In this document: positions 1 through 49,628 of the stretch, piece by piece
How the letters are laid out: each line of letters starts with the position of its first letter
Numbering within the stretch: position 1 is the stretch's first letter
Sequence record: NC_041874.1
Length of the DNA stretch: 49,628 nt
Origin: Escherichia phage JMPW1
Direction: 5' to 3' (one strand)
The notes under the pieces: model-generated
What the model was told of the DNA's origin: nothing
What the model saw: only the letters and a program-made list of their open reading frames with translations
Database searches by the model: none
Translations under genes and position numbers: made by a program

Positions 1-102
1 ATTGCATGGTTTGCAACAGTTGGTTGATTTGTTGCTTAGATTGCAATGATTGTGAGAGGGGGGGATCTAGTGTTGCCCGGTTCGCCTGGTAGTCATCTCC
101 AT

Positions 103-121
103 TTTTAGCAAAAAGTGCTAT
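103..121 (-). promoter_or_regulatory. Conserved box, minus orientation (reads ATAGCACTTTTTGCTAAAA on - strand), at left genome end
   Basis: Plus-strand TTTTAGCAAAAAGTGCTAT matches the box family found at about 25 gene boundaries. Confidence 0.4.
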
Positions 122-136
122 CGATTACACTTTACC

Positions 137-165
137 TTGTCACAGATGTAATATTTGTCTAGAAT
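137..165 (+). promoter_or_regulatory. Sigma70-type promoter TTGTCA-17 bp-TAGAAT
   Basis: -35 TTGTCA at 137-142, 17-nt spacer, -10 TAGAAT at 160-165, read directly. Confidence 0.5.
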
Positions 166-225
166 CGCACTTGTGACAAAATTACACACTGTGACGCCTC
201 TAAATATACATATAGATATATGTAT

Positions 226-242
226 CTATATAATATATATAG
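226..242. repeat. 17-bp AT-rich motif CTATATAATATATATAG, copy 1 (exact second copy at 30755-30771)
   Basis: Identical 17-mer read in both AT-rich control regions. Confidence 0.7.
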
Positions 243-524
243 TGTTTTCTTTATTTATATATATAGATAATTATATTGTAATAGTTGTGTATAGTTGTCT
301 TACATTGTCTAGCGTACTGTTGGCATATTTCTATCTGCATGTTTATATATACAGTACTTTTTTGAGAGCTATATATTTCTATAGTGACTCTAGACAGCTA
401 GACAAATGTTACACAGCTTAATATCGGCTCGCAGTCATTGACAGCTCTGTATCGCACTGTCACAATGTCAATTGTTGACACATTATGACGCCATTTACAC
501 ACGAATAGACAAAGAGGATATATT

Positions 525-1040
525 ATGAGCAATACCAATCAGGAATTAAAAATCACCGATATGATTCGACTAACCTGCGATGCAATGTATCGCGACAAAG
601 GCATGAATGAGTTCTCTTTCGTGGCTGATGATATGGCCCTCGAGGCCGCGCGATTCTACTTCCGTGACCAGGAGGTAAGTGATAGCGATCTTGAATCTGC
701 CGCTGCCGGATGGGTGGACCAGAACCAGGGTGAGGTGGAGAAGCGATTCAAGTCTGCTTTCATTACGCCAATCATTACCCGGCACTTTTGCAAGTATGGC
801 AAGGTGGCAAAGGTGAAGGTAGGCCGGAATGACGCTGCAATCACAATGATAACGGTTATCGTTACCGACGAAGAGATTCCCGTGAAGAAGCGCCGCAGTC
901 GGAAGAAAGTTAGCCTGGCCGATTGCCTGGATTCGTTTGTGGTTGATGTGGGTAAACTGGCTGATAGCGAATTGATGACTCGTGACGTAAACGAGATCGT
1001 TCGCCAGATGAAGGCGCATATCGAAAAGTGTGGACTGTAA
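525..1040 (+). CDS. hypothetical early protein (171 aa)
   Basis: ORF with RBS AAAGAGGA 9 nt upstream of ATG; first gene after left control region. Confidence 0.6.
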   Translation: MSNTNQELKITDMIRLTCDAMYRDKGMNEFSFVADDMALEAARFYFRDQEVSDSDLESAAAGWVDQNQGEVEKRFKSAFITPIITRHFCKYGKVAKVKVGRNDAAITMITVIVTDEEIPVKKRRSRKKVSLADCLDSFVVDVGKLADSELMTRDVNEIVRQMKAHIEKCGL

Positions 1041-1054
1041 GCACTGAGCGGTAA

Positions 1055-1104
1055 ATAGCACTTTTTGTTAAAACCGGATCGGGATAACGCGGTATAGTTA
1101 TCCC
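1055..1104 (+). promoter_or_regulatory. Early promoter cassette: box + inverted repeat GGGATAAC/GTTATCCC enclosing -10 TATAGT
   Basis: Box ATAGCACTTTTTGTTAAAAC at 1055-1074; IR 1081-1104; -10 at 1093-1098. Confidence 0.6.
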
Positions 1105-1129
1105 ATCAACAACGAATGAGAAAACGAAG

Positions 1130-1324
1130 ATGGAAACGCAAATTGACGTAGTGGTTGTTCAGCGAGACTCAACTCATGAAAAGGGTCTGTTTAAGAAGGG
1201 AACGGAAATCACGATCGACCTTGAGGATATGGTTGCTTATCACTCTGGACTTACCTGGAACGTGGTGCGCGTAGGCAGCGACTATAAACTCAAAGGCTTT
1301 AACACTTACTTTGCAGAGGCTTAA
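1130..1324 (+). CDS. hypothetical small protein (64 aa)
   Basis: ORF downstream of cassette with RBS GAGAAAACGAAG. Confidence 0.5.
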   Translation: METQIDVVVVQRDSTHEKGLFKKGTEITIDLEDMVAYHSGLTWNVVRVGSDYKLKGFNTYFAEA

Positions 1325-1326
1325 TC

Positions 1327-1797
1327 ATGACAACCATTACCGTATTTCTGGCTAAAGATGAGATTGATGGCGAAATGTCATTCTTCGCATTTGAGCACAA
1401 AACCGGATCGCACTGGCATATGTATAGCCGCTACACGGTTATCGATATCAACTCATACCGCGCAGGCTCACTTACTGAAAAGCTGGGTTGCTTCATTGGA
1501 GCTATCAAGGTGAACAATGGCTGCGAGTGGGCAGATGAGCACGAAGAGCGCCGCATGTGCAATATGATTAACCCGGTCTATCTTGAGTCGTTCGAGCTTG
1601 ATGCTGATGTGAACATTAAGGTGAGAAAGTCTGGTGAGTTATTGCCAGGGATGCGTGTGCTGACTGGTTACTCGGGCCGTAAGGTGTGGCGCACCGTATC
1701 GAAGATTCGCCAGCGTTCTGCAACATGCTACAGCGTATTCTTTGAAGATGGCTGGAATATGATGTCCGGTAGTGAGGTGAAGTATCTCACCAAATAG
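1327..1797 (+). CDS. hypothetical protein (156 aa)
   Basis: ORF; its TAG stop is the TAG of the next box. Confidence 0.55.
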   Translation: MTTITVFLAKDEIDGEMSFFAFEHKTGSHWHMYSRYTVIDINSYRAGSLTEKLGCFIGAIKVNNGCEWADEHEERRMCNMINPVYLESFELDADVNIKVRKSGELLPGMRVLTGYSGRKVWRTVSKIRQRSATCYSVFFEDGWNMMSGSEVKYLTK

Positions 1798-1843
1798 CAC
1801 GAATTGTTAAAACCGGATCGGGGTATCTTGCTATAGTTACCCC
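1794..1843 (+). promoter_or_regulatory. Early promoter cassette: box + IR GGGGTA/TACCCC enclosing -10 TATAGT
   Basis: Box ATAGCACGAATTGTTAAAAC 1794-1813; IR 1820-1843; CCAATCAGAGGA RBS follows. Confidence 0.6.
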
Positions 1844-1875
1844 ATCGAAACGAGATACCAATCAGAGGAATAACC

Positions 1876-2106
1876 ATGTCAATCGTCAAGAACCAGCAAG
1901 CAATCGATTAAACCAATAACAACCGCTTTGCTATTTTCATCACATCGATAGGTCGCCGATTTGCAGTCAAAGCCGTTCCGGGTGGATACAAAACCTACAT
2001 GGAAGATAAAGGAAAGTGGGTGTGGTGCGAAAACCTTGCAAACTTCCTAGTCTGGAATGCAGACCTCCAGGGCTTTGATGATATCAGCACCTTAATTGAG
2101 GAATAA
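1876..2106 (+). pseudogene. Small gene with in-frame TAA at codon 12 (1909-1911); frame continues open to 2106
   Basis: ATG 1876 sits behind a full cassette and RBS; same frame reopens after TAA and runs to TAA at 2104-2106. Confidence 0.3.
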
Positions 2107-2112
2107 ATAATT

Positions 2113-2340
2113 ATGCCACGTTACAATAAACAGACTAAACTCACCCGCGTAAACGGGCACATGATTCCGGCTGAATCCACTCACTACGCAATGGGCGCAA
2201 AGCACGGAGTCTATTTCAAGTGGCGCGGTCAATGGAACTTCACGGCGGTTAGTAATTTCTACATGCGCGTCCCAGGTATTGACCCGCAGACGGTCGTAGA
2301 GGACTCAATCGGCAACAACAAGATCGAGGTGCTAAAATGA
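2113..2340 (+). CDS. hypothetical protein (75 aa)
   Basis: ORF with RBS GAGGAATAAATAATTATG. Confidence 0.5.
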   Translation: MPRYNKQTKLTRVNGHMIPAESTHYAMGAKHGVYFKWRGQWNFTAVSNFYMRVPGIDPQTVVEDSIGNNKIEVLK

Positions 2341-2447
2341 ACTTCAATACAATTGCTTTATGGTCTGCCGTCTGGTTCTTCTGTATGGGTCATGTCATGG
2401 TTGGAATCGTAGTTATGCTGCTACTGTGTGCGGGAGCGTTCGAATGA
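2337..2447 (+). CDS. putative small hydrophobic membrane peptide (36 aa)
   Basis: ATG overlaps upstream stop (ATGA); translation MNFNTIALWSAVWFFCMGHVMVGIVVMLLLCAGAFE is one TM-like segment. Confidence 0.35.
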   Translation: MNFNTIALWSAVWFFCMGHVMVGIVVMLLLCAGAFE

Positions 2448-2617
2448 TGCGCATTCTGATTTGCATGATGGCGGCGGTCGCACTGGCTATCCTGGTAGTG
2501 TCCGGCTGCGGAGAGGCCAAAGAGCGATGCCATGAAACCGGAAACCAGGTTACTACTTTCGTGATGGTTGGCAACGTATTGCTACCAATCACATCAAATG
2601 AAATCACTTGCGAATAG
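2444..2617 (+). CDS. putative small lipoprotein (57 aa)
   Basis: Signal-peptide-like N-terminus ending in lipobox LVVSGC; start overlaps stop of preceding peptide. Confidence 0.4.
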   Translation: MMRILICMMAAVALAILVVSGCGEAKERCHETGNQVTTFVMVGNVLLPITSNEITCE

Positions 2618-2626
2618 GATGTTAAA

Positions 2627-2818
2627 ATGGCTGATTTTATGCACCAAATGATTGCAGTATTCAAAGGTAGTGATGACCAGGAGGTGAAAGAGTGCTTTAC
2701 TGTAGACAAGCCTTATAGCGCATCGCTAACCAGCTTCGGGAATATCTCATTGCTTGATGATAACGGCGACCCCTGGGTATTCGACGAAGACACTGATTGC
2801 TTCGAAATTAAAGAATAG
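2627..2818 (+). CDS. small highly acidic protein (63 aa)
   Basis: ORF rich in D/E; stop TAG shared with next box. Confidence 0.5.
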   Translation: MADFMHQMIAVFKGSDDQEVKECFTVDKPYSASLTSFGNISLLDDNGDPWVFDEDTDCFEIKE

Positions 2819-2864
2819 CACTTTTTGTTAAAACTCAATATCGGGGTTGCGCTATAGTAACCCC
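2815..2864 (+). promoter_or_regulatory. Early promoter cassette: box + IR GGGGTT/AACCCC enclosing -10 TATAGT
   Basis: Box 2815-2834; IR 2843-2864; -10 2853-2858. Confidence 0.6.
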
Positions 2865-2889
2865 ATCGACAACAAACGAGGACACTAAC

Positions 2890-3378
2890 ATGAAAATCAA
2901 ATTGCTTTGCACTGGCGGTTACAAGGGCTTTACTCGCGACCTGGAAGCGGATCCTATCGTGATTGATGCGGTGAAGTGTGATGATAGCCTCGGCGGCTAC
3001 CGCGTGAAGGTTGACGACCTGGTGAAAGCTGGCGTGTACGATCTGGGCTATGGACTTTCGGTTAGCCCGGTAGTTGGTCCGGCAGACTTCAACGAGAAGG
3101 ATGGAACGATGTTCTTCTTCGAATGGGAAGTCCAGGCAAATCCTAAGCCGCGCAAGGTTCGTCTTCTCAGTAATGGCGGCTACCCGATGCGTCCAGGTTA
3201 TGAGAATCGCACATTCCCGGTTATCGTTGACTTTGAAGAAATCACCGCACACTTAGCTTATATCAACGGTGAACAGCTTCATGCTGTTGGATTCGTGGGA
3301 TGTATGAATCAAGAGGCGCTATGCTTCTTCCATTGTAAAGCCGAGCCGTTCGATATTGAGTGCGAGTTAGTATACTAA
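2890..3378 (+). CDS. hypothetical protein (162 aa)
   Basis: ORF after cassette; stop TAA is first codon of next box (TAAGCAC). Confidence 0.55.
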   Translation: MKIKLLCTGGYKGFTRDLEADPIVIDAVKCDDSLGGYRVKVDDLVKAGVYDLGYGLSVSPVVGPADFNEKDGTMFFFEWEVQANPKPRKVRLLSNGGYPMRPGYENRTFPVIVDFEEITAHLAYINGEQLHAVGFVGCMNQEALCFFHCKAEPFDIECELVY

Positions 3379-3423
3379 GCACGAATTGTTAAAAGGGGAT
3401 TTGGCCTGACTGGTATAATCCCC
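3376..3423 (+). promoter_or_regulatory. Early promoter cassette: box + IR GGGGAT/ATCCCC enclosing -10 TATAAT
   Basis: Box TAAGCACGAATTGTTAAAA 3376-3394; IR 3395-3423; -10 3414-3419. Confidence 0.6.
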
Positions 3424-3449
3424 GCATAAACCACTAAGAGGAAAGCATC

Positions 3450-3956
3450 ATGTTAAAATTAGAAGACGTAAAATTCCCGATTAAATTTATCAGCCTAGGT
3501 TGCGGTGAAATTACATTCACCAGTGAAGATAAAGGCAAGTGGGACAATGATAAAATGTCTCAGCTTAAGTTGGATTGGTTTATCAATCGGCACAATGAAG
3601 TAAATCCTGAAAACTCAGCCAAGAAGGATTACCATTACATTATTAGTGGTAGTCAGGATGCGTACGAAAAGTATGATGGTTGGAAAATTGTTCGATCAAT
3701 CTTCCACCCCGCAAAGCCAGAAATTAAACCGATGTTACAATGCGCTCAGATCGAGAACATTCCATTGAGCGCGACGCTAAAAGGAGTGCAGCTTGATGAT
3801 AAATCCTGGCTTGAAATAACCGCCACGCCGAAAACTATTGAAGTGCACGACGATATCGTCACTCTTCTATTGCATTACGGCAGCTTTAAGCACAAAGCGG
3901 TATCAGGTGAAATCAGCATTAAGCGCGGAACACTTGTGCGCTATGAGGTGAAATAA
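3450..3956 (+). CDS. hypothetical protein (168 aa)
   Basis: ORF with RBS AAGAGGAAAG. Confidence 0.55.
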   Translation: MLKLEDVKFPIKFISLGCGEITFTSEDKGKWDNDKMSQLKLDWFINRHNEVNPENSAKKDYHYIISGSQDAYEKYDGWKIVRSIFHPAKPEIKPMLQCAQIENIPLSATLKGVQLDDKSWLEITATPKTIEVHDDIVTLLLHYGSFKHKAVSGEISIKRGTLVRYEVK

Positions 3957-4101
3957 TGGCTGCATGGGTTTTGATTATCTTAATGAGTACCGGGCCGGAT
4001 CACGTATACATGGAAAGTCAGCAATCATGAAACAAGGTACGGGAAGTAATTGCAGAGAATAAGCCGTTCGGATATGAAGTAAAAACGATGTGCGTTAAAC
4101 G

Positions 4102-4151
4102 ATAGCACGAATTGCTAAACCTTCCGCAAGGCCATTTGATATAGTGGCCTT
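4102..4151 (+). promoter_or_regulatory. Early promoter cassette: box + IR AAGGCCA/TGGCCTT enclosing extended -10 TGATATAGT
   Basis: Box 4102-4120; IR 4128-4151; -10 4140-4145 preceded by TG. Confidence 0.6.
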
Positions 4152-4185
4152 ATTGAAGCAAGGCAACCAATCAGAGGAATCAGCT

Positions 4186-4392
4186 ATGGCTACACGACTA
4201 ACTCAGTGGCAGATTTACGACAAGGCCTCACGCCTTCGTGAATCGCTTCGCGGACTGACGCCGAATGACCGAATGGAGATTATCGGGCACGCATTGCACG
4301 AACTAACATCTCAGGACGTAATCTATCATTCATGCGGCAATAAATTCTGGAACGTGACATTCGAGGTAAAGAAAGATGAGCAAAACTCATAA
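4186..4392 (+). CDS. hypothetical protein (68 aa)
   Basis: Start placed at ATG 4186 after CCAATCAGAGGA motif; the upstream ATG 4144 lies inside the promoter hairpin. Confidence 0.45.
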   Translation: MATRLTQWQIYDKASRLRESLRGLTPNDRMEIIGHALHELTSQDVIYHSCGNKFWNVTFEVKKDEQNS

Positions 4393-4663
4393 GTTAAAAA
4401 TCGCCCCGATACATTTCATTGGTGTAATGAACGGAACCAAAACGGCAGAGTTCCGCATCAATGACCGCAACTTCCAGGTTGGTGATATCCTTGAGCTACG
4501 CGAGTTCGATCGTGACGACTTTACCGGGTGGGAAGTTCACGCCAGGGTGTCCGATGTTACAGACGTGACGCCATACATCAATCGCGGTTATGACGAGCAA
4601 GAATGCGACTTCACGCAATACGTGATGTTATCAATCAAGCCTTACAGGAAGGTTAGACCATGA
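4376..4663 (+). CDS. ASCH/DUF3850-like (PUA-fold) small protein (95 aa)
   Basis: Motif GTKTAEFRINDRNFQVGD recalled as typical of DUF3850/ASCH proteins. Confidence 0.4.
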   Translation: MSKTHKLKIAPIHFIGVMNGTKTAEFRINDRNFQVGDILELREFDRDDFTGWEVHARVSDVTDVTPYINRGYDEQECDFTQYVMLSIKPYRKVRP

Positions 4664-5298
4664 AATTTGAGTGCGTATCAAGTAGCGGATCTGGTTTTAA
4701 GTGGGGAAAAACTTACAAAGGTGTTCGCGTAAATGATGACAGCTTCATCATTACTGATGAGAACGGTTGCAACGTGAACGTTGTACGGCGTCACGAATAT
4801 CAGGAAATTTTCCTGCCTTATGGCGGTAGCTCAAAATATATCTTCCATCGAATCGTGGATGGTGTTAAATTTAACGACGTAATCGAAGCAATCAACCAAC
4901 TGCATAATAAAGAGGTAAAATTTATGAAATTCGAATGTATCAGCGACAACACTAAAAAATTTACCGTTGGAAAAATTTACAACGTTCCTTCTGAGCACGC
5001 TAAGCACACTTTAGCGCTGACCGACGACACAGGCTGCCAACGCATTGCAACCGTGACGCACAATGGCGAAGGTCTTCGCTGGAACAGCGGCGGCACTAAG
5101 TTCGCAACTTTCGGTAAGAAGCGCAAGCGCAATTTCCGCGTCAACGGCAAGATCAACACCAGCAAGATTAGCAACGTCAAGCCTATTAATGTTGACCACA
5201 AGCCAGAGCTTGATCTTAAAGGCAAGGTGGATATTCCTGATATGGCTTTAGCGATCCTTATTCTTGTTGCTCTAATTTCTATCATGCTCATCATGTAA
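4660..5298 (+). CDS. tandem-domain protein with C-terminal TM anchor (212 aa)
   Basis: Two internal repeats both starting MKFEC..; hydrophobic C-terminus; member of dispersed paralog family. Confidence 0.55.
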   Translation: MKFECVSSSGSGFKWGKTYKGVRVNDDSFIITDENGCNVNVVRRHEYQEIFLPYGGSSKYIFHRIVDGVKFNDVIEAINQLHNKEVKFMKFECISDNTKKFTVGKIYNVPSEHAKHTLALTDDTGCQRIATVTHNGEGLRWNSGGTKFATFGKKRKRNFRVNGKINTSKISNVKPINVDHKPELDLKGKVDIPDMALAILILVALISIMLIM

Positions 5299-5305
5299 TT
5301 TTAAC

Positions 5306-5339
5306 GGGGAATTGGCTCTGAGCGGTTCCCCTTTCTTTT
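5306..5339 (+). terminator. putative intrinsic terminator
   Basis: Stem GGGGAA/TTCCCC followed by TTTCTTTT. Confidence 0.4.
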
Positions 5340-5446
5340 GGAGAAAACACTATGCCAGACTTTTCTAACTGGAATAACGAGCCGCCATCATTTCAGGAGT
5401 TGCTATTCTGCCTCCTGGTCCTGACATTATCTCTTAAGGGTGTTTT

Positions 5447-5665
5447 ATGGCTACTATCATAACAGCAGAAGATGCAGCACGCGACGCAGTGGAAGGAATG
5501 CGCCCAAATACCTCCAGAATAGCACACTACTACAAATCTGAGGTGTCGGCAGTGCAATTGGTCAACGAAATTTTAAGGCTACCACAAGTCGATTCAGCGC
5601 GCGTGGTGACGTGCTTAAAAAATTATTTTTGCATCGCTATTAAAACGAATAGCACGAATTGCTAA
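5447..5665 (+). CDS. hypothetical protein (72 aa)
   Basis: ORF; stop TAA lies inside next box. Confidence 0.3.
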   Translation: MATIITAEDAARDAVEGMRPNTSRIAHYYKSEVSAVQLVNEILRLPQVDSARVVTCLKNYFCIAIKTNSTNC

Positions 5666-5696
5666 AACCTATCAAGGGGAATGCGCTATGATTCCC
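5649..5696 (+). promoter_or_regulatory. Early promoter cassette: box + IR GGGAAT/ATTCCC enclosing -10 TATGAT
   Basis: Box 5649-5668; IR 5677-5696. Confidence 0.55.
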
Positions 5697-5722
5697 ATGC
5701 ACCAACAAACGAGGAAGCACTC

Positions 5723-6169
5723 ATGAAACACTTAATTTGCATTGAAACGCCTAACGACCAGTACACCCTGCACGGCATTGGAATGTTCAAAGGTCACTAC
5801 ATGACAGCAAGTATTCATGATTCGCGTTGCGTCAATGGCGATCTGATGATTACGTCAAAAGAAGTAACTCCGTACATTATGCAGAATCTTGGCAATAACG
5901 AATATATGGCCTACGGATGCAATGCGGTGTACAAGCATATCAAGATCAGAAAACGCGTTGTTCGCGCATTCAAGAAAATTGCAATGAAACAATGGAAGAT
6001 GAGCAAGAAAGATGCTGGACGCTGGGCGCGTAACGTTGCAGATTCATACTTCTACCGTAACGGTGAGTCCTGCCACTTCCTTATCGATGAACTTATGGAA
6101 AACTACGGCGGCGACTTCAGTCAGGGTGGCTTTGACGCTTGGGCTGACTACGAGGTCGATTACTGGTAA
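5723..6169 (+). CDS. hypothetical protein (148 aa)
   Basis: Start placed at ATG 5723 after RBS GAGGAAG; upstream ATG 5681 lies in promoter hairpin. Confidence 0.5.
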   Translation: MKHLICIETPNDQYTLHGIGMFKGHYMTASIHDSRCVNGDLMITSKEVTPYIMQNLGNNEYMAYGCNAVYKHIKIRKRVVRAFKKIAMKQWKMSKKDAGRWARNVADSYFYRNGESCHFLIDELMENYGGDFSQGGFDAWADYEVDYW

Positions 6170-6218
6170 TAGCACGAATTGCTAAAACTTGCTCAAGGGC
6201 ATTTGATAGAATGCCCTT
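6169..6218 (+). promoter_or_regulatory. Early promoter cassette: box + IR AAGGGCA/TGCCCTT enclosing extended -10 TGATAGAAT
   Basis: Box 6169-6188; IR 6195-6218; -10 6207-6212; CCAATCAGAGGA RBS follows. Confidence 0.6.
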
Positions 6219-6252
6219 CGTTGAGTTAAGCAACCAATCAGAGGAATAAATC

Positions 6253-6864
6253 ATGGATAAAATTACCATTTGGGGCCAGACAATCAACCTGTTTCTCGGC
6301 ACGCGCCGCGTAGCAATCTTTGACTTTGATGGAACACTTAGCGATGGATCTGGTCGACTTCACCTGCTACCTACAAAGGATTTGCACTTAACTGAAAGCT
6401 GGTCCGAGTTTAACCGCGCGGCAATATTTGACAACCCTATCCAAAGCACGATCGATGTGATGAACTCTATGTATGCCGCTGGTCATCATGTGATCATTTT
6501 AACCGGGCGAAGTGATGAGGTGCGTTACGCATCTGAGTTGTGGCTTAAGCATCACGGCGCTCGATATGATTACCTGATTATGCGACCATACACCGATAAC
6601 CGGAAAGACACAGTAATGAAAGAAGAGGCGGTGCGCGCGATCGGCATTGATAACATTCTGGCGGCCTGGGATGACTCACCGCAAATTATTCCATTATTCC
6701 GCTCACTTGGAATAACCACTTACGCTGTAGTTGACTATGGCGATAAAGTTCACGATCATTTAAAATCTCACGGGGTAGATGAGGTTTGCAATCATGAACC
6801 ATCTGAGCCGCTACCGCCATTTGGTGAGAAAATTTGCATTAAGTGCAAGGAGTTATTGAAGTGA
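6253..6864 (+). CDS. HAD-superfamily phosphatase (nucleotidase-like) with C-terminal CxxC
   Basis: HAD motif I FDFDGTL near N-terminus; later ILTGRSD and WDDS motifs. Confidence 0.6.
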   Translation: MDKITIWGQTINLFLGTRRVAIFDFDGTLSDGSGRLHLLPTKDLHLTESWSEFNRAAIFDNPIQSTIDVMNSMYAAGHHVIILTGRSDEVRYASELWLKHHGARYDYLIMRPYTDNRKDTVMKEEAVRAIGIDNILAAWDDSPQIIPLFRSLGITTYAVVDYGDKVHDHLKSHGVDEVCNHEPSEPLPPFGEKICIKCKELLK

Positions 6865-6972
6865 ACCTATACGAATTTATTGCAGCACATCCGGTACTAA
6901 CAGTTATCATTCTGTTAATCATAAACTCCACCATCATCAATGTGGCGAAATTATTTTTAGGGAGATACTGAC

Positions 6973-7545
6973 ATGAAAACAGCTATCATTTTAAACGGTG
7001 CGCCTGGCGCGGGAAAAGACACTATAGGGTGCATCCTGGCTGACACTTACGATCATGTAGCGCTACGCAGCTTTAAAGCTCCAATGTTTGAGATTGCCCG
7101 AGCAATCCTGGGTGAGACTAATTTTGAGTATTTCATGTTCTTGTATGAGGACCGTCGCTATAAAGAAGAGCCAGCATCAATCCTGAACGGTAAAAGCCCG
7201 CGCCAGTTTATGATCTGGATTAGCGAGGAGGTTATCAAGCCGCAGTTCGGAAATCGCTTCTTCGGTATGCGAGCGGAAAGCAAGGTGAAAGAGTCTCACT
7301 CCCTTTCGGTATTTACTGACGGTGGATTCAAAGACGAAATCTTGCAGATGATTGAAGGTGAAATCCAGGTCAAGCTATGTCGAATCCATCGCAACGGTTG
7401 CAACTTTGACAACGACAGTCGCGACTACATCTATCTTGACGATATGATCGGGGTCAACGGTTATCAGGAATGTGACTTCTTCTCTGTCGAAGGTCATCCA
7501 GAAATTACCGCTCAGCACATAGCCGCCACGTTCATCAACAAATAG
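6973..7545 (+). CDS. P-loop kinase, deoxynucleoside monophosphate kinase-like
   Basis: Walker A GAPGAGKDT and LNGKSP motif resembling phage T4 gp1 dNMP kinase (from memory). Confidence 0.55.
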   Translation: MKTAIILNGAPGAGKDTIGCILADTYDHVALRSFKAPMFEIARAILGETNFEYFMFLYEDRRYKEEPASILNGKSPRQFMIWISEEVIKPQFGNRFFGMRAESKVKESHSLSVFTDGGFKDEILQMIEGEIQVKLCRIHRNGCNFDNDSRDYIYLDDMIGVNGYQECDFFSVEGHPEITAQHIAATFINK

Positions 7546-7589
7546 CACGAATTGCTAAAACGTCGGTGGGGTGACTTGATATAGTTACC
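7542..7589 (+). promoter_or_regulatory. Early promoter cassette: box + imperfect IR enclosing extended -10 TGATATAGT
   Basis: Box 7542-7561; IR about 7568-7589; -10 7580-7585. Confidence 0.55.
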
Positions 7590-7617
7590 TCATCGACAAC
7601 GAAGAGAGAAAATCGAA

Positions 7618-7827
7618 ATGATGGTATCAACTGATAAGTTTTTCACTTGCACTAAAACTTCTGAAGTATTCGAACTGGTTCATACTGATAATGGTGACTT
7701 CATGCATGACGGTTGCGACGTTTTCATTGAAGTGAAAGAAAGCGACTATGACTATGGGGTTTATTATAACCCGGCAGTGAACACTCAGTTTTTTACACCG
7801 ATCGAAGAGGAAGGAGAAGAAGCATGA
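7618..7827 (+). CDS. small acidic protein (69 aa)
   Basis: ORF after cassette. Confidence 0.5.
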   Translation: MMVSTDKFFTCTKTSEVFELVHTDNGDFMHDGCDVFIEVKESDYDYGVYYNPAVNTQFFTPIEEEGEEA

Positions 7828-8168
7828 TCACGATTAACCTGTCAGATAAACAAGCGCGTGAAATCCTCGATACTATCGGCGAACAGCTTCACGTAAAAGT
7901 CGCTACCGCTGAGATTCTTAACCAGATCGAAAGACAGCTAACCCCGGTGTCGACGAATCAGGCTGAGTTCTCAATCTGGAAAAGCGAGCGAATCCTGCCA
8001 AATATCATCAAGGCATGGAAGCGCAAGAATAAAAAAGAAATCAATGTTGATGACTTATTTTCTGATGAATTAAGTCCTTCAAAGGTTGCTCAATATCAGT
8101 TGCGATACATGGAATCAGTTTGCAATCAGGTTTTAAATGTCAACTTTTCATTCGGGAGTGGTAAATAA
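7824..8168 (+). CDS. hypothetical protein (114 aa)
   Basis: ORF overlapping upstream stop (ATGA). Confidence 0.5.
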   Translation: MITINLSDKQAREILDTIGEQLHVKVATAEILNQIERQLTPVSTNQAEFSIWKSERILPNIIKAWKRKNKKEINVDDLFSDELSPSKVAQYQLRYMESVCNQVLNVNFSFGSGK

Positions 8169-8398
8169 TGTTTGGTTTAAGTGAAGCGGAATGGAACGTG
8201 GTAAAGCGCGCGGCGAAGGAATTGAATAAATTCGTTAGCGGAATGAAGAAAGAAGATCGCAAAAACGAAAAGATTATGATTGATGTGATCTCAACTCATC
8301 ACAAAAAGGTTGAGCTACTCATCGACCGCTACAAGTTTGTATGGACCGCCGGATATATTGCAGGGCGCGTAGGTAACAAAGAGGGTGATTACGAATAA
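8168..8398 (+). CDS. hypothetical protein (76 aa)
   Basis: ORF, translationally coupled (TAATG). Confidence 0.5.
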   Translation: MFGLSEAEWNVVKRAAKELNKFVSGMKKEDRKNEKIMIDVISTHHKKVELLIDRYKFVWTAGYIAGRVGNKEGDYE

Positions 8399-8601
8399 TG
8401 GCTAACTTACCGAAGAAAGGCGATCAGGTTCGATGTGTTACATCACGCAATGGTGATGCTTTCTCAGCGGGATGCTTGTATGACGTTGAAAAAGTAAGTA
8501 AAGCAAAGAGACTCGTATTTGTATACGGAGACGATGGAAATATTCATGAGATTGACTACCCGCAGGATATTACTAATGGCCAATTTGAAATTAATGATTG
8601 A
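8398..8601 (+). CDS. small paralog-family protein (67 aa)
   Basis: ORF; shares K..C..F.VG..Y.V...DDG pattern with other small genes. Confidence 0.5.
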   Translation: MANLPKKGDQVRCVTSRNGDAFSAGCLYDVEKVSKAKRLVFVYGDDGNIHEIDYPQDITNGQFEIND

Positions 8602-8765
8602 CCTGAATCTCTGAGCGGTGATAGTATTAATCCCGTAGACAGACGAGGCGCAAATAAGCGCAACGCGTGAGACGATTCTCACACTTCCAGCTAACAAGCT
8701 CGGTTGCATAGTGGTTAAGCAACGCCGCAGACCCGTAAGCGGCAACAATTCAAGAGGATTGCATA

Positions 8766-8927
8766 ATGCAAAAAACTAAAGACGAATCAGTCAAAATTGA
8801 AATTAAAGTAACTCGCAACGGTGAAACCACTAGTTATAAAAAACGATTAAATCCTGGCGAGGCTGTTATTGGTCGCATTGCTGGCGTTATGATTAAGGCG
8901 CAGGAAGATGAAGCGATTCAAAGTTAA
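8766..8927 (+). CDS. hypothetical small protein (53 aa)
   Basis: ATG 8766 preceded by AAGAGGA; below the 60-aa cutoff of the ORF track. Confidence 0.4.
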   Translation: MQKTKDESVKIEIKVTRNGETTSYKKRLNPGEAVIGRIAGVMIKAQEDEAIQS

Positions 8928-8943
8928 ATTAATTATTCGAAAG

Positions 8944-9093
8944 ATGGGAATGTTTTGCCAGTCGTGCAAGCAATCTTTCGAAACTGAATTATCAGCAACC
9001 AGTCAGGATGAAGCCATCACGAAAGCAAAAAAACTTTCCGGCGCTAACCTTGACACTCACAAAATAAATATTGAATTAATCAAGGAGATTTAA
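8944..9093 (+). CDS. hypothetical small protein (about 49 aa, start uncertain)
   Basis: ORF 8908-9093 trimmed to first ATG after upstream stop. Confidence 0.3.
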   Translation: MGMFCQSCKQSFETELSATSQDEAITKAKKLSGANLDTHKINIELIKEI

Positions 9094-9094
9094 C

Positions 9095-9322
9095 ATGACA
9101 ATTTTTTTATTGATTATCGCTGGTGTCATTATTTTTGGTGCTGGTTTGTTTGCTGGCTTCGCACTTGTGGCGGCAGCAATTGCGATGGACGCGAAGGATA
9201 AAACTGGTGTATGGCTGACCTACTCGCCTAAGAAGGATCAATGGGAAATGACTGGCGACCTTGCTCACTGCTACTCTAAAGCTCAGACCCACCCTAAAGG
9301 CATTAAACGACGATTATCGTGA
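9095..9322 (+). CDS. small membrane protein (75 aa)
   Basis: Strong RBS AAGGAG; N-terminal hydrophobic segment IFLLIIAGVIIFGAGLFAGFALVAAAIA. Confidence 0.55.
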   Translation: MTIFLLIIAGVIIFGAGLFAGFALVAAAIAMDAKDKTGVWLTYSPKKDQWEMTGDLAHCYSKAQTHPKGIKRRLS

Positions 9323-9330
9323 TAAATACT

Positions 9331-9354
9331 AACCCGCTTCGGCGGGTTTTTTTA
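9331..9354 (+). terminator. intrinsic terminator ending early-left operon
   Basis: ACCCGC-TTCG-GCGGGT stem-loop followed by T7. Confidence 0.7.
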
Positions 9355-9372
9355 TGCCTGCAATATGGTAAA

Positions 9373-9391
9373 ATAGCACTAAATGTTAAAC
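9373..9391 (+). promoter_or_regulatory. Box (late-type context: no hairpin, immediately upstream of RBS)
   Basis: ATAGCACTAAATGTTAAAC preceded by -10-like TAAAAT. Confidence 0.45.
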
Positions 9392-9406
9392 AAAGAGGAT
9401 GGATTT

Positions 9407-9931
9407 ATGAGTGAACCTAAGAACGCCCCCGTAGTCCAGGGAGGTAATTTCAAAGAGCTATACAAGAAAAAGTTCGGCACTGTTCTTGCTAAAAACCGGG
9501 CAATGACGCCTGAGCAACTATTCGATCTGTCAGTTAAGTATTTCGAATGGGCTGAGGACAACGCAATCAAGGCGTCAGAATCAGCCAGCTTTCAGGGTGG
9601 CGTTTATGAATCGCTAGTTCATAAGCCGCGAGTCTTCACCTGGACCGGATACCGACTATTCATCGGTGCAAGCGAGGCAGCAATCATTAAGTGGAAGCGA
9701 GAGGAAGAATACAGTGAGGTTATGGAGTTTGTGGAATCGGTAATCAACGAGCAAAAATTCCAGCTTGCCGCCAACGGTGTTATTAATGCCTCCTTTATCG
9801 GTAAGGATCTCGGAATCGATAAGCCAGCCTCAATCAATATCGAAAACTCGTCAGCTTCCGCATCGACAGTAGTCGCCACCACTGAGGATGCAATGAAAGA
9901 GGCAGTAAATAGCATTCTTGACATGCTTTAA
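9407..9931 (+). CDS. terminase small subunit (putative)
   Basis: Position directly upstream of large terminase; start at ATG 9407 after AAAGAGGA. Confidence 0.5.
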   Translation: MSEPKNAPVVQGGNFKELYKKKFGTVLAKNRAMTPEQLFDLSVKYFEWAEDNAIKASESASFQGGVYESLVHKPRVFTWTGYRLFIGASEAAIIKWKREEEYSEVMEFVESVINEQKFQLAANGVINASFIGKDLGIDKPASINIENSSASASTVVATTEDAMKEAVNSILDML

Positions 9932-9970
9932 CGTTACGGGCGCGCGAGCGCCCACATGGGAGACTTAATC

Positions 9971-11539
9971 ATGATTCAATGGGAAGACCTTAACGCAACG
10001 CAGAAGTTAGCGATCAAGAAAATGAGCGAGGCCAATTTCGAAAAAATGATTCGGATCTGGTTCCAGCTTATGCAGGCGCAGCAGTTCCAGCCTAACTGGC
10101 ATCACCTTTACCTATGTCACGAAGTGGAGGAAATAATTGCAGGCCGACGCGGCAACACTATCTTTAACGTCACGCCTGGTTCCGGTAAAACTGAAGTGTT
10201 CTCAATTCACCTTCCGGTATACGCAATGCTCAAGTGTAAAAAGGTGCGAAACCTTAACGTGTCGTTTGCCGACAGCTTGGTTAAGCGTAACAGTAAGCGT
10301 GTCCGTGAGATTATCAGCAGCAACGAATTTCAAGAGCTATGGCCTTGCAAGTTCGGCACATCGAAAGACGAGGAGATGCAGGTTCTTAACGAAGATGGAA
10401 AGGTTTGGTTTGAGTTGATATCCGCAGCGGCTGGAGGTCGTATTACAGGTTCGCGTGGTGGCTACATGACGCCGGGATTCTCCGGTATGGTAATGCTCGA
10501 CGATATCGACAAGCCTGATGATATGTTCTCAAAGGTTAAGCGTGAGCGTACGCATATGCTACTGAAGAACACCATTCGCTCGCGCCGTATGCACAACGAA
10601 ACGCCAATCATCGCAATTCAGCAGCGACTACACGCACAGGATTCAACATGGTTCATGATGAATGGCGGGATGGGGATCGAGTTTGATCAAATCTCAATTC
10701 CGGCACTGGTGACTGAAGAATACGGAAAGACGCTTCCTGACTGGTTACAACCATACTTCGAGCGCGACGTTTTGTCGTCTGAGTATGTAGAATTGGATGG
10801 AGTTAAGCATTACTCATTCTGGCCCAGCAAGGAAAGCGTTCACGACCTGTTAGCTCTTCGAGAAGCGGACCAGTATACCTTTGACTCTCAGTATCAGCAG
10901 AAGCCGATCGCGCTTGGTGGCTCCGTGTTCAATTCGGAGTGGTGGACTTATTACGGCAGCAGCCTTGACGCTGATGAGCCGGATCCTGGTAAATATGATT
11001 ACCGTTTTATCACCGCTGATACCGCTCAGAAGACAGGTGAGCTAAACGACTACACAGTCTTTTGTTTATGGGGTAAGAAAAACGATAAGGTTTACTTTAT
11101 CGACGGCATTCGCGGAAAGTGGGAAGCGCCGGATATGGAGAAGCAATTTACCGCTTTCGTCAACCAAGCATGGAGGCACAATAAATCAATGGGGGTGCTT
11201 CGTAAAATCTATGTGGAAGATAAGGCGAGTGGTACGGGCTTAATCCAGAATCTAAGGAAAAAGACTCCGATATCCATCACTCCATTGCAGCGTAACAAAG
11301 ACAAAGTTACCCGAGCTATGGATGCCCAGCCAGTTATTAAAGCCGGGCGCGTGGTTCTGCCAGAAGAGCACCCCATGCTTGCGGAAATTATCGCGGAACA
11401 TAGCGCGTTCACTTACGATGACACGCATCCGCACGACGATATTGTCGATAACTTCATGGACGCTGCAAACATTGAACTACTGACAATTGACGATCCTATC
11501 GAGAGAATGAAGCGACTCGCCGGGATGGTTAAGCGGTAA
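9971..11539 (+). CDS. terminase large subunit
   Basis: Walker A VTPGSGKTE, Walker B-like MVMLDDID, size about 520 aa, followed by portal. Confidence 0.8.
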   Translation: MIQWEDLNATQKLAIKKMSEANFEKMIRIWFQLMQAQQFQPNWHHLYLCHEVEEIIAGRRGNTIFNVTPGSGKTEVFSIHLPVYAMLKCKKVRNLNVSFADSLVKRNSKRVREIISSNEFQELWPCKFGTSKDEEMQVLNEDGKVWFELISAAAGGRITGSRGGYMTPGFSGMVMLDDIDKPDDMFSKVKRERTHMLLKNTIRSRRMHNETPIIAIQQRLHAQDSTWFMMNGGMGIEFDQISIPALVTEEYGKTLPDWLQPYFERDVLSSEYVELDGVKHYSFWPSKESVHDLLALREADQYTFDSQYQQKPIALGGSVFNSEWWTYYGSSLDADEPDPGKYDYRFITADTAQKTGELNDYTVFCLWGKKNDKVYFIDGIRGKWEAPDMEKQFTAFVNQAWRHNKSMGVLRKIYVEDKASGTGLIQNLRKKTPISITPLQRNKDKVTRAMDAQPVIKAGRVVLPEEHPMLAEIIAEHSAFTYDDTHPHDDIVDNFMDAANIELLTIDDPIERMKRLAGMVKR

Positions 11540-11555
11540 TAAATGAGATATAATC

Positions 11556-11584
11556 AGGGCTGTCAATTGACGGCCCTTTTTATT
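11556..11584 (+). terminator. hairpin + T-run between terminase and portal
   Basis: AGGGCTGTC...GACGGCCCT followed by TTTTTATT. Confidence 0.35.
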
Positions 11585-11593
11585 GGAGGAAAC

Positions 11594-12877
11594 ATGAAAA
11601 TTGTTAAGCATGATGGATATAACGATATTTTTAACGGCGGTGCAGACGGATCGCCTAAGCCATTCTTTATGTCTGATGCATCATATCACGTCGGTTCTTT
11701 CTACAACGACAACGCAACCGCGAAGCGAATTGTGGATGTTATCCCGGAAGAGATGGTGACGGCTGGTTTTAAAATGTCAGGCGTTAAGGATGAAAAAGAG
11801 TTCAAGTCTTTATGGGATAGCTACAAACTTGATTCAAGTCTGGTGGATCTTCTTTGTTGGGCGCGACTTTACGGTGGCGCGGCGATGGTGGCAATCATCA
11901 ACGACAACCGGATGTTAACCAGTCAGGCAAAGCCTGGAGCCAAACTTGAAGGCGTCCGAGTTTACGATCGATTTGCTATCACTGTTGAAAAGCGAGTCAC
12001 CAATGCAAGATCCCCTCGCTATGGTGAGCCTGAAATCTACAAGGTATCCCCTGGCGACAATATGCAGCCGTATCTGATTCATCACTCAAGAGTCTTTATT
12101 GCTGATGGTGAGCGAGTAACGCAACAGGCAAGAAAACAGAATCAAGGATGGGGAGCATCGGTATTGAACAAGTCACTGATTGATGCAATCTGTGACTATG
12201 ATTACTGTGAATCTCTGGCTACTCAGATCTTGAGACGTAAGCAACAGGCTGTATGGAAGGTCAAAGGTCTTGCCGAAATGTGTGATGATGATGATGCTCA
12301 GTACGCCGCGCGCCTGCGACTTGCTCAGGTTGATGATAACTCCGGCGTGGGCCGTGCGATCGGTATCGATGCTGAGACTGAGGAATATGACGTTCTCAAC
12401 TCTGATATCAGCGGAGTTCCTGAGTTCTTATCAAGCAAGATGGACCGCATCGTCTCCCTATCCGGGATCCATGAGATTATCATCAAGAATAAGAACGTAG
12501 GCGGCGTATCAGCGAGCCAAAACACAGCGCTTGAGACTTTCTATAAGCTAGTCGATCGCAAGCGCGAGGAAGATTACAGGCCGCTTCTTGAGTTCTTGTT
12601 GCCGTTCATTGTTGATGAGGAAGAGTGGTCGATCGAGTTTGAGCCTTTGTCTGTTCCGAGTAAGAAAGAGGAATCAGAGATCACGAAGAATAACGTTGAG
12701 TCAGTCACGAAGGCTATCACTGAGCAAATCATCGATCTGGAAGAAGCTCGCGACACGTTGCGATCCATTGCCCCTGAGTTCAAACTCAAGGATGGTAATA
12801 ACATCAACATTCGCGAACCGGAAGAAACAACCGAACCGGAGCCGGGATTAGGGGAGAAGTTAGAAGATGAAAATTAA
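11594..12877 (+). CDS. portal protein
   Basis: About 427 aa, directly after TerL, acidic C-terminus; start ATG 11594 after GGAGGA. Confidence 0.7.
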   Translation: MKIVKHDGYNDIFNGGADGSPKPFFMSDASYHVGSFYNDNATAKRIVDVIPEEMVTAGFKMSGVKDEKEFKSLWDSYKLDSSLVDLLCWARLYGGAAMVAIINDNRMLTSQAKPGAKLEGVRVYDRFAITVEKRVTNARSPRYGEPEIYKVSPGDNMQPYLIHHSRVFIADGERVTQQARKQNQGWGASVLNKSLIDAICDYDYCESLATQILRRKQQAVWKVKGLAEMCDDDDAQYAARLRLAQVDDNSGVGRAIGIDAETEEYDVLNSDISGVPEFLSSKMDRIVSLSGIHEIIIKNKNVGGVSASQNTALETFYKLVDRKREEDYRPLLEFLLPFIVDEEEWSIEFEPLSVPSKKEESEITKNNVESVTKAITEQIIDLEEARDTLRSIAPEFKLKDGNNINIREPEETTEPEPGLGEKLEDEN

Positions 12878-13628
12878 TGGCGTTGCAACACAGTGGCGCT
12901 ATCCTGAAATGAGCGAGCGCGCAATGTCGCGCTCCCTACAGGATGTTGCAGCCAAACTAACTGAAAAAATGCGTGACGAATTAAAGCCGATGAAATTTGA
13001 CGCTACTGACGAAGAGATAGATCAGACAGAAAGGTCATTGCTTGATTACGTCGAATCACTCATCGCTCCGATTATTGGTTCTCTATCATCCGTTGCGCTC
13101 GCGATCTATAAATTCAACTCTAAGCAGTGGCTGCGCATCGCTCGCAATGCTGGAGGTAAGAAGAATCAAGCCGTGATGCTACTAGCCCTGATTGGTCCTA
13201 CCGCTGCCGAAAGCTGGTACTCAGGACAATATAATCTGTGGCGATCGCAGGTGACTACTTCTATCAGGAAATTTGCCGCCAACATGGTTACTGATTTCAC
13301 TGATAAACTTCGTGCGGCATCCGGTCAGGGTAAAAGCAAGGATTTTGTTGTTGAACTTGCTAAGGAGCGATTTGGTATTTACCGTAGCTGGGCCAAAAAT
13401 AGAGCGTCGGGAATTGTCGGAACCTGGAACAGTAGACTGATGCGGCAGCGCATAAAAGACGCTGGTGTATCTTACTATTTCTGGCGCGGGGTGATGGATT
13501 TACGCGAACGTGAAAAACATGTAAGATGGGAAGGTAAGCGCATAGCGGTAGATTCCGATCACGTATTCCCGGGTGAAGAATACAACTGCCGCTGTTGGGC
13601 TGTTCCAGACTTTTCTACAGGAGATTAA
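12867..13628 (+). CDS. minor head / head morphogenesis protein (putative)
   Basis: Gene order portal then morphogenesis protein; 253 aa with C-terminal CRCW motif. Confidence 0.45.
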   Translation: MKINGVATQWRYPEMSERAMSRSLQDVAAKLTEKMRDELKPMKFDATDEEIDQTERSLLDYVESLIAPIIGSLSSVALAIYKFNSKQWLRIARNAGGKKNQAVMLLALIGPTAAESWYSGQYNLWRSQVTTSIRKFAANMVTDFTDKLRAASGQGKSKDFVVELAKERFGIYRSWAKNRASGIVGTWNSRLMRQRIKDAGVSYYFWRGVMDLREREKHVRWEGKRIAVDSDHVFPGEEYNCRCWAVPDFSTGD

Positions 13629-13630
13629 AA

Positions 13631-14743
13631 ATGAAGGCAAAGCAAAGATTCGATTCAGTAAAAATCAAGGCTCACTTTGATGATAACGGTTTTTTAGTTG
13701 ACCGCCCAATCGTGGCGCGAATCGGCGCTCAGGTTTACAAAACGCCGCACGGCGATCGAGTTGAGTTCCGTCCGGCGTCCGAAGTTTTCAAGCAAGATTC
13801 CTTGCAAAGTTTTGCAGGCAAGCCGATAACAGTCGGTCACGTAACGGTGACACCCCAAAATGCTAAGGACGTTGTTGTCGGATCGTGTGCTGGCGCTGGT
13901 ATTGCTTCAGGGGTTGGCGTTGAAGTTCCTTTGAGTATTTACAGCGACTACGCGATCAGCAAAGCTAAAGCGAAGGAGGCCGGGGAATTATCTGTAGGGT
14001 ATACGTCGGTAGATATTGATAAGCCCGGCTGGGGTTCAAATGAGACTGGAGAATATATCTTCGAAGAGGATATGAAACAGGACGAAGCGCCGCCTGAAGG
14101 TTGGGTGAAATTCGACGCGGTACAAACTAATATCAAGGTCAACCATATTGCCCTAGTTTTTAAAGGTCGTGCGGGAATTGCTAAATTAAATCTTGATGCC
14201 GAACAGGAGTTCCCGTATGATAATAACGTTCAATTAACTAACGAGGACAAGCAAATGAAAAAAATTAAGATCGACTCAGTTGATGTGGAAGTAACCGAAG
14301 ACGTTGCGAACCATATCGAAAAATTAACCGCGCAGATTGCCACCATTCAGGGGAAAGCTGATGGCTTCGAAGCTGAGCGCGATGCGCTGAAGGTTAAGGT
14401 TGACTCTCTGCCGGAACTTGTGAAGGCCGAGGTAGAGAAGCAAAAAGCCGATGCCGCCGCACGCGCAGAAGTTACCGCAGTAGCAGAAACCGCAGGCGTC
14501 AAACATGATGGTCTTGATATCAAAGACGTCAAGATTGCCGTAGTTAAAGCCATGCTTGATAAAGATGTTAGTGAAAAATCAGACGCATATATCGACGCTA
14601 TGTTTGATGTTGCTAAAGATTCTGATATCATGGCTATTCAGCGTAAAGCAGTAAAAGGCGACTCTATCGAAGGCGGTAAGCCGGAAGAGAAAAACGACGC
14701 CGCGCCTGTTACGCCAAATTCACGTTTAAGCAAAGTAATGTAA
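13631..14743 (+). CDS. putative scaffolding / prohead protein
   Basis: Position before capsid genes; coiled-coil-like E/K/A-rich segment. Confidence 0.4.
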   Translation: MKAKQRFDSVKIKAHFDDNGFLVDRPIVARIGAQVYKTPHGDRVEFRPASEVFKQDSLQSFAGKPITVGHVTVTPQNAKDVVVGSCAGAGIASGVGVEVPLSIYSDYAISKAKAKEAGELSVGYTSVDIDKPGWGSNETGEYIFEEDMKQDEAPPEGWVKFDAVQTNIKVNHIALVFKGRAGIAKLNLDAEQEFPYDNNVQLTNEDKQMKKIKIDSVDVEVTEDVANHIEKLTAQIATIQGKADGFEAERDALKVKVDSLPELVKAEVEKQKADAAARAEVTAVAETAGVKHDGLDIKDVKIAVVKAMLDKDVSEKSDAYIDAMFDVAKDSDIMAIQRKAVKGDSIEGGKPEEKNDAAPVTPNSRLSKVM

Positions 14744-14754
14744 GGGGAAATATC

Positions 14755-15231
14755 ATGGCACAAATTAATGCATCTTATCAGCGAGATATGGCGATTGCGC
14801 TTCCGGGTATGGTTGCGGATACTTCAAAGTACAATATTGACGGCGCTTGTGTCGTTAATGAAGGTGATGTTCTTGTTGGCGCTGCCGTACAAGTTGTTCA
14901 AGCTCAGGCGGTTGATGGTCATAAGTTGGTTAAGGCTCTTACTACCGGAACCACTCCTTACGGCGTGGCAATCCGATCTCACTGGCAGACTGTTAACGCT
15001 CAAAATCAGATGATTTACGAAGATGGCGGCGCTATCAACGTGATGACTTCAGGCCGAGTATGGATGCTTTCCAAATCCACCGAAGCACCAACTTTCGGCT
15101 CTGCCGTTAAACTTGATGTTGATGGTCAGGAAAAATCTGATGGCACGATCGAAACAACCTGGACCTACGCTGGCGGTTGGACTAAATACAAAGATATTCA
15201 GCTTGTTGAGGTTCAGTTGCATCAACTGTAA
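14755..15231 (+). CDS. putative head decoration-like protein (158 aa)
   Basis: Paralog of next gene (shared YNIDGACV..G....G.AVQVV motif). Confidence 0.4.
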   Translation: MAQINASYQRDMAIALPGMVADTSKYNIDGACVVNEGDVLVGAAVQVVQAQAVDGHKLVKALTTGTTPYGVAIRSHWQTVNAQNQMIYEDGGAINVMTSGRVWMLSKSTEAPTFGSAVKLDVDGQEKSDGTIETTWTYAGGWTKYKDIQLVEVQLHQL

Positions 15232-15247
15232 TTAGCGTTTAATATGG

Positions 15248-15279
15248 GGACTATCTTTTTTTTGGATAGTCCTTTTTTT
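15248..15279 (+). terminator. intrinsic terminator
   Basis: GGACTATC / GATAGTCC stem, T-rich loop and tail. Confidence 0.5.
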
Positions 15280-15293
15280 ATGGAGAAATCATT

Positions 15294-16061
15294 ATGGCTT
15301 ACGAAAATTTGTTCTTGCGCCCCGCGTGTCCGGGAAATATTTCTGATACTTCAACCTACAATATTGATGGAGCTTGTGTGGCTCAAGGTGACATTGGGTT
15401 CGGCTCAGCGGTTCAGGTTGTAGGCATCGTTGACGGTGTAAAAGTTGTGGCGGCGCTTCCTGATGGTGGAACTCCTTACGGTATCGCTTTCCGTTCCCAA
15501 TATGAACACCTGAGCGGTAAAATCCTTGACGGTGAAGTGTGCAACGTCGTTTCTCACGGTCGCGTATGGACTCTTACTTCTCTTGGTGAGGCTCCCAGCT
15601 TGTTCTCAAAGTTACAGTTTGGGTCTGGTGGAGTTGTTACTGGTGGATCTGGTTCCGCAGGTTGGACATTTGCGGGTGGCTTTGTTAAGCATGAAGATGG
15701 CTACATCATTGAGGTTCAGGTGAAACAAAATGCTTTCATCGCTCCACCGCCACCGCCCCCTGTCGTTCTTGTTGAATCTGCTACAATCGCCACTGACAAG
15801 GAAAGCCCTCAACCAAACAATGTTACGATCCAGTGTGTAGCTAATGCTCTTCCGGATAATGCAACCGATAAGACTGGTAAATGGTCAATCGACGCTACCA
15901 ATATCGCCACTGTCGATCCGGACTCAGGTCTTGTAACTCCTGTTGGTGGAGAGGTAGTCGGTGATTTCAATATTACCTGGACGGCTAACGATGCCAGCAA
16001 GACGACGGCAACTATTGCTTATCGCGTAGAAGCAGTGCCAACGCCAGAGGTTGATGCATAA
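15294..16061 (+). CDS. putative decoration protein with C-terminal Ig-like (Big_2-like) domain
   Basis: N-terminus paralogous to 14755 gene; poly-Pro linker APPPPPPVV then Ig-like region. Confidence 0.4.
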   Translation: MAYENLFLRPACPGNISDTSTYNIDGACVAQGDIGFGSAVQVVGIVDGVKVVAALPDGGTPYGIAFRSQYEHLSGKILDGEVCNVVSHGRVWTLTSLGEAPSLFSKLQFGSGGVVTGGSGSAGWTFAGGFVKHEDGYIIEVQVKQNAFIAPPPPPPVVLVESATIATDKESPQPNNVTIQCVANALPDNATDKTGKWSIDATNIATVDPDSGLVTPVGGEVVGDFNITWTANDASKTTATIAYRVEAVPTPEVDA

Positions 16062-16081
16062 CATAAAAACACTTTGACGCT

Positions 16082-16132
16082 TTAACAAAAAGTGCTATTA
16101 TTGAAGCCGTGAACATAATCACGGCTTTTTTA
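16082..16132 (+). promoter_or_regulatory. Reverse-orientation box + IR AGCCGTGA/TCACGGCT enclosing CATAAT, followed by T-run (promoter/terminator composite before capsid gene)
   Basis: TTAACAAAAAGTGCTAT 16082-16098; hairpin 16105-16126; T6 16126-16131. Confidence 0.5.
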
Positions 16133-16152
16133 TTAACTACGGAGAAGTAATC

Positions 16153-17112
16153 ATGACTACTAAAAAATTTGATGAAGCAGATAAAAGCAATGTTGAAATG
16201 TATCTGATCCAGGCTGGCGTAAAACAGGATGCAGCCGCAACGATGGGTATCTGGACCGCTCAGGAACTACACCGCATCAAGAGTCAGTCCTATGAAGAAG
16301 ACTACCCGGTCGGCTCCGCTCTACGAGTATTCCCGGTTACAACCGAACTCTCTCCGACCGACAAGACGTTTGAGTACATGACCTTTGATAAGGTTGGTAC
16401 TGCTCAGATTATCGCTGACTATACCGATGACCTGCCTCTGGTTGATGCACTTGGTACTTCTGAATTTGGTAAGGTGTTCCGTTTGGGTAACGCGTATCTG
16501 ATCTCAATCGACGAAATCAAAGCAGGTCAGGCAACTGGTCGCCCACTGTCAACCCGTAAGGCGAGCGCGTGCCAGTTGGCGCATGATCAGCTTGTTAACC
16601 GCCTGGTGTTCAAAGGTTCCGCACCGCACAAGATTGTGTCCGTGTTTAACCATCCGAACATCACTAAAATTACCTCCGGTAAGTGGATTGATGCATCTAC
16701 TATGAAGCCGGAAACTGCGGAAGCTGAGCTAACTCAAGCGATCGAAACCATCGAGACGATTACTCGGGGTCAGCACCGCGCAACCAACATCCTGATCCCG
16801 CCTTCCATGCGTAAGGTTTTGGCGATTCGTATGCCTGAGACAACCATGTCTTATCTGGACTATTTTAAGTCTCAGAACTCCGGTATCGAAATCGACTCTA
16901 TCGCAGAGCTTGAGGATATTGACGGCGCAGGCACCAAAGGCGTACTGGTGTACGAAAAGAATCCGATGAACATGTCCATCGAGATCCCGGAAGCATTTAA
17001 TATGCTGCCAGCACAACCGAAAGACTTGCACTTTAAAGTGCCTTGCACTTCTAAGTGTACTGGTCTTACAATTTATCGCCCGATGACTATTGTCTTAATC
17101 ACTGGCGTGTAA
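16153..17112 (+). CDS. major capsid protein (putative)
   Basis: 319 aa, flanked by terminators, strong RBS GGAGAAG, position after scaffold/decoration genes. Confidence 0.6.
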   Translation: MTTKKFDEADKSNVEMYLIQAGVKQDAAATMGIWTAQELHRIKSQSYEEDYPVGSALRVFPVTTELSPTDKTFEYMTFDKVGTAQIIADYTDDLPLVDALGTSEFGKVFRLGNAYLISIDEIKAGQATGRPLSTRKASACQLAHDQLVNRLVFKGSAPHKIVSVFNHPNITKITSGKWIDASTMKPETAEAELTQAIETIETITRGQHRATNILIPPSMRKVLAIRMPETTMSYLDYFKSQNSGIEIDSIAELEDIDGAGTKGVLVYEKNPMNMSIEIPEAFNMLPAQPKDLHFKVPCTSKCTGLTIYRPMTIVLITGV

Positions 17113-17118
17113 TATTAT

Positions 17119-17146
17119 AGGGGCTAACTTAGTTAGTCCCTTTTTT
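17119..17146 (+). terminator. intrinsic terminator after capsid gene
   Basis: GGGGCTAACT / AGTTAGTCCC stem then TTTTTT. Confidence 0.55.
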
Positions 17147-17161
17147 ATTGGAGAAATCAAA

Positions 17162-17449
17162 ATGGCTAAAGAAAAAACTGTTGTTATCGTAAACGTTGGT
17201 GTAGCTCTTCAGATGTTCCGTCTTGAAGATGGTTCCTTTGCTAAAGTTCTTCCAGATGAAGAGGTCACGCTTCCGGCGTCCGTTCTTGATTTGCCTGGCC
17301 TGCGTTGCTTAATTGCTCGCGAAGAAATCGAAGTTAAAGACGACAGTGCAACCAACCGCAAAATCCGCGCTGAAATGGCAAAGATCACTAAGCCAGATCC
17401 GTGGGATAGCAAAAGCGTTAAAGAGCTTGAGGACGGCGGCGAATATTAA
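17162..17449 (+). CDS. hypothetical head-associated protein (95 aa)
   Basis: ORF with RBS GGAGAAATCAAA. Confidence 0.45.
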   Translation: MAKEKTVVIVNVGVALQMFRLEDGSFAKVLPDEEVTLPASVLDLPGLRCLIAREEIEVKDDSATNRKIRAEMAKITKPDPWDSKSVKELEDGGEY

Positions 17450-17454
17450 TCATC

Positions 17455-17482
17455 AAGGCGCTCATGTAGCGCCTTTTTTTAT
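17455..17482 (+). terminator. intrinsic terminator
   Basis: AAGGCGCTCATGTAGCGCCTT then T7. Confidence 0.55.
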
Positions 17483-17492
17483 GGGGGTAATT

Positions 17493-17903
17493 ATGAATCA
17501 AGAAACTTTAATTGCAGCTGTTGAGCAAATGCGAAAGCTGGTTCCGGCACTTCGTAAGGTTCCAGACGAAACGCTTTATGCGTGGGTAGAAATGGCTGAG
17601 CTTTTTGTATGCCAGAAGACCTTTAAAGACGCATACGTCAAAGCGATCGCTCTTTATGCATTACACCTTGCTTTCCTTGATGGGGCGCTAAAAGGTGAAG
17701 ATGAGGATCTGGAATCGTACTCACGCCGCGTTACGTCATTCTCACTGAGCGGTGAATTTAGCCAGACTTTCGGAGAGGTTACGAAGAACCAGTCAGGGAA
17801 CATGATGCTTTCTACGCCGTGGGGTAAGATGTTCGAACAGCTTAAAGCGAGACGCCGTGGTAGATTCGCATTAATGACAGGACTCCGTGGAGGATGCCAC
17901 TAA
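17493..17903 (+). CDS. putative head-tail connector/adaptor
   Basis: Gene order; start trimmed to ATG after terminator. Confidence 0.35.
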   Translation: MNQETLIAAVEQMRKLVPALRKVPDETLYAWVEMAELFVCQKTFKDAYVKAIALYALHLAFLDGALKGEDEDLESYSRRVTSFSLSGEFSQTFGEVTKNQSGNMMLSTPWGKMFEQLKARRRGRFALMTGLRGGCH

Positions 17904-18274
17904 TGAACTACTCACAGATTGAAAGAATGGCTCGCAAAGGCGTGGCTTTCTTCACCGATCCGTCAAGACCTATGAACCTGATAAAACAAGGTGAATACGG
18001 ATATGATGAAAACGGATTCGAGATCCCACCGATGGAACAGGTTATTCCAATATCCGGCGCGACGAGAAGACCGAACGCGCGTGAGATTGACGGGGAAACT
18101 ATCCGCGCCTCAGATATTTTGGGGATCTTCAATAATGATCATGAAATAAACGAAGGTGACTATATAGAGATTGATGGCATTCGTCATGTTGTCGTTGATG
18201 CTCGCCCGGTTCAGGCGTCACTGGAACCAGTTGCCTATCGTCCAGTGTTGCGGAGGGTATCAGTCGGTGGCTAA
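17894..18274 (+). CDS. putative head-closure / neck protein
   Basis: Gene order in head-tail joining block. Confidence 0.3.
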   Translation: MPLMNYSQIERMARKGVAFFTDPSRPMNLIKQGEYGYDENGFEIPPMEQVIPISGATRRPNAREIDGETIRASDILGIFNNDHEINEGDYIEIDGIRHVVVDARPVQASLEPVAYRPVLRRVSVGG

Positions 18275-18710
18275 TTATCAGATTCGTAGATTTCAAGGCG
18301 AGATTGATGCGTGGATTAAGGCAGCTGAAAGCACGTTAGAACATGCCATTGAGATATTCGTAAGGGATGTTCACGACGCTCTTGTTAGCCGCTCCCCTGT
18401 TGATACAGGTCGATTCAAGGGTAACTGGCAGATAACTTTTAACGAAATCCCTAACCACGCATTAAACCGATACGATAAAACTGGCAGTGTCGTAAGAGGT
18501 GAGGAGCAGGCCAAAACTTATGGCATGTTCAGCCGTGGCGGCGCGATAACATCAGTTCACTTTTCAAACATGTTGATTTATGCAAACGCTCTTGAGTACG
18601 GTCATTCACAGCAAGCACCGAGCGGAGTTGTCGGTCTTGTGGCATTAAGGCTGAGATCATATATGGCTGACGCAATCAAGCAGGCAAGGAGACAGCAAAA
18701 TGCACTATGA
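18267..18710 (+). CDS. putative tail completion / neck protein (GTG start)
   Basis: Frame open from GTG 18267 preceded by GGAGGG. Confidence 0.3.
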   Translation: MANYQIRRFQGEIDAWIKAAESTLEHAIEIFVRDVHDALVSRSPVDTGRFKGNWQITFNEIPNHALNRYDKTGSVVRGEEQAKTYGMFSRGGAITSVHFSNMLIYANALEYGHSQQAPSGVVGLVALRLRSYMADAIKQARRQQNAL

Positions 18711-19098
18711 GTTATCAGCGGCGGCGCGAGCCGCTTTTCTATCAAAGTACAGAGACTTTCCTCACTACATGGAAAACAGAAATTTCACACCTCCTAAGGA
18801 TGGCGGCATGTGGCTGAGGTTCAACTACATTGAGGGGGATACGCTTTATCTATCCATTGACAGAAAGTGTAAATCTTACATCGCAATCGTTCAGATCGGC
18901 GTAGTGTTCCCTCCAGGCTCCGGCGTTGACGAAGCAAGATTGAAGGCAAAAGAGATTGCTGATTTTTTCAAAGATGGTAAAATGCTTAACGTTGGTTATA
19001 TTTTCGAGGGTGCAATCGTGCATCAAATTGTTAAACATGAAAGCGGGTGGATGATTCCGGTTCGCTTTACAGTACGAGTAGACACAAAGGAGACTTAA
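18700..19098 (+). CDS. putative tail terminator-like protein
   Basis: Gene order immediately upstream of major tail protein. Confidence 0.3.
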   Translation: MHYELSAAARAAFLSKYRDFPHYMENRNFTPPKDGGMWLRFNYIEGDTLYLSIDRKCKSYIAIVQIGVVFPPGSGVDEARLKAKEIADFFKDGKMLNVGYIFEGAIVHQIVKHESGWMIPVRFTVRVDTKET

Positions 19099-19099
19099 T

Positions 19100-19768
19100 A
19101 TGCACTTACCAAATGGCGCGCAAATTTTCGTGGAAACCTCTCGCGGAGAAGAGATAGAGGCGACCGCTGTCACTAACGAAAAAAATCCTGTTGCTACAGT
19201 TGCATCTAAAGGTGACTTAGTAAAAGGTGATTACGTTATTGTAACTCAGTCAACTTGGGCTAAGATGGTTAGTCGAGTACTAATTGTTACTGACGCTCAG
19301 GAAACAAGTATTACTCTTGCTGGAATTGACACTACTGATACTCTTGTTTTCCCGGCTGGCGGTACAATGAGCTTTGCAAAAGTTACTGGTTGGACTGAGA
19401 TCCCTTGCGTACAGGAGATTGGTCAGGACGGCGGCGAGCAGCAGTATTACACTTATCAGTGTTTGTCCGACGATAAAGAACAGCAGATCCCTACGTTTAA
19501 ATCTGCAATCTCGCTAACGTACACCTTCGCGCACGAATTTGATAACCCTATCTATCCTATTCTGCGTAAGCTGGATTCTTCTGGTCAGGTAACTGCGGTT
19601 CGGATGTATGTTCCAAAAGCGAACGAGATGCGCATGTGGGCTGGTATCTTGTCTTTTAACGACATTCCGTCTACGCAAGTAAACGAAATGGAAACGGTAC
19701 AACTAGCCGTATCCCTGAAAGGTGACTTTACTTTCATCTCATCCACTCTGGCATCGCCTGGTGCTTAA
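19100..19768 (+). CDS. major tail protein (putative)
   Basis: 222 aa, followed by terminator and chaperone pair with frameshift. Confidence 0.55.
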   Translation: MHLPNGAQIFVETSRGEEIEATAVTNEKNPVATVASKGDLVKGDYVIVTQSTWAKMVSRVLIVTDAQETSITLAGIDTTDTLVFPAGGTMSFAKVTGWTEIPCVQEIGQDGGEQQYYTYQCLSDDKEQQIPTFKSAISLTYTFAHEFDNPIYPILRKLDSSGQVTAVRMYVPKANEMRMWAGILSFNDIPSTQVNEMETVQLAVSLKGDFTFISSTLASPGA

Positions 19769-19780
19769 ATACCATCCATA

Positions 19781-19805
19781 GGGGGCTTGCGCCCCCTTAT
19801 TCATT
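19781..19805 (+). terminator. intrinsic terminator after major tail gene
   Basis: GGGGGC-TTGC-GCCCCC then TTATTCATTT. Confidence 0.55.
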
Positions 19806-19843
19806 TCTGTAAAATCATCCTATCAACTCTATTCACTTAACTT

Positions 19844-19860
19844 TTAACAAAAAGTGCTAT
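19844..19860 (+). promoter_or_regulatory. Reverse-orientation box in leader of tail chaperone gene
   Basis: TTAACAAAAAGTGCTAT, then CCAATCAGGAGA RBS. Confidence 0.45.
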
Positions 19861-19881
19861 CAACCAATCAGGAGAAACATC

Positions 19882-20199
19882 ATGGCTAAATTCAATTTCG
19901 TGTTGGGCCAGCTTCCAGACTTCAAACTTCCGGTGACGTTCACCATGCCAAACGGCGAGGATGCAACTATTATTTTTACAGTGCGCCACCTTTCCAGTAA
20001 AGAAGTGCAAGATATGTATGCGAAGCAGGGCGAAATGAATGATAGCGATTTCATCACTAAGATCGCGTCAGGCTGGAATCTGGAAGAAGAATTTAACGAA
20101 GAGAATACGCGTAAACTGGTACAGTATTATCCTTCCGCAGCGTACAACCTGACGGCAACTTACATCAAGGCGCTTGCCGGACACCGCGCAAAAAACTAA
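19882..20199 (+). CDS. tail assembly chaperone (G-like)
   Basis: Position between major tail and tape measure; ends at slippery site. Confidence 0.6.
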   Translation: MAKFNFVLGQLPDFKLPVTFTMPNGEDATIIFTVRHLSSKEVQDMYAKQGEMNDSDFITKIASGWNLEEEFNEENTRKLVQYYPSAAYNLTATYIKALAGHRAKN

Positions 20200-20516
20200 A
20201 AAGGGCGGTTTATCTGTTATATCAGAAACCGCCGACAGAAGAGCAATTACGATCGGTTGGCCTCAGTCTTTCTGACTATGAAGACGAGGAACCGGAAACG
20301 ATAATCGGCGATACTGAAATGGTGAAGGCGTGGAATGTTTTTACGTCAATGCTCACTCAGTGGAGAAGTTCAGGCGCTGGAGCTTATGGTCTTGACTATA
20401 ATGTTTTGCCTATGTTGTTCAAAATCTATAAAATAGAAGATGAAGAACTGGCATTGCAGGACGTTAGAATCATGGAAGCGAAAGCGCTTGAAATGGTTGC
20501 TAAGCAAAACAACTAA
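19882..20516 (+). CDS. tail assembly chaperone -1 frameshift fusion product (GT-like)
   Basis: Slippery heptamer A_AAA_AAC at 20190-20196 just before TAA; -1 frame open through 20516. Confidence 0.55.
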
Positions 20517-20538
20517 GCCGCCGTTTGGCGGTTTTTTC
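20517..20538 (+). terminator. hairpin + T-run upstream of tape measure gene
   Basis: CCGCC-GTTT-GGCGG then TTTTTT. Confidence 0.45.
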
Positions 20539-20554
20539 GTATATAGGGGGTTAT

Positions 20555-23428
20555 ATGGTTGATAAGGTAGCAGGTCTGTCGCTTGACGTTGATGTGTCAA
20601 CAGTGCAGCGCGCCGTCAAGTCACTGAAAGAGTTTTCAAAGGCCAACGACCAGGCCGCTGATTCTATGGGTTCTTTAATCAATGAGTCAGAGGTTGCAAA
20701 ACAGAAGGCCAAAGAACACGCTGAACAACTAAGGCGCCAGAGAAAAGAGTATGAGGCCGTGGAGAAGGCAATCGATCCTACAGTATCAAAAATGGAAAGG
20801 TTGAAGATTGCATCTCAGCAGCTTGATAAACTCTGGCAGCAGGGAGTCGTTCCAGATGAGACGTTTTTCCGTTTGGGTGAAATGCTGGATCTGCAAAACG
20901 CAAAACTTGCTCGCAGCCGGGCTATGCTTACGGAAGAAGGTCAGGCGGCATTGCAGGAAGCGAAAGCAAAAGAGCAGGCGGCAGCACGAAGCAAGGCGTT
21001 CATGGATGCCCTGAATGGTCAAGTTAACGCGATCGGCAAGACTCATGCTGAATTGATGGAACTGAAAGCGGCTGAGCTTGGTTTATCGAAAGAAGCAGCA
21101 CCACTAATCGCAAAACTTAAAGATCAAGGCCGAGCTATGAATGCAGCAGGTATTAGCGCCGGGGAATACAGGCAAGCAATGCGAATGCTTCCTGCACAGA
21201 TTACCGACGTCGTTACATCTCTTGCGTCCGGCATGCCAGTTTGGATGGTTGCCATCCAGCAAGGCGGTCAAATCAAGGACTCGTTCGGCGGGATTGGTAA
21301 TACGTTTAAAGTGTTGCTGAGTTATATTAATCCAGTCACAGCAGGTATTGGCGTTCTTGTTGGTTCGTTAGGTCTTCTGGCGAAAGCTGGTTATGACTCT
21401 TACAAGTCAATAACTGATATTCAGAATGCGCTTATTGAGACTGGCGGTTATGCAGGTGTTACGGCTGAAGATCTTGATTCAGTGTCTAAAAAGATCGCGC
21501 AGACAAGTAACTCAACCATTGGGAGTATTCGCGAGATTGTAACGGAGTTGGCAAGTTCTGGTAAGTACACCCGCGAGCAGATCCAGAACATCACTAAGGC
21601 TACCGCAGAGTGGTCAGCGTCAACAGGAAAATCAGCAAGTCAAATTATTTCTGAGTTCGACAAAATCGCAAGCGATCCGGTAAAAGGTCTGAAGAAGTTA
21701 AATGAGCAATATAATTTCCTTGAAAAAGGGCAGCTTACCTATATCGATACATTAAGCCGGACGAAAGGAGAAACTGAGGCAGTATCTGAAGCAACGAAAT
21801 TATTCGCCGACGTAATGGAAAAGCGAATGAAGTCAATAGCGGATAATGCTACCCCTCTGGAAAAAATGTGGAACGATATTAAACAATGGGCTTCGGACGC
21901 GTGGGGATGGGTGGGTGATCATACACTTGGGGCGCTAAACCTGATTATTGATGTGGTTCAGGGTACAGTGATTCAGGTAAAAATGATTCTTGCGAAAGGT
22001 GACGAATACATCTCAAACTTTATTGCCTCTGCGATTAAGGCTACACAGTCTCTTCCTGGTATGAGTGATTTCGGCGCTGATGTACTGAAGGAGCAGGAGA
22101 ATATTGTAAAAAGTTCTCGCGACAACTACGATCAGTTATCTTCAGAGCTTGACGCTATTAACGCTCGTGTAGAAAAAGGAGAGATGGGATACATTGAAGC
22201 AATGAGGCAGCGTCGCACTCTTGAAAAGCAGTACAGCGAGGAAACTAAGGAGGCAATAAGGAAAGAAGCAGAAGAGATCGAGAAGCGAAACCGAGAACGA
22301 AATAAGCAGTCGAAAATTGTACGCTCACCGACAGAGCAATTCGACAAGGAGTTAATTTCACTCAAGGCTCAACTTAAGGTATTGCAGGAGCACAAGGAGA
22401 TCGGGCAAAAACTTTCCGCACAGAGAAAGGCGTTGTTTACAACTGAGGCTACGATCGCTGTTCTTCGCGAAGCCAGCTCTAAGCGTCAGTTGTCTGCGGA
22501 AGAAAAAGCGTTGCTGGCAAGTCAGGAGAGAGTTATTGAGCTTGCAAAACAGAAGGCCGAGATTGGCGATCAGATTGTTAAGCAACAACAGTTGAATGAT
22601 CTTACCGATAAATCTCTGAAGTTTGTCAATGAGATGACGGCGGCGACAGAACAGCTTAACGCGTCACGCGGTCTTAGCACGCGCGAAATGGAACGACAAG
22701 CGGAACTGGCTAAAATAACCACTGATTACATCAACTCTGGAGGTAGTGAGGGAGACGAAAAACTCCAGAACATGATTAAGGCGCAAAATGATTACTACGC
22801 TGCGGAAGATGCCAAGCGTGCTGACTGGTTAGCTGGTGCTGAAAGTGCTTTTGCTGATTACGGTGATGCAGCAATGGATATGTACGGCAATGTTAACGAT
22901 ATCGCGTCAAGTGCACTTAACGGAATGTCAGATATGATGGTTCAATTTCTGACCACAGGAAAAGCGAACTTTGAGGACTTTGCGAAAAATATCATCGGCA
23001 TGATTATAAAGATGATTGCTCAGATGGTAATCTTCAATACGATCTCAGGCATGATGGGCGGTAAGACGTGGAGCTTTGCTGGAGGGGCGTCGTCTGGTGC
23101 TTCTGCGGCATCACAGGCAACCCCTACACCTGCCGCTTCTGTTTTTAGATCTGCATCATCCGGCGGGGCCGCTGTATCACTTGCTGCCGCAGCGGGTAGC
23201 GTGGCAACCTCTGGATTCAACGCATCAAACTCGGCGCCAAAGGCGATAAACCATTCAGGAGGTGGAACGGTAGTTGATGTTAGTGGAATGGAGGTGAGAG
23301 TTGACAACGGCTCAGATCCGAGGGGGATTTCTCAGGGTGTAGAAATGATGTTCAAAAAGATGATTCGCGAGTCTTGTTCGCAGGGCGGCGAGGTTTATAA
23401 TTACATTCAGGAAAAAACAGGAGGCTAA
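20555..23428 (+). CDS. tail tape measure protein
   Basis: About 957 aa, coiled-coil-rich, Gly/Ala/Met-rich hydrophobic segment, follows frameshift chaperones. Confidence 0.85.
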
Positions 23429-23430
23429 TA

Positions 23431-23784
23431 ATGGCTGCACTTGACACTTTCGGTTGGTGTACGCAGGTTCAAGGGGGCGGCGGCTCCCTTACCACTACCA
23501 ATAACGACCGCTCCATCCAGTTTGGTAACGGCTACATGCAGCTTGCATCGTCTGGATTTAACACCACTCGACGCGAGTATTCAGTCGTCTATGCCGGGGA
23601 AGATTTCATGGCTGTTTACGACTTCTGCAACTCTCACCGCATAAAGCCGTTCGCATGGACGCCGCCGGACGGGAAGATCGGAATATGGGTTGTAAAGCCT
23701 AACAGCTTGGGAGCTAAGCCAGTATCACGCGACGTGATGGAAATTAACGTAACGTTTATGGAGCAGTTTACATCTATGGAATAG
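23431..23784 (+). CDS. minor tail protein M-like
   Basis: Size and motifs FGNGY.Q and FAWTPP recalled from lambda gpM. Confidence 0.7.
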   Translation: MAALDTFGWCTQVQGGGGSLTTTNNDRSIQFGNGYMQLASSGFNTTRREYSVVYAGEDFMAVYDFCNSHRIKPFAWTPPDGKIGIWVVKPNSLGAKPVSRDVMEINVTFMEQFTSME

Positions 23785-23873
23785 CACCTCATGACAAAAG
23801 CCCGCCTTGCGCGGGTGGCGCTCAGGTTTACAGATTTCACGGAGAGAATATCCAGTACACTCCAGAAGAAATA

Positions 23874-24479
23874 ATGCAGGCCCAGCAAACCGGAACACTA
23901 CCGCCGAAAGAAATTACATTCCGTGGTGAGCAATACGGAGCGCGCCCGTTCGGTATATCCGGGATCTCGTTTGATAGTTCCGGCAAGGCAACAAAACCAC
24001 AATTAACAGTGGCAAATATTGATAGCAGAGTGTCGGCAATGATTCGCGCATATAACGGATTGATGCAGGCGAAGGTGACAATCTGGATCACTCAAAAGGA
24101 CTTAATTCAACCTGACGGCTCAATCGCTGATGGAGCTTACCGTAAACTGGTATACTATATCGAACGCCCGAGCTATGTCGATAAGAGTGTTGCGTGGTTC
24201 GATCTCACATCACCGTATGATATGGATGGCATCATGATCCCATCTCGACTCACACAAAGCGTATGCTATTGGGCGCAGCGTGGATGGTATAAAACCGGGA
24301 AGGGCTGCGGATATAACGGGCAAAACGGTTACTTTGATAAAGACAATAACCCGGTAGATGATCCTTCACTGGACTTTTGCCCAGGAACGGTAACGGCCTG
24401 CCGCCTGCGATTCGGCGCAAACAATGAATTGGATTTTGGCGGTTGCGCTGTCGCTTCACTACAGAGGAAAAATCAATGA
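23874..24479 (+). CDS. minor tail protein L-like
   Basis: Gene order M-L-K-I-J; RGEQYGARPFGISG and LTVANI resemble lambda gpL; start uncertain. Confidence 0.6.
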   Translation: MQAQQTGTLPPKEITFRGEQYGARPFGISGISFDSSGKATKPQLTVANIDSRVSAMIRAYNGLMQAKVTIWITQKDLIQPDGSIADGAYRKLVYYIERPSYVDKSVAWFDLTSPYDMDGIMIPSRLTQSVCYWAQRGWYKTGKGCGYNGQNGYFDKDNNPVDDPSLDFCPGTVTACRLRFGANNELDFGGCAVASLQRKNQ

Positions 24480-25210
24480 TTAGTGCAAAAATTAAACTTG
24501 AAATTATGACTCACGCTCAAGAAGAATACCCACGCGAATGCTGCGGGGTAGTCACCCAAAAGGGCCGATTGCAAAAATACCATCGCGTTGATAATGTACA
24601 TCGCGATCCTGAGAATCACTTCATGATGGACGCAGTGCAATACGCATGTATTGAGGACGACGCAGACTCAACCACGATCGCAATTGTCCACAGCCACACC
24701 GGTGACGGAGCTACAACTCTTCCCAGCGCTCACGATACGTGCATGTGTAATGAGATGGAAGTGACCTGGATTATTGTTAGCGTGCCGGAAGGAGATATGC
24801 GCTTTGTGAAGCCTGAGAAATTGCCCCTGATTGGTCGCCCGTGGTCGTTAGGCTCCTTTGATTGTTACGGCCTTGTGATGGCGTGGCATAAAGAGCATGG
24901 CGTAGAGTTGCGCGATCGCCGATTGAATTTTGAATGGTGGAAGCCTGAGCACGGACTTAATCTCTATCAGGATTATTACAAGCAAGATGGATTCGTAGAG
25001 ATTCCAGATCAGAATAACCCGTCATTCGGTGATATGGTAATCATGCAGATAGGGCAAAACGTTCCGGTATGGAACCATGCAGGGATTTACCTGGGAGATA
25101 ATCAGATCTTGCATCATGCCTTCGGCAAGCTATCTCGTCGTGATATTTATTCCGGATGGTATCAGGATCACACTGTTTTAATTGTTCGCCATAAGGATCT
25201 CAAATTATGA
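24476..25210 (+). CDS. tail assembly protein K-like (JAB/MPN + NlpC/P60-like)
   Basis: JAB-type HSHTGDGATTLPSAHD motif; overlapping start (ATGA). Confidence 0.65.
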   Translation: MISAKIKLEIMTHAQEEYPRECCGVVTQKGRLQKYHRVDNVHRDPENHFMMDAVQYACIEDDADSTTIAIVHSHTGDGATTLPSAHDTCMCNEMEVTWIIVSVPEGDMRFVKPEKLPLIGRPWSLGSFDCYGLVMAWHKEHGVELRDRRLNFEWWKPEHGLNLYQDYYKQDGFVEIPDQNNPSFGDMVIMQIGQNVPVWNHAGIYLGDNQILHHAFGKLSRRDIYSGWYQDHTVLIVRHKDLKL

Positions 25211-25806
25211 ATGATGTAAAAGTAATCAAATTATCAGGTTCACTTGGAAGGCGCTTTGGCGTCTTTCACCGATTTGCTGTTGACTCTTACCCGGAAGCTA
25301 TCCGGGCGCTATCTAGTCAGGTAGACGGATTTAAAGAATACATGCAAAGTGAGGTAGGTTCGCGTAGCAAGTTTGCAATATTTGTGGACGGCGTTAACGT
25401 AGGCCACCATGAAGAGGAGAAATTCAAGTGCGCAAAAGAGATAAGAATTGTGCCGATCCCAACTGGTTCTAAGTCCGGCGGTCTATTCCAGGTGGTATTG
25501 GGAGCGGCAATAATGGTTGCGGCATTCTATACTGGAGGCGCATCTCTGGCGTTAATGGGTACAATGTCCTCATCACTGTTTATGATGGGCGGCGCTATGG
25601 TGTTGGGTGGAGTGATGCAGATGATTTCACCGCAGCCGGGAGGCGCAAACTTTGAAGTTCAATCAAGCAAGAATAAACCTTCTTACGCGTTCGGCGGTGC
25701 TGTCAATACGACGGCGGCTGGATACCCTCTCCCGGTCCCGTATGGATATCGCGCCGGAGGTGGCGCAACTTTCTCAGCAGGTTCTTATGCCGAGGATATG
25801 AGTTAA
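25207..25806 (+). CDS. tail assembly protein I-like
   Basis: Position; C-terminal Gly/Ala/Met-rich hydrophobic region as in lambda gpI. Confidence 0.6.
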   Translation: MNDVKVIKLSGSLGRRFGVFHRFAVDSYPEAIRALSSQVDGFKEYMQSEVGSRSKFAIFVDGVNVGHHEEEKFKCAKEIRIVPIPTGSKSGGLFQVVLGAAIMVAAFYTGGASLALMGTMSSSLFMMGGAMVLGGVMQMISPQPGGANFEVQSSKNKPSYAFGGAVNTTAAGYPLPVPYGYRAGGGATFSAGSYAEDMS

Positions 25807-25810
25807 AATT

Positions 25811-25838
25811 AACCCGCCTTGCGCGGGTTTTTTTTCGC
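25811..25838 (+). terminator. intrinsic terminator
   Basis: AACCCGCC-TTGC-GCGGGTT then T8. Confidence 0.65.
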
Positions 25839-25861
25839 CTGTATAATGAGTCCACCGATAA

Positions 25862-25880
25862 ATAGCACAAAAAGGTAAAC
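25862..25880 (+). promoter_or_regulatory. Box variant in leader of central fibre gene (downstream of -10 TATAAT 25842-25847)
   Basis: ATAGCACAAAAAGGTAAAC directly before ATG 25884. Confidence 0.4.
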
Positions 25881-25883
25881 ATC

Positions 25884-28800
25884 ATGATTCAAAAAGTGAT
25901 AAGTGGATCTAAAGGCGGCTCGCCTAAGCCTCATAATCCAGTTGAGATGGAAGACAATCTAATCTCAATCAACAAAATCAAGATCCTGTTAGCTGTATCT
26001 GATGGTGAAATTGACGAAACATTCAGCCTGAAGCAGTTGATGTTTAACTCAGTCCCGGTGCAAAACGAGGATGGATCGTTCAACTTCGAAGGGGTAAAGG
26101 CTGAGTTCAGGCCGGGAACTCAGACGCAGGAATACATCAAGGGCATGGAGGATAGTTCCAGCGAGGTAACTGTAAATCGTGAGGTTACTACCGATAACCC
26201 ATACACGATCTCAGTGACCAATAAAACACTATCGGCAATACGCATCAAAATGTTCATGCCTCGCGGTGTACGAATTGAAAGTAACGGTGATAAAAATGGC
26301 GTAAGAGTTGAGTATGAGGTGCAACAAGCTGTTGATGGCGGTTCGTTTGAGACTGTTCTTACTGACGTAATTGAAGGCAAAACAATGTCAGGTTACGACA
26401 GAAGTCGACGTGTAAACCTGCCTAGCTTTAACAACCAGGTAATATTCAGAGTTGTTCGAAAGACTCCAGACTCTAACGACTCTAACGTTGTTGATGCGAT
26501 CCAGGTAAAGAGCTATGCCGAGGTGATTGATGCCAAATTCCGTTACCCTCTGACAGGTCTTCTTTTCGTCGAGTTCGACTCGAAGATGTTCCCAAACCAG
26601 TTACCTACGATCTCAATTCGTAAGCGCTGGAAGATTGTAAACGTTCCATCAAACTACGATCCGGAATCACGAACCTACAACGGCAATTGGGATGGGACTT
26701 TCAAGAAGGCGTGGACTAACAACCCGGCATGGGTTCTATACGATCTGATGATTAATCAGCGCTACGGTCTGGATCAGAAGGAGCTTGGAATCTCCGTCGA
26801 TAAATGGGCGCTCTACGAGGCCGCGCAATATTGCGATCAGATGGTTCCTGATGGGAAGGGCGGGACGGAGCCTAGATACCTTTGCGACGTGATAATTCAG
26901 TCACAGACTGATGCGTACAAGGTGATTCGAGATATTTGCTCAATATTCCGTGGCATGAGCTTCTGGAATGGTGAAAGCATCTCGGTAATCATCGACAGAC
27001 CGCGTGAGCCTGCGTACATCTTCACTAACGACAACGTTGTTAATGGTGACTTCTCCTATACGTTCGCAAGCGAAAAGAGTATGTACACGACGTGTAACGT
27101 GATGTTTGACGATGAACAAAACATGTATCAACAGGACGTTGAGCCAGTATTCGATCGCGAGGCGACTCTGCGGTTCGGTAATAACGTAACCAGCATTACA
27201 GCGATAGGTTGCACGCGTCGAAGCGAGGCTAACCGACGAGGGCGATGGATTCTGAAGACCAACCTTCGCAGCACTACGGTAAACTTCGCGACCGGACTGG
27301 AAGGGATGATCCCGACAATCGGAGATGTTGTGGCAATAGCTGATAACTTCTGGTCAAGTAACTTGACGATGAACCTATCAGGGCGCTTGCTCGAAGTGTC
27401 TGGAAGTCAGATTTTCTTGCCGTTCCGTGTGGATGCACGCGCGGGTGACTTTATTATCGTAAATAAGCCAGATGGCAAGCCCGTGAAGCGCACAATCTCA
27501 AGCGTTAGTGCGGATGGCAAGACTATAGAGATTAACATCGGCTTTGGCTTTCCTGTAAAGCCTAACACGGTATTCGCTATCGACAGAACCGACATTGCGT
27601 TACAGCAGTACGTCGTGACAAAAATCGATAAGGGCGATGATGACGAGGAATTTACCTACAAAATCACGGCGGTGGAGTACGATCCTAACAAGTACGATGA
27701 GATTGATTACGGAGTTAACATCGACGACAGGCCGACGAGCATCGTTGAACCAGATCAGATCCCTAGACCGGAAAACGTGCAAGTGTCCTCAGAGTCGAGA
27801 ATCGTCCAGGGGATGAGCGTAGAAACGATGATTGTTAGCTGGGATAAAGTGCCGTACGCAGTTTTCTATGACGTACAGTGGAGAAAGGATAACGGCAACT
27901 GGCAAAACGTTCCGCAGACAGCAAACAAAGAGGTTTATGTTGAAGGGATTTACGCTGGCAACTATCAGGTTCGCGTTCGCTCCGTAGCTGGTTCCGGTAC
28001 GACTTCAGGATGGTCAAATGTCGTAGCTGCGACGCTGACGGGCAAACAAGGTGAGCCGGGTGGACCGATTAACCTTACAGCTACGGATGATGTTGTTTTT
28101 GGTATCCGTACAAAATGGGGGTTCTCTGATGGTTCTGGAGATACGGCCTATACAGAGTTGCAACAGTCACCAGATGGAACAGTGGATAACGCAAGTTTGC
28201 TTTCTTTGATTCCGTACCCGCAGCATGAGTATTATCACTCACCGATGCCTGGAGGGAATATTGTTTGGTATCGTGTAAGGACGGTTGATAGGATCGGTAA
28301 CGTGTCTCAGTGGACTGATTTTGTCAGAGGTATGGCATCAACAAACGTTGACGATATCATTGGGGAGATTTCTGTCGATATCGAAAACTCGCCGGGTTAC
28401 GAGTGGCTTGTTGATAACGCAACCGACAACGCGGCGCAGAACGCAGCTAACGCAGAGGCAGCAATAGAAAACGCGCTCGCCAATGACAAAGACGCGATCT
28501 ACATGAAGAAGGAGAACGGAAAACGAAAAGCTGAGTACACGAAATCACTGAAACTTATTGCTGATGAGACGCAGGCGCGAGTGACGGCGATCGAGCAATT
28601 GAAGGCAAGTTTTGGCGATCAGATTAGCGCTAGCAACAGCGAATTGCGTGAAGTTATCGCAACTGAGACTGGAGCGCTATCGCGTGAAATTGACCAACTC
28701 AGGGCAGAGATTGGTGATGATATCCAGGCAAGTTTGACCGATATCAGAGAGGCTATAGCAAACGAGACTGAGGCGAGAACGCAAGCTGACTTGTCGTTAA

Positions 28801-29303
28801 GCGCGAGGCTTGGGAATAATGAGGCAGCACTTTCTCAAAAACTTGATTCGTGGAGCAATGCAGATTCGACTGGTGCAATGTACGGCGTCAAGCTCGGTCT
28901 GAAGTATAACGGCCAAGAATACAGTGCAGGCATGGCTATGTCTCTGATTGGTTCCGGAGCTGCGGTTAAGGCGCAGATTTTGTTTGAGGCATCACGATTT
29001 GCCATCATGAATGGAATGAATGGTCAGACTCAGTACCCATTCGTTGTTGAGAATGGCCAGGTTATTTTAAGTAGCGCGATTATCAAGAACGGATTCATCA
29101 CTAACGCAATGATTGGAAACTTCATCCAGTCGAATAACTATGTATTTAACCAGTCCGGATGGAGGCTTGACAAGGGTGGAACATTCGAAAACTACGGAAG
29201 TGACGGTGAGGGTGCAATGAAGCAAACTAATACCACAATATCTGTTAGGGATGCGAGTGGTCGCCTGAGGGTTCAGATTGGCAGGTTGACTGGTTCATGG
29301 TAA
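25884..29303 (+). CDS. central tail fibre / host specificity protein J-like
   Basis: 1139 aa, last gene of M-L-K-I-J order. Confidence 0.8.
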   Translation: MIQKVISGSKGGSPKPHNPVEMEDNLISINKIKILLAVSDGEIDETFSLKQLMFNSVPVQNEDGSFNFEGVKAEFRPGTQTQEYIKGMEDSSSEVTVNREVTTDNPYTISVTNKTLSAIRIKMFMPRGVRIESNGDKNGVRVEYEVQQAVDGGSFETVLTDVIEGKTMSGYDRSRRVNLPSFNNQVIFRVVRKTPDSNDSNVVDAIQVKSYAEVIDAKFRYPLTGLLFVEFDSKMFPNQLPTISIRKRWKIVNVPSNYDPESRTYNGNWDGTFKKAWTNNPAWVLYDLMINQRYGLDQKELGISVDKWALYEAAQYCDQMVPDGKGGTEPRYLCDVIIQSQTDAYKVIRDICSIFRGMSFWNGESISVIIDRPREPAYIFTNDNVVNGDFSYTFASEKSMYTTCNVMFDDEQNMYQQDVEPVFDREATLRFGNNVTSITAIGCTRRSEANRRGRWILKTNLRSTTVNFATGLEGMIPTIGDVVAIADNFWSSNLTMNLSGRLLEVSGSQIFLPFRVDARAGDFIIVNKPDGKPVKRTISSVSADGKTIEINIGFGFPVKPNTVFAIDRTDIALQQYVVTKIDKGDDDEEFTYKITAVEYDPNKYDEIDYGVNIDDRPTSIVEPDQIPRPENVQVSSESRIVQGMSVETMIVSWDKVPYAVFYDVQWRKDNGNWQNVPQTANKEVYVEGIYAGNYQVRVRSVAGSGTTSGWSNVVAATLTGKQGEPGGPINLTATDDVVFGIRTKWGFSDGSGDTAYTELQQSPDGTVDNASLLSLIPYPQHEYYHSPMPGGNIVWYRVRTVDRIGNVSQWTDFVRGMASTNVDDIIGEISVDIENSPGYEWLVDNATDNAAQNAANAEAAIENALANDKDAIYMKKENGKRKAEYTKSLKLIADETQARVTAIEQLKASFGDQISASNSELREVIATETGALSREIDQLRAEIGDDIQASLTDIREAIANETEARTQADLSLSARLGNNEAALSQKLDSWSNADSTGAMYGVKLGLKYNGQEYSAGMAMSLIGSGAAVKAQILFEASRFAIMNGMNGQTQYPFVVENGQVILSSAIIKNGFITNAMIGNFIQSNNYVFNQSGWRLDKGGTFENYGSDGEGAMKQTNTTISVRDASGRLRVQIGRLTGSW

Positions 29304-29310
29304 TATCAAG

Positions 29311-29336
29311 GGCATCGAGAGATGCCATTTTCTTTT
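29311..29336 (+). terminator. intrinsic terminator
   Basis: GGCATC-GAGA-GATGCC then ATTTTCTTTT. Confidence 0.5.
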
Positions 29337-29348
29337 GGAGGATTTATT

Positions 29349-29654
29349 ATGGCGTACGGTATATCAACTTGGGACGCAAATGGCGTTTATAATAACTATG
29401 GAATTAAGCCTGTTACGGTTGTTGGTTGGAACTTTTTGTCAGCAGGACAGAATTCAGCATCGTTCAGCTATCAAGTTCCTCCTGGTATGCATGTGAACTA
29501 CGTTATAAGCCTTGACGATGGCGCCATTAGTGGGCCTGGCAGGAAAATTATTGCTAGCGGTAATACGATAACAGTAACGCCAACAAACTCACCTGGGCCA
29601 AACGTGTACCCATCATCAAACTGTTACTTAATAGCATATCTGGAGAATGATTAA
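29349..29654 (+). CDS. hypothetical tail-associated protein (101 aa)
   Basis: ORF trimmed to ATG after GGAGGA. Confidence 0.4.
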   Translation: MAYGISTWDANGVYNNYGIKPVTVVGWNFLSAGQNSASFSYQVPPGMHVNYVISLDDGAISGPGRKIIASGNTITVTPTNSPGPNVYPSSNCYLIAYLEND

Positions 29655-30343
29655 TGTCATACGGTGCTTTTATAGATGTAAACGGAAACCCATTCATAAC
29701 CCCGTTATCCACGCCATTCGCCTTATATGAGAGAGGGGAAATTCAATCAGTAAATGTTAGTGGTTCACAGGTTGCGGAGAGATATGTTCGGATACCTACA
29801 GGTGTTCCGGTTATAGCTTTTTGCAAAACAACAAACACGCAGCAGGGGACCGCGCTTTCAGCCTTTACTTTCAGAAGCGGACCCAATGTTGGAACTGTTT
29901 ATATAAGGGGGACAAATCCAGCAAACCAATCATACACGCTAACATACTACATATTTGCCATATTTGAGCAGTCACTACCGAGCTGGGGTATGGCAATATG
30001 GGATTCGTCAGGAAAGCTAGTGCTGACAAATGAGACAAAAGTCCTTAGTGATTTGGTTACAATCGGCACTCCTGGATACGCTGGAGGTGGATTAAACATA
30101 GACACAACACTCAGCGGAAGCTACGCAGTTGTTCCAACTATACTTGGCAACTATCAAATTGTTATTGGCAGGCTGCCAACTGGGCAACCCATAATAGGAA
30201 ACTCAACAGCAGGCAGCTCATGCAGGTACAACGGGAGCGCAACTAGGATAAATGCAGCAGCAACCACAGCGGCAGGTCAGATAATGAACACCACGAATAA
30301 TGGAAATATCATAACAGCAATCAACACAGCAGCGTATGACTAA
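29654..30343 (+). CDS. hypothetical tail-associated protein (229 aa)
   Basis: ORF; T/N/G-rich composition. Confidence 0.4.
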   Translation: MSYGAFIDVNGNPFITPLSTPFALYERGEIQSVNVSGSQVAERYVRIPTGVPVIAFCKTTNTQQGTALSAFTFRSGPNVGTVYIRGTNPANQSYTLTYYIFAIFEQSLPSWGMAIWDSSGKLVLTNETKVLSDLVTIGTPGYAGGGLNIDTTLSGSYAVVPTILGNYQIVIGRLPTGQPIIGNSTAGSSCRYNGSATRINAAATTAAGQIMNTTNNGNIITAINTAAYD

Positions 30344-30366
30344 GCCCCTTGCGGGGCTTTTCTTTT
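30343..30366 (+). terminator. intrinsic terminator ending late operon
   Basis: AGCCCC-TTGC-GGGGCT then TTTCTTTT. Confidence 0.65.
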
Positions 30367-30592
30367 ATATCGAGCAATCGTGAGACTTGAAGTTTTTCTC
30401 TGATACGTAGTTGAATGAGAATGGGTATCCAGCACGCAATAGCATCTCCTCTCCGCGCATCTTAGATCCAAAAACGTAAACCGAGTACTCTGCGCCTCCT
30501 GATTCATAAATTGCCGTACAAGTGCGCTCAGGCATCGATGAGCAACCAGTCAGGATGAATGCCGCAGCGATAATGGTGATTAACTTTTTCAT
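30365..30592 (-). CDS. small lipoprotein, candidate superinfection-exclusion protein (Cor/Llp-like)
   Basis: Signal peptide ending in lipobox LTGC; lone reverse-strand gene downstream of tail genes; own sigma70 promoter. Confidence 0.45.
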   Translation of the reverse strand: MKKLITIIAAAFILTGCSSMPERTCTAIYESGGAEYSVYVFGSKMRGEEMLLRAGYPFSFNYVSEKNFKSHDCSI

Positions 30593-31116
30593 TTGTATGT
30601 CCTCGTCGTTAGTGTGATTGCATTGTATGTCGCATTTACTTTTATTGCAATAGCACTATTACAATTTTTTCGTGTAACAGGTGTCTATTTTTGTAACCGG
30701 AGCGGGTGTTACAAAATCCACCCCATCCGACCGCAGAGGGATATGATAAAAACTCTATATAATATATATAGATAGATAATATTTAATTTTAGCTTTATAT
30801 ATAATTATTGTTGTGTAACAGTTGTCTATTGTGTAACTGGTGATTTGATTGATTCGTCAAATTTCTATCATATATGTTCAAAATTTAATCAATATGGATT
30901 CTACTTGTAGCTATCTCTGTATTTCTAAGAAAAAGCGGTTACAAGTATTACACAGTAGACATCACATAAAAATAGACTTAAGCCATTGATTCCGTTAATG
31001 CTGGTTGTAACTTGAGCGATATAGACACGCTATTACACACCAATTACATGTATCCGATTGACTAAACGCTGTTAATGGCTATAATGGATTCATCGTAAAC
31101 GAAGGAGATAAACGCA
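30593..31116. promoter_or_regulatory. Divergent AT-rich control region with iteron-like repeats (candidate origin or early control region)
   Basis: No convincing ORF; direct repeats GTGTAACAG(G/T)TGTCTATT at 30672-30689 and 30813-30830; CTATATAATATATATAG at 30755-30771; several TTACACA motifs. Confidence 0.5.
31058..31085 (+). promoter_or_regulatory. Sigma70-type promoter TTGACT-16 bp-TATAAT for recombination operon
   Basis: -35 31058-31063, -10 31080-31085. Confidence 0.55.
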
Positions 31117-32181
31117 ATGTTCCAAGTATTCACATCAAGTCAGCTTTCTAATGACGAGTATCATAGCAACGAAGGTTGGGCGGCAGAGTATGTAAGCGGT
31201 TCGAGCCTTGCAGAAATTTATCAGACTTGCCCGGCTAACTGGCGATTCAAGAAGAACGAGACGACTAAAGCGCTGGAGTTTGGTACTCAGTCGCACACCA
31301 ACTTTGAGAGCCGAGATCTGTTTACTGCATCGTATGCGCGTTGTCCGGCTCCGGCAGAGTTTAAAGATCTCATTACTTCGCAGGCGGCGCTGGCAGCAAA
31401 ATTAAAATCTTTTGGCCTGAAAGGTACATCCGGTAAGCAGTACCCGGACCTCATCAAAATGATGGTTGATTGTGGCGAAGACCTTAACGTTCAATACCTG
31501 ATTGAACTGATCGCAGAGGCTGAGGCGCGCGCTGAAGGAAAGAAACTCGTCGACGCTGATAAATACGACGCCTGCATGAAGATGAGAGCTATACTTGAAC
31601 AGAACCCCGATCATGAAGCGTGCATCAACAGCGAAACAGCGCAGCGTGAAATCTCAATATTCGGTGAAATATCCGGCGTCAAGGTTAAGGTTCGACTAGA
31701 TCATCTTGACTACAAAGAGAATGTACCAGGTCGTGTACTGACTGGTTATGATGAGAATGGTGATCCGGTATTTGAAGACGTAATTTTCCCGGAAGCACTG
31801 ATTATCACAGATTTCAAAACTACGATGAGCGCCAACCCGTTAGAGTTCCCGAGACTGGCATACAATCACGGTTATTACCTGAAGATGGCATTGCAGCATG
31901 ACCTGCTACGTCGCGCAATCCAGGCTGGCGCTTTTGAAGGAAACTTCCCGGAAGATATTCCGATCGTAGTTCGATTGCTTGCGCAGGAGAAAAAAGAGCC
32001 TTATATCGCACTGGCTTACCGTATGACTATGGAGCAAATCAGGATCGGTCGTAACCAGTACATTAGCGTAGTCCACACTTACAAGGCTTGCTCTGAAATG
32101 GATGTTTGGCCTGGGTACGCTGGCGACGCAAGCGAGATCGAACTTGAAACGCCATCATGGGTGCGTTACCAAAATAAGTAA
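31117..32181 (+). CDS. putative recombination exonuclease
   Basis: First gene of exo-ERF-SSB module; D..D/E.K-like ITDFKT segment. Confidence 0.5.
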   Translation: MFQVFTSSQLSNDEYHSNEGWAAEYVSGSSLAEIYQTCPANWRFKKNETTKALEFGTQSHTNFESRDLFTASYARCPAPAEFKDLITSQAALAAKLKSFGLKGTSGKQYPDLIKMMVDCGEDLNVQYLIELIAEAEARAEGKKLVDADKYDACMKMRAILEQNPDHEACINSETAQREISIFGEISGVKVKVRLDHLDYKENVPGRVLTGYDENGDPVFEDVIFPEALIITDFKTTMSANPLEFPRLAYNHGYYLKMALQHDLLRRAIQAGAFEGNFPEDIPIVVRLLAQEKKEPYIALAYRMTMEQIRIGRNQYISVVHTYKACSEMDVWPGYAGDASEIELETPSWVRYQNK

Positions 32182-32255
32182 ACGGCACAAATAGCTAAAC
32201 AAATAATTAATGAGGTGTTATAATGCACCTCATACACCAATCAGGAGAAGTTAAG

Positions 32256-32903
32256 ATGCAATTATCACCAGAAACAAACGAAATCCTTCCTGCACTGTTC
32301 AATGCTCGCAACAAATTCGCGAAAGCAAAGAAGGACGCTAAAAACAATCACCTGAAAAACTCATACGCAACTCTTGATGCAATGATGGCGGCAGTAAGCC
32401 CAGCACTAACCGATAACGATATTATGATCCTGCAATCAATGCTGGATACCAGCACTGAAACAACTTTCCATCTTGAAACTATGCTTATTCACAAATCCGG
32501 GCAGTGGGCCAAATTCTTCATGATGATGCCGATTGCAAAGCGCGATCCGCAAGGCGTAGGTTCCGCAATGACGTATGCTCGACGTTACTCATTAGCCGCA
32601 GCGCTGGGGATTAGCCAGAGTGATGACGATGCTCAGCTTGCAGTGAAATCTGTCAAGGACTGGAAAAAAGAACTTGATGCGTGTGAAGATATCGAATCAC
32701 TGAAAGAGGCATGGGCTAACGCTTACCGCCAGACGGACACGGCAAGCAAGTCAATCATTCAGGATCACTACAACGCACTTAAGGCTAAGTTTGAGATCGG
32801 TAAAGCTCGTGGCATTCGCCCGGCGCAACCGGAACAGAAAAAACAGGTTGAAGCAACGAGCGCGAAGCCTGTACAATCTCAATCAATCACCAACTTCGAA
32901 TAA
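32256..32903 (+). CDS. erf: ERF-family single-strand annealing protein
   Basis: Motif GVGSAMTYARRYSLAAALGI; adjacent to SSB and exonuclease; start at ATG 32256 after CAGGAGA. Confidence 0.65.
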   Translation: MQLSPETNEILPALFNARNKFAKAKKDAKNNHLKNSYATLDAMMAAVSPALTDNDIMILQSMLDTSTETTFHLETMLIHKSGQWAKFFMMMPIAKRDPQGVGSAMTYARRYSLAAALGISQSDDDAQLAVKSVKDWKKELDACEDIESLKEAWANAYRQTDTASKSIIQDHYNALKAKFEIGKARGIRPAQPEQKKQVEATSAKPVQSQSITNFE

Positions 32904-32948
32904 CCATCAGGGCGGCTTCGGTCGCCCATAAATTTTAGGAGAGAAATA

Positions 32949-33365
32949 ATGCATATTATCACTGGCGAGATCCGCAAAGAACCTAAGATTCTTGAACGTA
33001 ACGGCGGCAATACTTATATCATCGAACTGGCAGAAAGCTATAAGCCTCGCGATGGCGATCGTGAATACACCAACTACACATTCTTTTTTAGCGATGGTGG
33101 AAAGCCTGGCCTTGCTGACTGGTATCGTGAAGCGTTCCAGGTTGGTCGCGTAGTATCAGTGTCGTGCGAAACTCTGAAAATCTCATCCCGTGAGCACAAC
33201 GGAACTGTTTACAATTCATTGCAGGCCGCTGATTTTCCTAAGCTGGTATTCAGTCAGCGAGGACAAAGCAATCAACAACAGCGATCGCCTCAGCAACAAC
33301 AGCGAACTCAACAACAACCACAACCGAACCATCAGTCAACATTTGACGATGATATCCCATTCTAA
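32949..33365 (+). CDS. ssb: single-stranded DNA-binding protein
   Basis: Gln/Pro-rich linker and acidic C-terminal tail DDDIPF. Confidence 0.8.
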   Translation: MHIITGEIRKEPKILERNGGNTYIIELAESYKPRDGDREYTNYTFFFSDGGKPGLADWYREAFQVGRVVSVSCETLKISSREHNGTVYNSLQAADFPKLVFSQRGQSNQQQRSPQQQQRTQQQPQPNHQSTFDDDIPF

Positions 33366-33368
33366 TAA

Positions 33369-33397
33369 GAAAGCCCCGCATTGCGGGGCTTTTCTTT
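33369..33397. terminator. bidirectional intrinsic terminator
   Basis: Palindrome AGCCCCGCA/TGCGGGGCT flanked by A-run and T-run. Confidence 0.65.
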
Positions 33398-35243
33398 ATG
33401 ATTGTTTAAGTGATTTTATTTCTTCTTTTAGAGAAGATACTTGCTTTGAAAGCTCCTGTATCGCAGCTATAGCGTCAAGCAAAAGAACGTTCTCATCCAG
33501 TGATAGCGTGTAATCTTCTCCATTCATATTTCCGTACTTTCTAACGTACTGACTATCTATGCTCATAAGTTGTTGAGCTATGAACCCTCTCCTTACAGTT
33601 TTCTCCTTGTCATAATTGTATGTGAATGATCGGTATTTCATTTTCATCAAATTATCAAGCGCCAATCTTGTTTCAATATCATTTATGTCGCTTTTAAGTC
33701 TCTCATCTGACACTGGAGACTTTGAAAATATATAGTTGACAGTACCTGAGTTATTCCCAAACGTTATGTCGTAACTCTCAGCGTTGAACGATGTATTCCT
33801 TACAATGTTACCGTTTGGCTGATTACCTGAAGCTATATCATAATCGTACACCTGAGATATTACCGCGTGGGGGTGAGAACCATTTGGAAAAATAAGCGAA
33901 CCAAGAGAGATAAAATTCCTCCAACCGCCGTTGGATACACCAACGCCGCCACCAACTAAACCAATATAACCGCTGTACTGAGAACTCATCCATGTGTTAG
34001 CCAATGTCAAATAGGTATTACCTGGAGCATATCCAGTTCCATTTGGTACTAGACCCTTGTTAAAAATCAACTTTCCGTCCAGTTTGAAATCCCACGTTGC
34101 CGCGCCCTGCTTATATCTGTCATTGATTGTTGTTATCCTTGTCCATATATCTATTTCATTACCTCCCTGCAATTCGAAAGAGGATCTGTACTTATCAACT
34201 TCACCAACCTTGAATTTTGAATCAATCCTGCCGCCTGAAGAATCGGAACCGCTTGGCGGCTCAGAGTCTACATTTTTATAAATAGACCAGTCGTTTACTT
34301 TTAGGCCTTTCTCAACCCAACCCTTAGTAGTTGCGTCCATATTGCCTTCAGGATCTTTAAGTAACTCTAATGGGGCGTCTGGCCTCAAGTTTTTCCATGA
34401 TTCTAATTTATCCTCAAGACCAGCTAAATTACCGTCCTTAGTTAAAAGATTGTCAGCATTAACGCTATTTGCTGCGTCTTTCGCTTCCTGAGCACTTACT
34501 GCCGCCGCGTCTTTTGAACTAACCGCATCATCACGCGCCGATTGAGCATCGTTCTTTGCAGAGGTTGCAGTTTGTGCTGCCGTTTGAGCGTCATTAACGT
34601 AACCTGATAAATCACCTTTCGCCTCATTAATGGCCTGAATCGCTGCCGCCTCTTCAGTGTCAATGTGAGTGATGACAGATGATTCCTTAGATCCGATATC
34701 AGTAATAGCCTGTTCCTTTGCTGCATTAATACTACCTACAGCACCGTCAACAATTTGTTGAGTCTGGTTCTTGATTGAGTTAGTTTCATCGCGTGCAGCG
34801 TTGGCTGCGTCACGCGCTAATTCAGCCTGATTTTGCGCAGCTTGAGAATCAGGTTTCGCCTTATTCACCTCAGTAACTATTTGCTCAAGTTTATCCATAT
34901 CAAGCTGATTGATGATATCAAGAGCCGCAGCAATCTCAGTTTCTTTGCTCTGGTAGTATCGCAGCGTTTCAGCAACGTTTTGAGCTAAGCCGTTTACAGT
35001 CAGTGAATCGTTAAGCAGGATCACATACTTACCGTCAGCGGCAGTCTGACCATCCGTAGAGATAGCCTTTAACTCAGTGTCGCTCACGATATCGCTGATT
35101 ACAGCCAGCTTAATTGGTTGCTCCAGGAATACGATAGTTGCACCTACTCGAATCAGAGCAAGCTGATCCTTCCATTTTGTATCGGTTCCGCGAACCGTTC
35201 CATCTGCATCCATTGATGCTGTACCGCGTCTATATAAAGCCAT
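33396..35243 (-). CDS. tail fibre with C-terminal intramolecular chaperone (peptidase S74-like) domain
   Basis: 615 aa; coiled-coil A/Q/D-rich shaft; C-terminal SDERLKSDINDIETRLALDNL segment. Confidence 0.7.
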   Translation of the reverse strand: MALYRRGTASMDADGTVRGTDTKWKDQLALIRVGATIVFLEQPIKLAVISDIVSDTELKAISTDGQTAADGKYVILLNDSLTVNGLAQNVAETLRYYQSKETEIAAALDIINQLDMDKLEQIVTEVNKAKPDSQAAQNQAELARDAANAARDETNSIKNQTQQIVDGAVGSINAAKEQAITDIGSKESSVITHIDTEEAAAIQAINEAKGDLSGYVNDAQTAAQTATSAKNDAQSARDDAVSSKDAAAVSAQEAKDAANSVNADNLLTKDGNLAGLEDKLESWKNLRPDAPLELLKDPEGNMDATTKGWVEKGLKVNDWSIYKNVDSEPPSGSDSSGGRIDSKFKVGEVDKYRSSFELQGGNEIDIWTRITTINDRYKQGAATWDFKLDGKLIFNKGLVPNGTGYAPGNTYLTLANTWMSSQYSGYIGLVGGGVGVSNGGWRNFISLGSLIFPNGSHPHAVISQVYDYDIASGNQPNGNIVRNTSFNAESYDITFGNNSGTVNYIFSKSPVSDERLKSDINDIETRLALDNLMKMKYRSFTYNYDKEKTVRRGFIAQQLMSIDSQYVRKYGNMNGEDYTLSLDENVLLLDAIAAIQELSKQVSSLKEEIKSLKQS

Positions 35244-35263
35244 AGTATAAACTCCTTAAGTAA

Positions 35264-35301
35264 ATAGCACTAATTGCTAAACGCTGATTTTATCATTGTG
35301 C
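35264..35301 (-). promoter_or_regulatory. Box in leader of tail fibre gene
   Basis: ATAGCACTAATTGCTAAAC 35264-35282 plus GTGCTAT at 35295-35301; minus-strand -10-like GATAAAAT. Confidence 0.45.
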
Positions 35302-35317
35302 TATCCGACTTGCAATG

Positions 35318-35343
35318 GACAATAAAAAACCGCCAGAAGGCGG
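35318..35343 (-). terminator. intrinsic terminator after primase gene
   Basis: CCGCC-TTCTG-GCGG hairpin followed by T-run on minus strand. Confidence 0.5.
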
Positions 35344-36279
35344 TCAGAGTAGGTCACTTGCTGAGAATAACTTGGCTTGCATTCCTGAGCGGTATCCTCC
35401 AGGATTTGGGATGATTATTTTTAATTGTCGGTCGTCTGCCATGTATAAAGTCTCCTTGTCTGAAGGTTCGCACGCAACCCTTACTTCTCGATCCCCTTTA
35501 TATCTGTATGCAACCATTTCCAGATTCTCAGGAGTGAAGCAGGCCCATACCTCTTGCTTTGTGTGAAATGCAATATGCTGAGCATCAATCCAATTAAGGC
35601 ATAAGTAGATCGCTTTTTCTGTTTTACCAGTCACGGCAACCGAGCAACTTGTGTATTTCTTAGCGTAAAATGACTCCCTACCCTCCTCATCAATAATCAA
35701 AATATTACAAAACTCATCATCAAGACCGTCCTCGTGTACAAGTTGACATGGTATGGTGTGAAATACGCTCTCGCCGCCATCCTCGCGACGTTTTACGCCA
35801 ACGTCGAATGATTCAGTAGGTAGAGATTCAAACATGCTTAGAGGTGTGTTTACGCGCTTCTCTGTGCGCTCCATGACTTTCATCACCGCTTCATGATCTG
35901 CCATCATGACATTGACACCAGATACCGGAGTTCGGCGCGCTTTCTTGTTTGCCTTGACGATGTATTCCTGCGGAACTTTTCCGAGAAATCTTCCCAGGAT
36001 ATTTATGCATTCGCTATACGGCATACCAGTTAATTTCATTAGCCACCCGATCCCGGAGTCGTTACCGCATGAGTTGCAGATCGCACCTCCGTCGCCCGGA
36101 GTGTTCAGGTTATCAGTCCAGCGAAAGCGGTCTTTACCTCCGCAGTTAGGGCAAGGTTGGTGCTTCTTATTAAAAACATCATTCGGCAATCCGCAGATTG
36201 ATTGGAAAGCCTCGCGCCATAACCCCTTCATGTACGGCAAAACGTCCTCTTTCTGAAACATCATAAATTCTTCGTTCAC
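35344..36279 (-). CDS. putative DNA primase (zinc-binding)
   Basis: CPNCGGKDRFRW and CNSCGND cysteine motifs; divergent from helicase. Confidence 0.45.
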   Translation of the reverse strand: MNEEFMMFQKEDVLPYMKGLWREAFQSICGLPNDVFNKKHQPCPNCGGKDRFRWTDNLNTPGDGGAICNSCGNDSGIGWLMKLTGMPYSECINILGRFLGKVPQEYIVKANKKARRTPVSGVNVMMADHEAVMKVMERTEKRVNTPLSMFESLPTESFDVGVKRREDGGESVFHTIPCQLVHEDGLDDEFCNILIIDEEGRESFYAKKYTSCSVAVTGKTEKAIYLCLNWIDAQHIAFHTKQEVWACFTPENLEMVAYRYKGDREVRVACEPSDKETLYMADDRQLKIIIPNPGGYRSGMQAKLFSASDLL

Positions 36280-36340
36280 TTCCAGATCTCCAAAATAAAA
36301 AACGCGTAGAAGGATGTTAACCCGCTACGCGTCGTTTGTT

Positions 36341-36793
36341 TTAACTAAAAATGCTATTGGTCGTTCCGATATCTTCCTTCTTCACGACGCGCATAAATTT
36401 CTTGTTCTTGCATCGCTTCTCAAGGCACTTGCCGTTACCGTCAAACTTCAGGTCGAATCGCAACCATGCGGCACGAAATCCTTTGCACCCCTGTCGGCGG
36501 TAAGCGCGATGCGCAGCTTCAGCGCCTTGCCATGAAATCATATTTCGATCTTTCCAGCCTTGCACCGTCTGATTGCTAACTTTTAGAGCCTTTGCGCAGG
36601 CCGCAGGGCCGCCGTAATATTCGATAAGAGCATCAAGTCGCGCTCGCAGTCCGGCGCGTGTTTCTTCTTTATGAATATAGAACCCGCAACGCTGTCGAGG
36701 CTTTTTATCTTTACCGCGCCGTGTTCCGTTGTTACCATTGATGTGACGTTTATCGATTTTACCAGTTGATTCTGCGATACGTTGAATACTCAT
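36341..36793 (-). CDS. putative helix-turn-helix DNA-binding regulator
   Basis: HTH-like AACAKALKVSNQTVQGWKD; basic protein in divergent replication control region. Confidence 0.4.
   Translation of the reverse strand: MSIQRIAESTGKIDKRHINGNNGTRRGKDKKPRQRCGFYIHKEETRAGLRARLDALIEYYGGPAACAKALKVSNQTVQGWKDRNMISWQGAEAAHRAYRRQGCKGFRAAWLRFDLKFDGNGKCLEKRCKNKKFMRVVKKEDIGTTNSIFS
36342..36358 (-). promoter_or_regulatory. Box, minus orientation, upstream of primase
   Basis: Plus-strand TTAACTAAAAATGCTAT; overlaps stop of regulator gene. Confidence 0.4.
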
Positions 36794-36805
36794 CTTGATT
36801 CTCCT

Positions 36806-36861
36806 ATAGCACTTTTTGCTAAAAACGTTTACTTTATGCCGTGTATTATAGCGTAAACGTT
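36806..36861 (+). promoter_or_regulatory. Promoter cassette for helicase operon: box + IR AACGTTTAC/GTAAACGTT
   Basis: Box 36806-36825; IR arms 36824-36832 and 36853-36861 enclosing TATTAT. Confidence 0.55.
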
Positions 36862-36886
36862 ACAACGATTCAAAGGATTAATAGCC

Positions 36887-38905
36887 GTGACAATGAACAT
36901 TAAAAAACAGATTGCGTTACTTGGAGAGGACTACATAAAGCGAACTCAGGAGCGATTCACTGTAGGTGAGGTAGTTCCTTATCCGTATCAGGTTGTTGCT
37001 TACGCCGAGATCGCGAAGCGCTTGTCAAATTATGAGCACCCATTCTTCGTTAAAGCGTCTGTATCCGCAGGCAAGACAATTATTTTCGCTATGGTGGCAA
37101 AGCAGTGTCAGAAAATGGGCTTAAAAATGCTTGTCCTGGCTCGACAGGGTGAGATTGTCGATCAGGATAGCGAAGAGATCGACAACTTCGGGGTAACGAA
37201 CTCCATCTTCTCAGCATCGCTTGGAATCAAGTCCTGCTACTTCCCGATCGTGGTTGGCTCTGAGGGTACGGTTGCAAATGGCCTCGACAATGAGTTGGCT
37301 GATTTTGTCCCGCATGTAATTGGGATCGACGAATGTCACCAGGTGGATTGGGAAGACCTTGCGCAAGCCATCGAGGGTAAGGAAACAATGGAACAGATGA
37401 GGGGCGAGAAAGGGAAAATTATCATGGACGGAGATATTCCCCTGATTGGTAATGATGGAAAACCTTTGCTTGGAACTAAGCGTAGTCAGTACACGATCGT
37501 AATCATGGAAATGATGCGGCGCTGTAAAAAGGTTCACGGGCACGATCTTAGAATATTCGGCATGACGGGATCTGAATTTCGTGGCGTAGTTCCTATTCTG
37601 GTAGAGAATCCGAAAGCATTGGGATTCTGGCGTGAGCGAGTAACTGATATCGACACAAACTATCTGATTGAGTTCGGCTCTGTCGTTCCGACTATATTCG
37701 GATCAACAGACGGAGTTCATTACGATCTGGATAAGTTCAAGGCGTCTAGCGAGGACGGAGTGCAGGACTTTACAGAGAAAGACATGAAGGCTATGGAAGA
37801 TGAGATCCTTCATGATAAATCTCTGACTCAGCGAATCATGCAAATGGTCGCCAAAAAGGCAGAAGAACGCAATGCGGTCTTGATTACATGTGCTGGTGTG
37901 CGCCACTGCAAAGAGGCAGCGGCAGCACTTCCTCCGGGAAGCACCTATGCAATTATTACTGGCGACACAGACAACAAATCGCGCAAGAAGATTCTGGACG
38001 ATGTAAGGGCTGGGAAAATTAAATACACCTTTCAGGTTATGGCGCTCACTACTGGCGTTAACGTTCCAAATTGGGATTTCAGTGTCATACTCCGCAAGAT
38101 AGGGTCGCTCACACTATTGATTCAACTTTTGGGTAGGGGTATGCGTCTGCTTAAATCCTGGCAGGTTGCTGAGGGAATGGTTAAGCAGGACCATCTGGTA
38201 TGGGATTTCGCAGGTACGATGGATGAGTTGGGTCAGCTTTATTTCGATCCGATACTTGAGCAGGCGCAATTCCAAAATCGTTTTGAAAACGGCAAAGATC
38301 CGAAAACATGTCCGAAATGCGGTTGCGTAAATAGCTTCTATGCTCGACGATGCGTTAATGTCATTGATGGTGAACGTTGCGATCATTTCTGGACTTCTCA
38401 AATTTGTGAGGACCAGGTTGACGAGCGCACCGGAAAAATCCTTGTTAAAGGATGCGGTGCAGAGAATGACGTTGTGGCCCGAGTCTGTCGCTGTTGCGAT
38501 GTTTCTCTTGTTGATCCTAACCTTAAGTTATCCGGTAAGGCGTACACTAAGAATGACTGGTACGAGGTCAAGAATTTTGAAGTTACGTTAACCAAAAACC
38601 AAAAGGGTGTGATATACAAATACACACTTATTAATGATGAGGGTGACGAGTTCAAGGCGTATGAAAAATTCTTCCCTGAGTCAGACTCTAAGATTTGCGG
38701 TACGCTATGGAAAACGAAAGGAGTATTACCTCACGTATCAGATCCTAAAATGCGCCGCTACTTTATCGGAATGAAGAACGCCATCAAGATCGTGCAGTAC
38801 GCACATCATATTGCTCACCCGGTGCGCGTAACTCATCGTCGCAACCAGAAGAAAGAAGATATTATCTCACGCAAAGACTTCGGTATGGAGGATATCCCGG
38901 AATGA
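36887..38905 (+). CDS. SF2 DNA helicase (DEAD/DEAH-box type) with C-terminal Cys-rich zinc-binding region
   Basis: Walker A-like SAGKT, DECH box IGIDECHQ, multiple CxxC pairs. Confidence 0.75.
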   Translation: MTMNIKKQIALLGEDYIKRTQERFTVGEVVPYPYQVVAYAEIAKRLSNYEHPFFVKASVSAGKTIIFAMVAKQCQKMGLKMLVLARQGEIVDQDSEEIDNFGVTNSIFSASLGIKSCYFPIVVGSEGTVANGLDNELADFVPHVIGIDECHQVDWEDLAQAIEGKETMEQMRGEKGKIIMDGDIPLIGNDGKPLLGTKRSQYTIVIMEMMRRCKKVHGHDLRIFGMTGSEFRGVVPILVENPKALGFWRERVTDIDTNYLIEFGSVVPTIFGSTDGVHYDLDKFKASSEDGVQDFTEKDMKAMEDEILHDKSLTQRIMQMVAKKAEERNAVLITCAGVRHCKEAAAALPPGSTYAIITGDTDNKSRKKILDDVRAGKIKYTFQVMALTTGVNVPNWDFSVILRKIGSLTLLIQLLGRGMRLLKSWQVAEGMVKQDHLVWDFAGTMDELGQLYFDPILEQAQFQNRFENGKDPKTCPKCGCVNSFYARRCVNVIDGERCDHFWTSQICEDQVDERTGKILVKGCGAENDVVARVCRCCDVSLVDPNLKLSGKAYTKNDWYEVKNFEVTLTKNQKGVIYKYTLINDEGDEFKAYEKFFPESDSKICGTLWKTKGVLPHVSDPKMRRYFIGMKNAIKIVQYAHHIAHPVRVTHRRNQKKEDIISRKDFGMEDIPE

Positions 38906-39318
38906 TTACAGACAAAGGTGATTATTTAGAGTTTTACGAGCGAGATCCCAGCGACACTCGAAAGGAGGACGCTCATCAGGTGGATTGTGTGTCCTGGCTG
39001 AAATACAATTTCCCTCACCTTCTATTTTGGCACACTGTCAATGAAGGTGAAAAAACAATCACATCAGCGCTCAGGGATGAGCAGGCCGGATTACTTAAAG
39101 GAGTGTCGGACTTCGTTATCCTGATTGGTGTTAACTCAAGATACCCGTTTGCAGCAATCGAACTTAAGCGGGTTAATAAGTCAGGCAAAGGAAAGGCGTC
39201 ACCAGTCAGCGACAAGCAAAGGGAATTTCTCAGAAAGGTCATGGAGCGTGGCGGCTTCTCTGCCGTCGCATACGGATTTGAGCAATTCAAGATCGCAATT
39301 TACGAAATGATGAAATAG
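38902..39318 (+). CDS. VRR-NUC domain nuclease
   Basis: D...ELK signature VSDFVILIGVN...AIELK. Confidence 0.55.
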   Translation: MITDKGDYLEFYERDPSDTRKEDAHQVDCVSWLKYNFPHLLFWHTVNEGEKTITSALRDEQAGLLKGVSDFVILIGVNSRYPFAAIELKRVNKSGKGKASPVSDKQREFLRKVMERGGFSAVAYGFEQFKIAIYEMMK

Positions 39319-39370
39319 CACTTTTTGTTAAAACTGCCGGAATGGAATCTGGCATTATTATCTCACCAAC
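39315..39370 (+). promoter_or_regulatory. Promoter cassette: box + IR
   Basis: Box ATAGCACTTTTTGTTAAAAC 39315-39334; IR about 39335-39354; TAG stop of VRR-NUC gene inside box. Confidence 0.5.
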
Positions 39371-39385
39371 ACTAGAGGACTAAAA

Positions 39386-40099
39386 ATGAAAGACTTTAAT
39401 GATATCGAAACTATCGACTTTGCTGAAACTGGTTGCTCATTCACTCGCGAAGCAATAGCGTTTGGCGGTTATTATCAGGCACTAAAAACTCCAACATGCA
39501 AAGAGATTTCAGGCCGTCGATATAAGGGAACCAATACGCCGGATGTTGTTCGTGATTTATGGTCAACCCCGCGCGAGGTTATTGCGTACCTTGAGGGGCG
39601 TTATGGAAAATACGATCTCGACGCTGCGGCAAGCGAAGAAAATAAAGTTTGCGAGAAGTTTTATTCTCAGGAAACAAACTGCTTAAAACGTTGGTGGGGT
39701 AAAAACAAGCATGTATGGTTAAACCCTCCTTATAGTCGACCTGATATATTCGTCAAGAAGGCGATCGAGCAAATGGAGCACAATAATCAGATTGATATTC
39801 TGTTGCCTGCCGATAATTCTACAGCGTGGTTTACTGAGGCGCGACAGCACGCGGCTGAAATCATCTGGATTGAAGCTGACTTGACTGAGGATATTGACGG
39901 CAACAAGTATGCTCGATCCGGACGACTGGCGTTTATATCCGGTGAAACCGGAAAGGCCGTAGATGGTAATAACAAAGGTTCGGTAATTTTTATCATGCGC
40001 GAACTTAAAGATGGTGAGACGCAGCAAACTCACTATATCCCAATCACAAGCATTTTCCCTTCGGTGAAAAACAAGCGCGCAAAAGTGAGGAAAGTATGA
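39386..40099 (+). CDS. dam: DNA N6-adenine methyltransferase (Dam-like)
   Basis: Catalytic NPPY motif (WLNPPYSRPD); size 237 aa. Confidence 0.75.
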   Translation: MKDFNDIETIDFAETGCSFTREAIAFGGYYQALKTPTCKEISGRRYKGTNTPDVVRDLWSTPREVIAYLEGRYGKYDLDAAASEENKVCEKFYSQETNCLKRWWGKNKHVWLNPPYSRPDIFVKKAIEQMEHNNQIDILLPADNSTAWFTEARQHAAEIIWIEADLTEDIDGNKYARSGRLAFISGETGKAVDGNNKGSVIFIMRELKDGETQQTHYIPITSIFPSVKNKRAKVRKV

Positions 40100-40347
40100 T
40101 GAACGAGAAAATGATTCCGGTTAAGTTAACTGATCAAGGTTTATGGCTGCTTTATCGAGCTACCTGCTGCGAAATTATGGAGCGAAACGGATTGACTCAG
40201 GATGTTATTGGTTGCGATCTGTGGGAGTTCACTAGTTCTCTTGATATGTCTTTCGATGAGATAAAAAATGAATACATAGAGAATTGGCCTTCAATCATAC
40301 AGAAAGACGTGGAAGAACTTAAAGCTGATACAATCGTACAGCACTAA
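40096..40347 (+). CDS. hypothetical protein (83 aa)
   Basis: Overlapping start; stop TAA embedded in next box. Confidence 0.5.
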   Translation: MMNEKMIPVKLTDQGLWLLYRATCCEIMERNGLTQDVIGCDLWEFTSSLDMSFDEIKNEYIENWPSIIQKDVEELKADTIVQH

Positions 40348-40381
40348 TTGCTAAAAATACCCGACGAAAGTCGGGTATAGT
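40338..40381 (+). promoter_or_regulatory. Promoter cassette: box + perfect hairpin ACCCGAC-GAAA-GTCGGGT + -10 TATAGT
   Basis: Box 40338-40357; IR 40359-40376; -10 40376-40381. Confidence 0.6.
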
Positions 40382-40413
40382 TATTTCATAGAAACGAAAT
40401 GAGGAATCAGAAG

Positions 40414-40623
40414 ATGGCACGCATTAATGCAAACTTTTTCAATATCGCTCAACAGTCCGCAAAAATGGCTGTTCATATCACTGACAAGAAAGGCGGCAAC
40501 TTTGATTGGGATATTGCTATGAACTTCCTAAAAATGGCTTATTACCTCTGCTCAGTCAAAGAGGTTGAGTGTTTTATTGAAAGCGTGGAGAAACTAACTA
40601 ATGCTGATAAAAAAACAAGGTAA
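40414..40623 (+). CDS. hypothetical protein (69 aa)
   Basis: Start at ATG after RBS GAGGAATCAGAAG. Confidence 0.5.
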   Translation: MARINANFFNIAQQSAKMAVHITDKKGGNFDWDIAMNFLKMAYYLCSVKEVECFIESVEKLTNADKKTR

Positions 40624-40873
40624 ACGCGAGGTTTGGGAACACGCGAAGGAATGTGGGATCTCAGACGATATAGCGCTAATAGCGAAATATTTCGATATAA
40701 AGGATGTTAGCATTATCTCAAACGGCAAGATTTCATTTATGGAAGATATGCCGAGAAAAATGCATAGAGTTCCAGCAACTCCATCACTTGAGTTTTACCG
40801 CGAAGAGGGAAAGAGAATTGAGCGAGAAAGAAAATCCACAAAAAACGGCAAGTCTTCCCGGCTTAAATATTAA
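40601..40873 (+). CDS. hypothetical protein (90 aa)
   Basis: ORF; overlaps next ORF in another frame. Confidence 0.4.
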   Translation: MLIKKQGKREVWEHAKECGISDDIALIAKYFDIKDVSIISNGKISFMEDMPRKMHRVPATPSLEFYREEGKRIERERKSTKNGKSSRLKY

Positions 40874-41105
40874 TGCGGACGAATACCAGGCAATATGGAT
40901 CGGTAAAAAGCAGGTTAAGCAAATTCATTTCTCTGACTGGTTGCCACCTGACTTTGTTAACGTGCTTTGCACTATCGGTATTGAGCAGGAGTTGCATATA
41001 GGTTACTACTCACCTGGCCGAAACAGTATGATGCTTGAGGTTGACGGAAAACTCGTTGAGTTTAAATCTTCAGATCTAGGATTCTGGTTGAAGGCTGTGG
41101 CATGA
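40704..41105 (+). CDS. hypothetical protein (start uncertain; alternative TTG 40818 after RBS AGAGGGA)
   Basis: Long ORF overlapping previous; ATG 40704 or TTG 40818 both possible. Confidence 0.35.
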   Translation: MLALSQTARFHLWKICREKCIEFQQLHHLSFTAKRERELSEKENPQKTASLPGLNINADEYQAIWIGKKQVKQIHFSDWLPPDFVNVLCTIGIEQELHIGYYSPGRNSMMLEVDGKLVEFKSSDLGFWLKAVA

Positions 41106-41183
41106 AACTTTATTTTGCTGTAGTATTAACACCGCTAATTTCATTTTCAGTAATGTATTTCATTATCATGTAAGGATTAAAAT

Positions 41184-42335
41184 ATGTCACAAGCTAAAAT
41201 CACTACCGAGCAACTTGTCGAAGAGCGCATGAACGGCCTTACACTTCGCGAGATCGCGGAAAAGTACGGTATGCATATTCGAACTGTTGAGGCTCGACAC
41301 GCAAAATTGGCAAAAGAAGGCCACTTTCACGGCAATGAGCATGTTGCTAAAAACGTTCCTGAAGGCTTCATGGTAAAAGGCACATCAACAATGATTCGCG
41401 GTGATGGGACTGAGGTCGTGCGATGGGTTAAGACCGATCAGGACCGTGAGAAGATTGCAGCTATGATGGAAGCTGCACGCATTGCATTTTGTGAAGACTT
41501 GCCGCGAGCAAAGCCAACTGAGCTGCTCACATCGCAAGGTCTTACAACCTCTATTGGAAAGCTGGCACTATACCCGGTGTTCGATCTTCACATTGGCGCG
41601 CTTGCTCATAAGCATGAATGTGGAGAGAACTACTCTACCGACGTAGCGGAAAAAGTGCTTAGCGACTTCTTTAATTACGCGATCGATATTGCTCCGAACG
41701 CAGAGAAGGCCGTTCTTTTAATCGGCGGTGACTTCCTTCACTCGGACGGTCTTGATGCTGTTACCCCGGCAAGTGGTCACGTTCTGGATCAGGATTCACG
41801 ATATGCAAAATTGGTGCATGTAGCTATTAGATCTGTTCGTCGCGCTATCGACAAAATGCTACTGAAACACAAAGAAGTCGAGGTCCAGGTTATCGAAGGG
41901 AACCACGATCAGTCTGGGATGATTTGGCTGCGCGCTGCAATGTCGGCATATTATGAAGACGAGCCGCGAGTATTCGTTGACGTTAGTCCTATGATTCTGC
42001 ATAAGACTCGTTGGGGAAATACCTTGTTGGGATACACTCACGGGCACACTATGAAAAAGGCAGAGACTCGACTCGCAGCTATGGCAGCAGATTTCCGCGC
42101 AGATTTTGGTGAAAGCAAATACGTGTACACGCATAGCGGTCACTGGCATCACCAGACAATCACTGAGCACTCACTCGGTATTGATGAGGTTCACGGCCAG
42201 TTAGGCGCGAAAGACGCATACGCAGCACGAGGAGGGTGGCGCTCGTATCGCCAGGCGGCTGTAATTGTTTACGATAAGCAATTTGGGGAAATCGGTCGTT
42301 TCATCTATCGTCCAGAAATGACAGGATCGCACTAA
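41184..42335 (+). CDS. HTH-fused calcineurin-like metallophosphoesterase
   Basis: N-terminal HTH-like LTLREIAEKYGMHIRTVEARH; phosphoesterase motifs FDLH, GGDFLHSD, GNHD, GHWHH. Confidence 0.65.
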   Translation: MSQAKITTEQLVEERMNGLTLREIAEKYGMHIRTVEARHAKLAKEGHFHGNEHVAKNVPEGFMVKGTSTMIRGDGTEVVRWVKTDQDREKIAAMMEAARIAFCEDLPRAKPTELLTSQGLTTSIGKLALYPVFDLHIGALAHKHECGENYSTDVAEKVLSDFFNYAIDIAPNAEKAVLLIGGDFLHSDGLDAVTPASGHVLDQDSRYAKLVHVAIRSVRRAIDKMLLKHKEVEVQVIEGNHDQSGMIWLRAAMSAYYEDEPRVFVDVSPMILHKTRWGNTLLGYTHGHTMKKAETRLAAMAADFRADFGESKYVYTHSGHWHHQTITEHSLGIDEVHGQLGAKDAYAARGGWRSYRQAAVIVYDKQFGEIGRFIYRPEMTGSH

Positions 42336-42369
42336 TTGATAAAAACTCCCGAAGGGATTCGGGCATAGT
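42326..42369 (+). promoter_or_regulatory. Promoter cassette: box variant + IR CCCGAA/TTCGGG + -10 CATAGT
   Basis: Stop TAA of upstream gene inside box; IR 42348-42363. Confidence 0.5.
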
Positions 42370-42398
42370 AACCACATCGAAAACAAAGAGGCTATATC

Positions 42399-42575
42399 AT
42401 GAAGCTAGTTAAGTGCATCCGAAATGATTCCAAAACGCTTCCATTCCGCGTAAATCAGATCTATAGTGTTGGTTATGATTTCGGTGGTGGATTATTTGAG
42501 GTTTACGACGGGAGAGGCTCGGCAATCCATGTTCCTCTGAACGGTCACTACCTGGAATTTATTGAGATAGATTAA
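42399..42575 (+). CDS. small paralog-family protein (58 aa)
   Basis: ATG 42399 after RBS AAGAGG; MKLVKCIRND...VGYDFGGG...VYDGRG matches dispersed family. Confidence 0.5.
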   Translation: MKLVKCIRNDSKTLPFRVNQIYSVGYDFGGGLFEVYDGRGSAIHVPLNGHYLEFIEID

Positions 42576-42693
42576 CAATAGCATTCATCACCTTACAGGC
42601 TGGCATGATTTAGATGCTGGCCTTTTTGCGTTGTGTCAAATAAATTTGAAGGTTAAAATCAACTCACTTGTTCAAAAAATATATGGTGAGATT

Positions 42694-42909
42694 ATGAAAG
42701 AATTTTTAACCGCAGCTACGTCTAGCACGGGCGGGGCTTCATTAGTGGGGGCGGCGACCGGGCAGCTTTATATTGCTGGCGCTACATTCATTTGCTTTCT
42801 GCTTTTTGGTGCTTGGGGCGCATACTGGAAGTATCGTGATAGCAAGGCGATTCAGGAAGCGTTAAACGATGGCGATCTAAATAAGGCACTTAAGATCAGG
42901 GGGAGATAA
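42694..42909 (+). CDS. holin (pinholin-like, two TMDs)
   Basis: 71 aa; Gly/Ala-rich TMD1, hydrophobic TMD2, charged C-terminus; directly upstream of endolysin. Confidence 0.55.
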
Positions 42910-43397
42910 TGAGCTTAAAAAATAACGTTATAGGCGCATCGATCGGGGCTGCTTTGACGTTGACGCCTACCCTGCTGGAACGAATCGAAGGGATAGAATA
43001 CGAGGTGTATTACGATATAGCCGGAGTCCCTACCGTATGCAGCGGAATAACCGGGCCGGACGTCATACCTGGTAAGAAATACACTAAGCGAGAATGCGAT
43101 GCATTGCTGATAAAACATATCGGCGTCGCTCAGCGATACGTTGACAAAAAGGTGAATGTTGATATTCCGGTAACGATGCGCGCGTCACTGTACAGCTTCA
43201 CTTTCAACGTCGGTACTGGCGCGTTCGGATCTTCTACAATGCTTAAGCTAATAAATCAGAGTAAGCACAAGGAAGCGTGCAATCAGTTATGGCGATGGGT
43301 ATACTACTACAACCCAAAAACCAAAAAGCGCGAAGTGTCTAGAGGACTAAAGAACCGACGCGCTGAAGAATACGCGTATTGCGTTAAGGAATTATGA
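42909..43397 (+). CDS. endolysin, lysozyme with N-terminal SAR-like signal-anchor
   Basis: [19 protein letters not shown] and VDIP...RASLYSF.FNVGTG.F resemble phage P21 R lysozyme (from memory); hydrophobic Gly/Ala-rich N-terminus. Confidence 0.8.
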
Positions 43398-43798
43398 TGA
43401 AACTGAAGAAAACGTGCATTGCGATTGCAGTGGCTGTTGGCGTTATTTCCCTATCCGGTTGTTCGACGGCATCTGCCCTGAGCGGTTTAATCGGATCTAA
43501 ACCGGAAGTTACAGCACAAATCGGAGAGGAGAACACAAAGCAATTAGCAGGAGTAACCGCAAAATCCGAAGATAAGCGAGATGTTAAAGTTGAGAAGTCC
43601 AATGTAGGAAAGATTGACTCTTCCTTGAAGAAGTCAATTGAAGTGTCAACCATTAAGGCTAACACGGTTAACGCTGAAAGCATCACAGTAACAAAACCGG
43701 AAAACTGGTACGATGCTATCGTTGGCTGGATTCTCGTTTTTATCGGTCTATTGCTGGTTTATTTTTCACTTCGTAAGGACGAAAAAAAGGAGGCTTAG
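43394..43798 (+). CDS. unimolecular spanin (u-spanin)
   Basis: N-terminal lipoprotein signal with lipobox LSGC plus C-terminal TM segment; overlaps endolysin stop. Confidence 0.6.
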
Positions 43799-43812
43799 CC
43801 TCCTTTGTTATT
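43783..43812. terminator. bidirectional intrinsic terminator between convergent blocks
   Basis: GGAGGCT-T-AGCCTCC stem flanked by A7 and T-rich tracts. Confidence 0.6.
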
Positions 43813-43919
43813 TGTACCTTTTTACGTTAAGTAGTAACTCCCCATCCTGGTCGCAAAGATTATGCTCGCTTTCGTTACTGGCCCTCATTGAAGTGAGCAA
43901 CAGACTCAACAACCCTTGC

Positions 43920-44327
43920 TCAAATTCTTCTTTCGTAAGCTGGAGCCTTGCGCACAATTCGACGTTCCGATCTATCAATGTTTCTACGTTCTCCAAACAA
44001 ATCCTCATCACTCATCTCTCCAATGTGCATCATTTCCCACGTATACCGATTGTTGTAGCCATCAATACACATCAGCTTCATCATTACCGGGCGCTTAATC
44101 TTTCCCTTGCACCAGTAAAACCCATCCCTGCAATCAAGATAACCCTCAGTTACACAGCGTGAGCAAAACTCCTTAGATAGCGCGCTTGTAAATTCACGGC
44201 GAGTCATTCCTGCGGCCTTAGCAAATCGCTCACTTTCCTTGTGGGCGTATATAAATTTCGCTATGTGCTGTCGAGTGTATTTGTCGTAACCTTCGCAGAA
44301 CCTGAACAGATCTAAAAGAAGAAGCAT
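43920..44327 (-). CDS. Cys-rich hypothetical protein (135 aa), possibly zinc-binding
   Basis: Multiple Cys (CEGY, CSRC, C..C); last gene of minus-strand operon. Confidence 0.45.
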   Translation of the reverse strand: MLLLLDLFRFCEGYDKYTRQHIAKFIYAHKESERFAKAAGMTRREFTSALSKEFCSRCVTEGYLDCRDGFYWCKGKIKRPVMMKLMCIDGYNNRYTWEMMHIGEMSDEDLFGERRNIDRSERRIVRKAPAYERRI

Positions 44328-44331
44328 ATTA

Positions 44332-45900
44332 TTAACCCATCAGTCGAGGGTTGATGAAAACAATATCATCAATCCGGCAAGTGTAGTTCATCTCTTCGAG
44401 CGTGATCAGCAGGCTGTCGATTCGCTCAGATACTTTCTGTTGACCGTTGAACGGCGTAACGTTCCGGCACTTTGCAACGATGCTATGAATAGGTGCGCGG
44501 CCTTTGTTCTTCTTCGCGATCTCAGTGATAACATCAATCAGCTTACGAGATTCAGCCTCATCACCTGCATACCCGGCAGCGCTGGCAGATGACAGGTAAG
44601 TCCTGGAAAGCTCATTGAAGATCATGATCGCTTCCTGCATTGTTTCAAGGTCAATCTCACGATTAGATCGGTTCGGTGATTCACCCTCCCAATTCTTGAT
44701 CGTGTGAAGAACTGAAGCAATGCGCAAAGCGTGCTTATCGAACTTACCGAGATGACCGCGTAGCATTGAGTGAGAGTATTTGCCCCCGGCGGCGAAATCA
44801 GGCTCCATCGCCTGGCGAGCAAGGTTTAATTCACGCATAGCGTTACGGCTTACAGAGAGAACGACGTTGTCCTCCTTCATAATGTTGTGCACGAGTCTGT
44901 AATATTTGCTAACCAGTCCGCGATCTACTTCCTTATACAGCGCATCACCATTTTCATCGCAAAGAATACGAGTACCTAAAAGCGGTTCCTCTCGAACCAG
45001 GAGGAAACGCTCAGATACACCGATACCGCGCTGGCCTGCGTCCATGATACCCTTGATTGTTTCATCCTGCGCAATGACGCAGATCGAACCGACCGGGCAA
45101 AGAGATAAGTTGTTGTCCTGATTTGAACGCGCGACCTCCATATGGTTTTTATCCCACGCCTTAAGAATAAGCTCGCTGTTTGATTTCTTATCAGAACCGC
45201 CATAAGTCAGACCAAGCAATGTATTGATTGCCGTTGCTTCATCAGATATTACGGAAAAGTGGCCTTGAACAGCCGCAACTTTCGCAAGACCTTCAGGTGT
45301 AGGATCTGATACCGCGAAAACAATATCAGCCATCTTCTTGATCTTTTCTTCCAGTTTTTCCTTGTCTTCGTACAGAGCCGCCGTCGTGTTACCCTTTGGA
45401 TCGTTTTTTATTTCTTTCTCGACCTGACGTAGCTGACTGGTTAAACGTATGCGCTCCTTTTTGCGCTCTTCATTCAGTCGCTGAATCTCCGCACGCATAG
45501 GTGTAATCGCCGCTGAGTTAATAGCGGACTTACCTGTTGATGGTGGCTGGCTGATTACCATGTAAAGCGCGGTCGGCTGTTCTTCGCCGTGATATTGCAC
45601 CCAAAACTTCCCGAGCATAGCGGCTGAGATGCACCCAATGAAATGAGCGTACGCAGACGAAACAGGGAACTGTACAGACTCAGCCTTTGCCTTTGCATAT
45701 TCGAATACCAGGTTATCGCCACCTAACGAAATCAGCGGGAACTTATCGTTTCCACTGTTGATATCGATCGGATCTTGCCAAAACGAAACTGAATCCCCAT
45801 AGCTGTTTTCACGAATTGCGATCGACACCGGATTAACTCCAGTGCTATTTGCGATCTCAATAATCTGTTGGTAATTCAATTTTGGCTTAATATTAAACAT
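44332..45900 (-). CDS. large hypothetical protein with Walker A-like PPSTGKS motif (about 522 aa)
   Basis: Start moved to ATG 45900 (RBS AAGGAG); ORF-track start 45963 lies inside the box. Confidence 0.5.
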   Translation of the reverse strand: MFNIKPKLNYQQIIEIANSTGVNPVSIAIRENSYGDSVSFWQDPIDINSGNDKFPLISLGGDNLVFEYAKAKAESVQFPVSSAYAHFIGCISAAMLGKFWVQYHGEEQPTALYMVISQPPSTGKSAINSAAITPMRAEIQRLNEERKKERIRLTSQLRQVEKEIKNDPKGNTTAALYEDKEKLEEKIKKMADIVFAVSDPTPEGLAKVAAVQGHFSVISDEATAINTLLGLTYGGSDKKSNSELILKAWDKNHMEVARSNQDNNLSLCPVGSICVIAQDETIKGIMDAGQRGIGVSERFLLVREEPLLGTRILCDENGDALYKEVDRGLVSKYYRLVHNIMKEDNVVLSVSRNAMRELNLARQAMEPDFAAGGKYSHSMLRGHLGKFDKHALRIASVLHTIKNWEGESPNRSNREIDLETMQEAIMIFNELSRTYLSSASAAGYAGDEAESRKLIDVITEIAKKNKGRAPIHSIVAKCRNVTPFNGQQKVSERIDSLLITLEEMNYTCRIDDIVFINPRLMG

Positions 45901-45920
45901 CACAATAAACTCCTTAGTTG

Positions 45921-45974
45921 ACGGTGTGAATGATACACCGCCAATGGTACACGCGTTTTGCAAAAAGTGCTATT
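45921..45974 (-). promoter_or_regulatory. Promoter cassette, minus strand: box + IR CGGTGT/ACACCG
   Basis: Minus-strand box ATAGCACTTTTTGCAAAA (plus 45957-45974); hairpin plus 45921-45945. Confidence 0.5.
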
Positions 45975-45976
45975 GG

Positions 45977-46393
45977 TTATAAGTATTTGGCCTCAAAGGT
46001 TGTGCCATCTGCGATACTAAAACCGATCTCTTCGCGAAATAATGTCCAACGGCATCCGTCCTCATCAAAGATGTAACCAGCTACGCCGCCGAGAGCGCGA
46101 CCGCTTTCTACCTGGTAACGCTTTCCAACTTTGAATGATTTTTTCATCGGGTTGCGATGGTCAAGTCCGGTGCACTTTAGCGTCTTTGTTTTCAACTCGG
46201 TGAATTTCGCGAAGAAGATTTCATCAGTTCCGTGAATCTGTAATTCATCATGCTTTTCAAGTTTTAAATACTTCCCGCATTTTAGTTTTACTTCGCGAGT
46301 ACCATCATAGCGCTCACGACCTTTATACAAATTGTTTACTTCGAATCCTGTGATCTTGTCTGCGGAAGTGCATTTCAGTTTGATGGATTTCAT
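45977..46393 (-). CDS. paralog-family protein, two tandem small domains (138 aa)
   Basis: Repeats containing KCT...F.VG.RY and DEDGC; RBS CCAATCAGGAG. Confidence 0.5.
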   Translation of the reverse strand: MKSIKLKCTSADKITGFEVNNLYKGRERYDGTREVKLKCGKYLKLEKHDELQIHGTDEIFFAKFTELKTKTLKCTGLDHRNPMKKSFKVGKRYQVESGRALGGVAGYIFDEDGCRWTLFREEIGFSIADGTTFEAKYL

Positions 46394-46409
46394 GGCGCTA
46401 GCTCCTGAT

Positions 46410-46473
46410 TGGTTATCTTGAATAAGGCCACTTTATCAAATGACCTTACGGCAATATTAACAAATCGTGCTAT
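46410..46473 (-). promoter_or_regulatory. Promoter cassette, minus strand: box + IR
   Basis: Minus-strand ATAGCACGATTTGTTAA (plus 46455-46473); IR AAGGTCA/TGGCCTT. Confidence 0.5.
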
Positions 46474-46686
46474 TTACCAGGGAATATAATTGTCGTCGTC
46501 CTCATCAATATCATCACCAGGTAACTCGAAGTCTGGATTATATTCGCTTTCTGCGTCCATATCCATATTCCCTAGAGCGTCATCAAGCGTAATTTCTTTA
46601 TACGCAACCTTTATACACCATTCCGCACTAAGCCCAGCATCAAGAGCGGCAAAATAACGAGTCCAGAAATTATCCTGCTCCATCAA
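46474..46686 (-). CDS. small acidic protein with SSB-tail-like C-terminus (70 aa)
   Basis: C-terminus DIDEDDDNYIPW resembles SSB acidic tip (DDDIPF). Confidence 0.45.
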   Translation of the reverse strand: MMEQDNFWTRYFAALDAGLSAEWCIKVAYKEITLDDALGNMDMDAESEYNPDFELPGDDIDEDDDNYIPW

Positions 46687-46911
46687 TCAACCCCATGAAT
46701 TAATGTAAATTGAGTTAGCCTCAAGCGTAGCGCGCACATCCGCATCTGTTGCATTTACTAAGCGCGAGCCTGGCGTGCTGCCGATAACGTTATTACCGTT
46801 ACGAGCCTTAGTTACCGTCATTGAAATAAAACCGGAAGACTTATCCATTTTGATAACTACACGGCCTTTAGCGTTCAGGTGCGTGATGATATTCTCAACT
46901 TTAATGCTCAT
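46687..46911 (-). CDS. hypothetical protein (74 aa)
   Basis: ORF downstream of minus-strand box. Confidence 0.45.
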   Translation of the reverse strand: MSIKVENIITHLNAKGRVVIKMDKSSGFISMTVTKARNGNNVIGSTPGSRLVNATDADVRATLEANSIYINSWG

Positions 46912-46972
46912 TTTTAATTCCTTTGTTTCGTTTGGTGTGGGAGTAATATACCTTACCCCCTATTGTATGTCT

Positions 46973-46990
46973 TTAGCAATTCGTGCTATC
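46973..46990 (-). promoter_or_regulatory. Box, minus orientation
   Basis: Plus-strand TTTAGCAATTCGTGCTAT is reverse complement of ATAGCACGAATTGCTAAA. Confidence 0.5.
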
Positions 46991-47128
46991 AGTACTCAGA
47001 AATTACTTTGCACTCTTTGATTGTTCCACCCAAAACTACTTTCTGCATCATTGCTTTTTGTTGGCTATCGTAAACGCGAACATTTTTTACTCTGTTAAAT
47101 TTGCCAGTATAGAAGGTGTGAATATAAA

Positions 47129-47452
47129 TCATTTTTTACCGTCCCACGTTTGATATGCCGTAACCAGGTTAATGCTGTGGTCGAACTCGTCAACGCTAAG
47201 CGATCCGATTCTAACAAGCTCTTTGTCGTGCTTAATATCAATCATCCGGCTATATGGATGGCCTGGCACATACTTGAACAGTCGTTTGCTGTCGGCAATG
47301 TCTGCGTTGATTCCGTAGAATCGGCCTACCGCCGCCTTAACGCGCTCCATGATGTTTTTTTCGTGGATTGCCGCCGCGTTATTTAGTGCCGCAACCGTGC
47401 TTCCGTTAATCTTCGGTGACTTCGTTGTGATTTTGTAAGTGTGGTTCATCAT
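47129..47452 (-). CDS. hypothetical protein (107 aa)
   Basis: Start trimmed to ATG 47452 after RBS AGGGGGA. Confidence 0.45.
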   Translation of the reverse strand: MMNHTYKITTKSPKINGSTVAALNNAAAIHEKNIMERVKAAVGRFYGINADIADSKRLFKYVPGHPYSRMIDIKHDKELVRIGSLSVDEFDHSINLVTAYQTWDGKK

Positions 47453-47465
47453 TCCCCCTAACCAG

Positions 47466-47666
47466 TCAGGATAGCTTTCGCGCTTCATCAATGATAACAG
47501 GCTCAAGGCGTTCAAGTCGAACGCGGAACGAGTTCATAAATCCTTCGTTGTTCTTCAGTAGTTCGAATGCGTCTGTAGCTTCAATGGCGCTATTCCCCAT
47601 GTAGGCAATTACTTTTTTCTGAGTCTTACGTGAGATCGCCACTACGCGGTAAATATTATCACTCAT
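47466..47666 (-). CDS. hypothetical protein (66 aa)
   Basis: Start trimmed to ATG downstream of upstream gene stop. Confidence 0.4.
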   Translation of the reverse strand: MSDNIYRVVAISRKTQKKVIAYMGNSAIEATDAFELLKNNEGFMNSFRVRLERLEPVIIDEARKLS

Positions 47667-48030
47667 ACAATGCCTCTTTAACACGATCCGCTACACATGA
47701 GTTAACGGTGATTGAATAGTTAGCCACGCCCCATAATGCAATATTGCCAAGCTCGGTACGCATTGATGGATTGTTTAGCTGAATGATTGTCTCGCCAGTA
47801 TCTTTATCGACGAAGCGAGACACGCCAGAATGGTCCACCACGCGCGTTACTCGGTTCACGCACTCCATTGCATCACTTACACCATAATAGGCGGTTAGGG
47901 CGGCTCTCACGGCCTTCTCTTGCTTGTTGTAAATCTTGCGAGCGATGTTCTCGATCGCTACGCTTTCTTTCTCGTCAGTCTGGATTGCCGTGCTGGCTGA
48001 GAAGTCCAGATCTGTGAACTGCTTAAACAT
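47659..48030 (-). CDS. hypothetical protein (123 aa)
   Basis: Start ATG 48030 after RBS GAGGAAATAATC. Confidence 0.45.
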   Translation of the reverse strand: MFKQFTDLDFSASTAIQTDEKESVAIENIARKIYNKQEKAVRAALTAYYGVSDAMECVNRVTRVVDHSGVSRFVDKDTGETIIQLNNPSMRTELGNIALWGVANYSITVNSCVADRVKEALYE

Positions 48031-48055
48031 GATTATTTCCTCGTTTGCTGCTGAT

Positions 48056-48105
48056 GGGATGACTATACCAGCCATCCCGGATGCGCGTTTAGCAAAAAGT
48101 GCTAT
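48056..48105 (-). promoter_or_regulatory. Promoter cassette, minus strand: box + IR GGGATG/CATCCC enclosing extended -10 TGGTATAGT
   Basis: Plus-strand TTAGCAAAAAGTGCTAT 48089-48105; hairpin 48056-48078. Confidence 0.6.
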
Positions 48106-48291
48106 TTAGAATTTTACTTCCTCAACAAGCTCAACCATTTTATAACCCAGGCGATATGAGTCGCCGAACAACAACAGACCCATAAATTCATCGTTGGTTA
48201 TCGACTCCTTACCAACAGTTTTAAGTTCTCCGTTGTGAATCACAGTATCGCCGATCTTGATTTCTGATTTATGCACTAATTTCGTTTTCAT
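48106..48291 (-). CDS. small protein (61 aa), distant paralog-family member
   Basis: ORF; weak similarity to small beta-rich family. Confidence 0.4.
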   Translation of the reverse strand: MKTKLVHKSEIKIGDTVIHNGELKTVGKESITNDEFMGLLLFGDSYRLGYKMVELVEEVKF

Positions 48292-48306
48292 TTGTTAGCC
48301 TGTTAA

Positions 48307-48492
48307 TTAAAAGAACGCTACATAGTTTGCAATACCTTTTGCATCGTCGTTAGGCATCGCCTTGACAGCCAGGTCATAACCAGCCTCTACCTTCTGCTTT
48401 GCTGATTCTTCGTTGTATCCCCAAATAACCAGGATTTTAACTACGTTTTCTTTGTTCAGAACTTTAAGGTATTTAGTGATGCGACGTGCCAT
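48307..48492 (-). CDS. hypothetical small basic protein (61 aa)
   Basis: Start trimmed to ATG after RBS GAGGAAAAACAAA. Confidence 0.4.
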   Translation of the reverse strand: MARRITKYLKVLNKENVVKILVIWGYNEESAKQKVEAGYDLAVKAMPNDDAKGIANYVAFF

Positions 48493-48509
48493 TTTGTTTT
48501 TCCTCAATC

Positions 48510-48570
48510 TCGTTTCGATGAGGTAATTATGCCAAATCGCACCGATCGAGTTTTAACAAAAAGTGCTATT
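48510..48570 (-). promoter_or_regulatory. Promoter cassette, minus strand
   Basis: Plus-strand TTAACAAAAAGTGCTAT 48554-48570; minus-strand -10-like CATAAT downstream. Confidence 0.45.
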
Positions 48571-49257
48571 TGCGATCGCTTTGAAAAATCCACGAGGAGA
48601 TAAGGAACGTATCAGCTTCGTTTTGGCAGACTTGCCGCCCAGCTTGTTTTGCTGTGCAGAGTACCCGTCATGCAGGTTTACAGGCTTCCTTTCTGGCATG
48701 ACAAAGTCGTCCGAAGTCCAAAGACAAGTTTTCTTCGGGTAAGCATCGCGCGGCGCAATATACATCGGGAACCAGGGGTGTGCGTCATTCTCAGGAAGAT
48801 AGCCGCCATACTCCCAGGGATTGAAAGTGTGGTCAGCCTTTCGCCAGGCTGATGACAGGACGCTAACCGGATTCTCAATGATGTAAGTCACACCCAGGCT
48901 ATCACCGATGTTCGCGGCAATCCGGGCGGTGGCAACAGCTTTCTCCTGGAATAGCGGATCACGTTTACGCTTGCTGGCAAAGTGTCGAGCACCACTAACG
49001 GCCAGGTCAGTGCACGGCGGGAAGGCCATAATGAAATCCGGCTTGCCATACACACCCGCGATCGCATCACGTTCGAACGTTTCATCAATGAACACGTTCA
49101 CATACTCAATGTTGGGATGCTCTACCCGGGCATTGTACTTTGCATAATCTCCGTGATCGGCTCCGTCAAAGTTGAAGCACATCACTTTATGACCTTGCTT
49201 TGCCAGTTCATGACCAGCCAGGCCCGAGCCGTCGAATAGTGACCAGATTAATTTCAT
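48553..49257 (-). CDS. compact DNA (cytosine-5)-methyltransferase-like protein (234 aa)
   Basis: Motif I-like LFDGSGLAG, PC motif FPPCTD, ENV-like IIENPV in canonical order; short for a C5-MTase. Confidence 0.5.
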   Translation of the reverse strand: MKLIWSLFDGSGLAGHELAKQGHKVMCFNFDGADHGDYAKYNARVEHPNIEYVNVFIDETFERDAIAGVYGKPDFIMAFPPCTDLAVSGARHFASKRKRDPLFQEKAVATARIAANIGDSLGVTYIIENPVSVLSSAWRKADHTFNPWEYGGYLPENDAHPWFPMYIAPRDAYPKKTCLWTSDDFVMPERKPVNLHDGYSAQQNKLGGKSAKTKLIRSLSPRGFFKAIANSTFC

Positions 49258-49466
49258 TTCGTTACCTCCTGGAAAACAGTTTGTCCGCTATTGGTCAGGA
49301 AGCGCCCGATCTTATTCATTGACCGGAACACGCCGATCTGATTCTGATGATTGTCAGTCGCGAAGTAACCGCCATCAATAAGGTAGATTTCATACACTGA
49401 TTGATTCGTGAAGCTGTCAGTGCTGACGCTAACACATCGTACGGTACATTCAAATTCTGGTTCCAT
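49254..49466 (-). CDS. hypothetical protein (70 aa)
   Basis: ORF with CCAATCAGAGGA RBS, first gene of right-hand minus-strand block. Confidence 0.5.
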   Translation of the reverse strand: MEPEFECTVRCVSVSTDSFTNQSVYEIYLIDGGYFATDNHQNQIGVFRSMNKIGRFLTNSGQTVFQEVTK

Positions 49467-49524
49467 TGCCTGAGTCCTCTGATTGGTTGATGTGATGAAT
49501 CATACCCTGCCGACCTGGCTGAGT

Positions 49525-49543
49525 CGTTAGCAAAAAATGCTAT
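49525..49543 (-). promoter_or_regulatory. Box, minus orientation, upstream of right-hand minus-strand block
   Basis: Plus-strand TTAGCAAAAAATGCTAT. Confidence 0.5.
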
Positions 49544-49589
49544 TCCAATAATTGCTCATTATTCCATCAATAGCGGAATAGGTGGAATA
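49541..49589. repeat. Cluster of four GGAATA/TATTCC hexamers near right genome end
   Basis: TATTCC at 49541 and 49560, GGAATA at 49575 and 49584. Confidence 0.5.
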
Positions 49590-49628
49590 ATTCTGATTGC
49601 GATTGATTGCAAATGATGAAACGTGATT

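What the first reader, a model, noticed from the sequence alone, without database searches (positions are those of the whole stretch)
2337..2617. Translationally coupled tiny membrane peptide and lipoprotein pair
A 36-aa hydrophobic peptide (2337-2447, start overlaps the upstream stop) is followed, with overlapping stop and start (TGATG), by a 57-aa protein with a lipobox (VVSGC) at 2444-2617. Both are below the ORF-track cutoff. Small membrane peptide plus lipoprotein pairs in phage early regions often mediate superinfection exclusion, receptor masking or lysis timing.
Basis: partly seen in the sequence, partly recalled or inferred. Interest (0 to 1): 0.45.

Follow-up and report, generated by a model that had tools for sequence, protein, structure and literature searches.

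The report
T1 phage membrane-peptide and mini-lipoprotein genes
Two tiny, overlapping genes of a T1-like coliphage are real and conserved, encoding a 36-residue membrane peptide and a 57-residue lipoprotein precursor whose exported part is predicted to be one long beta-hairpin; they were already annotated as hypothetical proteins, the phage can lose them, and their function is still unknown.

Summary
Window 2337-2447 and 2444-2617 are T1 ORF73 and ORF72 (phi2013 Gp04/Gp05). Across 14 Tunavirus genomes both show purifying selection (dN/dS 0.08 and 0.12; other frames at least 1), no indels, invariant ATGA overlaps and Shine-Dalgarno sites. ORF73 is a 36-aa single-pass membrane peptide. ORF72 passes lipoprotein rules (R3, hydrophobic core, VSGC), leaving a 36-residue mature peptide that AlphaFold2 folds as one long hairpin flanked by two conserved cysteines.

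New here: ORF72 belongs to a small phage-only family (phrog_8628, phrog_15073) with relatives on actinophage-like contigs and, probably, in Streptomyces phages.

The functional reading is untested and partly disfavoured. The phage already carries Cor and a u-spanin elsewhere. The family occurs where there is no FhuA, Lol pathway or Gram-negative outer membrane. A TM-peptide neighbour is not conserved across the family, and each gene persists without the other. Four-base overlaps are routine here (10 of 78 junctions). ORF72 is frameshifted, deleted or lipobox-mutated in several isolates, so it is accessory.

Best guess, with low confidence: an envelope-acting accessory factor that blocks a post-receptor step of phage genome entry. 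Interest is modest.

The parts
1795..1837 (+). Upstream boundary of the transcription unit: T1-type direct-repeat, promoter-like element TAGCACGAATTGTTAAAA-N19-TATAGT
   Evidence: The pattern has 24 copies in the window against 0.58 expected. The TTAAAA-N19-TATAGT form has 6 copies against 0.31 expected. The same repeat is published for TLS and T1 (PMC11447400). No + strand terminator-like site lies between 1800 and 2830.
2113..2340 (+). ORF74 homolog (75 aa, DUF7274), first intact gene of the unit; its stop overlaps the ORF73 start
   Evidence: Pfam PF23939, 139.8 bits; dN/dS 0.15; found only in T1-like phages.
2326..2330 (+). Shine-Dalgarno GAGGT for ORF73, 6 nt before the ATG
   Evidence: Read from the sequence; conserved in 14 genomes.
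2337..2447 (+). ORF73: 36-aa single-pass inner-membrane peptide (T1 ORF73, phi2013 Gp04, phrog_25570)
   Evidence: GRAVY 1.61 and best 19-residue hydropathy window 2.46; dN/dS 0.08; 54 phage records, all Tunavirus; T1 annotation 'single transmembrane domain'.
2432..2436 (+). Shine-Dalgarno GGGAG for ORF72, inside the ORF73 coding sequence, 7 nt before the ATG
   Evidence: Read from the sequence. Variants GGAG or GGGG occur in relatives.
2444..2617 (+). ORF72: 57-aa prolipoprotein (T1 ORF72, phi2013 Gp05, phrog_8628)
   Evidence: dN/dS 0.12; 53 phage records; 22 clusters among 5.8 billion proteins.
2444..2506 (+). Predicted type II signal peptide (residues 1-21: n-region MMR, h-region ILICMMAAVALAILVV)
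   Evidence: Passes PS00013 and G+LPPv2; AlphaFold2 helix 2-20; dN/dS 0.11.
2498..2509 (+). Lipobox V-S-G-C; Cys22 becomes the lipidated N-terminus and Gly at +2 predicts outer-membrane sorting in E. coli
   Evidence: Exceptions: C22F in DELF2, G21V in SH6, Asp at +2 in IME18, and no Cys in P0020 and P0037.
2528..2611 (+). Cys29-to-Cys56 segment: predicted long beta-hairpin (strands 29-42 and 45-56, turn G43-N44 at 2570-2575) with a hydrophobic tip FVMVGNVLLPI
   Evidence: AlphaFold2 model. The same hairpin is predicted for the remote homolog P0034 at pLDDT 89-93. G43, P48, E53 and C56 are invariant across lineages.
2627..2818 (+). 63-aa gene (phi2013 Gp06, phrog_11551), last gene of the unit; absent from T1
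   Evidence: dN/dS 0.11.
2816..2858 (+). Next direct-repeat, promoter-like element, marking the downstream boundary of the unit

Best explanation
SHOWN: 2337-2447 and 2444-2617 are two genuine, co-oriented, overlapping protein-coding genes of a Tunavirus (T1 ORF73 and ORF72). They lie in one short unit (ORF74-ORF73-ORF72-gp06) bracketed by two T1-type promoter-like repeats. They are under purifying selection, yet ORF72 is repeatedly lost in individual isolates, so it is accessory. ORF72 belongs to a small, phage-only family of mini-lipoproteins that reaches actinophage-like contigs. INFERRED FROM SEQUENCE AND ESTABLISHED PATHWAYS: ORF73 inserts as a single-pass inner-membrane peptide. [quoted passage not shown] The mature 36-residue lipopeptide is a 6-residue tether followed by a roughly 28-residue beta-hairpin. 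The hairpin has a hydrophobic tip (FVMVGNVLLPI) and an acidic base flanked by Cys29 and Cys56, which DsbA would oxidise. MECHANISM I COMMIT TO (low confidence): the hairpin is an envelope-acting accessory factor made during infection. It pairs its exposed strand edge or hydrophobic tip with a partner in the periplasmic or extracytoplasmic space and blocks a post-receptor step of genome delivery by secondary phages. This would be superinfection exclusion of the Ltp, Imm or Sp type, complementary to Cor. It would not mask FhuA and would not act in lysis. ORF73 is a separate small membrane protein of the same operon that may cooperate with ORF72 but is not an obligate partner.
For: The genes are real and selected, and identified as T1 ORF73 and ORF72. 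Lipoprotein rules are met. UniRef labels a member 'Lipoprotein', and there are sub-threshold NCBIfam hits only to lipoprotein signal peptides. The hairpin is predicted twice, independently. Remote homologs keep their own lipobox, both cysteines and the T-x-Y-[VI]-M-x-G-x-[VM]-[LM]-[VI]-P-I motif. The mature domains alone give 44% identity with pairwise E = 3e-10. An actinophage context is supported by a neighbour that is 52% identical to Mycobacterium and Gordonia phage proteins, and by P0035 being 44% identical to Streptomyces phage Rowa gp47. A target shared across such different envelopes fits a phage-derived or generic target better than an E. coli outer-membrane receptor. Cor and the u-spanin already cover FhuA masking and outer-membrane disruption. 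The type of membrane tether varies (Asp at +2 in IME18; no lipobox in P0020 and P0037), so the exported hairpin is the constant feature, not outer-membrane residence. The accessory nature is shown by frameshifts, a deletion chimera on three contigs and the C22F and G21V variants. The family is phage-only: no copy in 5,426 E. coli genomes or in 185,579 species-representative genomes. Within this same phage lineage, Cor is also accompanied by membrane proteins (PMC13164509).
Against: No functional, expression or localisation data exist for either protein. Exclusion genes are often carried by prophages, whereas this family was found in no bacterial genome. The DSSP register of both models puts the two cysteines 2-3 residues out of register, so an intramolecular staple needs a bulge or the bond is intermolecular; coordinates could not be read. 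'Early' expression is inferred from position only. The link to the Streptomyces phage proteins is transitive: the direct profile comparison aligns only the signal peptide, and their hairpin tip is polar. Both models have low pTM (0.30 and 0.39). The same anatomy fits a host-directed inhibitor equally well.
Confidence: 0.3

Rival explanations
1. Host-envelope takeover. The exported hairpin binds a host envelope machine by strand pairing and alters host physiology during infection. Candidate targets in E. coli include a beta-jellyroll or lateral-gate protein of the Lpt or Bam systems, a peptidoglycan synthase or its regulator, or a secretion or insertion factor. ORF73 would modulate an inner-membrane protein, as many bacterial small membrane proteins do.
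For: The disulfide-flanked hairpin with a hydrophobic tip is the shape used by known hairpin peptides that bind Lpt or Bam components (my own knowledge of thanatin and related peptides, not tested here). The genes sit among other early-type, host-directed genes, and Streptomyces phage relatives lie next to Ocr-like, ThyX and dCMP deaminase genes. The family is phage-only and confined to apparently lytic contexts. Several other small membrane proteins are encoded nearby.
Against: Lpt and Bam do not exist in Streptomyces, so any target common to the family must be generic. The gene is easily lost without loss of viability. No homology to any known inhibitor was found.
Confidence: 0.25
2. Receptor masking of the Cor or Llp type. 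[quoted passage not shown]
For: It is a small phage lipoprotein with Gly at +2 and conserved cysteines. The precedent is Cor in T1 and Llp in T5 (PMC9586334 and PMC13164509).
Against: Cor is already present at 30365-30592. There is no similarity to Cor beyond the signal peptide and none to any PDB chain, Llp included. The gene is not next to the receptor-binding genes, where such exclusion genes sit in Drexlerviridae. Relatives occur in actinophage contexts. Outer-membrane sorting is not conserved.
Confidence: 0.08
3. Lysis-related function. The pair acts as a spanin-like or antiholin-like module, or ORF72 acts like a colicin-release lipoprotein that destabilises the outer membrane and so tunes lysis timing.
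For: The arrangement superficially resembles Rz/Rz1: an inner-membrane protein gene overlapping a small lipoprotein gene, with conserved cysteines. The mature size (36 aa) is like Rz1 or the colicin lysis proteins (my own knowledge).
Against: The genes lie about 40 kb from the holin-endolysin-u-spanin cassette. ORF73 has no periplasmic domain that could reach a partner. ORF72 has a single proline and is not proline-rich. The phage already has the T1 gp11-type u-spanin. There is no family match.
Confidence: 0.07
4. ORF72 is not a lipoprotein in vivo. Its N-terminal helix stays as an uncleaved signal anchor, or is cut by signal peptidase I, so the hairpin is tethered to the inner membrane or is soluble in the periplasm. 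The lipobox would be incidental.
For: P0020 and P0037 lack the lipobox Cys but keep the hydrophobic N-terminus and both hairpin cysteines. DELF2 has C22F and SH6 has G21V. Within T1-like phages the signal-peptide region is as conserved as the mature part (dN/dS 0.11 against 0.13).
Against: S20, G21 and C22 are each conserved in at least 90% of members. Every remote lineage has its own independent lipobox: LAAC, VTGC, LAGC, LATGC, LLTGC, LLVGC. Both rule sets are passed.
Confidence: 0.1

Closest known systems
Cor (T1, phi80, N15, HK022) and Llp (T5, BF23) superinfection-exclusion lipoproteins
   Same: Small phage-encoded lipoproteins with a type II signal peptide, made by virulent siphophages, acting from the periplasmic side of the envelope. 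Llp has a conserved cysteine pair (my own knowledge).
   Different: No sequence relationship: the Cor model hits the window's own Cor but not ORF72, hhalign probability is 13% and covers only the signal peptide, and there is no PDB hit. The mature part is about half the size and is predicted as a single hairpin rather than a globular fold. The gene is not adjacent to the receptor-binding locus. Relatives occur where FhuA is absent.
Ltp of Streptococcus thermophilus phage TP-J34 (lipoprotein that blocks DNA injection)
   Same: A phage lipoprotein tethered on the outer face of the cytoplasmic membrane that excludes secondary phages after adsorption (PMC3952083, listed). This is a mode of action that could work in both monoderm and diderm hosts, as this family's distribution requires.
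   Different: Ltp is larger, helical and prophage-expressed (my own knowledge). No homology was detected. This is a similarity of proposed mechanism only.
Rz/Rz1 two-component spanins and the T1 gp11 unimolecular spanin
   Same: An inner-membrane protein gene overlapping a very small outer-membrane lipoprotein gene, with a mature lipoprotein of about 36-40 residues and functionally important cysteines.
   Different: Not in the lysis cassette. ORF73 lacks a periplasmic domain. ORF72 is not proline-rich. The phage has its own u-spanin at 43394-43798.
Colicin lysis (bacteriocin release) lipoproteins and entericidins
   Same: Among the smallest known lipoproteins, with mature peptides of roughly 20-35 residues that act on the envelope (my own knowledge).
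   Different: No sequence similarity. Those are plasmid or chromosomal genes, are not predicted hairpins, and lack the Cys pair.
Disulfide-closed beta-hairpin peptides such as thanatin
   Same: A cysteine-flanked two-stranded hairpin that could bind a partner by strand pairing (a structural analogy from my own knowledge).
   Different: Those are secreted, cationic host-defence peptides of about 20 residues. ORF72 is acidic (net charge -3), lipid-anchored, longer and phage-encoded. No target was tested.
Small inner-membrane exclusion or regulatory proteins (T4 Imm, HK97 gp15, bacterial small membrane proteins), as a comparison for ORF73
   Same: A short hydrophobic phage or host peptide residing in the inner membrane.
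   Different: ORF73 is much shorter (36 aa, essentially only a TM helix), has no detectable homologs outside Tunavirus and has no known activity.

Membership tests
Bacterial lipoprotein precursors (type II signal peptide substrates of Lgt, LspA and Lnt) | Positively charged n-region within the first 7 residues | tested here: met
   R3 is at least 90% conserved.
Bacterial lipoprotein precursors (type II signal peptide substrates of Lgt, LspA and Lnt) | Uncharged hydrophobic h-region of 7-22 residues followed by a lipobox [LVI][ASTVI][GAS]C, with the Cys at position 15-35 | tested here: met
   I4-V18 followed by V-S-G-C22. PS00013 and G+LPPv2 are both true for the window and for 13 of 15 genome variants. 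Remote homologs have their own lipoboxes. Exceptions are C22F, G21V, P0020 and P0037.
Bacterial lipoprotein precursors (type II signal peptide substrates of Lgt, LspA and Lnt) | Lipid modification and globomycin-sensitive cleavage in vivo | not testable with these tools
   Needs palmitate labelling, globomycin treatment and a C22A mutant.
Cor phage exclusion lipoprotein (NCBIfam NF047972) | Match to the family model above its cutoff | tested here: not met
   ORF72 has no hit, whereas the window's 30365-30592 ORF scores 56 bits against a cutoff of 31. hhalign of ORF72 against Cor gives probability 13%, over the signal peptide only.
Cor phage exclusion lipoprotein (NCBIfam NF047972) | Location downstream of the tail-tip and receptor-binding genes, together with two membrane-protein genes | tested here: not met
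   ORF72 lies at 2.4 kb, upstream of the terminase. The Cor cassette lies about 28 kb away.
T5 Llp | Sequence or fold similarity to the solved Llp structure (FhuA-Llp complex) | tested here: not met
   The profile search of PDB sequences found nothing relevant (best E = 1.3, a NusG chain). Foldseek against the PDB gave no hit with E below 1.
Two-component spanin (Rz/Rz1 type) | Genes within or adjacent to the holin-endolysin lysis cassette | tested here: not met
   The lysis cassette is at about 42.6-43.8 kb in window coordinates (phi2013 Gp63-65).
Two-component spanin (Rz/Rz1 type) | An i-spanin with an N-terminal TMD plus a long periplasmic coiled-coil domain | tested here: not met
   ORF73 is 36 aa, of which about 31 are hydrophobic.
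Two-component spanin (Rz/Rz1 type) | An o-spanin lipoprotein with a proline-rich mature domain | tested here: not met
   The mature ORF72 has one proline in 36 residues.
phrog_8628 / phrog_15073 (uncharacterised phage protein families) | Significant match to the family profile | tested here: met
   ORF72 against phrog_8628: 2.5e-29. P0034 against phrog_15073: 7e-10, and against phrog_8628: 1.3e-6. Both families are annotated 'unknown function'.
phrog_25570 (ORF73) | Significant match to the family profile | tested here: met
   3.4e-27 over the full length 1-36/36; function unknown.
Superinfection exclusion systems in general | Expression reduces productive infection by a secondary phage | not testable with these tools
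   Needs plating-efficiency, adsorption and DNA-entry assays.

The most novel reading that the evidence does not exclude
ORF72 represents a phage-only family of genetically encoded, lipid-tethered, cysteine-flanked beta-hairpin peptides, conserved between phages of Enterobacteria and of Actinobacteria. The peptides would act by strand pairing with a target common to both settings. That target could be the membrane-inserting ejection apparatus (tape-measure channel) of incoming siphophages, or a universally conserved extracytoplasmic machine. This would make it a minimal, 28-residue exclusion or inhibitor module of a new structural type, with the adjacent tiny TM peptide as an optional inner-membrane co-factor.
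Probability: 0.12. Interest if true: 0.7.

Novelty: new variant of a known kind. Interest (0 to 1): 0.32.

Why it matters
T1-like phages are classic laboratory contaminants and model siphophages, yet about half of their genes have no known function (PMC13164509). This work shows that two of the smallest T1 genes are genuine and selected. It also shows that one of them defines a compact, exported, cysteine-flanked hairpin lipopeptide family shared with actinophage-like sequences. If the hairpin blocks phage genome entry or a host envelope machine, it would be one of the smallest such effectors known. It would be easy to synthesise and a useful probe of envelope biology. If it has no such activity, it is simply one more dispensable small phage membrane protein. 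Its wide host distribution is the one handle that narrows the search for a target.

Tried and rejected
1. The alternative 85-aa reading frame starting at 2360 was rejected: dN/dS is 3.9, two genomes have stop codons, and T1 has no ATG.
2. A known-family assignment was not found. Pfam, NCBIfam and PADLOC gave nothing, and PHROGs gave only families of unknown function.
3. The Foldseek search of the ORF72 model against the PDB gave only noise, with all E above 1. The PDB sequence profile search also gave nothing.
4. Positional analogs via the upstream DUF7274 gene could not be reached, because that family is also restricted to T1-like phages.
5. The idea that loss of the lipobox goes with loss of ORF73 (suggested by L017) was rejected, because lipobox-less P0037 still has ORF73 upstream.
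6. Homology between ORF73 and the L035 41-aa TM peptide was not supported: there is no BLASTP alignment.
7. No chromosomal or prophage copies were found in E. coli genomes or in GTDB species genomes.
8. No overlapping RNA element was found: zero Rfam hits in the whole window.
9. A direct profile link between the T1-like and Streptomyces phage proteins was not significant beyond the signal peptide. The link is transitive only.
10. Host assignment for the L036 lineage failed: no nucleotide or protein match to cultured phages.
12. The literature searches I ran turned up no expression or function data for these genes, and the original T1 genome paper is not held.
13. The Cys-Cys distance in the models could not be measured, because coordinates are not exposed.
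Full report
IDENTITY OF THE WINDOW AND THE FINDING. The 1.6 kb around the finding is 99.9% identical to Escherichia phages phi2013, vB_EcoS_IME167, vB_Henu5_2 and JMPW2 (99.8%), and 87-92% identical to other Tunavirus members. The two ORFs are phi2013 Gp04 and Gp05. They correspond to T1 ORF73 (AAP49927, annotated 'single transmembrane domain predicted N-in and C-out') and ORF72 (AAP49928, hypothetical) from the 2004 T1 genome annotation. In T1 they lie inside the annotated 2.8-kb terminal repeat region. A 2026 study of KanT1, whose closest relative is phi2013, still lists both as 'hypothetical protein' after structure-informed annotation. UniRef labels the Shfl1 copy 'Lipoprotein'.

The sequences and coordinates are as stated. 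Across 14 aligned Tunavirus genomes there are no indels in 2337-2617. Variable sites fall at codon positions 1/2/3 as 10/4/22 in ORF73 and 9/9/37 in ORF72 (chi-square p = 9e-4 and 6e-7). Pooled dN/dS is 0.08 for ORF73 and 0.12 for ORF72 in the annotated frames, and 1.1-3.9 in the other two frames. The overlapping 85-aa frame starting at 2360 has stop codons in two genomes and TTG instead of ATG in T1. Both junctions are 4-nt ATGA overlaps: ORF74/ORF73 at 2337-2340 and ORF73/ORF72 at 2444-2447. Shine-Dalgarno sites precede both starts.

ORF72 passes the PROSITE PS00013 and G+LPPv2 lipoprotein rules in the window and in 13 of 15 distinct genome variants. The window has three lipobox ORFs against about 0.7 expected in shuffled sequence: ORF72, Cor and the u-spanin. 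No Rfam family overlaps the region.

THE TRANSCRIPTION UNIT. A conserved element, TAGCACnnnTTGnTAAAA, occurs 24 times in the window against 0.58 expected. In several copies it is followed after 19 nt by TATAGT. The same direct repeat has been described for TLS, T1 and Rtp, with its function unresolved: promoter, UP-like enhancer or 'stoperator' (PMC11447400). Copies at 1795 and 2816 bracket a unit containing a broken ORF75 homolog, ORF74 (DUF7274), ORF73, ORF72 and a 63-aa gene. No + strand terminator-like site lies inside it. Co-transcription and 'early' timing are inferences from this layout and from the position upstream of the terminase. I found no expression data.

WHAT THE PROTEINS LOOK LIKE. 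ORF73 is 36 aa with GRAVY 1.61, and residues 5-35 are hydrophobic. W9, W13, F14, F15, G18, H19 and the C-terminal LCAGAFE are conserved even in the most divergent copy.

ORF72 has an n-region (MMR), a 15-residue h-region and the lipobox VSGC. Cleavage would leave a 36-residue mature peptide, CGEAKERCHETGNQVTTFVMVGNVLLPITSNEITCE, with net charge -3. From established knowledge of the E. coli Lol pathway, Gly at +2 predicts outer-membrane sorting.

AlphaFold2 on a 20-sequence alignment gives a signal helix (2-20) and one long hairpin, with strands 29-42 and 45-56 and a G43-N44 turn (mean pLDDT 72.8, pTM 0.30). The hairpin tip (FVMVGNVLLPI) is hydrophobic and nearly invariant. The base (GEAKERCHETGN, SNEITCE) is polar and more variable.

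Cys29 and Cys56 are conserved in nearly all members and sit at the open end of the hairpin. The DSSP register places them 2-3 residues out of register, however. An intramolecular disulfide would therefore need a bulge in the low-confidence first half of strand 1, or the bond could be intermolecular. I could not read coordinates to decide.

A WIDER, PREVIOUSLY UNNAMED FAMILY. Word-seeded searches found only 22 clusters, all T1-like. An exhaustive profile search of 1.84 billion representatives added three short proteins at E of about 5e-4. A mixed-profile search raised these to 1e-16 to 1e-19 and added more.

P0034, P0035, P0036 and P0039 each have their own lipobox (LAAC, VTGC, LAGC), both cysteines at matching spacing, and the motif T-x-Y-[VI]-M-x-G-x-[VM]-[LM]-[VI]-P-I...E-x-V-C. 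Using mature domains alone, ORF72 against P0034 gives 44% identity over 36 residues with pairwise E = 3e-10. The only hits of P0034 among 50,697 phage records are the Tunavirus ORF72 genes. P0034 matches phrog_15073 (7e-10) as well as ORF72's phrog_8628 (1.3e-6). AlphaFold2 on P0034 with a mixed alignment gives the same hairpin at pLDDT 89-93.

These relatives lie on phage-like contigs of 57-69% G+C, made of tightly packed small ORFs. The neighbour of P0034 is 52% identical to proteins of Mycobacterium and Gordonia phages. P0035 is 44% identical (E = 3e-12) to gp47 of the cultured Streptomyces phage Rowa. About 20 Streptomyces phages (Rowa, Euratis, Vanseggelen, Conan, the Endor and phiScoe series, and others) give weak hits over the mature domain. 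The three I fetched, Rowa, Vanseggelen and Conan, encode similar 59-67-aa lipoproteins: lipobox Cys, about five residues, Cys, a G-K/T turn, Cys, then D[EQ]YA. They sit among early-type genes such as ThyX, dCMP deaminase and an Ocr-like antirestriction protein.

The direct T1-like against Streptomyces profile comparison aligns only the signal peptide (probability 49%). I therefore treat that branch as probable distant relatives linked through intermediates, with a diverged and more polar hairpin tip. No member was found in 5,426 E. coli genomes or in species-representative genomes of 185,579 bacteria and archaea.

IS IT A FUNCTIONAL PAIR? The evidence is weak.
- 4-nt overlaps are routine in this genome: 10 of 78 junctions in phi2013, plus six 1-nt overlaps. 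ORF74/ORF73 is coupled in the same way.
- ORF73 stays intact where ORF72 is inactivated. vB_SsoS_008 has a frameshift after the lipobox. EF3-1 has a 4-nt insertion in a G-run. L041 carries a natural deletion that fuses ORF72 residues 1-37 to the C-terminal tail of the 212-aa protein, seen on three contigs.
- L017 has an ORF72 homolog directly after DUF7274 with no ORF73.
- Among remote lineages only L035 has a tiny TM peptide (41 aa) overlapping the lipoprotein start by 4 nt, and it has no detectable similarity to ORF73. In L034, L036, L040 and the Streptomyces phages the upstream genes are soluble, or another lipoprotein.
- The tentative link between lipobox loss and ORF73 loss failed, since P0037 lacks the lipobox but has ORF73.

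ACCESSORY STATUS AND VARIABLE TETHER. ORF72 is intact in about 52 of 55 Tunavirus records. Besides the frameshifts and the deletion above, DELF2 has C22F and SH6 has G21V. IME18 has Asp at +2, which is an inner-membrane retention signal in E. coli. P0020 and P0037 have no lipobox Cys yet keep the hydrophobic N-terminus and both hairpin cysteines. Several metagenomic alleles are frameshifted at the same ACC-GGA-AAC site. What stays constant is an exported hairpin, not outer-membrane residence.

WHAT IT IS NOT. It is not Cor. The window's Cor is at 30365-30592 on the minus strand (NF047972, 56 bits against a cutoff of 31; annotated 'super-infection exclusion protein' in phi2013), and ORF72 resembles it only in the signal peptide. 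It does not resemble Llp or any solved chain. It is not a spanin. The lysis cassette with a T1 gp11-type u-spanin (43394-43798) is about 40 kb away, ORF73 has no periplasmic domain, and ORF72 is not proline-rich. It matches no defence-system model.

MOST LIKELY MECHANISM. Only the gene structure, the selection, the family and its distribution are shown. Export, lipidation, sorting and disulfide formation follow from established pathways (Sec; Lgt, LspA and Lnt; Lol; DsbA) applied to the sequence. The activity is inference.

A family shared by phages of diderm Enterobacteria and of Actinobacteria, with a variable tether, points to a target that is generic or phage-derived rather than an E. coli outer-membrane receptor. 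Because this phage already masks FhuA with Cor, I favour exclusion at a post-receptor step, meaning interference with the incoming ejection or tape-measure apparatus or with membrane passage. This would resemble Ltp, Imm or Sp in action but not in ancestry. I put this at about 0.3.

A host-directed envelope inhibitor is nearly as likely (0.25). Receptor masking (0.08), a lysis role (0.07) and 'not lipidated in vivo' (0.1, orthogonal to the others) are less likely. The absence of the family from prophages and bacterial genomes is mild evidence against a classical exclusion gene.

NOVELTY AND SCORE. The ORFs and their TM and lipoprotein predictions were already in public annotation. New here are the codon-level proof that both are genuine genes, the hairpin architecture with its conserved cysteine pair, and the recognition of a cross-phylum, phage-only mini-lipoprotein family (phrog_8628 with phrog_15073). 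Also new is the evidence that the 'pair' is not an obligate module and that receptor masking or lysis roles are unlikely. This is a new structural variant of a known kind, namely small phage envelope lipoproteins and membrane peptides. Its function is unknown and it is clearly dispensable, so interest is modest.

Noticed in passing
window 1056-1098, 1795-1837, 2816-2858, 3377-3419, 7543-7585, 40339-40381, and 18 further copies listed: A conserved element of about 60 nt, TAGCAC-N3-TTG-nTAAAA-N19-TATAGT-nACCCC-ATCGA, occurs 24 times against 0.58 expected. It is already described as an unexplained direct repeat in TLS, T1 and Rtp (PMC11447400). An extra observation: an inverted repeat brackets the -10-like hexamer and covaries between copies (GGGATA/TATCCC, GGGGTA/TACCCC, GGGGTT/AACCCC; AAGGCCA/TGGCCTT in L017 at about 2030-2060). 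The 19-nt spacer is long for a sigma-70 promoter.
   Followed up: partly
window 1877-2106: The T1 ORF75 homolog is broken in this phage. A premature TAA after 11 codons (MSIVKNQQAID*, 1877-1912) leaves a 35-aa remnant ORF at 1999-2106. The gene is intact (76 aa) in T1, L017 and L041, and phi2013 leaves this stretch unannotated.
   Followed up: partly
window 30365-30592 (- strand): A bona fide Cor exclusion lipoprotein (NF047972, 56 bits) lies downstream of the tail-tip gene. The KanT1 paper reports that two membrane-protein genes accompany Cor in FhuA-using phages.
   Followed up: partly
window 43394-43798 (+ strand): A 134-aa lipobox protein ([23 protein letters not shown]...) follows the holin and endolysin genes. 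By position it is the T1 gp11-type unimolecular spanin.
   Followed up: no
window 5352-5462 and 5447-5665: This is a second example of the same layout. A 36-aa ORF with a hydrophobic stretch, at the position of T1 ORF67 (annotated single TMD, N-out C-in), overlaps the start of a 72-aa gene by 16 nt. The 212-aa protein at 4660-5298 also ends in a TM anchor and contains an internal duplication (MKFECVSSSG... and MKFECISDN...). The early region therefore encodes several small membrane proteins.
   Followed up: no
L041 2501-2812 (protein P0038; also L042): A natural deletion variant of a T1-like phage fuses ORF72 residues 1-37 in frame to the C-terminal TM tail of the 212-aa protein homolog. This removes the second hairpin strand and about five genes. 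It is seen on three contigs.
   Followed up: partly
window 130-530: An AT-rich, low-complexity stretch at the left end holds five of the twelve sigma-70-like promoter matches found in the first 6 kb (first hexamers at 137, 205, 348, 438 and 496). It may be an early promoter cluster or a pac-proximal region.
   Followed up: no
L035 462-981: In the actinophage-like contig, three consecutive overlapping small TM-protein genes (52, 81 and 41 aa) precede the ORF72-like lipoprotein gene. This looks like a membrane-protein mini-operon.
   Followed up: no
ORF72 residues 1-17 (window 2444-2494): Within T1-like phages the signal-peptide region is as conserved as the mature domain (dN/dS 0.11 against 0.13). 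ILICMMAAVA is retained even in the lipobox-less P0020. This is unusual for a signal peptide and may reflect a retained anchor function or nucleotide-level constraints from translational coupling.
   Followed up: no

Follow-up and report, generated by a model that had tools for sequence, protein, structure and literature searches.

A conserved gene pair of T1-like phages encoding a predicted PNKP/Dmp-type phosphatase and a putative deoxynucleoside monophosphate kinase

We identified two adjacent genes in Escherichia phage JMPW1 (sequence record NC_041874.1; the whole stretch of 49,628 nucleotides is called the window). The first is predicted to encode a HAD phosphomonoesterase from the PNKP/Dmp lineage with its catalytic residues intact, and the second a kinase that, by homology to characterised enzymes, is probably a broad-specificity deoxynucleoside monophosphate (dNMP) kinase. 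As a tentative explanation, which we hold with a little less than even confidence, the pair would be an early two-enzyme nucleotide module kept in T1-like phages, in which the phosphatase removes 3'-phosphates or a non-preferred nucleotide. T1-like phages have no DNA polymerase and no de novo nucleotide genes, and they rebuild their genomes from host DNA (PMC11447400). The kinase half of the pair is understood; by triggering the Kongming defence, it also puts the phage at risk. The phosphatase half, a conserved protein of Drexlerviridae, is routinely mislabelled as a polynucleotide kinase; its substrate would tell whether 3'-phosphorylated breakdown products are processed or whether a nucleotidase sits beside a kinase, and would correct a widespread annotation.

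Both genes extend families that are already known. Papers on T1-like phages, including PMC11447400, already annotate the pair as 'PNK plus dNMP kinase', and the Kongming literature already contains the notion of a DNK-phosphatase module. In these two bodies of literature we found no statement that the so-called 'PNK' of Drexlerviridae is a phosphatase by itself and shares the PHROG of T5 Dmp, that it is translationally coupled to the DNK and in some phages fused to it, or that the data on phage Rao1 oppose a role as dAMP phosphatase.

The two ORFs are real genes, because database homologues are numerous (430 for the phosphatase and 80 for the kinase, for which there are also 4665 representative clusters) and because the structure models of both proteins are confident (pLDDT 95.6 and 83.4). 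Each ORF is preceded by a Shine-Dalgarno-like sequence, GAGGA for the phosphatase and GGGAG for the kinase. Enterobacteria phage vB_EcoS_IME167 and Escherichia phage phi2013 match the region from 6100 to 7700 at 100% identity, and dozens of Tunavirus (T1-like, Drexlerviridae) genomes match it at 90% identity or more. An earlier note on this DNA had described two adjacent ORFs with particular motifs, and all of these were recovered: FDFDGTL (aa 23-29) and a C-terminal CIKC (aa 195-198) in the phosphatase, and GAPGAGKDT (aa 9-17) and LNGKSP (aa 71-76) in the kinase. Features are collected in Table 1.

Table 1. Coordinates of the genes, repeats and related features (window positions unless another locus is named)
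Feature	Position	Strand	Remark
HAD (DxDxT) phosphatase, PNKP/Dmp type, 203 aa	6253..6864	+	core aa 20-160, Cys/His tail aa 178-198
Short gp1-type deoxynucleoside monophosphate kinase (DNK), 190 aa	6973..7545	+	
Doubtful hydrophobic ORF, 42 aa, GTG start	6843..6971	+	spacer
21-nt Drexlerviridae intergenic repeat copy, AATAGCACGAATTGCTAAAAC	6168..6188	+	upstream edge of the cassette
Next repeat copy	7543..7561	+	overlaps the kinase stop codon; downstream edge of the cassette
G+C-rich inverted repeat AAGGGCAT / ATGCCCTT	6195..6218	+	loop with -10-like TGATAGAAT; read from sequence
Repeat copies	1795, 3377, 4103, 5650, 6170, 7543	+	stronger copies
Repeat copy	46970	-	
Repeat copies, weaker	35265, 40339		
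P0216 fusion	L084 8001-9212		
Rao1 hairpin between gp57 (phosphatase) and gp58 (kinase)	L171 19955-19990		

The kinase belongs to phrog_139 (gp1/T5-type dNMP kinases) and has the gp1 fold with a GKD P-loop. Sequence searches against Pfam, NCBIfam and the PDB returned nothing useful for it, and phmmer missed 1DEK; its identity was established from PHROGs, a fold search and the literature only. Over its full length, it is 43% identical to R1DNK, which is gp58 of phage Rao1 (E 3e-47), and 45% identical to the KarlJaspers DNK (bas06_0076; E 3e-53). The three proteins share the motifs NGxPGxGKDT, SFKxPMF, DRxxKE, RxFMIWISE, DGGF and DSR, and the same HAD gene lies upstream of each kinase gene, although the phages belong to different genera (Rao1 is Rtp-like, KarlJaspers is a Hanrivervirus and the window phage is a Tunavirus). 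The Kongming (KomABC) defence responds to phage dNMP kinases, with R1DNK and the KarlJaspers DNK both acting as triggers (Zeng et al., bioRxiv 10.1101/2024.12.20.629578). According to the same study, purified R1DNK efficiently phosphorylates dAMP, dGMP and dCMP, and dTMP too; its K15A variant is inactive, R61Q is an escape mutant, and dNMP phosphorylation by the KarlJaspers DNK is implied in vivo. Because of this homology and the R1DNK assays, the window kinase is most probably a dNMP kinase of broad specificity. The earlier note had read the pair as acting on the nucleotide pool, and on the kinase side this reading holds by homology; for the same reason, we see no support for its counter-scenario of a kinase acting on polynucleotide 5'-OH ends.

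The claimed likeness to T4 gp1 is borne out by an identical LNGKSP hexapeptide in gp1 (aa 90-95), but the two proteins are just 13% identical, and the window kinase is approximately 50 residues shorter than gp1 (PDB 1DEK/1DEL) and T5 Dnk and lacks the LNGKSP-SVRR insertion of gp1. Residues were mapped by combining an HMM-to-1DEK alignment with partly manual motif matching; a global hhalign alignment of the kinase family with gp1 was unreliable beyond the first 74 columns. On this partly manual mapping, with the dNMP- and ATP-binding roles of gp1 residues taken from Table 2 of PMC10653934, the gp1/window equivalents R68/R61, R132/R77, M135/M80, D175/D116, E181/E122, R197/R140 and D204/D148 are kept, whereas R11, K37 and R177 of gp1 are not (G12, F39 and G118 in the window kinase). 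R61, the residue altered in the R1DNK escape mutant R61Q, is nearly invariant in the kinase family, and gp1 H206 is replaced by the invariant arginine (R150) of the DSR motif.

The phosphatase is a member of the HAD superfamily, with DxDxT, the motif II Ser/Thr, the motif III Lys and the acidic pair. It matches the PNKP phosphatase domain of Pfam (PF25109) with 60.2 bits at a threshold of 27.6 and phrog_415 at 2.7e-66. Among solved structures, Capnocytophaga Pnkp1 and T4 Pnkp have the phosphatase domains closest to it by sequence. The HAD motifs D24-F-D26-G-T28, T84 (LTGR), K123 and D140-D141 are invariant or nearly so in 53 homologues; all of the catalytic motifs align with T4 Pnkp, and equivalents of its essential residues D165, D167, R176, R213, D254, D277 and D278 are present. 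Compared with the 3'-phosphatase domains of T4 Pnkp and Capnocytophaga Pnkp1 (1LTQ, 5UJ0, 4XRP), the highly conserved segment that follows motif I (LLPTxDLHLTESWxEFN) is longer by 13 residues in the window protein, and a Cys/His tail is added. The window protein stands alone, with no PNK-type P-loop kinase domain joined to it; therefore, the labels 'polynucleotide kinase' and '3'-phosphatase, 5'-polynucleotide kinase' used in Drexlerviridae overstate what the gene contains.

The C-terminal CxH...CxxC tail is not family-wide, being absent from the 176-aa protein of T1 and present in some relatives. The Cys/His module (C-x-H ... C-x-x-C, core SEPLPPxG; 6784-6861 in the window, HAD residues 178-203) also occurs in the homologues P0101, P0114, P0129 and P0191, and it is duplicated in P0129. 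In the structure model, a linker of low confidence leads into the tail, which takes the form of small beta hairpins; the module may bind zinc.

The main rival to a 3'-directed phosphatase is a base-selective 5'-nucleotidase. On this account, the phosphatase is a Dmp-like 5'-deoxynucleotidase, perhaps selective for bases as in dUMP or dIMP, that trims the pool of a promiscuous kinase, with the effect that the pool is sanitised or that defences exploiting the kinase, such as Kongming, are blunted. The anti-Kongming protein Dmp of T5, a deoxynucleoside-5'-monophosphatase, falls into phrog_415 as does the window phosphatase, and T5 and the window phage each have a DNK gene as well. The segment from R35 to D60 has 25 residues in the window phosphatase and in T5 Dmp and 12 in T4 Pnkp. 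A profile of the T5 Dmp family matched the T1-type family in hhalign with a probability of 89.9% (E 1.7e-6, 143 columns), and the window homologue P0111 has a precomputed match to PF26880. This is the one Pfam family listed for the T5 Dmp homologues; a Pfam search with T5 Dmp itself gave no match. Moreover, Dmp homologues are reported mainly from DNK-encoding phages, and Dmp blocks Kongming (bioRxiv 10.1101/2024.12.20.629578).

Nevertheless, we consider the Dmp-like reading rather unlikely. Overall, the phosphatase of T4 Pnkp (probability 97.7%, E 1.5e-12) is a closer relative of the T1-type phosphatase than is T5 Dmp, for which identity in the alignment is approximately 25% and pairwise BLASTP was not significant (E 0.049); another insertion, of 24 residues, and an extended C-terminal region are found in T5 Dmp alone. 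In addition, a broad 5'-dNMPase that is co-translated with or fused to a dNMP kinase would create a futile cycle, and T5 separates the two in time: its Dmp is expressed before, and encoded far from, dnk, whereas the window phosphatase gene directly precedes the kinase gene. Because the window phosphatase, T4 Pnkp and T5 Dmp carry the same catalytic residues, the sequence does not decide between 3' and 5' specificity.

A second argument comes from the data on Rao1, whose phosphatase, encoded directly upstream of R1DNK, is 56% identical to that of the window. Although Rao1 has the pair, dAMP, dADP and dATP rise 2-3 fold during its infection, and the phage is sensitive to Kongming and is rescued by T5 Dmp supplied in trans (bioRxiv 10.1101/2024.12.20.629578). 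In our analysis, these published data argue that the Drexlerviridae phosphatase is not a dAMP phosphatase. Because of the dAMP build-up in Rao1, and because a futile cycle would otherwise arise, the phosphatase probably spares the main substrates of the kinase.

The module that we favour would work as follows. T1-type phages would gain dNMPs from degradation of the host chromosome; the kinase would convert dNMPs to dNDPs, and host Ndk would then turn dNDPs into dNTPs, supplying the host polymerase on which the phage relies. The phosphatase, sparing the main kinase substrates, would act on 3'-dNMPs, 3',5'-bisphosphates, 3'-phosphorylated DNA ends or a non-preferred nucleotide, and exonucleases and the kinase could thereby use the breakdown products. 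T1-type phages indeed degrade the host chromosome and reuse its nucleotides, and the responsible enzymes are an open question (PMC11447400); with modest confidence, this inclines us towards 3'-phosphate-directed salvage or otherwise a role without competition with the kinase. Several points weigh against the module. The phosphatase substrate in it is purely inferred, and T5 Dmp, a 5'-nucleotidase, shares the PHROG and the length of the cap insertion with the phosphatase. A 3'-phosphate-forming nuclease is, to our knowledge, not known from T1-like phages. Deletion of dnk in Rao1 moderately lowered dATP and had no measurable fitness cost (bioRxiv 10.1101/2024.12.20.629578).

We also considered a split PNKP, in which the phosphatase clears 3'-phosphates, the kinase phosphorylates 5'-OH ends and a host ligase seals the DNA or RNA breaks. 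This arrangement would fit with the nearest solved relatives of the phosphatase being end-healing enzymes of RNA-repair systems, with fusions in phosphatase-kinase order in some phages and with the location of the pair after a DNA-repair exonuclease gene in some Drexlerviridae. We regard it as very improbable because the kinase does not belong to the PNK type and ligase and tRNA genes are missing: no ligase is annotated in a complete genome that is 99.9% identical, and the window contains no tRNA genes. An RNA-repair system of Pnkp and RNA ligase was rejected on the latter two grounds. Two further leads were dropped, namely the handling of modified nucleotides, since the annotation shows no modification genes, and a paper on retron Eco2, in which PNK is a reagent only.

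The linkage of the two genes was followed in 80 IMG/VR loci of Drexlerviridae with close kinase homologues. The phosphatase gene lay upstream on the same strand in 74 of these, order and strand were constant in all 74 loci holding both genes, and no HAD gene was nearby in the remaining six. Spacing ranged from a 4-bp stop/start overlap to approximately 2.1 kb. The genes are predicted to be co-transcribed, and stop/start codon overlaps in many lineages suggest that the phosphatase is often translationally coupled to the kinase. The place of the pair differs by genus, as the KanT1 paper likewise notes: in the window, it lies in the early region, ahead of the terminase genes, whereas in Rao1 and Klebsiella phages it follows a repair exonuclease gene.

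A profile search of 1.84 billion representatives yielded two proteins in which the enzymes are fused, P0216 (403 aa) and P0228 (461 aa). Both have an N-terminal PNKP-type phosphatase, a C-terminal kinase and a common linker motif. In mammalian PNKP, the phosphatase likewise precedes the kinase; in the fusions, however, the kinase is of the gp1-type P-loop family, and there is no FHA domain. P0216 was found on three contigs of a phage of approximately 61 kb that does not look like a member of Drexlerviridae. It has Ser at the equivalents of phosphatase K118 and D119, and its phosphatase domain may thus be altered or inactive. Genes for a PAPS-reductase-like protein and a Dam methylase lie two and three genes downstream of P0216.

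The kinase also occurs on its own. Among more distant members of the short kinase family, from phages of 40-140 kb, a phosphatase was found within 6 kb in 22 of 80 loci, nearly all of them Drexlerviridae-like; neighbours of these distant kinases include genes for flap exonuclease, DNA ligase, ribonucleotide reductase and ThyX. Campylobacter phages D1 and A141 (approximately 137-141 kb; H80 and H81) encode the same short kinase family at 37% identity without the phosphatase, as do many podoviruses (Era103-like, phiEco32-like). Because most kinase loci outside Drexlerviridae, and six of the 80 within, lack a HAD gene nearby, the kinase does not need the phosphatase: the kinase is autonomous, and the phosphatase is an add-on mainly of Drexlerviridae. 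This distribution counts against the module that we favour. It would rather suit two enzymes with unrelated jobs whose adjacency is synteny inherited in a plastic early region, as would the insertion between the genes of unrelated small ORFs spanning up to 2.1 kb, or of the HNH homing endonuclease gene of T1. We give little credence to such a merely inherited adjacency, since order and strand are fixed, stop/start overlaps recur, the pair moves between genome positions as one unit and two distinct fusion proteins exist. The two proteins could also form a physical unit in which a PNKP/Dmp-lineage phosphatase with a specificity described for neither relative (perhaps for 3',5'-bisphosphates, or for a non-canonical dNMP, for example dIMP or dUMP) edits the substrates of a promiscuous kinase. 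We think this unlikely; if true, the unit would be a substrate-channelling salvage machine or a counter-measure to defences that hijack the kinase.

In the window, the two genes are separated by a spacer of 108 nt, whose only content is a doubtful 42-aa ORF without a match in Pfam and PHROG searches. At this position, T1 has a gene for a 164-aa HNH homing endonuclease (L003 4504-4998). A decayed copy of the HNH gene (L048 4780-5004) has a stretch, ILLII...KLFLG, in common with the 42-aa ORF, which may be a remnant of the T1 homing endonuclease site. The spacer appears as a hot spot that holds the HNH gene, a decayed copy of it or a small ORF. When we searched the inserts of other phages for a further partner, for instance a ligase, only small ORFs lacking an evident function and the T1 HNH gene were found. 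The phosphatase and kinase ORFs of the window share a reading frame, and when the two were joined as one query, tblastn returned single alignments spanning both; because five in-frame stop codons lie between the genes, we rejected translational read-through and a concealed fusion for the window phage.

The earlier note had also assigned each gene its own cassette, which did not hold up: an intergenic repeat of 19-21 nt, TAGCACGAATTGCTAAAAC, flanks the pair and has no copy between the genes, which thus lie within one cassette. Nine copies occur in the window with up to three mismatches, compared with 0.02 expected by chance. The 21-nt repeat is known from TLS, T1 and Rtp, and its function is an open question (PMC11447400). 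Approximately 8 nt after the repeat follows a G+C-rich inverted repeat with a -10-like sequence in the loop (TGnTATAGT, TAGAAT or TATAAT). This arrangement is the same in six aligned copies, in which the stems vary in a compensatory way (GGGGTA/TACCCC, AAGGCC/GGCCTT, AAGGGC/GCCCTT); we saw no mention of such a covarying hairpin around a -10 element in PMC11447400. Because of the -10-like TGATAGAAT in its loop, the inverted repeat upstream of the phosphatase gene is likely the promoter region of the pair; a simple sigma-70 and terminator scan of the cassette gave nothing above background and did not call this element.

The layout in Rao1 is alike, with a repeat before the phosphatase gene and just a short hairpin between the two genes. 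The 'promoter' deletion by which Rao1 escapes Kongming, a loss of GTTTTAAATGGCC, takes one arm of this GGGG...CCCC hairpin, which suggests that the hairpin affects expression of the Rao1 kinase.

Follow-up and report, generated by a model that had tools for sequence, protein, structure and literature searches.

The analysed window, 49,628 nucleotides of Escherichia phage JMPW1 (NC_041874.1), is a Tunavirus (T1-like) genome in which an asymmetric 20-mer, aaATAGCAC-N3-TTGYTAAAAc (here the box), recurs at early, middle and late genes. A first-pass annotation had placed it at five late genes, namely those of the terminase small subunit (terS), capsid, tape-measure chaperone, central fibre (J) and tail fibre; all five copies are present there, far above chance, while parts of its description of the sites had to be revised. 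The motif TAGCA-N5-TGCTA occurs in 10 copies in the window against 0.05 expected, and the marbox consensus AYnGCACnnWnnRYYAAAY (PMC3709825) is matched perfectly 5 times and with one mismatch 16 times, where 0.03 and 1.1 would be expected. The ChIP matrix, as it is called here, was derived from 87 MarA/SoxS/Rob/RamA sites mapped by ChIP-seq in Salmonella (PMC10268841); it returns 24 matches of at least 14 bits in the window against 1.1 expected; the phage boxes reach 16–18.6 bits, the median of the training sites being 11.5, and the matrix consensus GCACTAATTGCTAAA is the core of the tail-fibre box. The flanks beyond the matrix also fit the "AYn" of the consensus, with A in 57 and T/C in 58 of 63 copies. 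In the late block (9323–30343) non-coding sequence makes up 4.3%, yet it holds all four of the block's matches of at least 14 bits.

Judged by these matches, the box is an essentially perfect copy of the marbox, the site of the host stress regulators MarA, SoxS and Rob. Marboxes are read by monomeric AraC-type regulators of Enterobacteriaceae, which are Rob, MarA and SoxS, plus RamA in Klebsiella. The repeat itself was already published in 2024: the 21-nt direct repeat aaATAGCACnnnTTGnTAAAA of phage TLS, found also in T1, Rtp and Rogue1, is the same element, and Table S1 of that study lists the capsid-site copy as DR7 (opposite strand) and the J-site copy as DR8 (PMC11447400). The TLS paper placed the repeats about 76 nt before start codons along the direction of transcription, drew no distinction between late architectures, did not refer to the marbox, and left the function open between stoperator, enhancer and UP element (PMC11447400). 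In the literature search no paper connecting the TLS-type repeat with the marbox was found.

The late features, with box scores on the ChIP matrix, are the following.
9366–9374, plus strand: extended -10 of terS, TGgTAAAAT, read from the sequence
9373–9392, plus strand: terS box ATAGCACTAAATGTTAAACA, a perfect marbox match, 16.1 bits
16074–16101, plus strand: capsid (MCP) promoter TTGACG-16-TGcTATTAT from a consensus scan, 10/12 matches plus TG
16079–16098, minus strand: capsid box, 16.3 bits, filling the 16-bp spacer and overlapping the -10 (about -29 to -10)
16103–16128, plus strand: terminator-like hairpin with T-run, beginning 2 nt past the capsid -10
19810–19815, plus strand: rightward late -10 of the chaperone/tape-measure unit, TAAAAT, read from the sequence
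19817–19825, minus strand: extended -10 TGaTAGGAT, directed leftward, at a distance of exactly 18 bp from the 20-mer of the chaperone box
19841–19860, minus strand: box upstream of the tape-measure chaperone, 16.3 bits
23781–23800, plus strand: extra box of the late region, ATAGCACCTCATGACAAAAG, at the gene M stop codon, 14.0 bits
25842–25847, plus strand: J promoter -10, TATAAT, 13 nt past the terminator at 25811–25829
25862–25881, plus strand: box in the J leader, weak, 12.4 bits with one consensus mismatch
35264–35283, plus strand (gene on minus): tail-fibre box, 18.6 bits, the maximum of the ChIP matrix
35287–35315, minus strand: tail-fibre promoter TTGCAA-17-TGaTAAAAT, directly after the primase terminator at 35345–35328

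Each late transcription unit opens with a terminator and, after it, an extended -10 promoter, and an intrinsic terminator adjoins all five late boxes, upstream at four and directly downstream of the box at the capsid gene. Four of the late copies are strong and the J copy is weak in JMPW1. The late sites show four architectures apart from the early class II type, the terS, capsid and tail-fibre copies overlapping spacer, -10 or +1 (predicted starts).

The terS box spans about -8 to +12 of its promoter (predicted start); its first two bases are the last two of the -10, which lies 18 nt past the terminator at 9331–9348. TGnTAtAAT at this place is conserved in all genera compared, and 14 of 50 distinct relatives have the box at this position, forward in every case. 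This site is where early and late genes meet on the same strand. In 56 of 58 distinct upstream regions of the capsid gene, the promoter's -35, spacing and extended -10 are conserved, and the box is present and reversed in 56 of 58 relatives in the order -35, 1 nt, 15-nt core, -10; a -10 at +18 on the box's own strand was seen in only 2 of these 56 and is not a feature of the site. The predicted capsid start falls inside the 5' arm of the hairpin at 16103–16128, a region that folds at -20.1 kcal/mol (z = -3.1) and has a counterpart of varying sequence at this place in relatives. Thus, the first-pass description of a box lying between a -10-like element and the ribosome-binding site is right for the chaperone but not for the capsid gene, where the box fills the spacer and overlaps the -10, and its statement that the late sites are without the variable hairpin holds except at the capsid gene, where a terminator-like hairpin directly follows the box.

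The J box lies at about +9 to +28 (predicted start), takes in the Shine-Dalgarno AAGG and stops 2 nt short of the ATG; in JMPW1 it has AGG in place of TTG, and this AGG is the Shine-Dalgarno sequence. A forward box occupies the site in 30 of 43 relatives, with 14.8–17.1 bits in other genera, and GTA(T/C/G)AAT at the -10 is conserved in all genera compared. The tail-fibre box is reversed relative to its gene, reaches from about -3 to about +17 of the fibre promoter (predicted start) and begins 2–5 nt past the -10 in Tunavirus, L102 and EC3a alike; no conserved -10 was found on its own strand. The gene M box is lineage-specific, being absent from T1, and a box upstream of L occurs in only 4 of 45 relatives.

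At the chaperone site the box is present in 29 of 49 relatives, always reversed, and is identical while the flanks diverge. TAnnnT stands at +18 on the leftward side in 29 of 29 of them, with TGn in 25 of 29 and 12 different hexamers, and TA(A/G/C)AAT after the terminator is conserved for the rightward promoter. The two -10s are 1 nt apart and the predicted starts (about 19822 and 19810) cross over. By its arrangement this box is the upstream element of a conserved, predicted leftward class II-type promoter, back-to-back with the late promoter; activator-driven leftward initiation would exclude rightward late initiation and would transcribe the major tail gene in antisense.

About 18 early and middle promoters carry the box in the class II geometry of micF, pointing towards the gene, as in the following two cases.
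7542–7561, plus strand: box of an early class II cassette, TATAGT at 18 bp, gene start 56 nt past the box
36806–36825, plus strand: reference early/middle box, 17.7 bits, TATTAT at +18, conserved in all five genera

Among the 24 matches of at least 14 bits, TAnnnT (background frequency 1.5%) lies exactly 18 bp past the 20-mer in 13, CATAAT-type hexamers lie at 18 bp in 3 more, and 2 have a hexamer at 17 or 19 bp; this spacing is inside the published class II windows. GCAC occupies -47 to -44 and AAA -35 to -33, without a usable -35 hexamer, and class II promoters have no -35 hexamer. The G of GCAC stands 35 bp before the -10, matching the Rob-micF complex with its G-47, A-45 and A/T at -35/-34 (PMC9178005). 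The box at 36806–36825 stands in class II position relative to the helicase promoter and also lies in the leader of the divergent HTH (Gp53) gene, the two -10 hexamers overlapping in TATTATA (36844–36850). At many early promoters the -10 is good, often extended, and initiation there may need no activator. Like the class II marbox promoters micF, lpxC, lpxL and rfaY, the phage early promoters have this 20-bp asymmetric sequence in forward orientation, with the same distance to the -10 and no recognisable -35 hexamer, a likeness that covers the early/middle copies and the leftward chaperone-site promoter and excludes the other late copies. The phage differs in having about 24 near-optimal copies per 50 kb in a virulent genome, the chromosomal marboxes being degenerate (median 11.5 bits) and the putative phage sites reaching 16–18.6 bits.

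The symmetry of the site bears on its reader. The first-pass annotation regarded the box as independent of orientation and bound by a dimer, or else as an RNA leader hairpin, UAGCA-N5-UGCUA. Orientation does vary between sites, but within orthologous sites it is the same in all relatives carrying the box (terS 14/14 forward, capsid 56/56 reversed, chaperone 29/29 reversed, J 30/30 forward), and the late copies keep place and orientation while the flanks diverge among the relatives compared. Both the sequence of the box and its conservation are asymmetric, since GCAC and the AAA 3' of TGYTA are invariant with A, not T, at the mirror positions, and position 11 is C or T (40 vs 21 copies) while its mirror G is invariant; this speaks against a dimeric binder. 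An effect in the mRNA, through a leader hairpin acting on translation or stability, is very improbable and already contradicted, although boxes lie near ribosome-binding sites and the palindromic variant at the tail fibre, at -3.7 kcal/mol, folds more stably than its own shuffles. Only this fully palindromic variant folds, the TGTTA variants reaching 0 to -1.3 kcal/mol and the reversed copies having an A-C mismatch in the stem; the predicted leaders fold no better than shuffles (z = 0.1–0.8), the predicted terS start lies within the box and the capsid box upstream of the start, and the conserved AAA and 5' A/T do not belong to the stem.

A search of 52 phage proteins turned up no AraC-type domain; Gp68 is all-beta and Gp66 winged-helix-like. 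The named hosts of relatives are all Enterobacteriaceae save a few "Campylobacter" records. The product of 36341–36793 (Gp53), suggested earlier as the binder, is indeed a Cro/C2-like HTH protein conserved across the family, but nothing ties it to the box. That a phage DNA-binding protein, Gp53 or Gp66 (43920–44327), reads the box is rather unlikely; early promoters would then first fire unaided, and the protein would modulate them later and shut or open the late sites. All five genera compared have conserved copies of both proteins, Pfam and PHROGs class Gp53 as an HTH regulator, the N-terminal half of the Gp66 model resembles a winged helix, the inner 15 bp of some copies form the true dyad TAGCA-N5-TGCTA, and the Gp53 leader carries a box, as autoregulation would predict. 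However, the asymmetry and the orientation fixed at each orthologous site do not suit such a protein, identity to the host ChIP consensus over 15 bp plus flanks together with the micF distance would have to be coincidence, and most early/middle promoters are without a -35 while the early ones must work before any phage protein is made. RNA polymerase itself might read the box as an upstream or -35-like element (TTGYTA with A/T-rich flanks) without a separate factor, the late copies being relics or decoys spread by promoter-cassette recombination. This is improbable: TTGCTA/TTGTTA resembles TTGACA, the cassettes are modular and repeated, and UP-element-like enhancers were considered for TLS (PMC11447400), but TTGYTA is 22 bp from the -10 where sigma-70 spans 16–18 bp, UP elements have nothing that corresponds to the invariant ATAGCAC, and the late copies are not relics, since they keep place and orientation in diverging flanks. 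Equally improbable are protein roadblocks ("stoperators", also raised in PMC11447400) that reinforce the terminators just upstream and insulate late units from early read-through, without regulating the late promoters themselves; a terminator adjoins each of the five sites and terS stands at the early/late boundary of one strand, whereas monomeric MarA-type proteins leave only subtle footprints, orientation varies between sites, the terminator at the capsid gene lies downstream of the box and a conserved -10 belongs to the chaperone box itself.

Sequence identity, geometry, conservation and fixed orientation are direct observations, and from them we infer the identity of the binder, its sign at the late sites and the relief mechanism: a host factor of MarA/SoxS/Rob type would activate the early promoters and occlude the late ones, a reading held at about even odds (probability roughly 0.5). 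The late boxes are placed so that bound protein would make no class II contacts and would compete with RNA polymerase: at the very strong capsid promoter they occupy the spacer and -10, at terS and the tail fibre they lie across -10 and +1, and at J they fall within the initial 30 bp of the leader. With the factor available, early promoters would be on and late ones damped; when it becomes limiting, late promoters would be relieved, either through titration by replicating phage DNA with its about 24 strong sites per copy, or through decay of unstable MarA/SoxS after host shut-off. Since late boxes lie inside or just after the core promoter, where they are expected to hinder, one host factor may time the early-to-late switch. 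The first-pass idea of one factor activating early cassettes and using late sites as operators thus fits, the part of its interpretation that stands, since marbox regulators activate at class II sites and repress over the core promoter, as at pbpG (PMC12052159).

In pbpG a marbox in the promoter spacer, as at the capsid site, mediates repression by MarA and SoxS (PMC12052159), bound factor competing with RNA polymerase; the sign in the phage is putative. At the sigma-28 promoter flgBP2 a marbox between -35 and -10 activates (PMC12781870), so the effect at the capsid site could be of either sign. The phage sites differ from repressive host marboxes such as pbpG in belonging to very strong or extended -10 promoters directly after terminators. 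Further repressive marboxes overlapping the core promoter are those of purA, hdeA and rob. Rob is constitutive and abundant, and MarA and SoxS are inducible Lon substrates (PMC7216687). In unstressed cells Rob is largely sequestered and MarA/SoxS are scarce, so dependence of about 18 promoters on them is not self-evident. Also, the late boxes outside the capsid site are patchy across genera (terS 14/50, chaperone 29/49, J 30/43 relatives), and they cannot be the sole late control.

T4 middle promoters use a MotA box with AsiA, the activator instead of sigma region 4 reading the box that replaces the -35; this box has its centre near -30, some 12 bp from the -10, and is bound by a protein that the phage encodes. 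The JMPW1 box likewise stands in place of a -35 hexamer and is proposed here to be activator-read, but 18 bp separate its end from the -10, and what it matches is a host factor's site. The stoperators of mycobacteriophage L5 bind the phage repressor in the lysogen and act in one orientation on elongation. They too are many asymmetric copies in short intergenic regions with a negative effect on transcription, as proposed for the late boxes, whereas T1-like phages are virulent, most copies are in activating position and orientation varies between late sites. Bidirectional promoters with overlapping or abutting -10s have been described (Warman et al. 2021, as cited in PMC12781870); the helicase/Gp53 pair with its shared TATTATA and the chaperone pair with its two -10s on opposite strands resemble them, and one arm of each phage pair has a class II box, which would bias the direction.

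The JMPW1 sequence is a complete T1-like genome (Drexlerviridae, Tunavirus) with 99.9–100% identity to Escherichia phage phi2013, from which the gene names were taken over, and about 96% identity to T1. Relative to both phages 167 bp are missing at 23816|23817, comprising the T-run of the gene M terminator, a late promoter (TGTAGAAT), a ribosome-binding site, and approximately the first 115 nt of gene L, and the tail-tip gene L is truncated in the window as assembled. The Gp01 product (1130-1324, plus strand) matches the Pfam family PF25180 “phage antiviral trigger protein Gp54” (E = 5e-36). T1 ranks among the classic phages and is notorious for contaminating laboratories; to our knowledge its ordering of early and late expression without an own polymerase or sigma factor has never been explained, and T1 genome papers reportedly list the repeat considered here without assigned function.

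The first-pass annotation noticed the same repeated box at five late genes, and the box, a 20-mer aaATAGCAC-N3-TTGYTAAAAc, is indeed present at all five and far more often than by chance: 10 occurrences of its dyad core were counted in the window versus 0.05 expected, and in the 21-kb late block, where 4.3% of bases are non-coding, all four strong box matches are non-coding. All five late sites adjoin an intrinsic terminator and lie upstream of the ribosome-binding site.

Late boxes and the genes at which they lie
9373-9392, plus strand, late box at the terminase gene terS (9407-9931)
16079-16098, minus strand, late box at the major capsid gene (16153-17112)
19841-19860, minus strand, late box at the tape-measure chaperone gene (19882-20199)
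25862-25881, plus strand, late box at the J-like central fibre gene (25884-29303), a weak copy in the window
35264-35283, plus strand, late box at the tail fibre gene (33396-35243, minus strand)

The box resembles a marbox, and this likeness was tested in four ways. A marbox was defined as an asymmetric 20-bp element AYnGCACnnWnnRYYAAAYn with GCAC and YAAA one helical turn apart, the published consensus being AYnGCACnnWnnRYYAAAY (PMC3709825). In the window this consensus is matched perfectly 5 times and with one mismatch 16 times, versus 0.03 and 1.1 times in simulated sequence; the terS and tail fibre copies carry no mismatch, and the capsid, chaperone, and J copies carry one each. In a scoring matrix built on 87 Salmonella ChIP-seq sites for the regulators MarA, SoxS, Rob, and RamA (PMC10268841) the phage boxes reach 16–18.6 bits, compared with training sites whose median is 11.5 bits and whose best score is 18.5 bits, the late copies scoring 16.1 (terS), 16.3 (capsid), 16.3 (chaperone), 12.4 (J), and 18.6 bits (tail fibre). 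The matrix consensus GCACTAATTGCTAAA is identical at every letter to the core of the tail fibre box, and 24 matches of at least 14 bits were found in the window versus 1.1 expected. The box flanks beyond the matrix likewise agree with the classical “AYn”, and the logo of 63 copies from five genomes reads A, T, A, GCAC, N3, TTG, Y, TAAA.

The fourth test concerned the distance to the -10 element. TAnnnT lies exactly 18 bp 3' of the 20-mer in 13 of the 24 matches of at least 14 bits (background frequency 1.5%), CATAAT-type hexamers lie at 18 bp in three more, and in two the hexamer is found at 17 or 19 bp instead. In the class II phage boxes the G of GCAC is located 35 bp before the -10, so that GCAC spans -47 to -44 and AAA spans -35 to -33, and the same positions are contacted by Rob in the micF class II complex (PMC9178005). 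The early and middle boxes fall inside the class II windows of the Grainger laboratory and near the -41 position of RamA at micF, and, like chromosomal class II promoters, these phage promoters have no usable -35 hexamer. By consensus, bound-site matrix, flanks, and -10 geometry the box is thus a marbox, that is, a candidate binding site for MarA-type regulators, and MarA/SoxS/Rob homologues are present in many enteric bacteria. Because of these tests the early and middle cassettes are read as textbook class II marbox promoters with unusually good boxes, as far as sequence can tell. A forward box over the -35 position, centred at about -41 and without a consensus -35, was found at approximately 18 early and middle boxes and also at a leftward promoter of the chaperone site; the terS, capsid, J, and tail fibre copies lack this geometry and therefore cannot act as class II sites.

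Several other features of early and middle promoters were observed. An inverted repeat of 7–9 bp surrounds the -10 of every early promoter (for example, window 1075-1110, 4122-4155, and 7562-7595, and 30336-30365 of the related locus L005), its right arm beginning at the final two bases of TATAGT, and the arms vary in sequence between cassettes with complementarity kept. In phages Sushi and ESP2949-1 the hairpin lies entirely within the spacer between box and -10 and is often CCCGGC-GAAA-GCCGGG followed by TATTATT, resembling a terminator that overlaps the next promoter. The divergent helicase and Gp53 promoters (window 36806-36873) have -10 hexamers overlapping on opposite strands (TATTATA, 36844-36850) with AACGTTTAC and GTAAACGTT as flanking arms; the helicase promoter's class II box falls within the Gp53 gene leader, and this arrangement is kept in five of five genera. 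A box of 17.0 bits (32182-32201, plus strand) precedes the erf recombinase gene with TGtTATAAT at +17, and this -10 overlaps the ATG at 32223. Near the window ends are minus-strand boxes at 102-121 (17.7 bits, no -10 at class II distance) and at 49524-49543 (TATGAT at +19).

The late sites were compared with T1, ESP2949-1, vojen, Sushi, and EC3a and surveyed in up to 58 distinct upstream regions from IMG/VR contigs containing the capsid gene with 10-kb flanks; the hosts named for relatives are Escherichia, Shigella, Klebsiella, Salmonella, Cronobacter, Enterobacter, and Citrobacter. In an exact-pattern scan of IMG/VR multi-copy box matches were found almost only in contigs of approximately 50 kb or in fragments, with scattered singles elsewhere. 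All late start positions were predicted from -10 elements and fall near 9381 (terS), 16108 (capsid), 19822 (chaperone), 25854 (J), and 35280 (tail fibre, minus strand), with a leftward start near 19810 at the chaperone site. A box of whatever orientation situated between about -35 and +25 of a promoter was regarded as a candidate repressive marbox of the pbpG type, pbpG itself having a marbox in the promoter spacer and being repressed by MarA and SoxS (PMC12052159); the terS, capsid, and tail fibre boxes fall in this range.

In the first-pass annotation every late box was placed between a -10-like element and the ribosome-binding site, a description that does not do justice to the architecture at the capsid and chaperone genes; the five late sites do not share a single architecture. 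At the capsid gene the promoter TTGACG-c-TTTAACAAAAAGTGC-TATTAT is close to consensus; the reversed box occupies its 16-bp spacer (about -29 to -10), and the GTGC of the box supplies the TGn of an extended -10. This layout is exact in 56 of 58 distinct relatives with capsid identity down to 57%, is reversed in every case, and has an A-tract on its 5' side and a hairpin of differing sequence on its 3' side. The forward terS box starts with the final two bases of TGgTAAAAT and spans about -8 to +12; it is found in 14 of 50 relatives, the remaining ones retaining the promoter with unrelated sequence 3' of the -10. The tail fibre box, reversed relative to its gene, begins 3 nt after the TGaTAAAAT of TTGCAA-17-TAAAAT and covers about -3 to +17, a placement shared by Tunavirus, the related contig L102, and the distant Guelphvirus EC3a. 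At J the forward box lies at about +9 to +28 of the leader, a borderline repressive position, with the Shine-Dalgarno sequence within the box; a box is present in 30 of 43 relatives, where it is often a better match than in the window.

The chaperone site differs in lying at +20 to +39 of its rightward promoter, outside the repressive range. Its reversed box is 100% conserved with diverging flanks, and on the strand of the box TAnnnT follows exactly 18 bp on in 29 of 29 relatives and is preceded by TGn in 25 of them, with twelve different hexamers in use, which is the signature of a selected extended -10 and points to a leftward class II promoter. A distance of 1 nt separates the leftward -10 (19822-19817) from the rightward late -10 (19810-19815), and because the predicted divergent starts cross over, use of one promoter should exclude use of the other; RNA made leftwards would run antisense to the major tail gene.

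Box orientation is invariant at each orthologous late site among the relatives surveyed, which argues for site-by-site selection and against a symmetric binder, such as the dimeric protein that the first-pass annotation had put forward as one option. A dimeric HTH operator of Cro/CI type should have a dyad of half-sites and flanks and free orientation, and the boxes have neither: GCAC and the AAA that follows TGYTA do not vary among 63 copies from five genera, the mirror positions of AAA are A rather than T, and at position 11, whose mirror is an invariant G, 40 copies have C and 21 have T. The RNA leader hairpin proposed in the same annotation is contradicted, as the start predicted for terS falls within its box and at the capsid gene the box is upstream of the start; the fully palindromic variant alone folds (-3.7 kcal/mol), TGTTA variants reaching 0 to -1.3 kcal/mol, and the predicted late leaders fold no better than shuffles. 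Other promoter types were also rejected. A sigma-54 promoter (TGGCAC-N5-TTGCW) should have GG and GC elements ten bases apart with GG invariant, whereas the box has AG in place of GG and a gap of 3 bases, not 5, between CAC and TTGC; the conserved -10 follows after another 22 nt. As class I marboxes (reversed, centred 53–85 bp before the start) the reversed late boxes would start transcription inside coding sequence. An antisense class II promoter at all reversed boxes holds at the chaperone alone: on the own strand of the capsid box a -10 at +18 is found in 2 of 56 relatives, so this box is not an antisense promoter, and at the tail fibre the hexamer is not constant (TATCCG in the window, TACCTG in T1).

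Proteins of the MarA type act as activators from class II positions and as repressors when the site overlaps the core promoter. The simplest reading of the box positions is that one bound factor would turn on early and middle promoters from class II boxes, would damp the capsid, terS, tail fibre, and probably J promoters by core-promoter overlap, and at the chaperone unit would divert polymerase leftwards; the first-pass suggestion that a single factor could serve as activator and operator fits this division. A spacer marbox can also activate, as at the sigma-28 promoter flgBP2 (PMC12781870), so the sign of the effect at the capsid promoter could be either. Relief of late promoters may come from titration of the factor on replicating genomes or, alternatively, from decay of MarA/SoxS after host shut-off. 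A variant of the negative interpretation, in which the box acts as a stoperator-like roadblock strengthening adjacent terminators, would suit terS best and the capsid and chaperone sites worst, and appears improbable. Apart from the capsid box, the late boxes have a patchy distribution over the genera and therefore cannot make up the late switch by themselves.

A host protein is the most likely binder, since the box equals the host-factor consensus, since early promoters must fire before any phage protein is made, and since an AraC-type domain was not found in Pfam scans of 52 phage proteins. Among host candidates Rob is constitutive and abundant and MarA and SoxS are scarce Lon substrates (PMC7216687); Rob is mostly sequestered in unstressed cells. 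For a phage-encoded MarA-like protein a PHROGs search added nothing, PDB sequence searches with Gp66 and Gp68 (small, conserved, non-structural proteins) gave no matches, and their folds gave weak matches only: the AlphaFold model of Gp66 (43920-44327, minus strand; pLDDT 83.9) has a winged-helix-like N-terminal half resembling BlaI, NadR, and IclR at E of at least 0.3, and that of Gp68 (45977-46393, minus strand; pLDDT 89.6) is all-beta. The latter is at odds with an HTH-type structural hint for the homologue in the T1 record. The HTH protein Gp53 (36341-36793), named as a candidate binder in the first-pass annotation, gained no support; Gp53 or Gp66 could possibly read the box, but an unrelated protein would then have had to evolve the site of the host factor, and at that factor's spacing to the -10. 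That RNA polymerase reads the box directly is unlikely, with TTGYTA situated 22 bp from the -10 and the invariant ATAGCAC left unexplained. The furthest-reaching form of the host-factor reading, to which we give a probability of roughly 0.3, is that T1-family phages may have their whole temporal programme run by a host stress regulator, with no phage-encoded one: approximately 24 near-optimal marboxes per genome would recruit Rob/MarA/SoxS and so activate early and middle promoters, these boxes would also keep the promoters of capsid, terminase, tail, and fibre genes low, and the early-to-late flip would occur when the factor becomes limiting, either because replication multiplies sites or because host shut-off lets Lon-labile MarA/SoxS decay.

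The repeat itself is known from a 2024 study of phage TLS, which lists 21 copies of aaATAGCACnnnTTGnTAAAA with similar repeats in T1, Rtp, and Rogue1, leaves the function open, and in Table S1 includes without comment the copies at the capsid site (DR7, opposite strand) and at the J site (DR8) (PMC11447400). No paper joining mar/sox/rob regulators with T1 phages was found in the literature searched, the papers found there that name both marbox and bacteriophage did not concern phage promoters according to title and abstract, and a poorly targeted search gave no transcriptome or transcription start map of a T1-like phage. As far as searched, the identification of the box as a marbox, its base-pair match to the micF class II geometry, and the division of the late copies into sites that overlap a core promoter and a single antisense class II promoter appear to be new. 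The marbox reading is a specific, cheaply testable model, unexpected for a classic phage, with purifiable host factors, a triple-knockout host, chemical inducers, and box mutations as tools, and the late-site variants indicate where one factor should act negatively. If true, an entire phage family would exploit multiple-antibiotic-resistance and oxidative-stress regulators, and phage development would be coupled to the antibiotic and oxidative stress state of the host (salicylate, paraquat, bile, dipyridyl). Exposure to antibiotics would thus be tied to how well phages do in Escherichia, Klebsiella, and Salmonella, with relevance to phage-antibiotic combinations, and synthetic biology would gain a set of marbox promoters and operators that are natural and very strong.

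Some further features of late promoters were also observed. Terminator-like hairpins lie within a few bases 3' of the capsid and portal promoters (16103-16128 and 11556-11577) with the predicted start inside the 5' arm; transcripts from upstream would end there, and promoter-started transcripts would lack the full stem. A family-wide late-promoter layout consists of the terminator T-run, GCCTG(CAAT), and TGnTATAAT without a -35 hexamer, as seen at window 9349-9374, 25830-25847, and 19798-19815 and in counterparts in relatives. At the portal promoter of relatives (loci L123-L152) a forward box ends approximately 4 nt before TATAAT in 16 of 49 cases and is absent in Tunavirus; these boxes score 13.4–18.6 bits (at least 17 bits in 15 of 16) and represent another core-promoter placement.

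Follow-up and report, generated by a model that had tools for sequence, protein, structure and literature searches.

The tail assembly (tape measure) chaperone gene of Escherichia phage JMPW1, a T1-like phage, very probably carries a programmed -1 ribosomal frameshift, as judged from the sequence of this phage and of its relatives. The window, that is the whole stretch of 49,628 nucleotides that was analysed (NC_041874.1), belongs to a T1-like siphophage of the Drexlerviridae, genus Tunavirus. Over 19100-20560, it displays 100% nucleotide identity to Escherichia phage phi2013 and 95% to phage T1. The frameshift is already known: it is annotated in T1, and T1-like phages have been described as having 'a conserved translational frameshift' (PMC4319613; PMC8104045).

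In the proposed model, most ribosomes would translate 19882-20196 and terminate at the TAA codon 20197-20199, leading to a chaperone of 105 aa that, by analogy with lambda gpG, would coat the tape measure protein. In a small proportion of cases, the ribosome would slip back by one base within A_AAA_AAC and read CTA AAA AGG and the following codons up to 20513, leading to a fusion of 211 aa whose C-terminal DUF1799 would recruit the major tail protein, by analogy with the T domain of lambda. Neither chaperone product would be expected in the virion. We infer that the ribosome is the agent of the shift, that the ratio is low and that the two products play these roles.

The chaperone cassette and its slip site

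The short ORF and the -1 extension lie between the genes of the major tail protein and of the tape measure protein (Table 1), an order that is characteristic of the G/GT class. The original prediction had taken the short ORF for a tail assembly chaperone and had placed the pair just upstream of the tape measure gene, and both statements agree with the profile matches. Indeed, the short ORF reaches 128.6 bits with Phage_TAC_4 (gathering cut-off 21.1), and its downstream neighbour matches both PF06791 and PF09718. The extension matches DUF1799 over its residues 24-100 (E-value 5e-12; 46.3 bits for a gathering threshold of 26). Furthermore, the short ORF matches positions 1-107 and the extension positions 109-212 of the same PHROG profile (17368, 213 positions), and the fused forms therefore belong to that family.

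Table 1. Features of the chaperone locus of JMPW1 (positions in the window)
Feature	Position	Strand	Basis
Major tail (tube) protein gene	19100..19768	+	Pfam PF08813 Phage_tail_3, 1.4e-70; PHROG 584 major tail protein
Shine-Dalgarno AGGAG, 7 nt 5' of the chaperone ATG	19870..19874	+	Sequence read; the T1 record has an equivalent RBS
Short product, tail assembly (tape measure) chaperone, 105 aa	19882..20199	+	ORF; Pfam PF08748 Phage_TAC_4, 2e-37
Slippery heptamer A_AAA_AAC	20190..20196	+	Last two sense codons of the short ORF and the preceding A
0-frame stop TAA, abutting the heptamer	20197..20199	+	Sequence read; relatives
-1-frame extension, 106 codons and stop, DUF1799	20196..20516	+	Open frame; Pfam PF08809; PHROG 17368; conserved translation
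Predicted long product, 211 aa	join(19882..20196,20196..20516)	+	Fusion of the short ORF and the -1 extension
Candidate stimulatory RNA hairpin, 7 nt 3' of the heptamer	20204..20233	+	Predicted fold; synonymous-recoding test
First in-frame ATG of the -1 ORF	20319..20321	+	Taken in phi2013 as the start of a distinct 65-aa 'hypothetical protein'; not conserved
Terminator-like hairpin and T-run, between the chaperone cassette and the tape measure gene	20515..20534	+	A rho-independent terminator is annotated there in T1
Tape measure protein gene, ATG 20555	20555..23428	+	PF06791 TMP_2, 7.6e-74; PF09718 (Tape_meas_lam_C), 9.4e-26

The AlphaFold model of the short protein (pLDDT 77.7) matches BFVD models of 'tape measure chaperone' proteins from other phages, with a best E-value of 1.6e-10, and these include long forms of 210 aa and 236 aa. 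A Foldseek comparison of this model with the PDB returned nothing below an E-value of 0.68, and thus no solved relative, and a sequence search of the PDB with the 211-aa fusion returned only chance matches to proteasome subunits (E-value ~0.08).

The sequence 20185-20199 reads CGC GCA AAA AAC TAA in the frame of the short ORF. The statement that this ORF ends with the heptamer immediately followed by its stop codon is thus confirmed, and A_AAA_AAC stands in the X_XXY_YYZ register with respect to the upstream frame, as does a canonical heptamer of -1 frameshifting. The -1 frame had been said to be open from 20196 to 20516 and to include the ORF starting at 20319, which is correct; it is in fact open already from 20115, just after a TAA at 20112-20114, and extends to the stop codon 20514-20516, with the ATG 20319 inside. 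The overlap in which a -1 shift yields a fusion therefore covers 27 codons. On inspection of 20115-20196, no second X_XXY_YYZ or Z_ZZN motif was seen, so that the A-run is the sole shift-prone motif of this overlap, and no AGGAGG-like stretch was seen within ~15 nt upstream of the heptamer. A search for the frameshift elements of Rfam gave no relevant family, the best match being RF01840 on the minus strand at the terminator hairpin (17.8 bits for a threshold of 45; E-value 0.95).

The motif is not rare in the genome. AAAAAAC is found in 20 copies (14.8 +/- 3.9 expected) and is not enriched, and the long ORFs of the genome contain 35 in-frame X_XXY_YYZ heptamers in 12,977 codon positions. From this count, the chance of finding one in-frame slippery heptamer in an overlap of 27-28 codons is ~7%. 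The JMPW1 genome alone is therefore not compelling, and it is its conservation in relatives that raises the motif above chance.

Conservation in relatives and the downstream hairpin

The relatives were collected by a protein search and by a scan of viral contigs. The protein search gave 23 homologues, down to 45% identity, 20 of which end with K-N. The scan gave 71 loci with 44-100% amino acid identity. These loci were fetched with two peptide patterns, one of which included the K-N encoded by the heptamer and the other not; because of the former, the sample is biased towards retention of the heptamer. AAAAAAC followed by an immediate stop codon is found in 64 of the 71 loci. All intact loci have a -1 ORF of 104-107 codons, and the +1 frame closes quickly. 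Heptamer, stop and -1 ORF are kept in relatives down to 44% identity.

Among 50 distinct sequences, the heptamer does not vary at positions 1-3 and 7, nor does the T of the stop codon. Position 1, the third base of GCA or GTA, is constant although synonymous, and position 7 is always C, although T would be synonymous in both frames as judged by reading the codons; at the neighbouring Arg codon, two codons upstream, all four third bases occur. The 0-frame stop of every intact relative is TAA, but for two loci with TGA, and the Leu codon that covers the stop in the -1 frame is never CTC or CTT, two codons that would abolish it.

The extension peptides are conserved from their very first codon (LKRAVYLxYQKPPTD/E...). 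Directly from the heptamer on, substitutions follow the codon periodicity of the -1 frame: over the first 30 codons after the heptamer, the column entropy is 0.51, 0.36 and 1.28 bits at the first, second and third codon positions of this frame, respectively. By the sequence comparison, the segment 20196-20318 is coding in the -1 frame and has no conserved independent start. As the 41 N-terminal residues of the extension are conserved and lack a usable start, they would be made only by recoding. Globally, all the predictions that a -1 frameshift of the G/GT type makes at the sequence level hold at this locus.

Some relatives carry other slip sites. Five JK06/Sf12-like loci (L042-L046, ~1806-1815; Shigella phage Sf12, e4/1c, C119, JK06-like) read GCA AAG GTC TAA; only A_AAG is left, there is no downstream hairpin (MFE ~0) and the -1 ORF of 106 codons is intact. 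Two metagenome contigs (L075 and L076, 1007-1018; SRR12203212 and ERZ10551960) read GTA AAA TCT TAA; only A_AAA is left, together with an intact -1 ORF of 105 codons and a weakened hairpin (-8 kcal/mol, z -1.3). As the latter variant was found in two independent samples, a sequencing error is unlikely. Furthermore, two loci, L029 (~1807-1815) and L071 (~1800-1815), harbour a run of five A rather than six, so that the extension falls in the +1 frame. These A5 runs are probably due to sequencing errors. In L071, other frame breaks and indels affect the chaperone gene, which makes homopolymer sequencing errors likely; L029 may carry a real indel at the slip site.

The candidate hairpin has a stem of 7+4 bp, interrupted by a 2-nt bulge and closed by a 6-nt loop; its arms are 20204-20210 plus 20213-20216, and 20223-20233. 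Its MFE is -16.1 kcal/mol (z -4.98), and it starts 7 nt after the heptamer, within the 5-9 nt spacer of a canonical -1 frameshift signal. Among 5,000 recodings of the same peptide with the codon usage of the phage, only 0.06% are as stable (p ~0.0006). The 5' end of the stem lies in a rare Arg codon, AGG, which accounts for 8% of the Arg codons of the sampled genes, and the relatives that bear the hairpin have AGG or CGG. These relatives show the same excess over recoding; the G proteins of six of them are 54-63% identical to that of JMPW1 and the G protein of one is 97% identical.

As regards a downstream RNA structure, which the original prediction had raised, the outcome is therefore mixed: a hairpin beyond the expectation from synonymous recoding does exist, but it is absent from several clades and lacks real covariation. 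Indeed, it is missing in several clades that keep the heptamer, for example in L015 and L047, which encode an identical peptide, as well as in JK06-like, Rtp-like and other groups. In the covariation analysis, 75% of the cells are paired, against 73% in shuffles, and the pairs changed on both sides number three, a value reached in 69 of 500 shuffles. As a control slid by -1 scores higher than the real structure, covariation was not counted as support for the hairpin. The Rtp-like loci L057 and L061, and L048, display instead long-range stems that start 6-7 nt after the heptamer and use the same G-rich 5' arm with other 3' partners (z -4.5, -2.9 and -3.9, respectively, over the first 100 nt after the heptamer). 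The predicted hairpin is a plausible lineage-specific stimulator and not a defining part of the signal.

A second stem-loop is predicted at 20254-20294, inside the extension ORF; the 104-nt segment 20197-20300 as a whole folds at -32.9 kcal/mol (z -3.55).

Alternatives to a ribosomal shift and the nature of the slip

One alternative would be an accidental overlap without function, in which a chance heptamer precedes the unexpressed or decaying remnant of an ORF. The lack of enrichment of AAAAAAC and the 35 in-frame slippery heptamers of the long ORFs are in keeping with it; however, relatives down to 44% identity share the heptamer, the stop and a full-length -1 ORF that is under purifying selection, and the probability of such an accident is close to negligible. 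Two separate genes without recoding, namely the 105-aa chaperone and a small DUF1799 protein translated from ATG 20319 (65 aa) or from another internal start, would correspond to the annotation of phi2013, in which Gp37 and Gp38 are distinct, and to many records in which two hypothetical proteins are given, or in which a TTG serves as the start of 89-aa 'DUF1799 domain-containing' proteins. This TTG is, however, a TTA in JMPW1, where inspection detected no ATG, GTG or TTG in the -1 frame over 20115-20318 and no Shine-Dalgarno of the AGGA/GGAG type upstream of ATG 20319. Moreover, the Met encoded at 20319 is absent in L059, L066 and L067, the DUF1799 match begins 18 codons upstream of this ATG, and the stretch of 41 codons that leads from the heptamer to the ATG shows conservation at the protein level, with substitutions biased towards third positions. 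Without recoding, 119 nt would be non-coding. Two independent genes are thus extremely unlikely.

Efficient slippage by the E. coli RNA polymerase needs runs of ~8-9 nucleotides or more. Transcriptional slippage at the A-run, in which the polymerase would add one A to A6, would give an A7 mRNA reading GCA AAA AAA CUA, that is A-K-K-L, the exact junction of the product deposited for T1. The A-run is indeed the conserved element, and the A5 of two related contigs indicates that it is error-prone, at least for sequencing or for polymerases. Nevertheless, A6 is short for such slippage, and the relatives with GCA AAG GTC (A3) or GTA AAA TCT (A4), where it is impossible, keep the intact -1 ORF and motifs for a ribosomal shift on Lys codons. 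The hairpin spacing of 7 nt is, in addition, typical of ribosomal stimulators. All this makes transcriptional slippage very unlikely.

Two modes of ribosomal slippage can be considered on A_AAA_AAC. A tandem slip of tRNA-Lys and tRNA-Asn in the P and A sites would yield the junction ...A-K-N-L-K-R, whereas a slip of tRNA-Lys only, on A_AAA, would yield ...A-K-K-L-K-R; we consider them about equally probable. The original prediction implied the canonical tandem slip and therefore a K-N-L junction, which is not that of the deposited T1 product (AAP50000.2); this protein equals the K-K-L fusion that we assembled from the T1 DNA. Exact-match look-ups of the K-N-L fusions of JMPW1 and T1 found neither in the protein collection, where only the K-K-L fusion of T1 is deposited. 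Since the A_AAA_AAC, A_AAG and A_AAA sites share only A_AAR at the same codon, a Lys slip is hinted at as their common denominator.

The hairpin and the abutting stop are plausible lineage-specific enhancers of an intrinsically weak heptamer. A stop codon next to the run may act as a 'shifty stop'; it is just as possible that the conserved adjacent stop simply marks where the short protein ends. In E. coli reporters, frameshifting on AAAAAAC amounts to 0.163% when no stimulator is present, to 0.189% with those of IS911 and to 0.739% with the pseudoknot of IS3 (PMC4066793, supplement). Such a low efficiency suits the system because lambda makes G and GT at ~30:1; nevertheless, the values for the bare heptamer are far below the ~1:30 of lambda, which counts against the model.

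It is conceivable, although rather unlikely, that the essential event is a single tRNA-Lys slip on A_AAR (20190-20193, giving K-K-L) and that everything else is lineage-specific tuning of the GT:G ratio. If so, this tuning would comprise the lengthening of the run to A6C, the stop that abuts it and, 6-7 nt downstream, a stem anchored on GGGCGG, the 3' partners of which would differ between clades. This reading draws on the relatives that retain just A_AAG or A_AAA at that codon, whether or not a hairpin follows.

Related recoding systems and annotation of T1-like records

A G-T frameshift is conserved in a wide range of long-tailed phages, and the ratio is 30:1 in lambda (PMC5009743). [quoted passage not shown] In JMPW1 too, the second ORF lacks an independent start and, out of frame with the first, overlaps its 3' end; the slippery sequence located in this overlap is conserved among relatives. 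Further traits by which the G/GT class is recognized (Xu, Hendrix and Duda 2004) are a low, fixed ratio of the long fusion and its requirement for tail assembly. The relationship to lambda nevertheless appears to be one of position and architecture only. Comparisons by hhalign gave no sign of homology, with a probability of 0.07% for the G alignment against lambda G and of 1.4% for the extension against lambda T. The lambda G / G-T chaperones are reportedly the subject of studies by Levin et al. (1993) and by Xu, Hendrix and Duda (2004, 2013, 2014). The G and T ORFs of lambda overlap by 19 nt. The slip site of lambda, G_GGA_AAG, is not known to need a downstream structure. In JMPW1, the weak heptamer stands directly against the stop codon, with a hairpin downstream.

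The insA-insB' frameshift of IS1 differs from the JMPW1 site in that its stop codon is not known to be adjacent to the heptamer. A_AAA_AAC is a proven -1 site of IS1 in E. coli (PMC4066793), and the two systems thus share the heptamer, the ribosomes of E. coli and a low efficiency that fits a low product ratio (PMC4066793); the product of IS1 is, however, a transposase, and no stimulator is established (PMC4066793).

The likeness to the dnaX gene of E. coli lies in a slippage on an A-run that involves tRNA-Lys. In dnaX, there is a downstream stem-loop at a spacing similar to that of JMPW1, together with an upstream stimulator resembling a Shine-Dalgarno, and the frameshift, with an efficiency of ~50%, leads to the shorter product. 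The tau/gamma motif is A_AAA_AAG, with the highly shifty AAG in the A site (PMC5009743). None of the AAG in the A site, the upstream stimulator, the ~50% efficiency and the shorter product applies to JMPW1.

Compared with these systems, the JMPW1 locus adds a well-conserved example to the G/GT rule and opens no new question. Its twist is a heptamer that is weak in E. coli and abuts the stop codon, followed by a hairpin kept at synonymous sites. Furthermore, the relatives with A_AAA_AAC, A_AAG and A_AAA provide a convenient natural series on how phages set the chaperone ratio.

The closest described counterpart is the T1 pair CPTT1_038/CPTT1_039 (AAP49960.1; frameshift product AAP50000.2; GenBank AY216660), that is the same genes at the same place. 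The sequence CGCGCAAAAAACTAAAAAGGGCGGTTTATCTGTTATATCAGAAACCGCC is identical in T1 and JMPW1, which therefore have the same heptamer, stop and hairpin. The T1 fusion is likewise 211 aa long, and its extension differs from that of JMPW1 by two residues (T/A and V/I). The T1 record describes it by a CDS joined from two pieces, the 'tape measure chaperone, frameshift product'. Literature searches on the frameshift and the tail assembly chaperone of T1 otherwise returned genome announcements and reviews, and no direct demonstration of the long T1 product was found in them. In phi2013 (MT427400.3), where 18862-19496 corresponds to JMPW1 19882-20516, two separate hypothetical proteins (Gp37 and Gp38) are annotated, one for the chaperone and the other for the final 65 codons of the extension, and many T1-like records are split in the same way or name both products 'tail length tape measure protein'. 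The practical value of the present analysis thus concerns annotation: a joined CDS like that of T1 should be entered for phi2013 and for most T1-like records.

GC hairpins followed by T-runs, resembling terminators, are found on both sides of the chaperone cassette, at 19780-19797 after the major tail gene and at 20515-20534. A terminator immediately upstream of the tape measure gene is curious in a late operon. In the ORF list, this gene begins with TTG 20525, which lies within the terminator-like hairpin; in T1, the annotated start is the counterpart of ATG 20555, with a G-rich RBS upstream.

Follow-up and report, generated by a model that had tools for sequence, protein, structure and literature searches.

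What does the single reverse-strand gene behind the tail genes of Escherichia phage JMPW1 encode, and what might a virulent phage gain from it? The window analysed here, that is, the whole stretch of 49,628 bases, is the complete, circularly permuted genome of this T1-like virulent coliphage, which is classified in Drexlerviridae, Tunavirinae, Tunavirus, species JMPW1. Phage phi2013 (MT427400.3) matches the window in three collinear blocks at 99.94-100% identity. Over the 1.9 kb round the gene, identity reaches 100% with phi2013 and vB_EcoS_IME167 and 96% with T1; at the DNA level, Tunavirus phages including T1 and phi2013 are 95-100% identical to JMPW1 at this locus. A preliminary description of this DNA had proposed a lipoprotein that masks the phage's own receptor. 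The features on which our reading is based are collected in Table 1.

Table 1. Features of the cor locus and of the genes beside it (positions are those of the window; a full stop marks features without a strand)
Feature	Position	Strand	Basis
gpJ-like central tail fibre / tail tip protein, 1139 aa, heads the cassette	25884..29303	+	ORF; annotation in relatives
101-aa gp22-like protein	29349..29654	+	PHROG 557, E 1.5e-31; phi2013/T1 annotation
229-aa gp23-like protein, adjoins cor, convergent	29654..30343	+	PHROG 425, E 4.8e-68
GC-rich hairpin between the convergent 229-aa gene and cor	30342..30359	.	terminator scan
cor CDS, 75-aa prolipoprotein, Cor superinfection exclusion protein	30365..30592	-	ORF; NF047972 and PHROG 1119 matches
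Mature domain (residues 18-75), predicted five-stranded small beta-barrel, conserved Cys25/Cys73, AGYPF motif	30365..30541	-	AF2 model
Lipoprotein signal peptide (residues 1-16) and lipidated Cys17	30542..30592	-	read from sequence; LPAM_1
Lipobox LTGC (L14-T15-G16-C17)	30542-30553	-	read from sequence
Shine-Dalgarno GAGGA, 7 nt 5' of the cor ATG	30600..30604	-	read from sequence
Candidate sigma-70 promoter of cor, TTGCAA-17-TACAAT	30622..30650	-	consensus scan 9/12; conservation
Near-palindrome ATTGCAATAG-CA-CTATTACAAT, overlaps the -35	30644..30665	.	9/10 pairing in JMPW1

The open reading frame starts with ATG and encodes a precursor of 75 aa, whose translation begins MKKLITIIAAAFILTGCSS (sequence MKKLITIIAAAFILTGCSSMPERTCTAIYESGGAEYSVYVFGSKMRGEEMLLRAGYPFSFNYVSEKNFKSHDCSI). 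Its signal peptide consists of a KK n-region, a hydrophobic h-region and the lipobox (MKKLITIIAAAFILTG/C). The Pfam model LPAM_1 matches the protein at 20.1 bits (cutoff 20), G16 and C17 are unchanged throughout our alignment A1, and the Shine-Dalgarno sequence is unchanged in 10 Tunavirus phages. The 75-aa lipoprotein with an LTGC lipobox described earlier is thus borne out by the ORF, the lipobox, LPAM_1 and the ribosome-binding site together, and we rejected the reading of 30365-30592 as a chance ORF. Under the Lol sorting rule, Ser rather than Asp at position +2 directs a lipoprotein to the outer membrane. The residue that follows the lipid-bearing Cys of Cor is Ser, not Asp, and delivery to the outer membrane is therefore expected.

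Family searches place the protein with little ambiguity. The NCBIfam equivalog NF047972, 'phage exclusion lipoprotein Cor', matches it over its full length (56 bits, cutoff 31, E 3e-15), and PHROG 1119, 'Cor superinfection exclusion protein', which is also matched by N15 Cor, phi80 Cor and T5 Llp, does so at E 4.7e-30. It is 100% identical to the 'super-infection exclusion protein' of IME167/phi2013, and identity to T1 Cor (AAP49969.1, CPTT1_048, 'lysogenic conversion protein Cor') is 97.3% over all 75 residues. A tblastn search finds cor in 193 phage records. In an alignment of relatives down to 29% identity (A3), C25, C73, G55 and F58 are all unchanged, and the lipobox Cys is nearly invariant, missing only in one N-terminally truncated member. 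The mature protein (~60 aa) carries, beside the lipid-bearing residue, two conserved cysteines that could form a disulfide and an (R/K)AGYPF motif. Given these matches, we consider it near-certain that 30365-30592 holds cor of a virulent, T1-like coliphage.

When 1.8 billion representative proteins were searched exhaustively with a Cor profile, only 17 clusters came back at E <= 0.001, about a dozen of which are Cor-like proteins of 55-106 aa, nearly all with a lipobox. With so few clusters, Cor is a small family. A word-indexed protein search with Cor recovered close relatives only. Pfam holds no Cor family, and its models gave only LPAM_1 and a sub-threshold match to PF24052, 'Phage lipoprotein family' (17.6 bits, cutoff 27). 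Matches of Cor to designed armadillo-repeat proteins (4rv1, 4hxt), obtained with phmmer against PDB sequences, were discarded as spurious sums with no significant single domain.

T1 Cor shares with JMPW1 Cor its position, reverse orientation, flanking genes and terminator hairpin, and the promoter block is identical. The two proteins differ by two amino acids, and the JMPW1 phage belongs to the species Tunavirus JMPW1, not Tunavirus T1. The Cor proteins of phi80, N15, HK022 and mEp167 share the NF047972/PHROG 1119 family, the length, the lipobox, the two cysteines and AGYPF, but those of phi80 and N15 are only 33-36% identical to JMPW1 Cor (phi80, 33%; N15, 36% in a full-length alignment that brings both cysteines and AGYPF into register). 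The N15 and phi80 genes are co-oriented with the tail genes and are expressed from the prophage as lysogenic-conversion genes, whereas JMPW1 cor is inverted, belongs to a virulent phage and faces a divergent regulatory region. The experimentally studied exclusion lipoproteins that inactivate FhuA are those of these temperate phages. For phi80, N15 and mEp167 Cor, work cited in two recent sources shows that expression renders cells resistant to FhuA-dependent phages and impairs FhuA functions (PMC13164509; bioRxiv 10.64898/2026.03.26.714494). Functional data on such proteins come from phi80, N15 and mEp167 Cor and from T5 Llp.

The predicted fold of Cor leads to Llp as well. An AlphaFold2 model built on a 20-sequence alignment has a mean pLDDT of 78.9, with values of 81-93 in 10-residue blocks from residue 21 and low values in the signal peptide. 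The predicted structure has the small beta-barrel fold of Llp, and T5 Llp is the nearest fold to it among 48,164 PDB chains; Foldseek was much less decisive, placing Llp at rank 39 (E 0.4). BLASTP gives no alignment of Cor with Llp. By hhalign, the Cor profile aligns with Llp end to end at a probability of 94.8%, with both cysteines in register. When the Cor profile is run against PDB sequences, 8a60_B comes first at E 0.0023, in an aligned stretch that takes in the signal peptide; 9rps_D, 'Phage lipoprotein', reaches only E 0.91, over the signal-peptide region. Llp fails the NF047972 Cor model, yet joins PHROG 1119. Our computed likeness agrees with the published identity of ~20% between Llp and Cor proteins, disulfide included (PMC9586334), and with reports of shared architecture, both for the predicted structures of T1, phi80, mEp167 and HK022 Cor (bioRxiv 10.64898/2026.03.26.714494) and for KanT1 Cor, at TM 0.69 (PMC13164509).

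The likeness to Llp has its limits. T5 Llp, a lytic conversion lipoprotein solved with FhuA (PDB 8A60) and alone (7QJF), lacks the AGYPF motif. The llp gene is divergent from oad (pb5), with which its annotated promoters overlap, whereas JMPW1 cor is convergent with the gp23-like gene behind the gpJ cassette, and JMPW1 has no pb5 homologue. A further comparison is offered by the superinfection exclusion lipoproteins of Drexlerviridae that target LptD or BtuB, Rtp for example (PMC12685063, as cited in bioRxiv 10.64898/2026.04.02.716166). These occupy the same slot downstream of gpJ and follow the same logic, a small accessory protein on the periplasmic face of the receptor that the phage uses. 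They differ from Cor in their receptor, and their sequences are unrelated or very distant.

The same predicted fold bears on another class of small phage proteins. O-spanins, too, are typically small phage lipoproteins that carry an outer-membrane sorting signal, and the gene could on that ground be read as an Rz1-like lipoprotein or another lysis accessory protein. We rejected the spanin reading, to which we assign practically no probability: the holin and lysin genes are distant (~12 kb off; phi2013 Gp63-65), cor stands without a partner i-spanin gene, the protein matches Cor family models and no spanin family, and a folded beta-barrel is predicted rather than a proline-rich extended chain. 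In addition, T1-like phages are described as having a unimolecular spanin (PMC13164509).

The company that cor keeps points to its target. In relatives, the gpJ-like gene is annotated as a tail fiber or J-like tail tip protein. The start that we give for the 101-aa gene is the ATG equivalent to the start used in relatives; a mechanical ORF call begins at 29322. This protein is 58% identical to gp22 of N15 and the 229-aa protein 53% identical to gp23, and both are thus more conserved than Cor, which is 36% identical to its N15 counterpart. The order gpJ, 101-aa gene, 229-aa gene, cor is kept in Tunavirinae, Tempevirinae, Rogunavirinae, Dhillonvirus, N15 and phi80, and we found it in T1, ADB-2, BrunoManser, G29-2, SSL-2009a, N15 and phi80. 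All four genes are co-oriented in N15 and phi80, whereas cor is inverted in T1-like phages and Dhillonvirus. The position and architecture had earlier been described as matching Cor/Llp-type lipoproteins; the position does match, but a reversed cor is characteristic of the T1-like phages and of Dhillonvirus, not of the archetypal phi80 and N15.

Several observations were made on these neighbours. Shigella phage Sf12 (Rogunavirinae; L005 1709-2239) has an additional 176-aa gene between the gp23-like gene and cor, and the cassette is therefore not strictly invariant. Pfam finds no family match in the gp22-like and gp23-like proteins. Database names for the two genes are uninformative or doubtful and include 'outer membrane protein', 'membrane associated protein', 'GHMP kinase domain', 'cytolethal distending toxin B' and 'tail spike'.

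Published work ties this locus to receptor choice. The locus downstream of gpJ sets receptor specificity in Drexlerviridae (PMC8594841; bioRxiv 10.64898/2026.04.02.716166). The extended cassette of gp22-like, gp23-like and cor genes tracks FhuA use in BASEL phages, and its complete form is reported to be specific for FhuA users (PMC13164509). The gp23-like locus has been linked to FhuA specificity (PMC13164509; bioRxiv 10.64898/2026.04.02.716166), and recent work treats the proteins of the gp22/gp23 locus as a likely FhuA-specific receptor-binding module. From the identity of the locus to that of Tunavirus phages and from the correlation of cassette and receptor (PMC13164509), we infer that FhuA is the terminal receptor of JMPW1. 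One could instead envision a lipoprotein that targets another outer-membrane protein, such as BtuB, LptD or YncD, as in other Drexlerviridae: the locus downstream of gpJ is hypervariable, with alleles that track receptors (PMC8594841; bioRxiv 10.64898/2026.04.02.716166), and BtuB-using phages also carry Cor-like proteins (PMC13164509). Such a target is highly improbable here: the protein is 97% identical to the Cor of T1, the classical FhuA phage, and the cassette is complete, a form that has been reported as specific to phages using FhuA (PMC13164509). Two nearly identical phages, phi2013 and KanT1, are moreover called closest relatives, and KanT1 uses FhuA (PMC13164509).

How could a periplasmic lipoprotein close an outer-membrane receptor? 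T1-like phages use FhuA as their receptor, T1 being the classical FhuA (TonA) phage. The only relative with a solved structure, Llp, binds FhuA periplasmically and acts allosterically, with the extracellular loops EL7 and EL8 folding inward, and a like action is considered likely for T1 and phi80 Cor (PMC9586334). An AF3 model places KanT1 Cor, which is near-identical to JMPW1 Cor, on the periplasmic side of FhuA with an ipTM of 0.84 (PMC13164509). In the scheme that we propose, host RNA polymerase would transcribe cor from its own promoter in the AT-rich gap between cor and the recE-like gene, apart from the tail operon and probably early. After export, the 75-aa precursor would receive its lipid on Cys17, and signal peptidase II would remove the signal peptide. 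The 58-aa mature domain, for which a small SH3-like beta-barrel is predicted, probably with a Cys25-Cys73 disulfide as a clamp, would then sit on the periplasmic side of the TonB-dependent transporter FhuA, presumably bound to it. FhuA would be locked, presumably by an allosteric step, in a state that phage tails cannot use, and by analogy with T5 Llp the plug may shift and the extracellular loops fold inward. FhuA-dependent phages (T1, T5, phi80 and the phage's own progeny) would no longer adsorb to the infected cell or to its debris, so that the cell would be shielded from superinfection and progeny would not be wasted on debris.

We regard an Llp-like mechanism, by analogy, as probable, and the identity of the gene as cor combined with Llp-like action as very likely the best overall explanation. 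The earlier assignment to Cor/Llp-type outer-membrane lipoproteins agrees with NF047972, PHROG 1119, the identity to T1, the cassette and the Llp-like predicted fold. The accompanying idea of receptor masking is supported insofar as the phage's own receptor would be blocked; masking from outside does not fit, since Llp binds the periplasmic side (PMC9586334). A recent preprint calls the mechanism of Cor not yet elucidated (bioRxiv 10.64898/2026.03.26.714494). Cor is also reported to interact with other outer-membrane proteins (Arguijo-Hernandez 2018, as cited in PMC13164509), so that binding to FhuA may be only part of its action.

The details of Cor action at FhuA could also differ from those of Llp. 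Both T1 and phi80 need TonB-energised FhuA for irreversible adsorption. Cor could occupy the periplasmic mouth or TonB-box region of FhuA and uncouple TonB without remodelling the outer loops, and this alone would exclude T1 and phi80 because both need the energised receptor. Consistent with such an action, Llp sits at the periplasmic face by the plug and its N-terminal region (PMC9586334), and docking of KanT1 Cor by AF3 is confident only when FhuA residues 1-70, TonB box included, are left out (PMC13164509). The fold of Cor is Llp-like, but AGYPF, conserved in Cor proteins, is missing from Llp, and the contact surface of Cor may therefore differ. Our computed results fit TonB uncoupling and loop closure alike. 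Against uncoupling, the structural literature regards Cor as likely Llp-like (PMC9586334), and Cor proteins are reported to inactivate FhuA functions generally (Uc-Mass 2004, as cited in bioRxiv 10.64898/2026.03.26.714494). We therefore consider TonB uncoupling by itself unlikely and prefer loop closure of the Llp kind.

The orientation of cor raises the question of how it is expressed. In phi2013 (99.9% identical), Gp01-Gp46 all lie on the plus strand and Gp47 (cor) lies on the minus strand. Before position 31000, the window holds 19 further minus-strand ORFs of at least 70 aa, which overlap plus-strand ORFs, and plus-strand ORFs span 92% of 1-30343. The four longest of these minus-strand shadow ORFs (163, 179, 105 and 107 aa) have no match in PHROG, whereas two of the plus-strand genes that these four overlap match PHROG at E 1e-95 or better. 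We rejected the four as extra reverse genes, since they have no family support. Over its initial ~9 kb, the plus-strand block consists of successive small ORFs with no assigned function. The late block is thus ~21 kb and not 30 kb, because the structural genes begin at the small terminase, and the earlier claim of the only minus-strand gene in a 30-kb late region stands as to the lone gene and needs correcting as to the extent.

Comparison with phi2013 revealed a separate irregularity within this block. At the junction 23816/23817, the window is without 167 bp that are found in phi2013 (22797-22963). These bases seem to be present in all listed relatives too, because each match listed, out of 62 matching records, falls into two pieces that span ~400 bases. 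The loss affects two genes: the terminator behind the gpM-like gene is deprived of its T-tract, and the gene for the gpL-like minor tail protein (Pfam PF05100) is deprived of its ribosome-binding site and its initial ~40 codons. The length lost is not a multiple of three. The gpL-like ORF at 23874-24479 is left with 201 aa vs 260 aa in phi2013. The gap could reflect a genuine loss from an essential tail gene, or else an artefact of assembly or editing.

The promoter of cor must sit in the 524-bp gap upstream, because no co-oriented gene lies upstream of cor. The elements of our candidate are TTGCAA at 30650-30645 and TACAAT at 30627-22, with a spacer of 17 nt. By consensus match alone this site is not beyond chance: at 9/12, the scan yields 11 such sites in 2.1 kb vs 6.0 +/- 2.3 in shuffles. 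Conservation is more telling. In 10 Tunavirus phages, a single column varies in the 29-nt promoter block (3.4%), and two vary in the 29 nt between the block and the cor ATG, against 18.3% in the whole intergenic region, 29% in the 110 nt just upstream and 16.2% in the cor CDS. A cor promoter of its own at 30622-30650 is thus plausible, supported by conservation. In other genera (Sertoctavirus, BrunoManser; Hanrivervirus, G29-2; Eastlansingvirus and Dhillonvirus, and among the phages Sf12 and SSL-2009a), the sequences upstream of cor cannot be aligned, and the scan of these regions gave no equivalent cor promoter; the conservation is therefore shown within Tunavirus only. By eye, TGTATAAT / TGTATAGT stand out as extended -10-like elements upstream of cor in distant genera.

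The palindrome over the -35 fares less well. Four of its 22 columns (30654, 30655, 30657 and 30665) vary in relatives, at inner positions and one outer position, and pairing falls to 8/10 in sister phages among those listed. Its conserved parts are only the outer half-sites TTGTAAT and ATTGCAA, and ATTGCAA is the -35 itself. To call the palindrome a putative operator is a guess to which conservation lends no support. The preliminary description had given cor its own promoter overlapping a palindromic operator; the promoter sequence is present and lies in a conserved block, and the operator stays putative. At the other end of cor, the hairpin at 30342-30359 ends the plus-strand late operon and is the sole hairpin available for ending cor transcripts. 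In the scan it counts as a terminator for plus-strand transcription alone, since a T-run is missing on the cor side. It has equivalents in BrunoManser and G29-2 and is an annotated terminator in T1.

The intergenic region between cor and the recE-like gene (30593-31116, 524 bp) has features of its own. It is AT-rich, with GC down to 28.5%, and its AT-rich core (~30741-30880) is almost invariant in 10 Tunavirus phages, above the neighbouring coding sequence. Seven of the genome's 27 TGTAAC hexamers lie in this gap, where 0.29 would be expected, as do three of the four GTGTAAC-N(2-6)-GTCTA composites in the genome. An exact 18-mer, TCTATATAATATATATAG, occurs at ~225-243 and at 30754-30771 and nowhere else in the genome. 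The first of these sites lies in a second intergenic region (window 1-525), at the left end of the window, where a minus-strand gene and a plus-strand gene diverge, and ATATATATAGATA and ATTGTAATAGT are likewise common to the two regions. No Rfam family reached its gathering score anywhere in the window.

On the other side of the gap, the recE-like exonuclease gene has a strong sigma-70 promoter, TTGACT-16-TATAAT (11/12), at 31058-31085 on the plus strand. One of its 28 columns is variable in Tunavirus, and equivalents are present in Sertoctavirus BrunoManser (TTGACT-16-TATAAT) and Hanrivervirus G29-2 (TTGACT-16-TAAAAT). Across genera, this promoter is far better conserved than that of cor. 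The gap may contain binding sites for a phage or host factor, namely TTGTAAT-N6-ATTGCAA over the -35, clustered GTGTAAC-N3-TGTCTA and the AT-rich core. It is a tentative possibility that the gap is an undescribed T1-like control region, in which such sites time cor against the recombination genes, or a replication origin.

Cor is a textbook superinfection exclusion gene, and cor of JMPW1 is not new, as the identical protein is already annotated as 'super-infection exclusion protein' in GenBank; the preliminary description had not recognised it as a gene with a name. The T1 genome record annotates T1 Cor as Cor-like, citing the 2004 genome paper, and a 2026 article has a section on the cassette in KanT1, phi2013 and T1 (PMC13164509). 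For JMPW1, the full cassette of gp22-like, gp23-like and cor genes serves as a marker that predicts use of FhuA. Cells that express cor should, as a prediction, show cross-resistance to T1, T5 and phi80, which bears on the design of phage cocktails and on the control of T1 contamination.

Follow-up and report, generated by a model that had tools for sequence, protein, structure and literature searches.

Where does DNA replication begin in a T1-like phage, and is the long non-coding gap upstream of the recombination genes such a place? T1 belongs to the seven classic T phages, and its replication start is yet to be established. Recent genome papers on Drexlerviridae and T1-like phages found no origin or iterons (PMC11447400, PMC7718038), and the authors of the TLS study had sought lambda-like repeats and found none (PMC11447400). 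Our search of the accessible literature for an origin, iterons or transcriptomes of T1 or Drexlerviridae returned only statements that the origin is unknown. Here, we describe the gap and a second copy of it, and then weigh an origin against other functions.

Anatomy of the gap upstream of exoVIII

The window (the whole stretch of 49,628 nucleotides that was analysed) is a complete Tunavirus genome (T1-like, Drexlerviridae), with the gene order of the T1 record throughout. Over ~1.1 kb around 30593-31116, identity is 99.9% with Escherichia phages IME167 and phi2013 and 93% with phage T1. A preliminary description had placed about 520 bp of non-coding DNA between a minus-strand Cor-like gene and a plus-strand recombination operon. 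The gap measures 524 bp, and every feature listed for it is found where that description located it. The features of the gap, hereafter element C, and of its surroundings are as follows:

30365-30592, minus strand: cor (ORF list)
30593-31116, no strand assigned: element C, the entire non-coding gap from cor (minus) to exoVIII (plus) (ORF list and sequence)
30622-30650, minus strand: weak sigma-70-like candidate for the cor promoter, TTGCAA-17-TACAAT (consensus scan, 9/12)
30643-30664, no strand assigned: imperfect palindrome ATTGCAATAGCACTATTACAAT, 9/11 per arm, containing the 7-mer ATAGCAC (read from the sequence)
30672-30697, plus strand: site triplet 1, GTGTAAC - TGTCTA - TTGTAAC, centres 9.5 bp apart, containing the first 18-mer copy (site map)
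30690-30715, no strand assigned: perfect inverted repeat TTTGTAAC-N10-GTTACAAA (sequence)
30716-30740, no strand assigned: unconstrained spacer (column variation in the Tunavirus alignment)
30742-30845, plus strand: AT-rich core, candidate DNA-unwinding element (nhmmer profile match, E = 3e-17)
30813-30837, plus strand: site triplet 2, GTGTAAC - TGTCTA - GTGTAAC, containing the second 18-mer copy (site map)
30852-30893, no strand assigned: AT-rich imperfect palindrome between the plus and minus triplets, near-invariant (repeat search)
30938-30961, minus strand: site triplet 3, TTGTAAC - GTGTAAT - TGTCTA (site map)
31005-31049, minus strand: site group 4, a plus-strand TTGTAAC at 31005-31011 and then TGTCTA - GTGTAAT - ATGTAAT on the minus strand at 31022-31049 (site map)
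31058-31085, plus strand: P_exo, sigma-70 promoter for exoVIII-erf-ssb, TTGACT-16-TATAAT (consensus scan, 11/12)
31117-33365, plus strand: exoVIII-Erf-SSB operon, 3' of C (ORFs and T1 annotation)
31117-32181, plus strand: exoVIII, first gene of this downstream operon
32223-32903, plus strand: Erf-like annealing protein gene of the same operon
32949-33365, plus strand: SSB gene of the same operon
36341-36793, minus strand: Cro-fold helix-turn-helix (HTH) protein, homologue of T1 gp23 and candidate repeat binder (sub-threshold family matches)

The two 18-mers reported earlier, GTGTAACAGGTGTCTATT (30672-30689) and GTGTAACAGTTGTCTATT (30813-30830), are indeed present 141 bp apart. When up to three mismatches are allowed, the window holds three copies where 0.17 are expected, and none of 100 shuffles reaches three; the third copy lies at 397-414 on the minus strand, inside a second region, element L (below). 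The additional copies of short motifs are equally real: 7 of the 27 genome copies of TGTAAC/GTTACA fall within the 524 bp (binomial p ~1e-8), as do four of nine for TTACACA, 4/15 for TGTCTA, and 11/112 for YGTAAY (p = 4e-8). The 18-mers do not, however, survive as the iteron unit, since each spans sites one and two of a triplet made of ~7-bp sites. C holds four such triplets, built from GTGTAAC, TTGTAAC, GTGTAAT and TGTCTA with centres 8.5-11 bp or roughly one helical turn apart, two on the plus strand (30672-30697 and 30813-30837) and two on the minus strand (30938-30961 and 31022-31049). Counted as TGTAAY/TGTCTA, candidate initiator sites number 15 in the 524 bp. Triplets 1 and 2 flank a 92% AT tract, and the plus and minus sets face each other across the palindrome at 30852-30893. 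The arms of the perfect inverted repeat are conserved among Tunavirus, and its 10-nt spacer is variable. There is no DnaA box (TTATNCACA, at most one mismatch) in 30593-31116 and no GATC site in C, so the locus does not resemble a DnaA-dependent origin of the oriC type. GC skew tracks gene orientation and transcription along the genome, with no origin signal.

The AT-rich tract had been noted for a shared 17-mer; the sharing is confirmed, but the shared word is an 18-mer, TCTATATAATATATATAG, at 30754-30771 and 225-242. Positions 30757-30806 are 92% AT; over 50 bp, this stretch and 227-276 are the least stable in the genome. By nearest-neighbour stability, the two least stable 200-bp stretches are 200-399 in L (z = 5.6) and 30735-30934 in C (z = 5.3), followed by one at z = 2.85. 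Phages of three other genera agree: C and L rank 1 and 2 in KP36, 1 and 2 in CF1, and 1 and 3 in IME253. Both cores are ~90-100 bp long and full of (TA)n and TTA runs.

Variation was measured over 13-14 Tunavirus sequences. In exoVIII, 54% of third codon positions are variable columns, compared with 2-4.5% of first and second positions. The spacer at 30716-30740 is comparable to synonymous sites (64% variable), while only 7.9% of columns vary in the block 30741-30892, which comprises the AT core, triplet 2 and the central palindrome. Values are 12% for the promoter region and 20-30% for the other site clusters. Site positions vary less often than the remaining intergenic positions (11/94 vs 98/430, p = 0.017). 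Within Tunavirus, the non-coding block 30741-30892 is under strong purifying selection, on a par with codon positions 1 and 2.

H-NS typically targets AT-rich DNA that contains many TA steps, and the TA-step-rich DNA of this gap would suit it. Yet we hardly expect the gap to be a mere AT-rich spacer upstream of promoters, with chance repeats and bound host nucleoid proteins (H-NS, Fis or IHF). This reading is already disfavoured by the repeat statistics, the constraint at the level of codon positions 1 and 2, and, as described below, lineage-specific repeats and exactly two copies per genome. It is also highly improbable that the region encodes a small protein, from a 46-codon ORF at 30849-30989, or a non-coding RNA. 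This ORF is open and of equal length in 14 Tunavirus sequences and is annotated as CPTT1_049 in the T1 record AY216660. However, it starts with TTG, its many amino-acid changes cluster in the second half, and stops interrupt it in the relatives L025 and L026, where the DNA element is still kept. The ORF explains neither the arrays nor the second copy, and an Rfam scan of 29500-32000 gave no match at E <= 1. Another ORF, 30593-30775, was rejected as a gene, as it is frameshifted in many relatives.

Pairing, conservation and lineage-specific repeats

The region is one copy of a pair, and the other, at ~100-520, had gone unnoticed in the preliminary description. The features of this second copy are:

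100-524, plus strand: element L, homologous second copy (stability, similarity, profile match and site map)
138-161, plus strand: L site triplet (site map)
204-286, no strand assigned: L core (profile match)
391-414, minus strand: L site triplet (site map)
438-466, no strand assigned: L sigma-70-like promoter (consensus scan)

The non-coding region around L runs over the window ends, from a leftward operon ending at ~49467 to a rightward gene at 525, and in phage SH6 the last and first bases of the window adjoin. Besides the 18-mer TCTATATAATATATATAG, L and C have ~70-75% similarity over ~75 bp, and L contains the same site types, likewise in triplets. In our own reading, the left module of L (133-187) aligns at ~60% with 30671-30725, at an equal 17-nt distance from the core. 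Together, C and L account for 9 of the 15 TGTCTA and 7 of the 9 TTACACA copies in the window.

We built a profile HMM from eight cores, all from upstream of exoVIII, and searched it in five complete genomes from four genera. Exactly two significant places, C and L, were found in each of the five. L was recovered from this profile of C cores only, with E-values of 1e-16 in IME253, 6e-12 in KP36, 5e-10 in CF1, 1e-9 in T1 and 5e-9 in the window; the best match outside C and L in any genome had E = 0.002. The core also lies upstream of exoVIII in 45 of 45 IMG/VR contigs, whose exoVIII relatives are 42-100% identical, and in 44 of these its end is 245-303 bp from the exoVIII ATG. Despite this kept distance, the DNA between the core and the ATG is unalignable across genera. 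Core orientation goes with the downstream operon: inversion of the recombination genes in KP36 is matched by inversion of the core.

Representatives of Tlsvirus, Warwickvirus, Webervirus, Rtpvirus and Rogunavirus all have 410-500 bp of non-coding DNA (31-35% GC) upstream of exoVIII, and its far-side neighbour is a same-strand tail J gene, a same-strand primase gene or a divergent gene. The divergent arrangement exists in some relatives only and not in Tlsvirus or Webervirus, whose upstream gene shares the strand. Across Tunavirus, C is 93-98.5% identical even where cor is swapped for another gene; in some relatives that carry a different lipoprotein gene, identity picks up again at ~30542-30592. 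Element C moves together with the exo module. A distant-mode similarity search with 30640-31060 gave no match in plasmids or complete E. coli genomes, so nothing suggests that a satellite or plasmid has borrowed the element.

The flanking repeats differ by lineage: TGTAAC in Tunavirus and L025, TGTAAT in L026, GTAAGAT in Webervirus, and ATGTAAC/TGTATAC in Rtpvirus. In our reading, these motifs may have a "GTAA" theme in common. In L025, exoVIII is 80% identical and the intergenic region only ~55%; the module GTGTAAC-N3-TGTCTA-N4-TGTAAC is retained with altered spacers. L026 uses TGTAAT ten times. In KP36, 13 of the 19 genome copies of GTAAGAT fall in C plus L (p = 1e-17), laid out as 16-bp palindromes, GTAAGAT-GA-ATCTTAC, plus triplets at 9-10 bp, and a ~50-bp identical stretch is common to both copies. 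Rtpvirus and Rogunavirus show moderate enrichment of ATGTAAC, CGTAAC and TGTATAC, and repeat enrichment in Tlsvirus is not significant. The Tlsvirus sites TGTTCACA and TGTTCCAC resemble P4 type-1 repeats and were set aside as too few for significance. Conservation of the 18-mer in C of T1 is partial: the GTGTAAC part is kept, but the TGTCTAT half reads CGTATAT or TGTATAT. L of T1 has mainly GATTAAC (six copies) and CGTAAT (four copies), unlike C of T1, and SH6 has L with a third arrangement; the L repeats vary between close relatives.

The position of the pair bears on a role in recombination or packaging, as a RecE/Erf entry or processing site in concatemer formation or as a terminase accessory site. 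C adjoins exo-erf-ssb, and L lies a few hundred bp from the start of the T1 record, within the 2.8-kb terminal repeat of T1. Even so, C is ~30 kb from the genome end of the T1 record, and separate GATTGCA/TTGCAA repeats at the window ends look more terminase-like. We know of no requirement for specific sites in RecE/Erf-type systems, and we regard this role as very unlikely. Taken together, C is almost certainly a conserved, protein-binding cis element and one of a pair.

Early promoters and candidate binding proteins

The TTGACT-16-TATAAT promoter at 31058-31085 bears out the preliminary description and, at 11/12, is the best sigma-70-like site of the window. Sigma-70-like sites matching at least 10/12 include those in L (137, 205 and 438), in C (31058) and at the regulator/primase operon (36873). 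In phage TLS, three sigma-70 promoters have been reported, P01, P51 and P57, of which P51 is the equivalent of P_exo (PMC11447400, Suppl. Table S1). C and L sit at two of the three presumed early promoters for host RNA polymerase. At the third, that of the regulator/primase operon, neither an AT core nor a site array is seen in any genus; the promoter spacer contains one TTGTAAC in T1 and the window, with nothing comparable in KP36, IME253 or CF1. An autoregulatory site at the regulator's own promoter was accordingly rejected as not conserved among T1, the window, KP36, IME253 and CF1.

A palindrome said to overlap the -35 of the Cor promoter and to contain the core of a repeated box is present and overlaps the weak 9/12 minus-strand site. 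It is not perfectly symmetric, and of the "box core" it has only ATAGCAC. The genome has ~25 true boxes, in which ATAGCAC-N3-TTGNTAAAA precedes a TATAGT-like -10 and which resemble a promoter class; 21-nt ATAGCAC...TAAAA repeats have been described for TLS, T1 and Rtp (PMC11447400). Compared with these, the copy at 30650 reads ATAGCACTATTACAATTTT: it shares the 7-mer but lacks the second half, the TTGNTAAAA part, and we rejected it as a member of the family.

The promoters frame the strongest rival to an origin, namely that C and L are early-promoter control regions only, with arrays that are operators of a phage regulator (e.g. the gp23-like protein) and no role in replication. The AT core would then act from upstream to set promoter strength, as a supercoil-sensitive or bent element, while the regulator switches the L and C promoters off or on. 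This fits the placement of the genome's best sigma-70-like promoters at C and L, and the only three sigma-70 promoters reported for TLS being those at L, C and the regulator/primase operon. It also fits the conserved core orientation and ~270-bp distance to exo. At close range, site group 4 stops 9 bp short of the P_exo -35, and in L the hexamers of the promoter-like site 137-165 coincide with sites. Other points in its favour are the 16-bp palindromes of KP36, which are typical of dimeric HTH operators, the family-wide Cro-fold protein, and the differences in L repeats between close relatives.

Several observations suit operators poorly, however. Most sites in C are 100-400 bp upstream of P_exo, and the most constrained 150-bp block sits 170-320 bp upstream of the -35, beyond the range of an UP element. 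The third early promoter lacks an AT core and array in all genera, with zero sites in KP36 and CF1. The left array is retained in Tlsvirus and Webervirus despite the absence of a leftward gene, and operators need no extreme AT core in exactly two copies per genome across subfamilies. We consider promoter control as the sole function a serious but on balance rather unlikely explanation.

Which protein might bind the repeats? In all genera, a gp23-like protein of 130-200 aa is encoded between the primase and an SF2 helicase. It has P22_Cro/YdaS matches below threshold, and consists of an invariant scaffold with an N-terminal basic arm and a recognition helix that differs by genus. Over ~40 contigs, recognition helix and repeat type are only loosely linked, and the link is confounded by common descent: L025 and L026 have the same recognition helix, yet L025 favours TGTAAC and L026 TGTAAT; TGTAAC is in turn common to T1 and L025, whose helices differ. 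The gp23-like Cro-fold protein is the best candidate for the binder of the repeats, and no more than a candidate.

Other proteins were considered as well. No initiator of the Rep, lambda-O, DnaA or P4-alpha C-domain type was recognised in the T1-like genomes searched. P4 alpha and the T1-type primase are homologous in the N-terminal primase domain of alpha, the only part that matches; tblastn of P4 alpha residues 251-777 against five genomes gave no match. The SF2 helicase and the DUF3987 helicase were rejected as carriers of specificity, as they are conserved over their full length with no hypervariable domain. Also rejected were the first genes 3' of L, whose products (nine proteins from the window, T1, KP36, IME253 and CF1) have no DNA-binding family match; the 171-aa first protein downstream of L belongs to phrog_11083, a PHROG shared with T1 ST77. 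Neither the Cro-fold protein nor the DUF3987 helicase had a match in a PDB sequence search.

A candidate origin and its relation to known systems

Altogether, C is the best candidate so far for a replication origin of T1-like phages. We give a probability of roughly 0.45 that it is one of two origins and is coupled to the early sigma-70 promoter that serves exo-erf-ssb. Of the origin signature that had been proposed, the non-coding DNA, the non-chance repeats, the AT tract, the recombination genes and the strong promoter stand; the iteron unit and the box reading do not. An origin becomes more plausible because the element lies upstream of exoVIII in every relative examined, whatever its other neighbour, and because its AT core is among the two least stable stretches of the genome. 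The same holds for the short repeats, which switch with lineage while their arrangement stays constant, and for the inverted arrays, which enclose AT-rich DNA as at known origins. Features expected of an origin are the two copies per genome and the recombination genes nearby, joined in Webervirus by the primase gene.

The evidence against an origin starts with the lack of a recognisable initiator and of a DnaA box in C. The sole candidate binder has a Cro fold, typical of transcription regulators, and its recognition helix does not cleanly track repeat type. C and L are at sigma-70 early promoters, and the fixed orientation and distance of the core would suit a promoter-linked function equally. 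The L repeat of T1 differs from that of C, which is awkward for a single initiator, and the enrichment in Tlsvirus falls short of significance. The origin and early-promoter-control readings are compatible, not mutually exclusive.

From this anatomy, we infer protein binding, unwinding and initiation at the element as follows. An early phage DNA-binding protein, with the Cro-fold protein of the primase operon as the best candidate, would coat the site arrays. Negative supercoiling behind P_exo, plus P_cor in Tunavirus, would aid melting of the core, and the phage SSB, helicase(s) and P4-type primase would load next, before handing over to a host polymerase. Since the right-hand array ends so close to the P_exo -35, exo-erf-ssb transcription is probably modulated by the complex on the arrays too. 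A more specific version, in which L and C are two origins (or an ori and a crr-like partner) fired by the Cro-fold HTH protein recruited as initiator, seems to us unlikely. If it were true, the initiator would be encoded in the primase operon, under one of three early host-type promoters, and one early protein would time exo-erf-ssb and left-arm transcription and open both AT cores. A Cro-fold initiator would be an initiator/origin logic new to tailed phages.

In kind, the element is an ordinary iteron-plus-AT-rich element, and it can be compared with several known systems. It is most readily set beside the ori and crr of phage P4, which have 8-bp sites in clusters of two or three, ~10 bp apart and in both orientations, beside AT-rich DNA (NC_001609 annotation). 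In the window phage and KP36, as in P4, the same sites occur in two separate cis regions; in T1, L has mostly GATTAAC and CGTAAT. Unlike in P4, a homologue of the alpha helicase or of its C-terminal origin-binding domain is absent from the T1-like genomes searched, the two copies are ~30 kb apart with a long AT core in common, and in T1 they carry partly different repeats.

In SaPI/PICI origins, an AT-rich stretch is flanked by arrays of short iterons that differ by lineage, and Bacillus phage SPP1 has two origin copies per genome, oriL and oriR, served by one initiator. The T1-like pair resembles the former in its lineage-specific short arrays around AT-rich DNA and the latter in its two copies per genome. 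SaPI/PICI and SPP1 origins lie within or next to a recognisable initiator or helicase gene, whereas neither T1-like copy adjoins such a gene.

The lambda ori likewise has repeated sites beside an AT-rich tract, and a reliance on nearby transcription is plausible here too. However, it is within the O gene and has four direct iterons of 18-19 bp, while the T1-like element is non-coding with inverted ~7-bp sites and no O-like protein. Likeness to the OR/OL operators of Cro/CI in temperate phages, where one HTH protein has two separated site sets at early promoters, is found in the encoded Cro-fold protein, the paired site sets and the palindromic 16-mers of KP36. OR/OL operators, though, lie across promoter hexamers and occupy tens of bp. 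The T1-like element instead distributes 12-15 sites along ~400 bp, with a 100-bp AT core among them, and no array is present at the promoter of the regulator itself.

The searchable literature, which does not extend to the 2004 T1 genome paper, holds no prior description of the paired element. With two precise, family-wide candidate sites, their sub-elements and a candidate binder, the question of where T1-like phages begin replication becomes directly testable. If the pair is regulatory instead, it would define the early-promoter control architecture of a phage family relevant as a laboratory contaminant and therapy candidate, and would still mark a 150-bp non-coding block selected as strongly as protein-coding positions.

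Second copy of the element and the genome ends

The intergenic element between cor and exoVIII (element C, the candidate replication origin) has a homologous second copy, element L, which lies within the region annotated as the terminal repeat in T1. No other 200-bp stretch of the genome is as unstable as the one in L. The copy has an AT core and carries triplets of TGTCTA/TGTAAY/TGTCAC sites, and the left-arm early operon lies downstream of it.

Element L and its AT core
100-524, running on through the window ends to 49467-49628: second copy of the element
204-286: AT core of L

GATTGCA/TTGCAA/GATTG repeats are densely packed at 49590-49628 and 1-60. This run coincides exactly with the start point of T1 and related records, and it may be a pac or small-terminase binding region. 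Further GATTGCA copies are found inside element C, at 30616 and 30643.

Probable early promoters and early proteins

The window holds about 25 boxes of the form ATAGCAC-N3-TTGNTAAAA, distributed over the early arms, in which the ATAGCAC part is invariant. They are followed after about 18 nt by TATAGT-like hexamers, and together the two motifs look like a phage-specific promoter class. The hitherto unexplained 21-nt repeats of phage TLS (PMC11447400) are counterparts of these boxes.

Examples of ATAGCAC boxes, and the Cro-fold protein
1055, 1794, 2815, 36806, 39315: boxes, plus strand
121, 45973, 48105, 48569: boxes, minus strand
36341-36793, minus strand: Cro-fold protein

The Cro-fold protein is encoded together with the primase from a shared sigma-70 promoter, the spacer of which includes one TTGTAAC (36859-36865) in both the window phage and T1. 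In all genera, its N-terminal basic arm (DKR..NGNNG..R..D.K.R) and C-terminal motif (FD.NGK...RC) are invariant. Separately, a small early protein (1130-1324, plus strand) has a hit at E = 5e-36 to Pfam family PF25180, which is named "phage antiviral trigger protein Gp54".

Conserved and exchanged parts of the element

To the left of the AT core, at a distance of 20-45 bp, all genera have a conserved block of the type GCGCAAAATTT/GTGACAAAATT/GTTACAAAATC. It is common to genera with differing iterons and may be bound by a conserved factor, perhaps one from the host.

Block left of the core (also in KP36, swan01 and two relatives of the window phage, L025 and L026)
30706-30722: copy in element C
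171-187: copy in element L

In the Tlsvirus Citrobacter phage CF1, the core is flanked by sites at 10353-10372 and 10590-10610, which read TGTTCCAC/TGTTCACA and, in inverted orientation, GTGAACA/TGGAACAC. The P4 type-1 origin repeat (TGTTCACC/TGTTCACA) is the same word. The CF1 copies are too few for statistics; a search for a homologue of the C-terminal origin-binding domain of P4 alpha found none.

Beside element C, cor (30365-30592) is absent from phages of the SH6, pSf-2 and ISF001 type; its place is taken by a lipoprotein gene unrelated to it, together with one further gene. The recombination breakpoint is the 5' end of cor, at about 30542, and the intergenic element is still 98% identical in these phages.

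The L copy of T1 has three tandem CGATTAACA units (T1 positions 398-424; period 9 bp) immediately upstream of its rightward promoter, while the window phage has TAGACA-TAGACA-GTTACAC at the equivalent position. Judging from these sequences, close relatives can evidently exchange the flanking arrays of L with the core retained.
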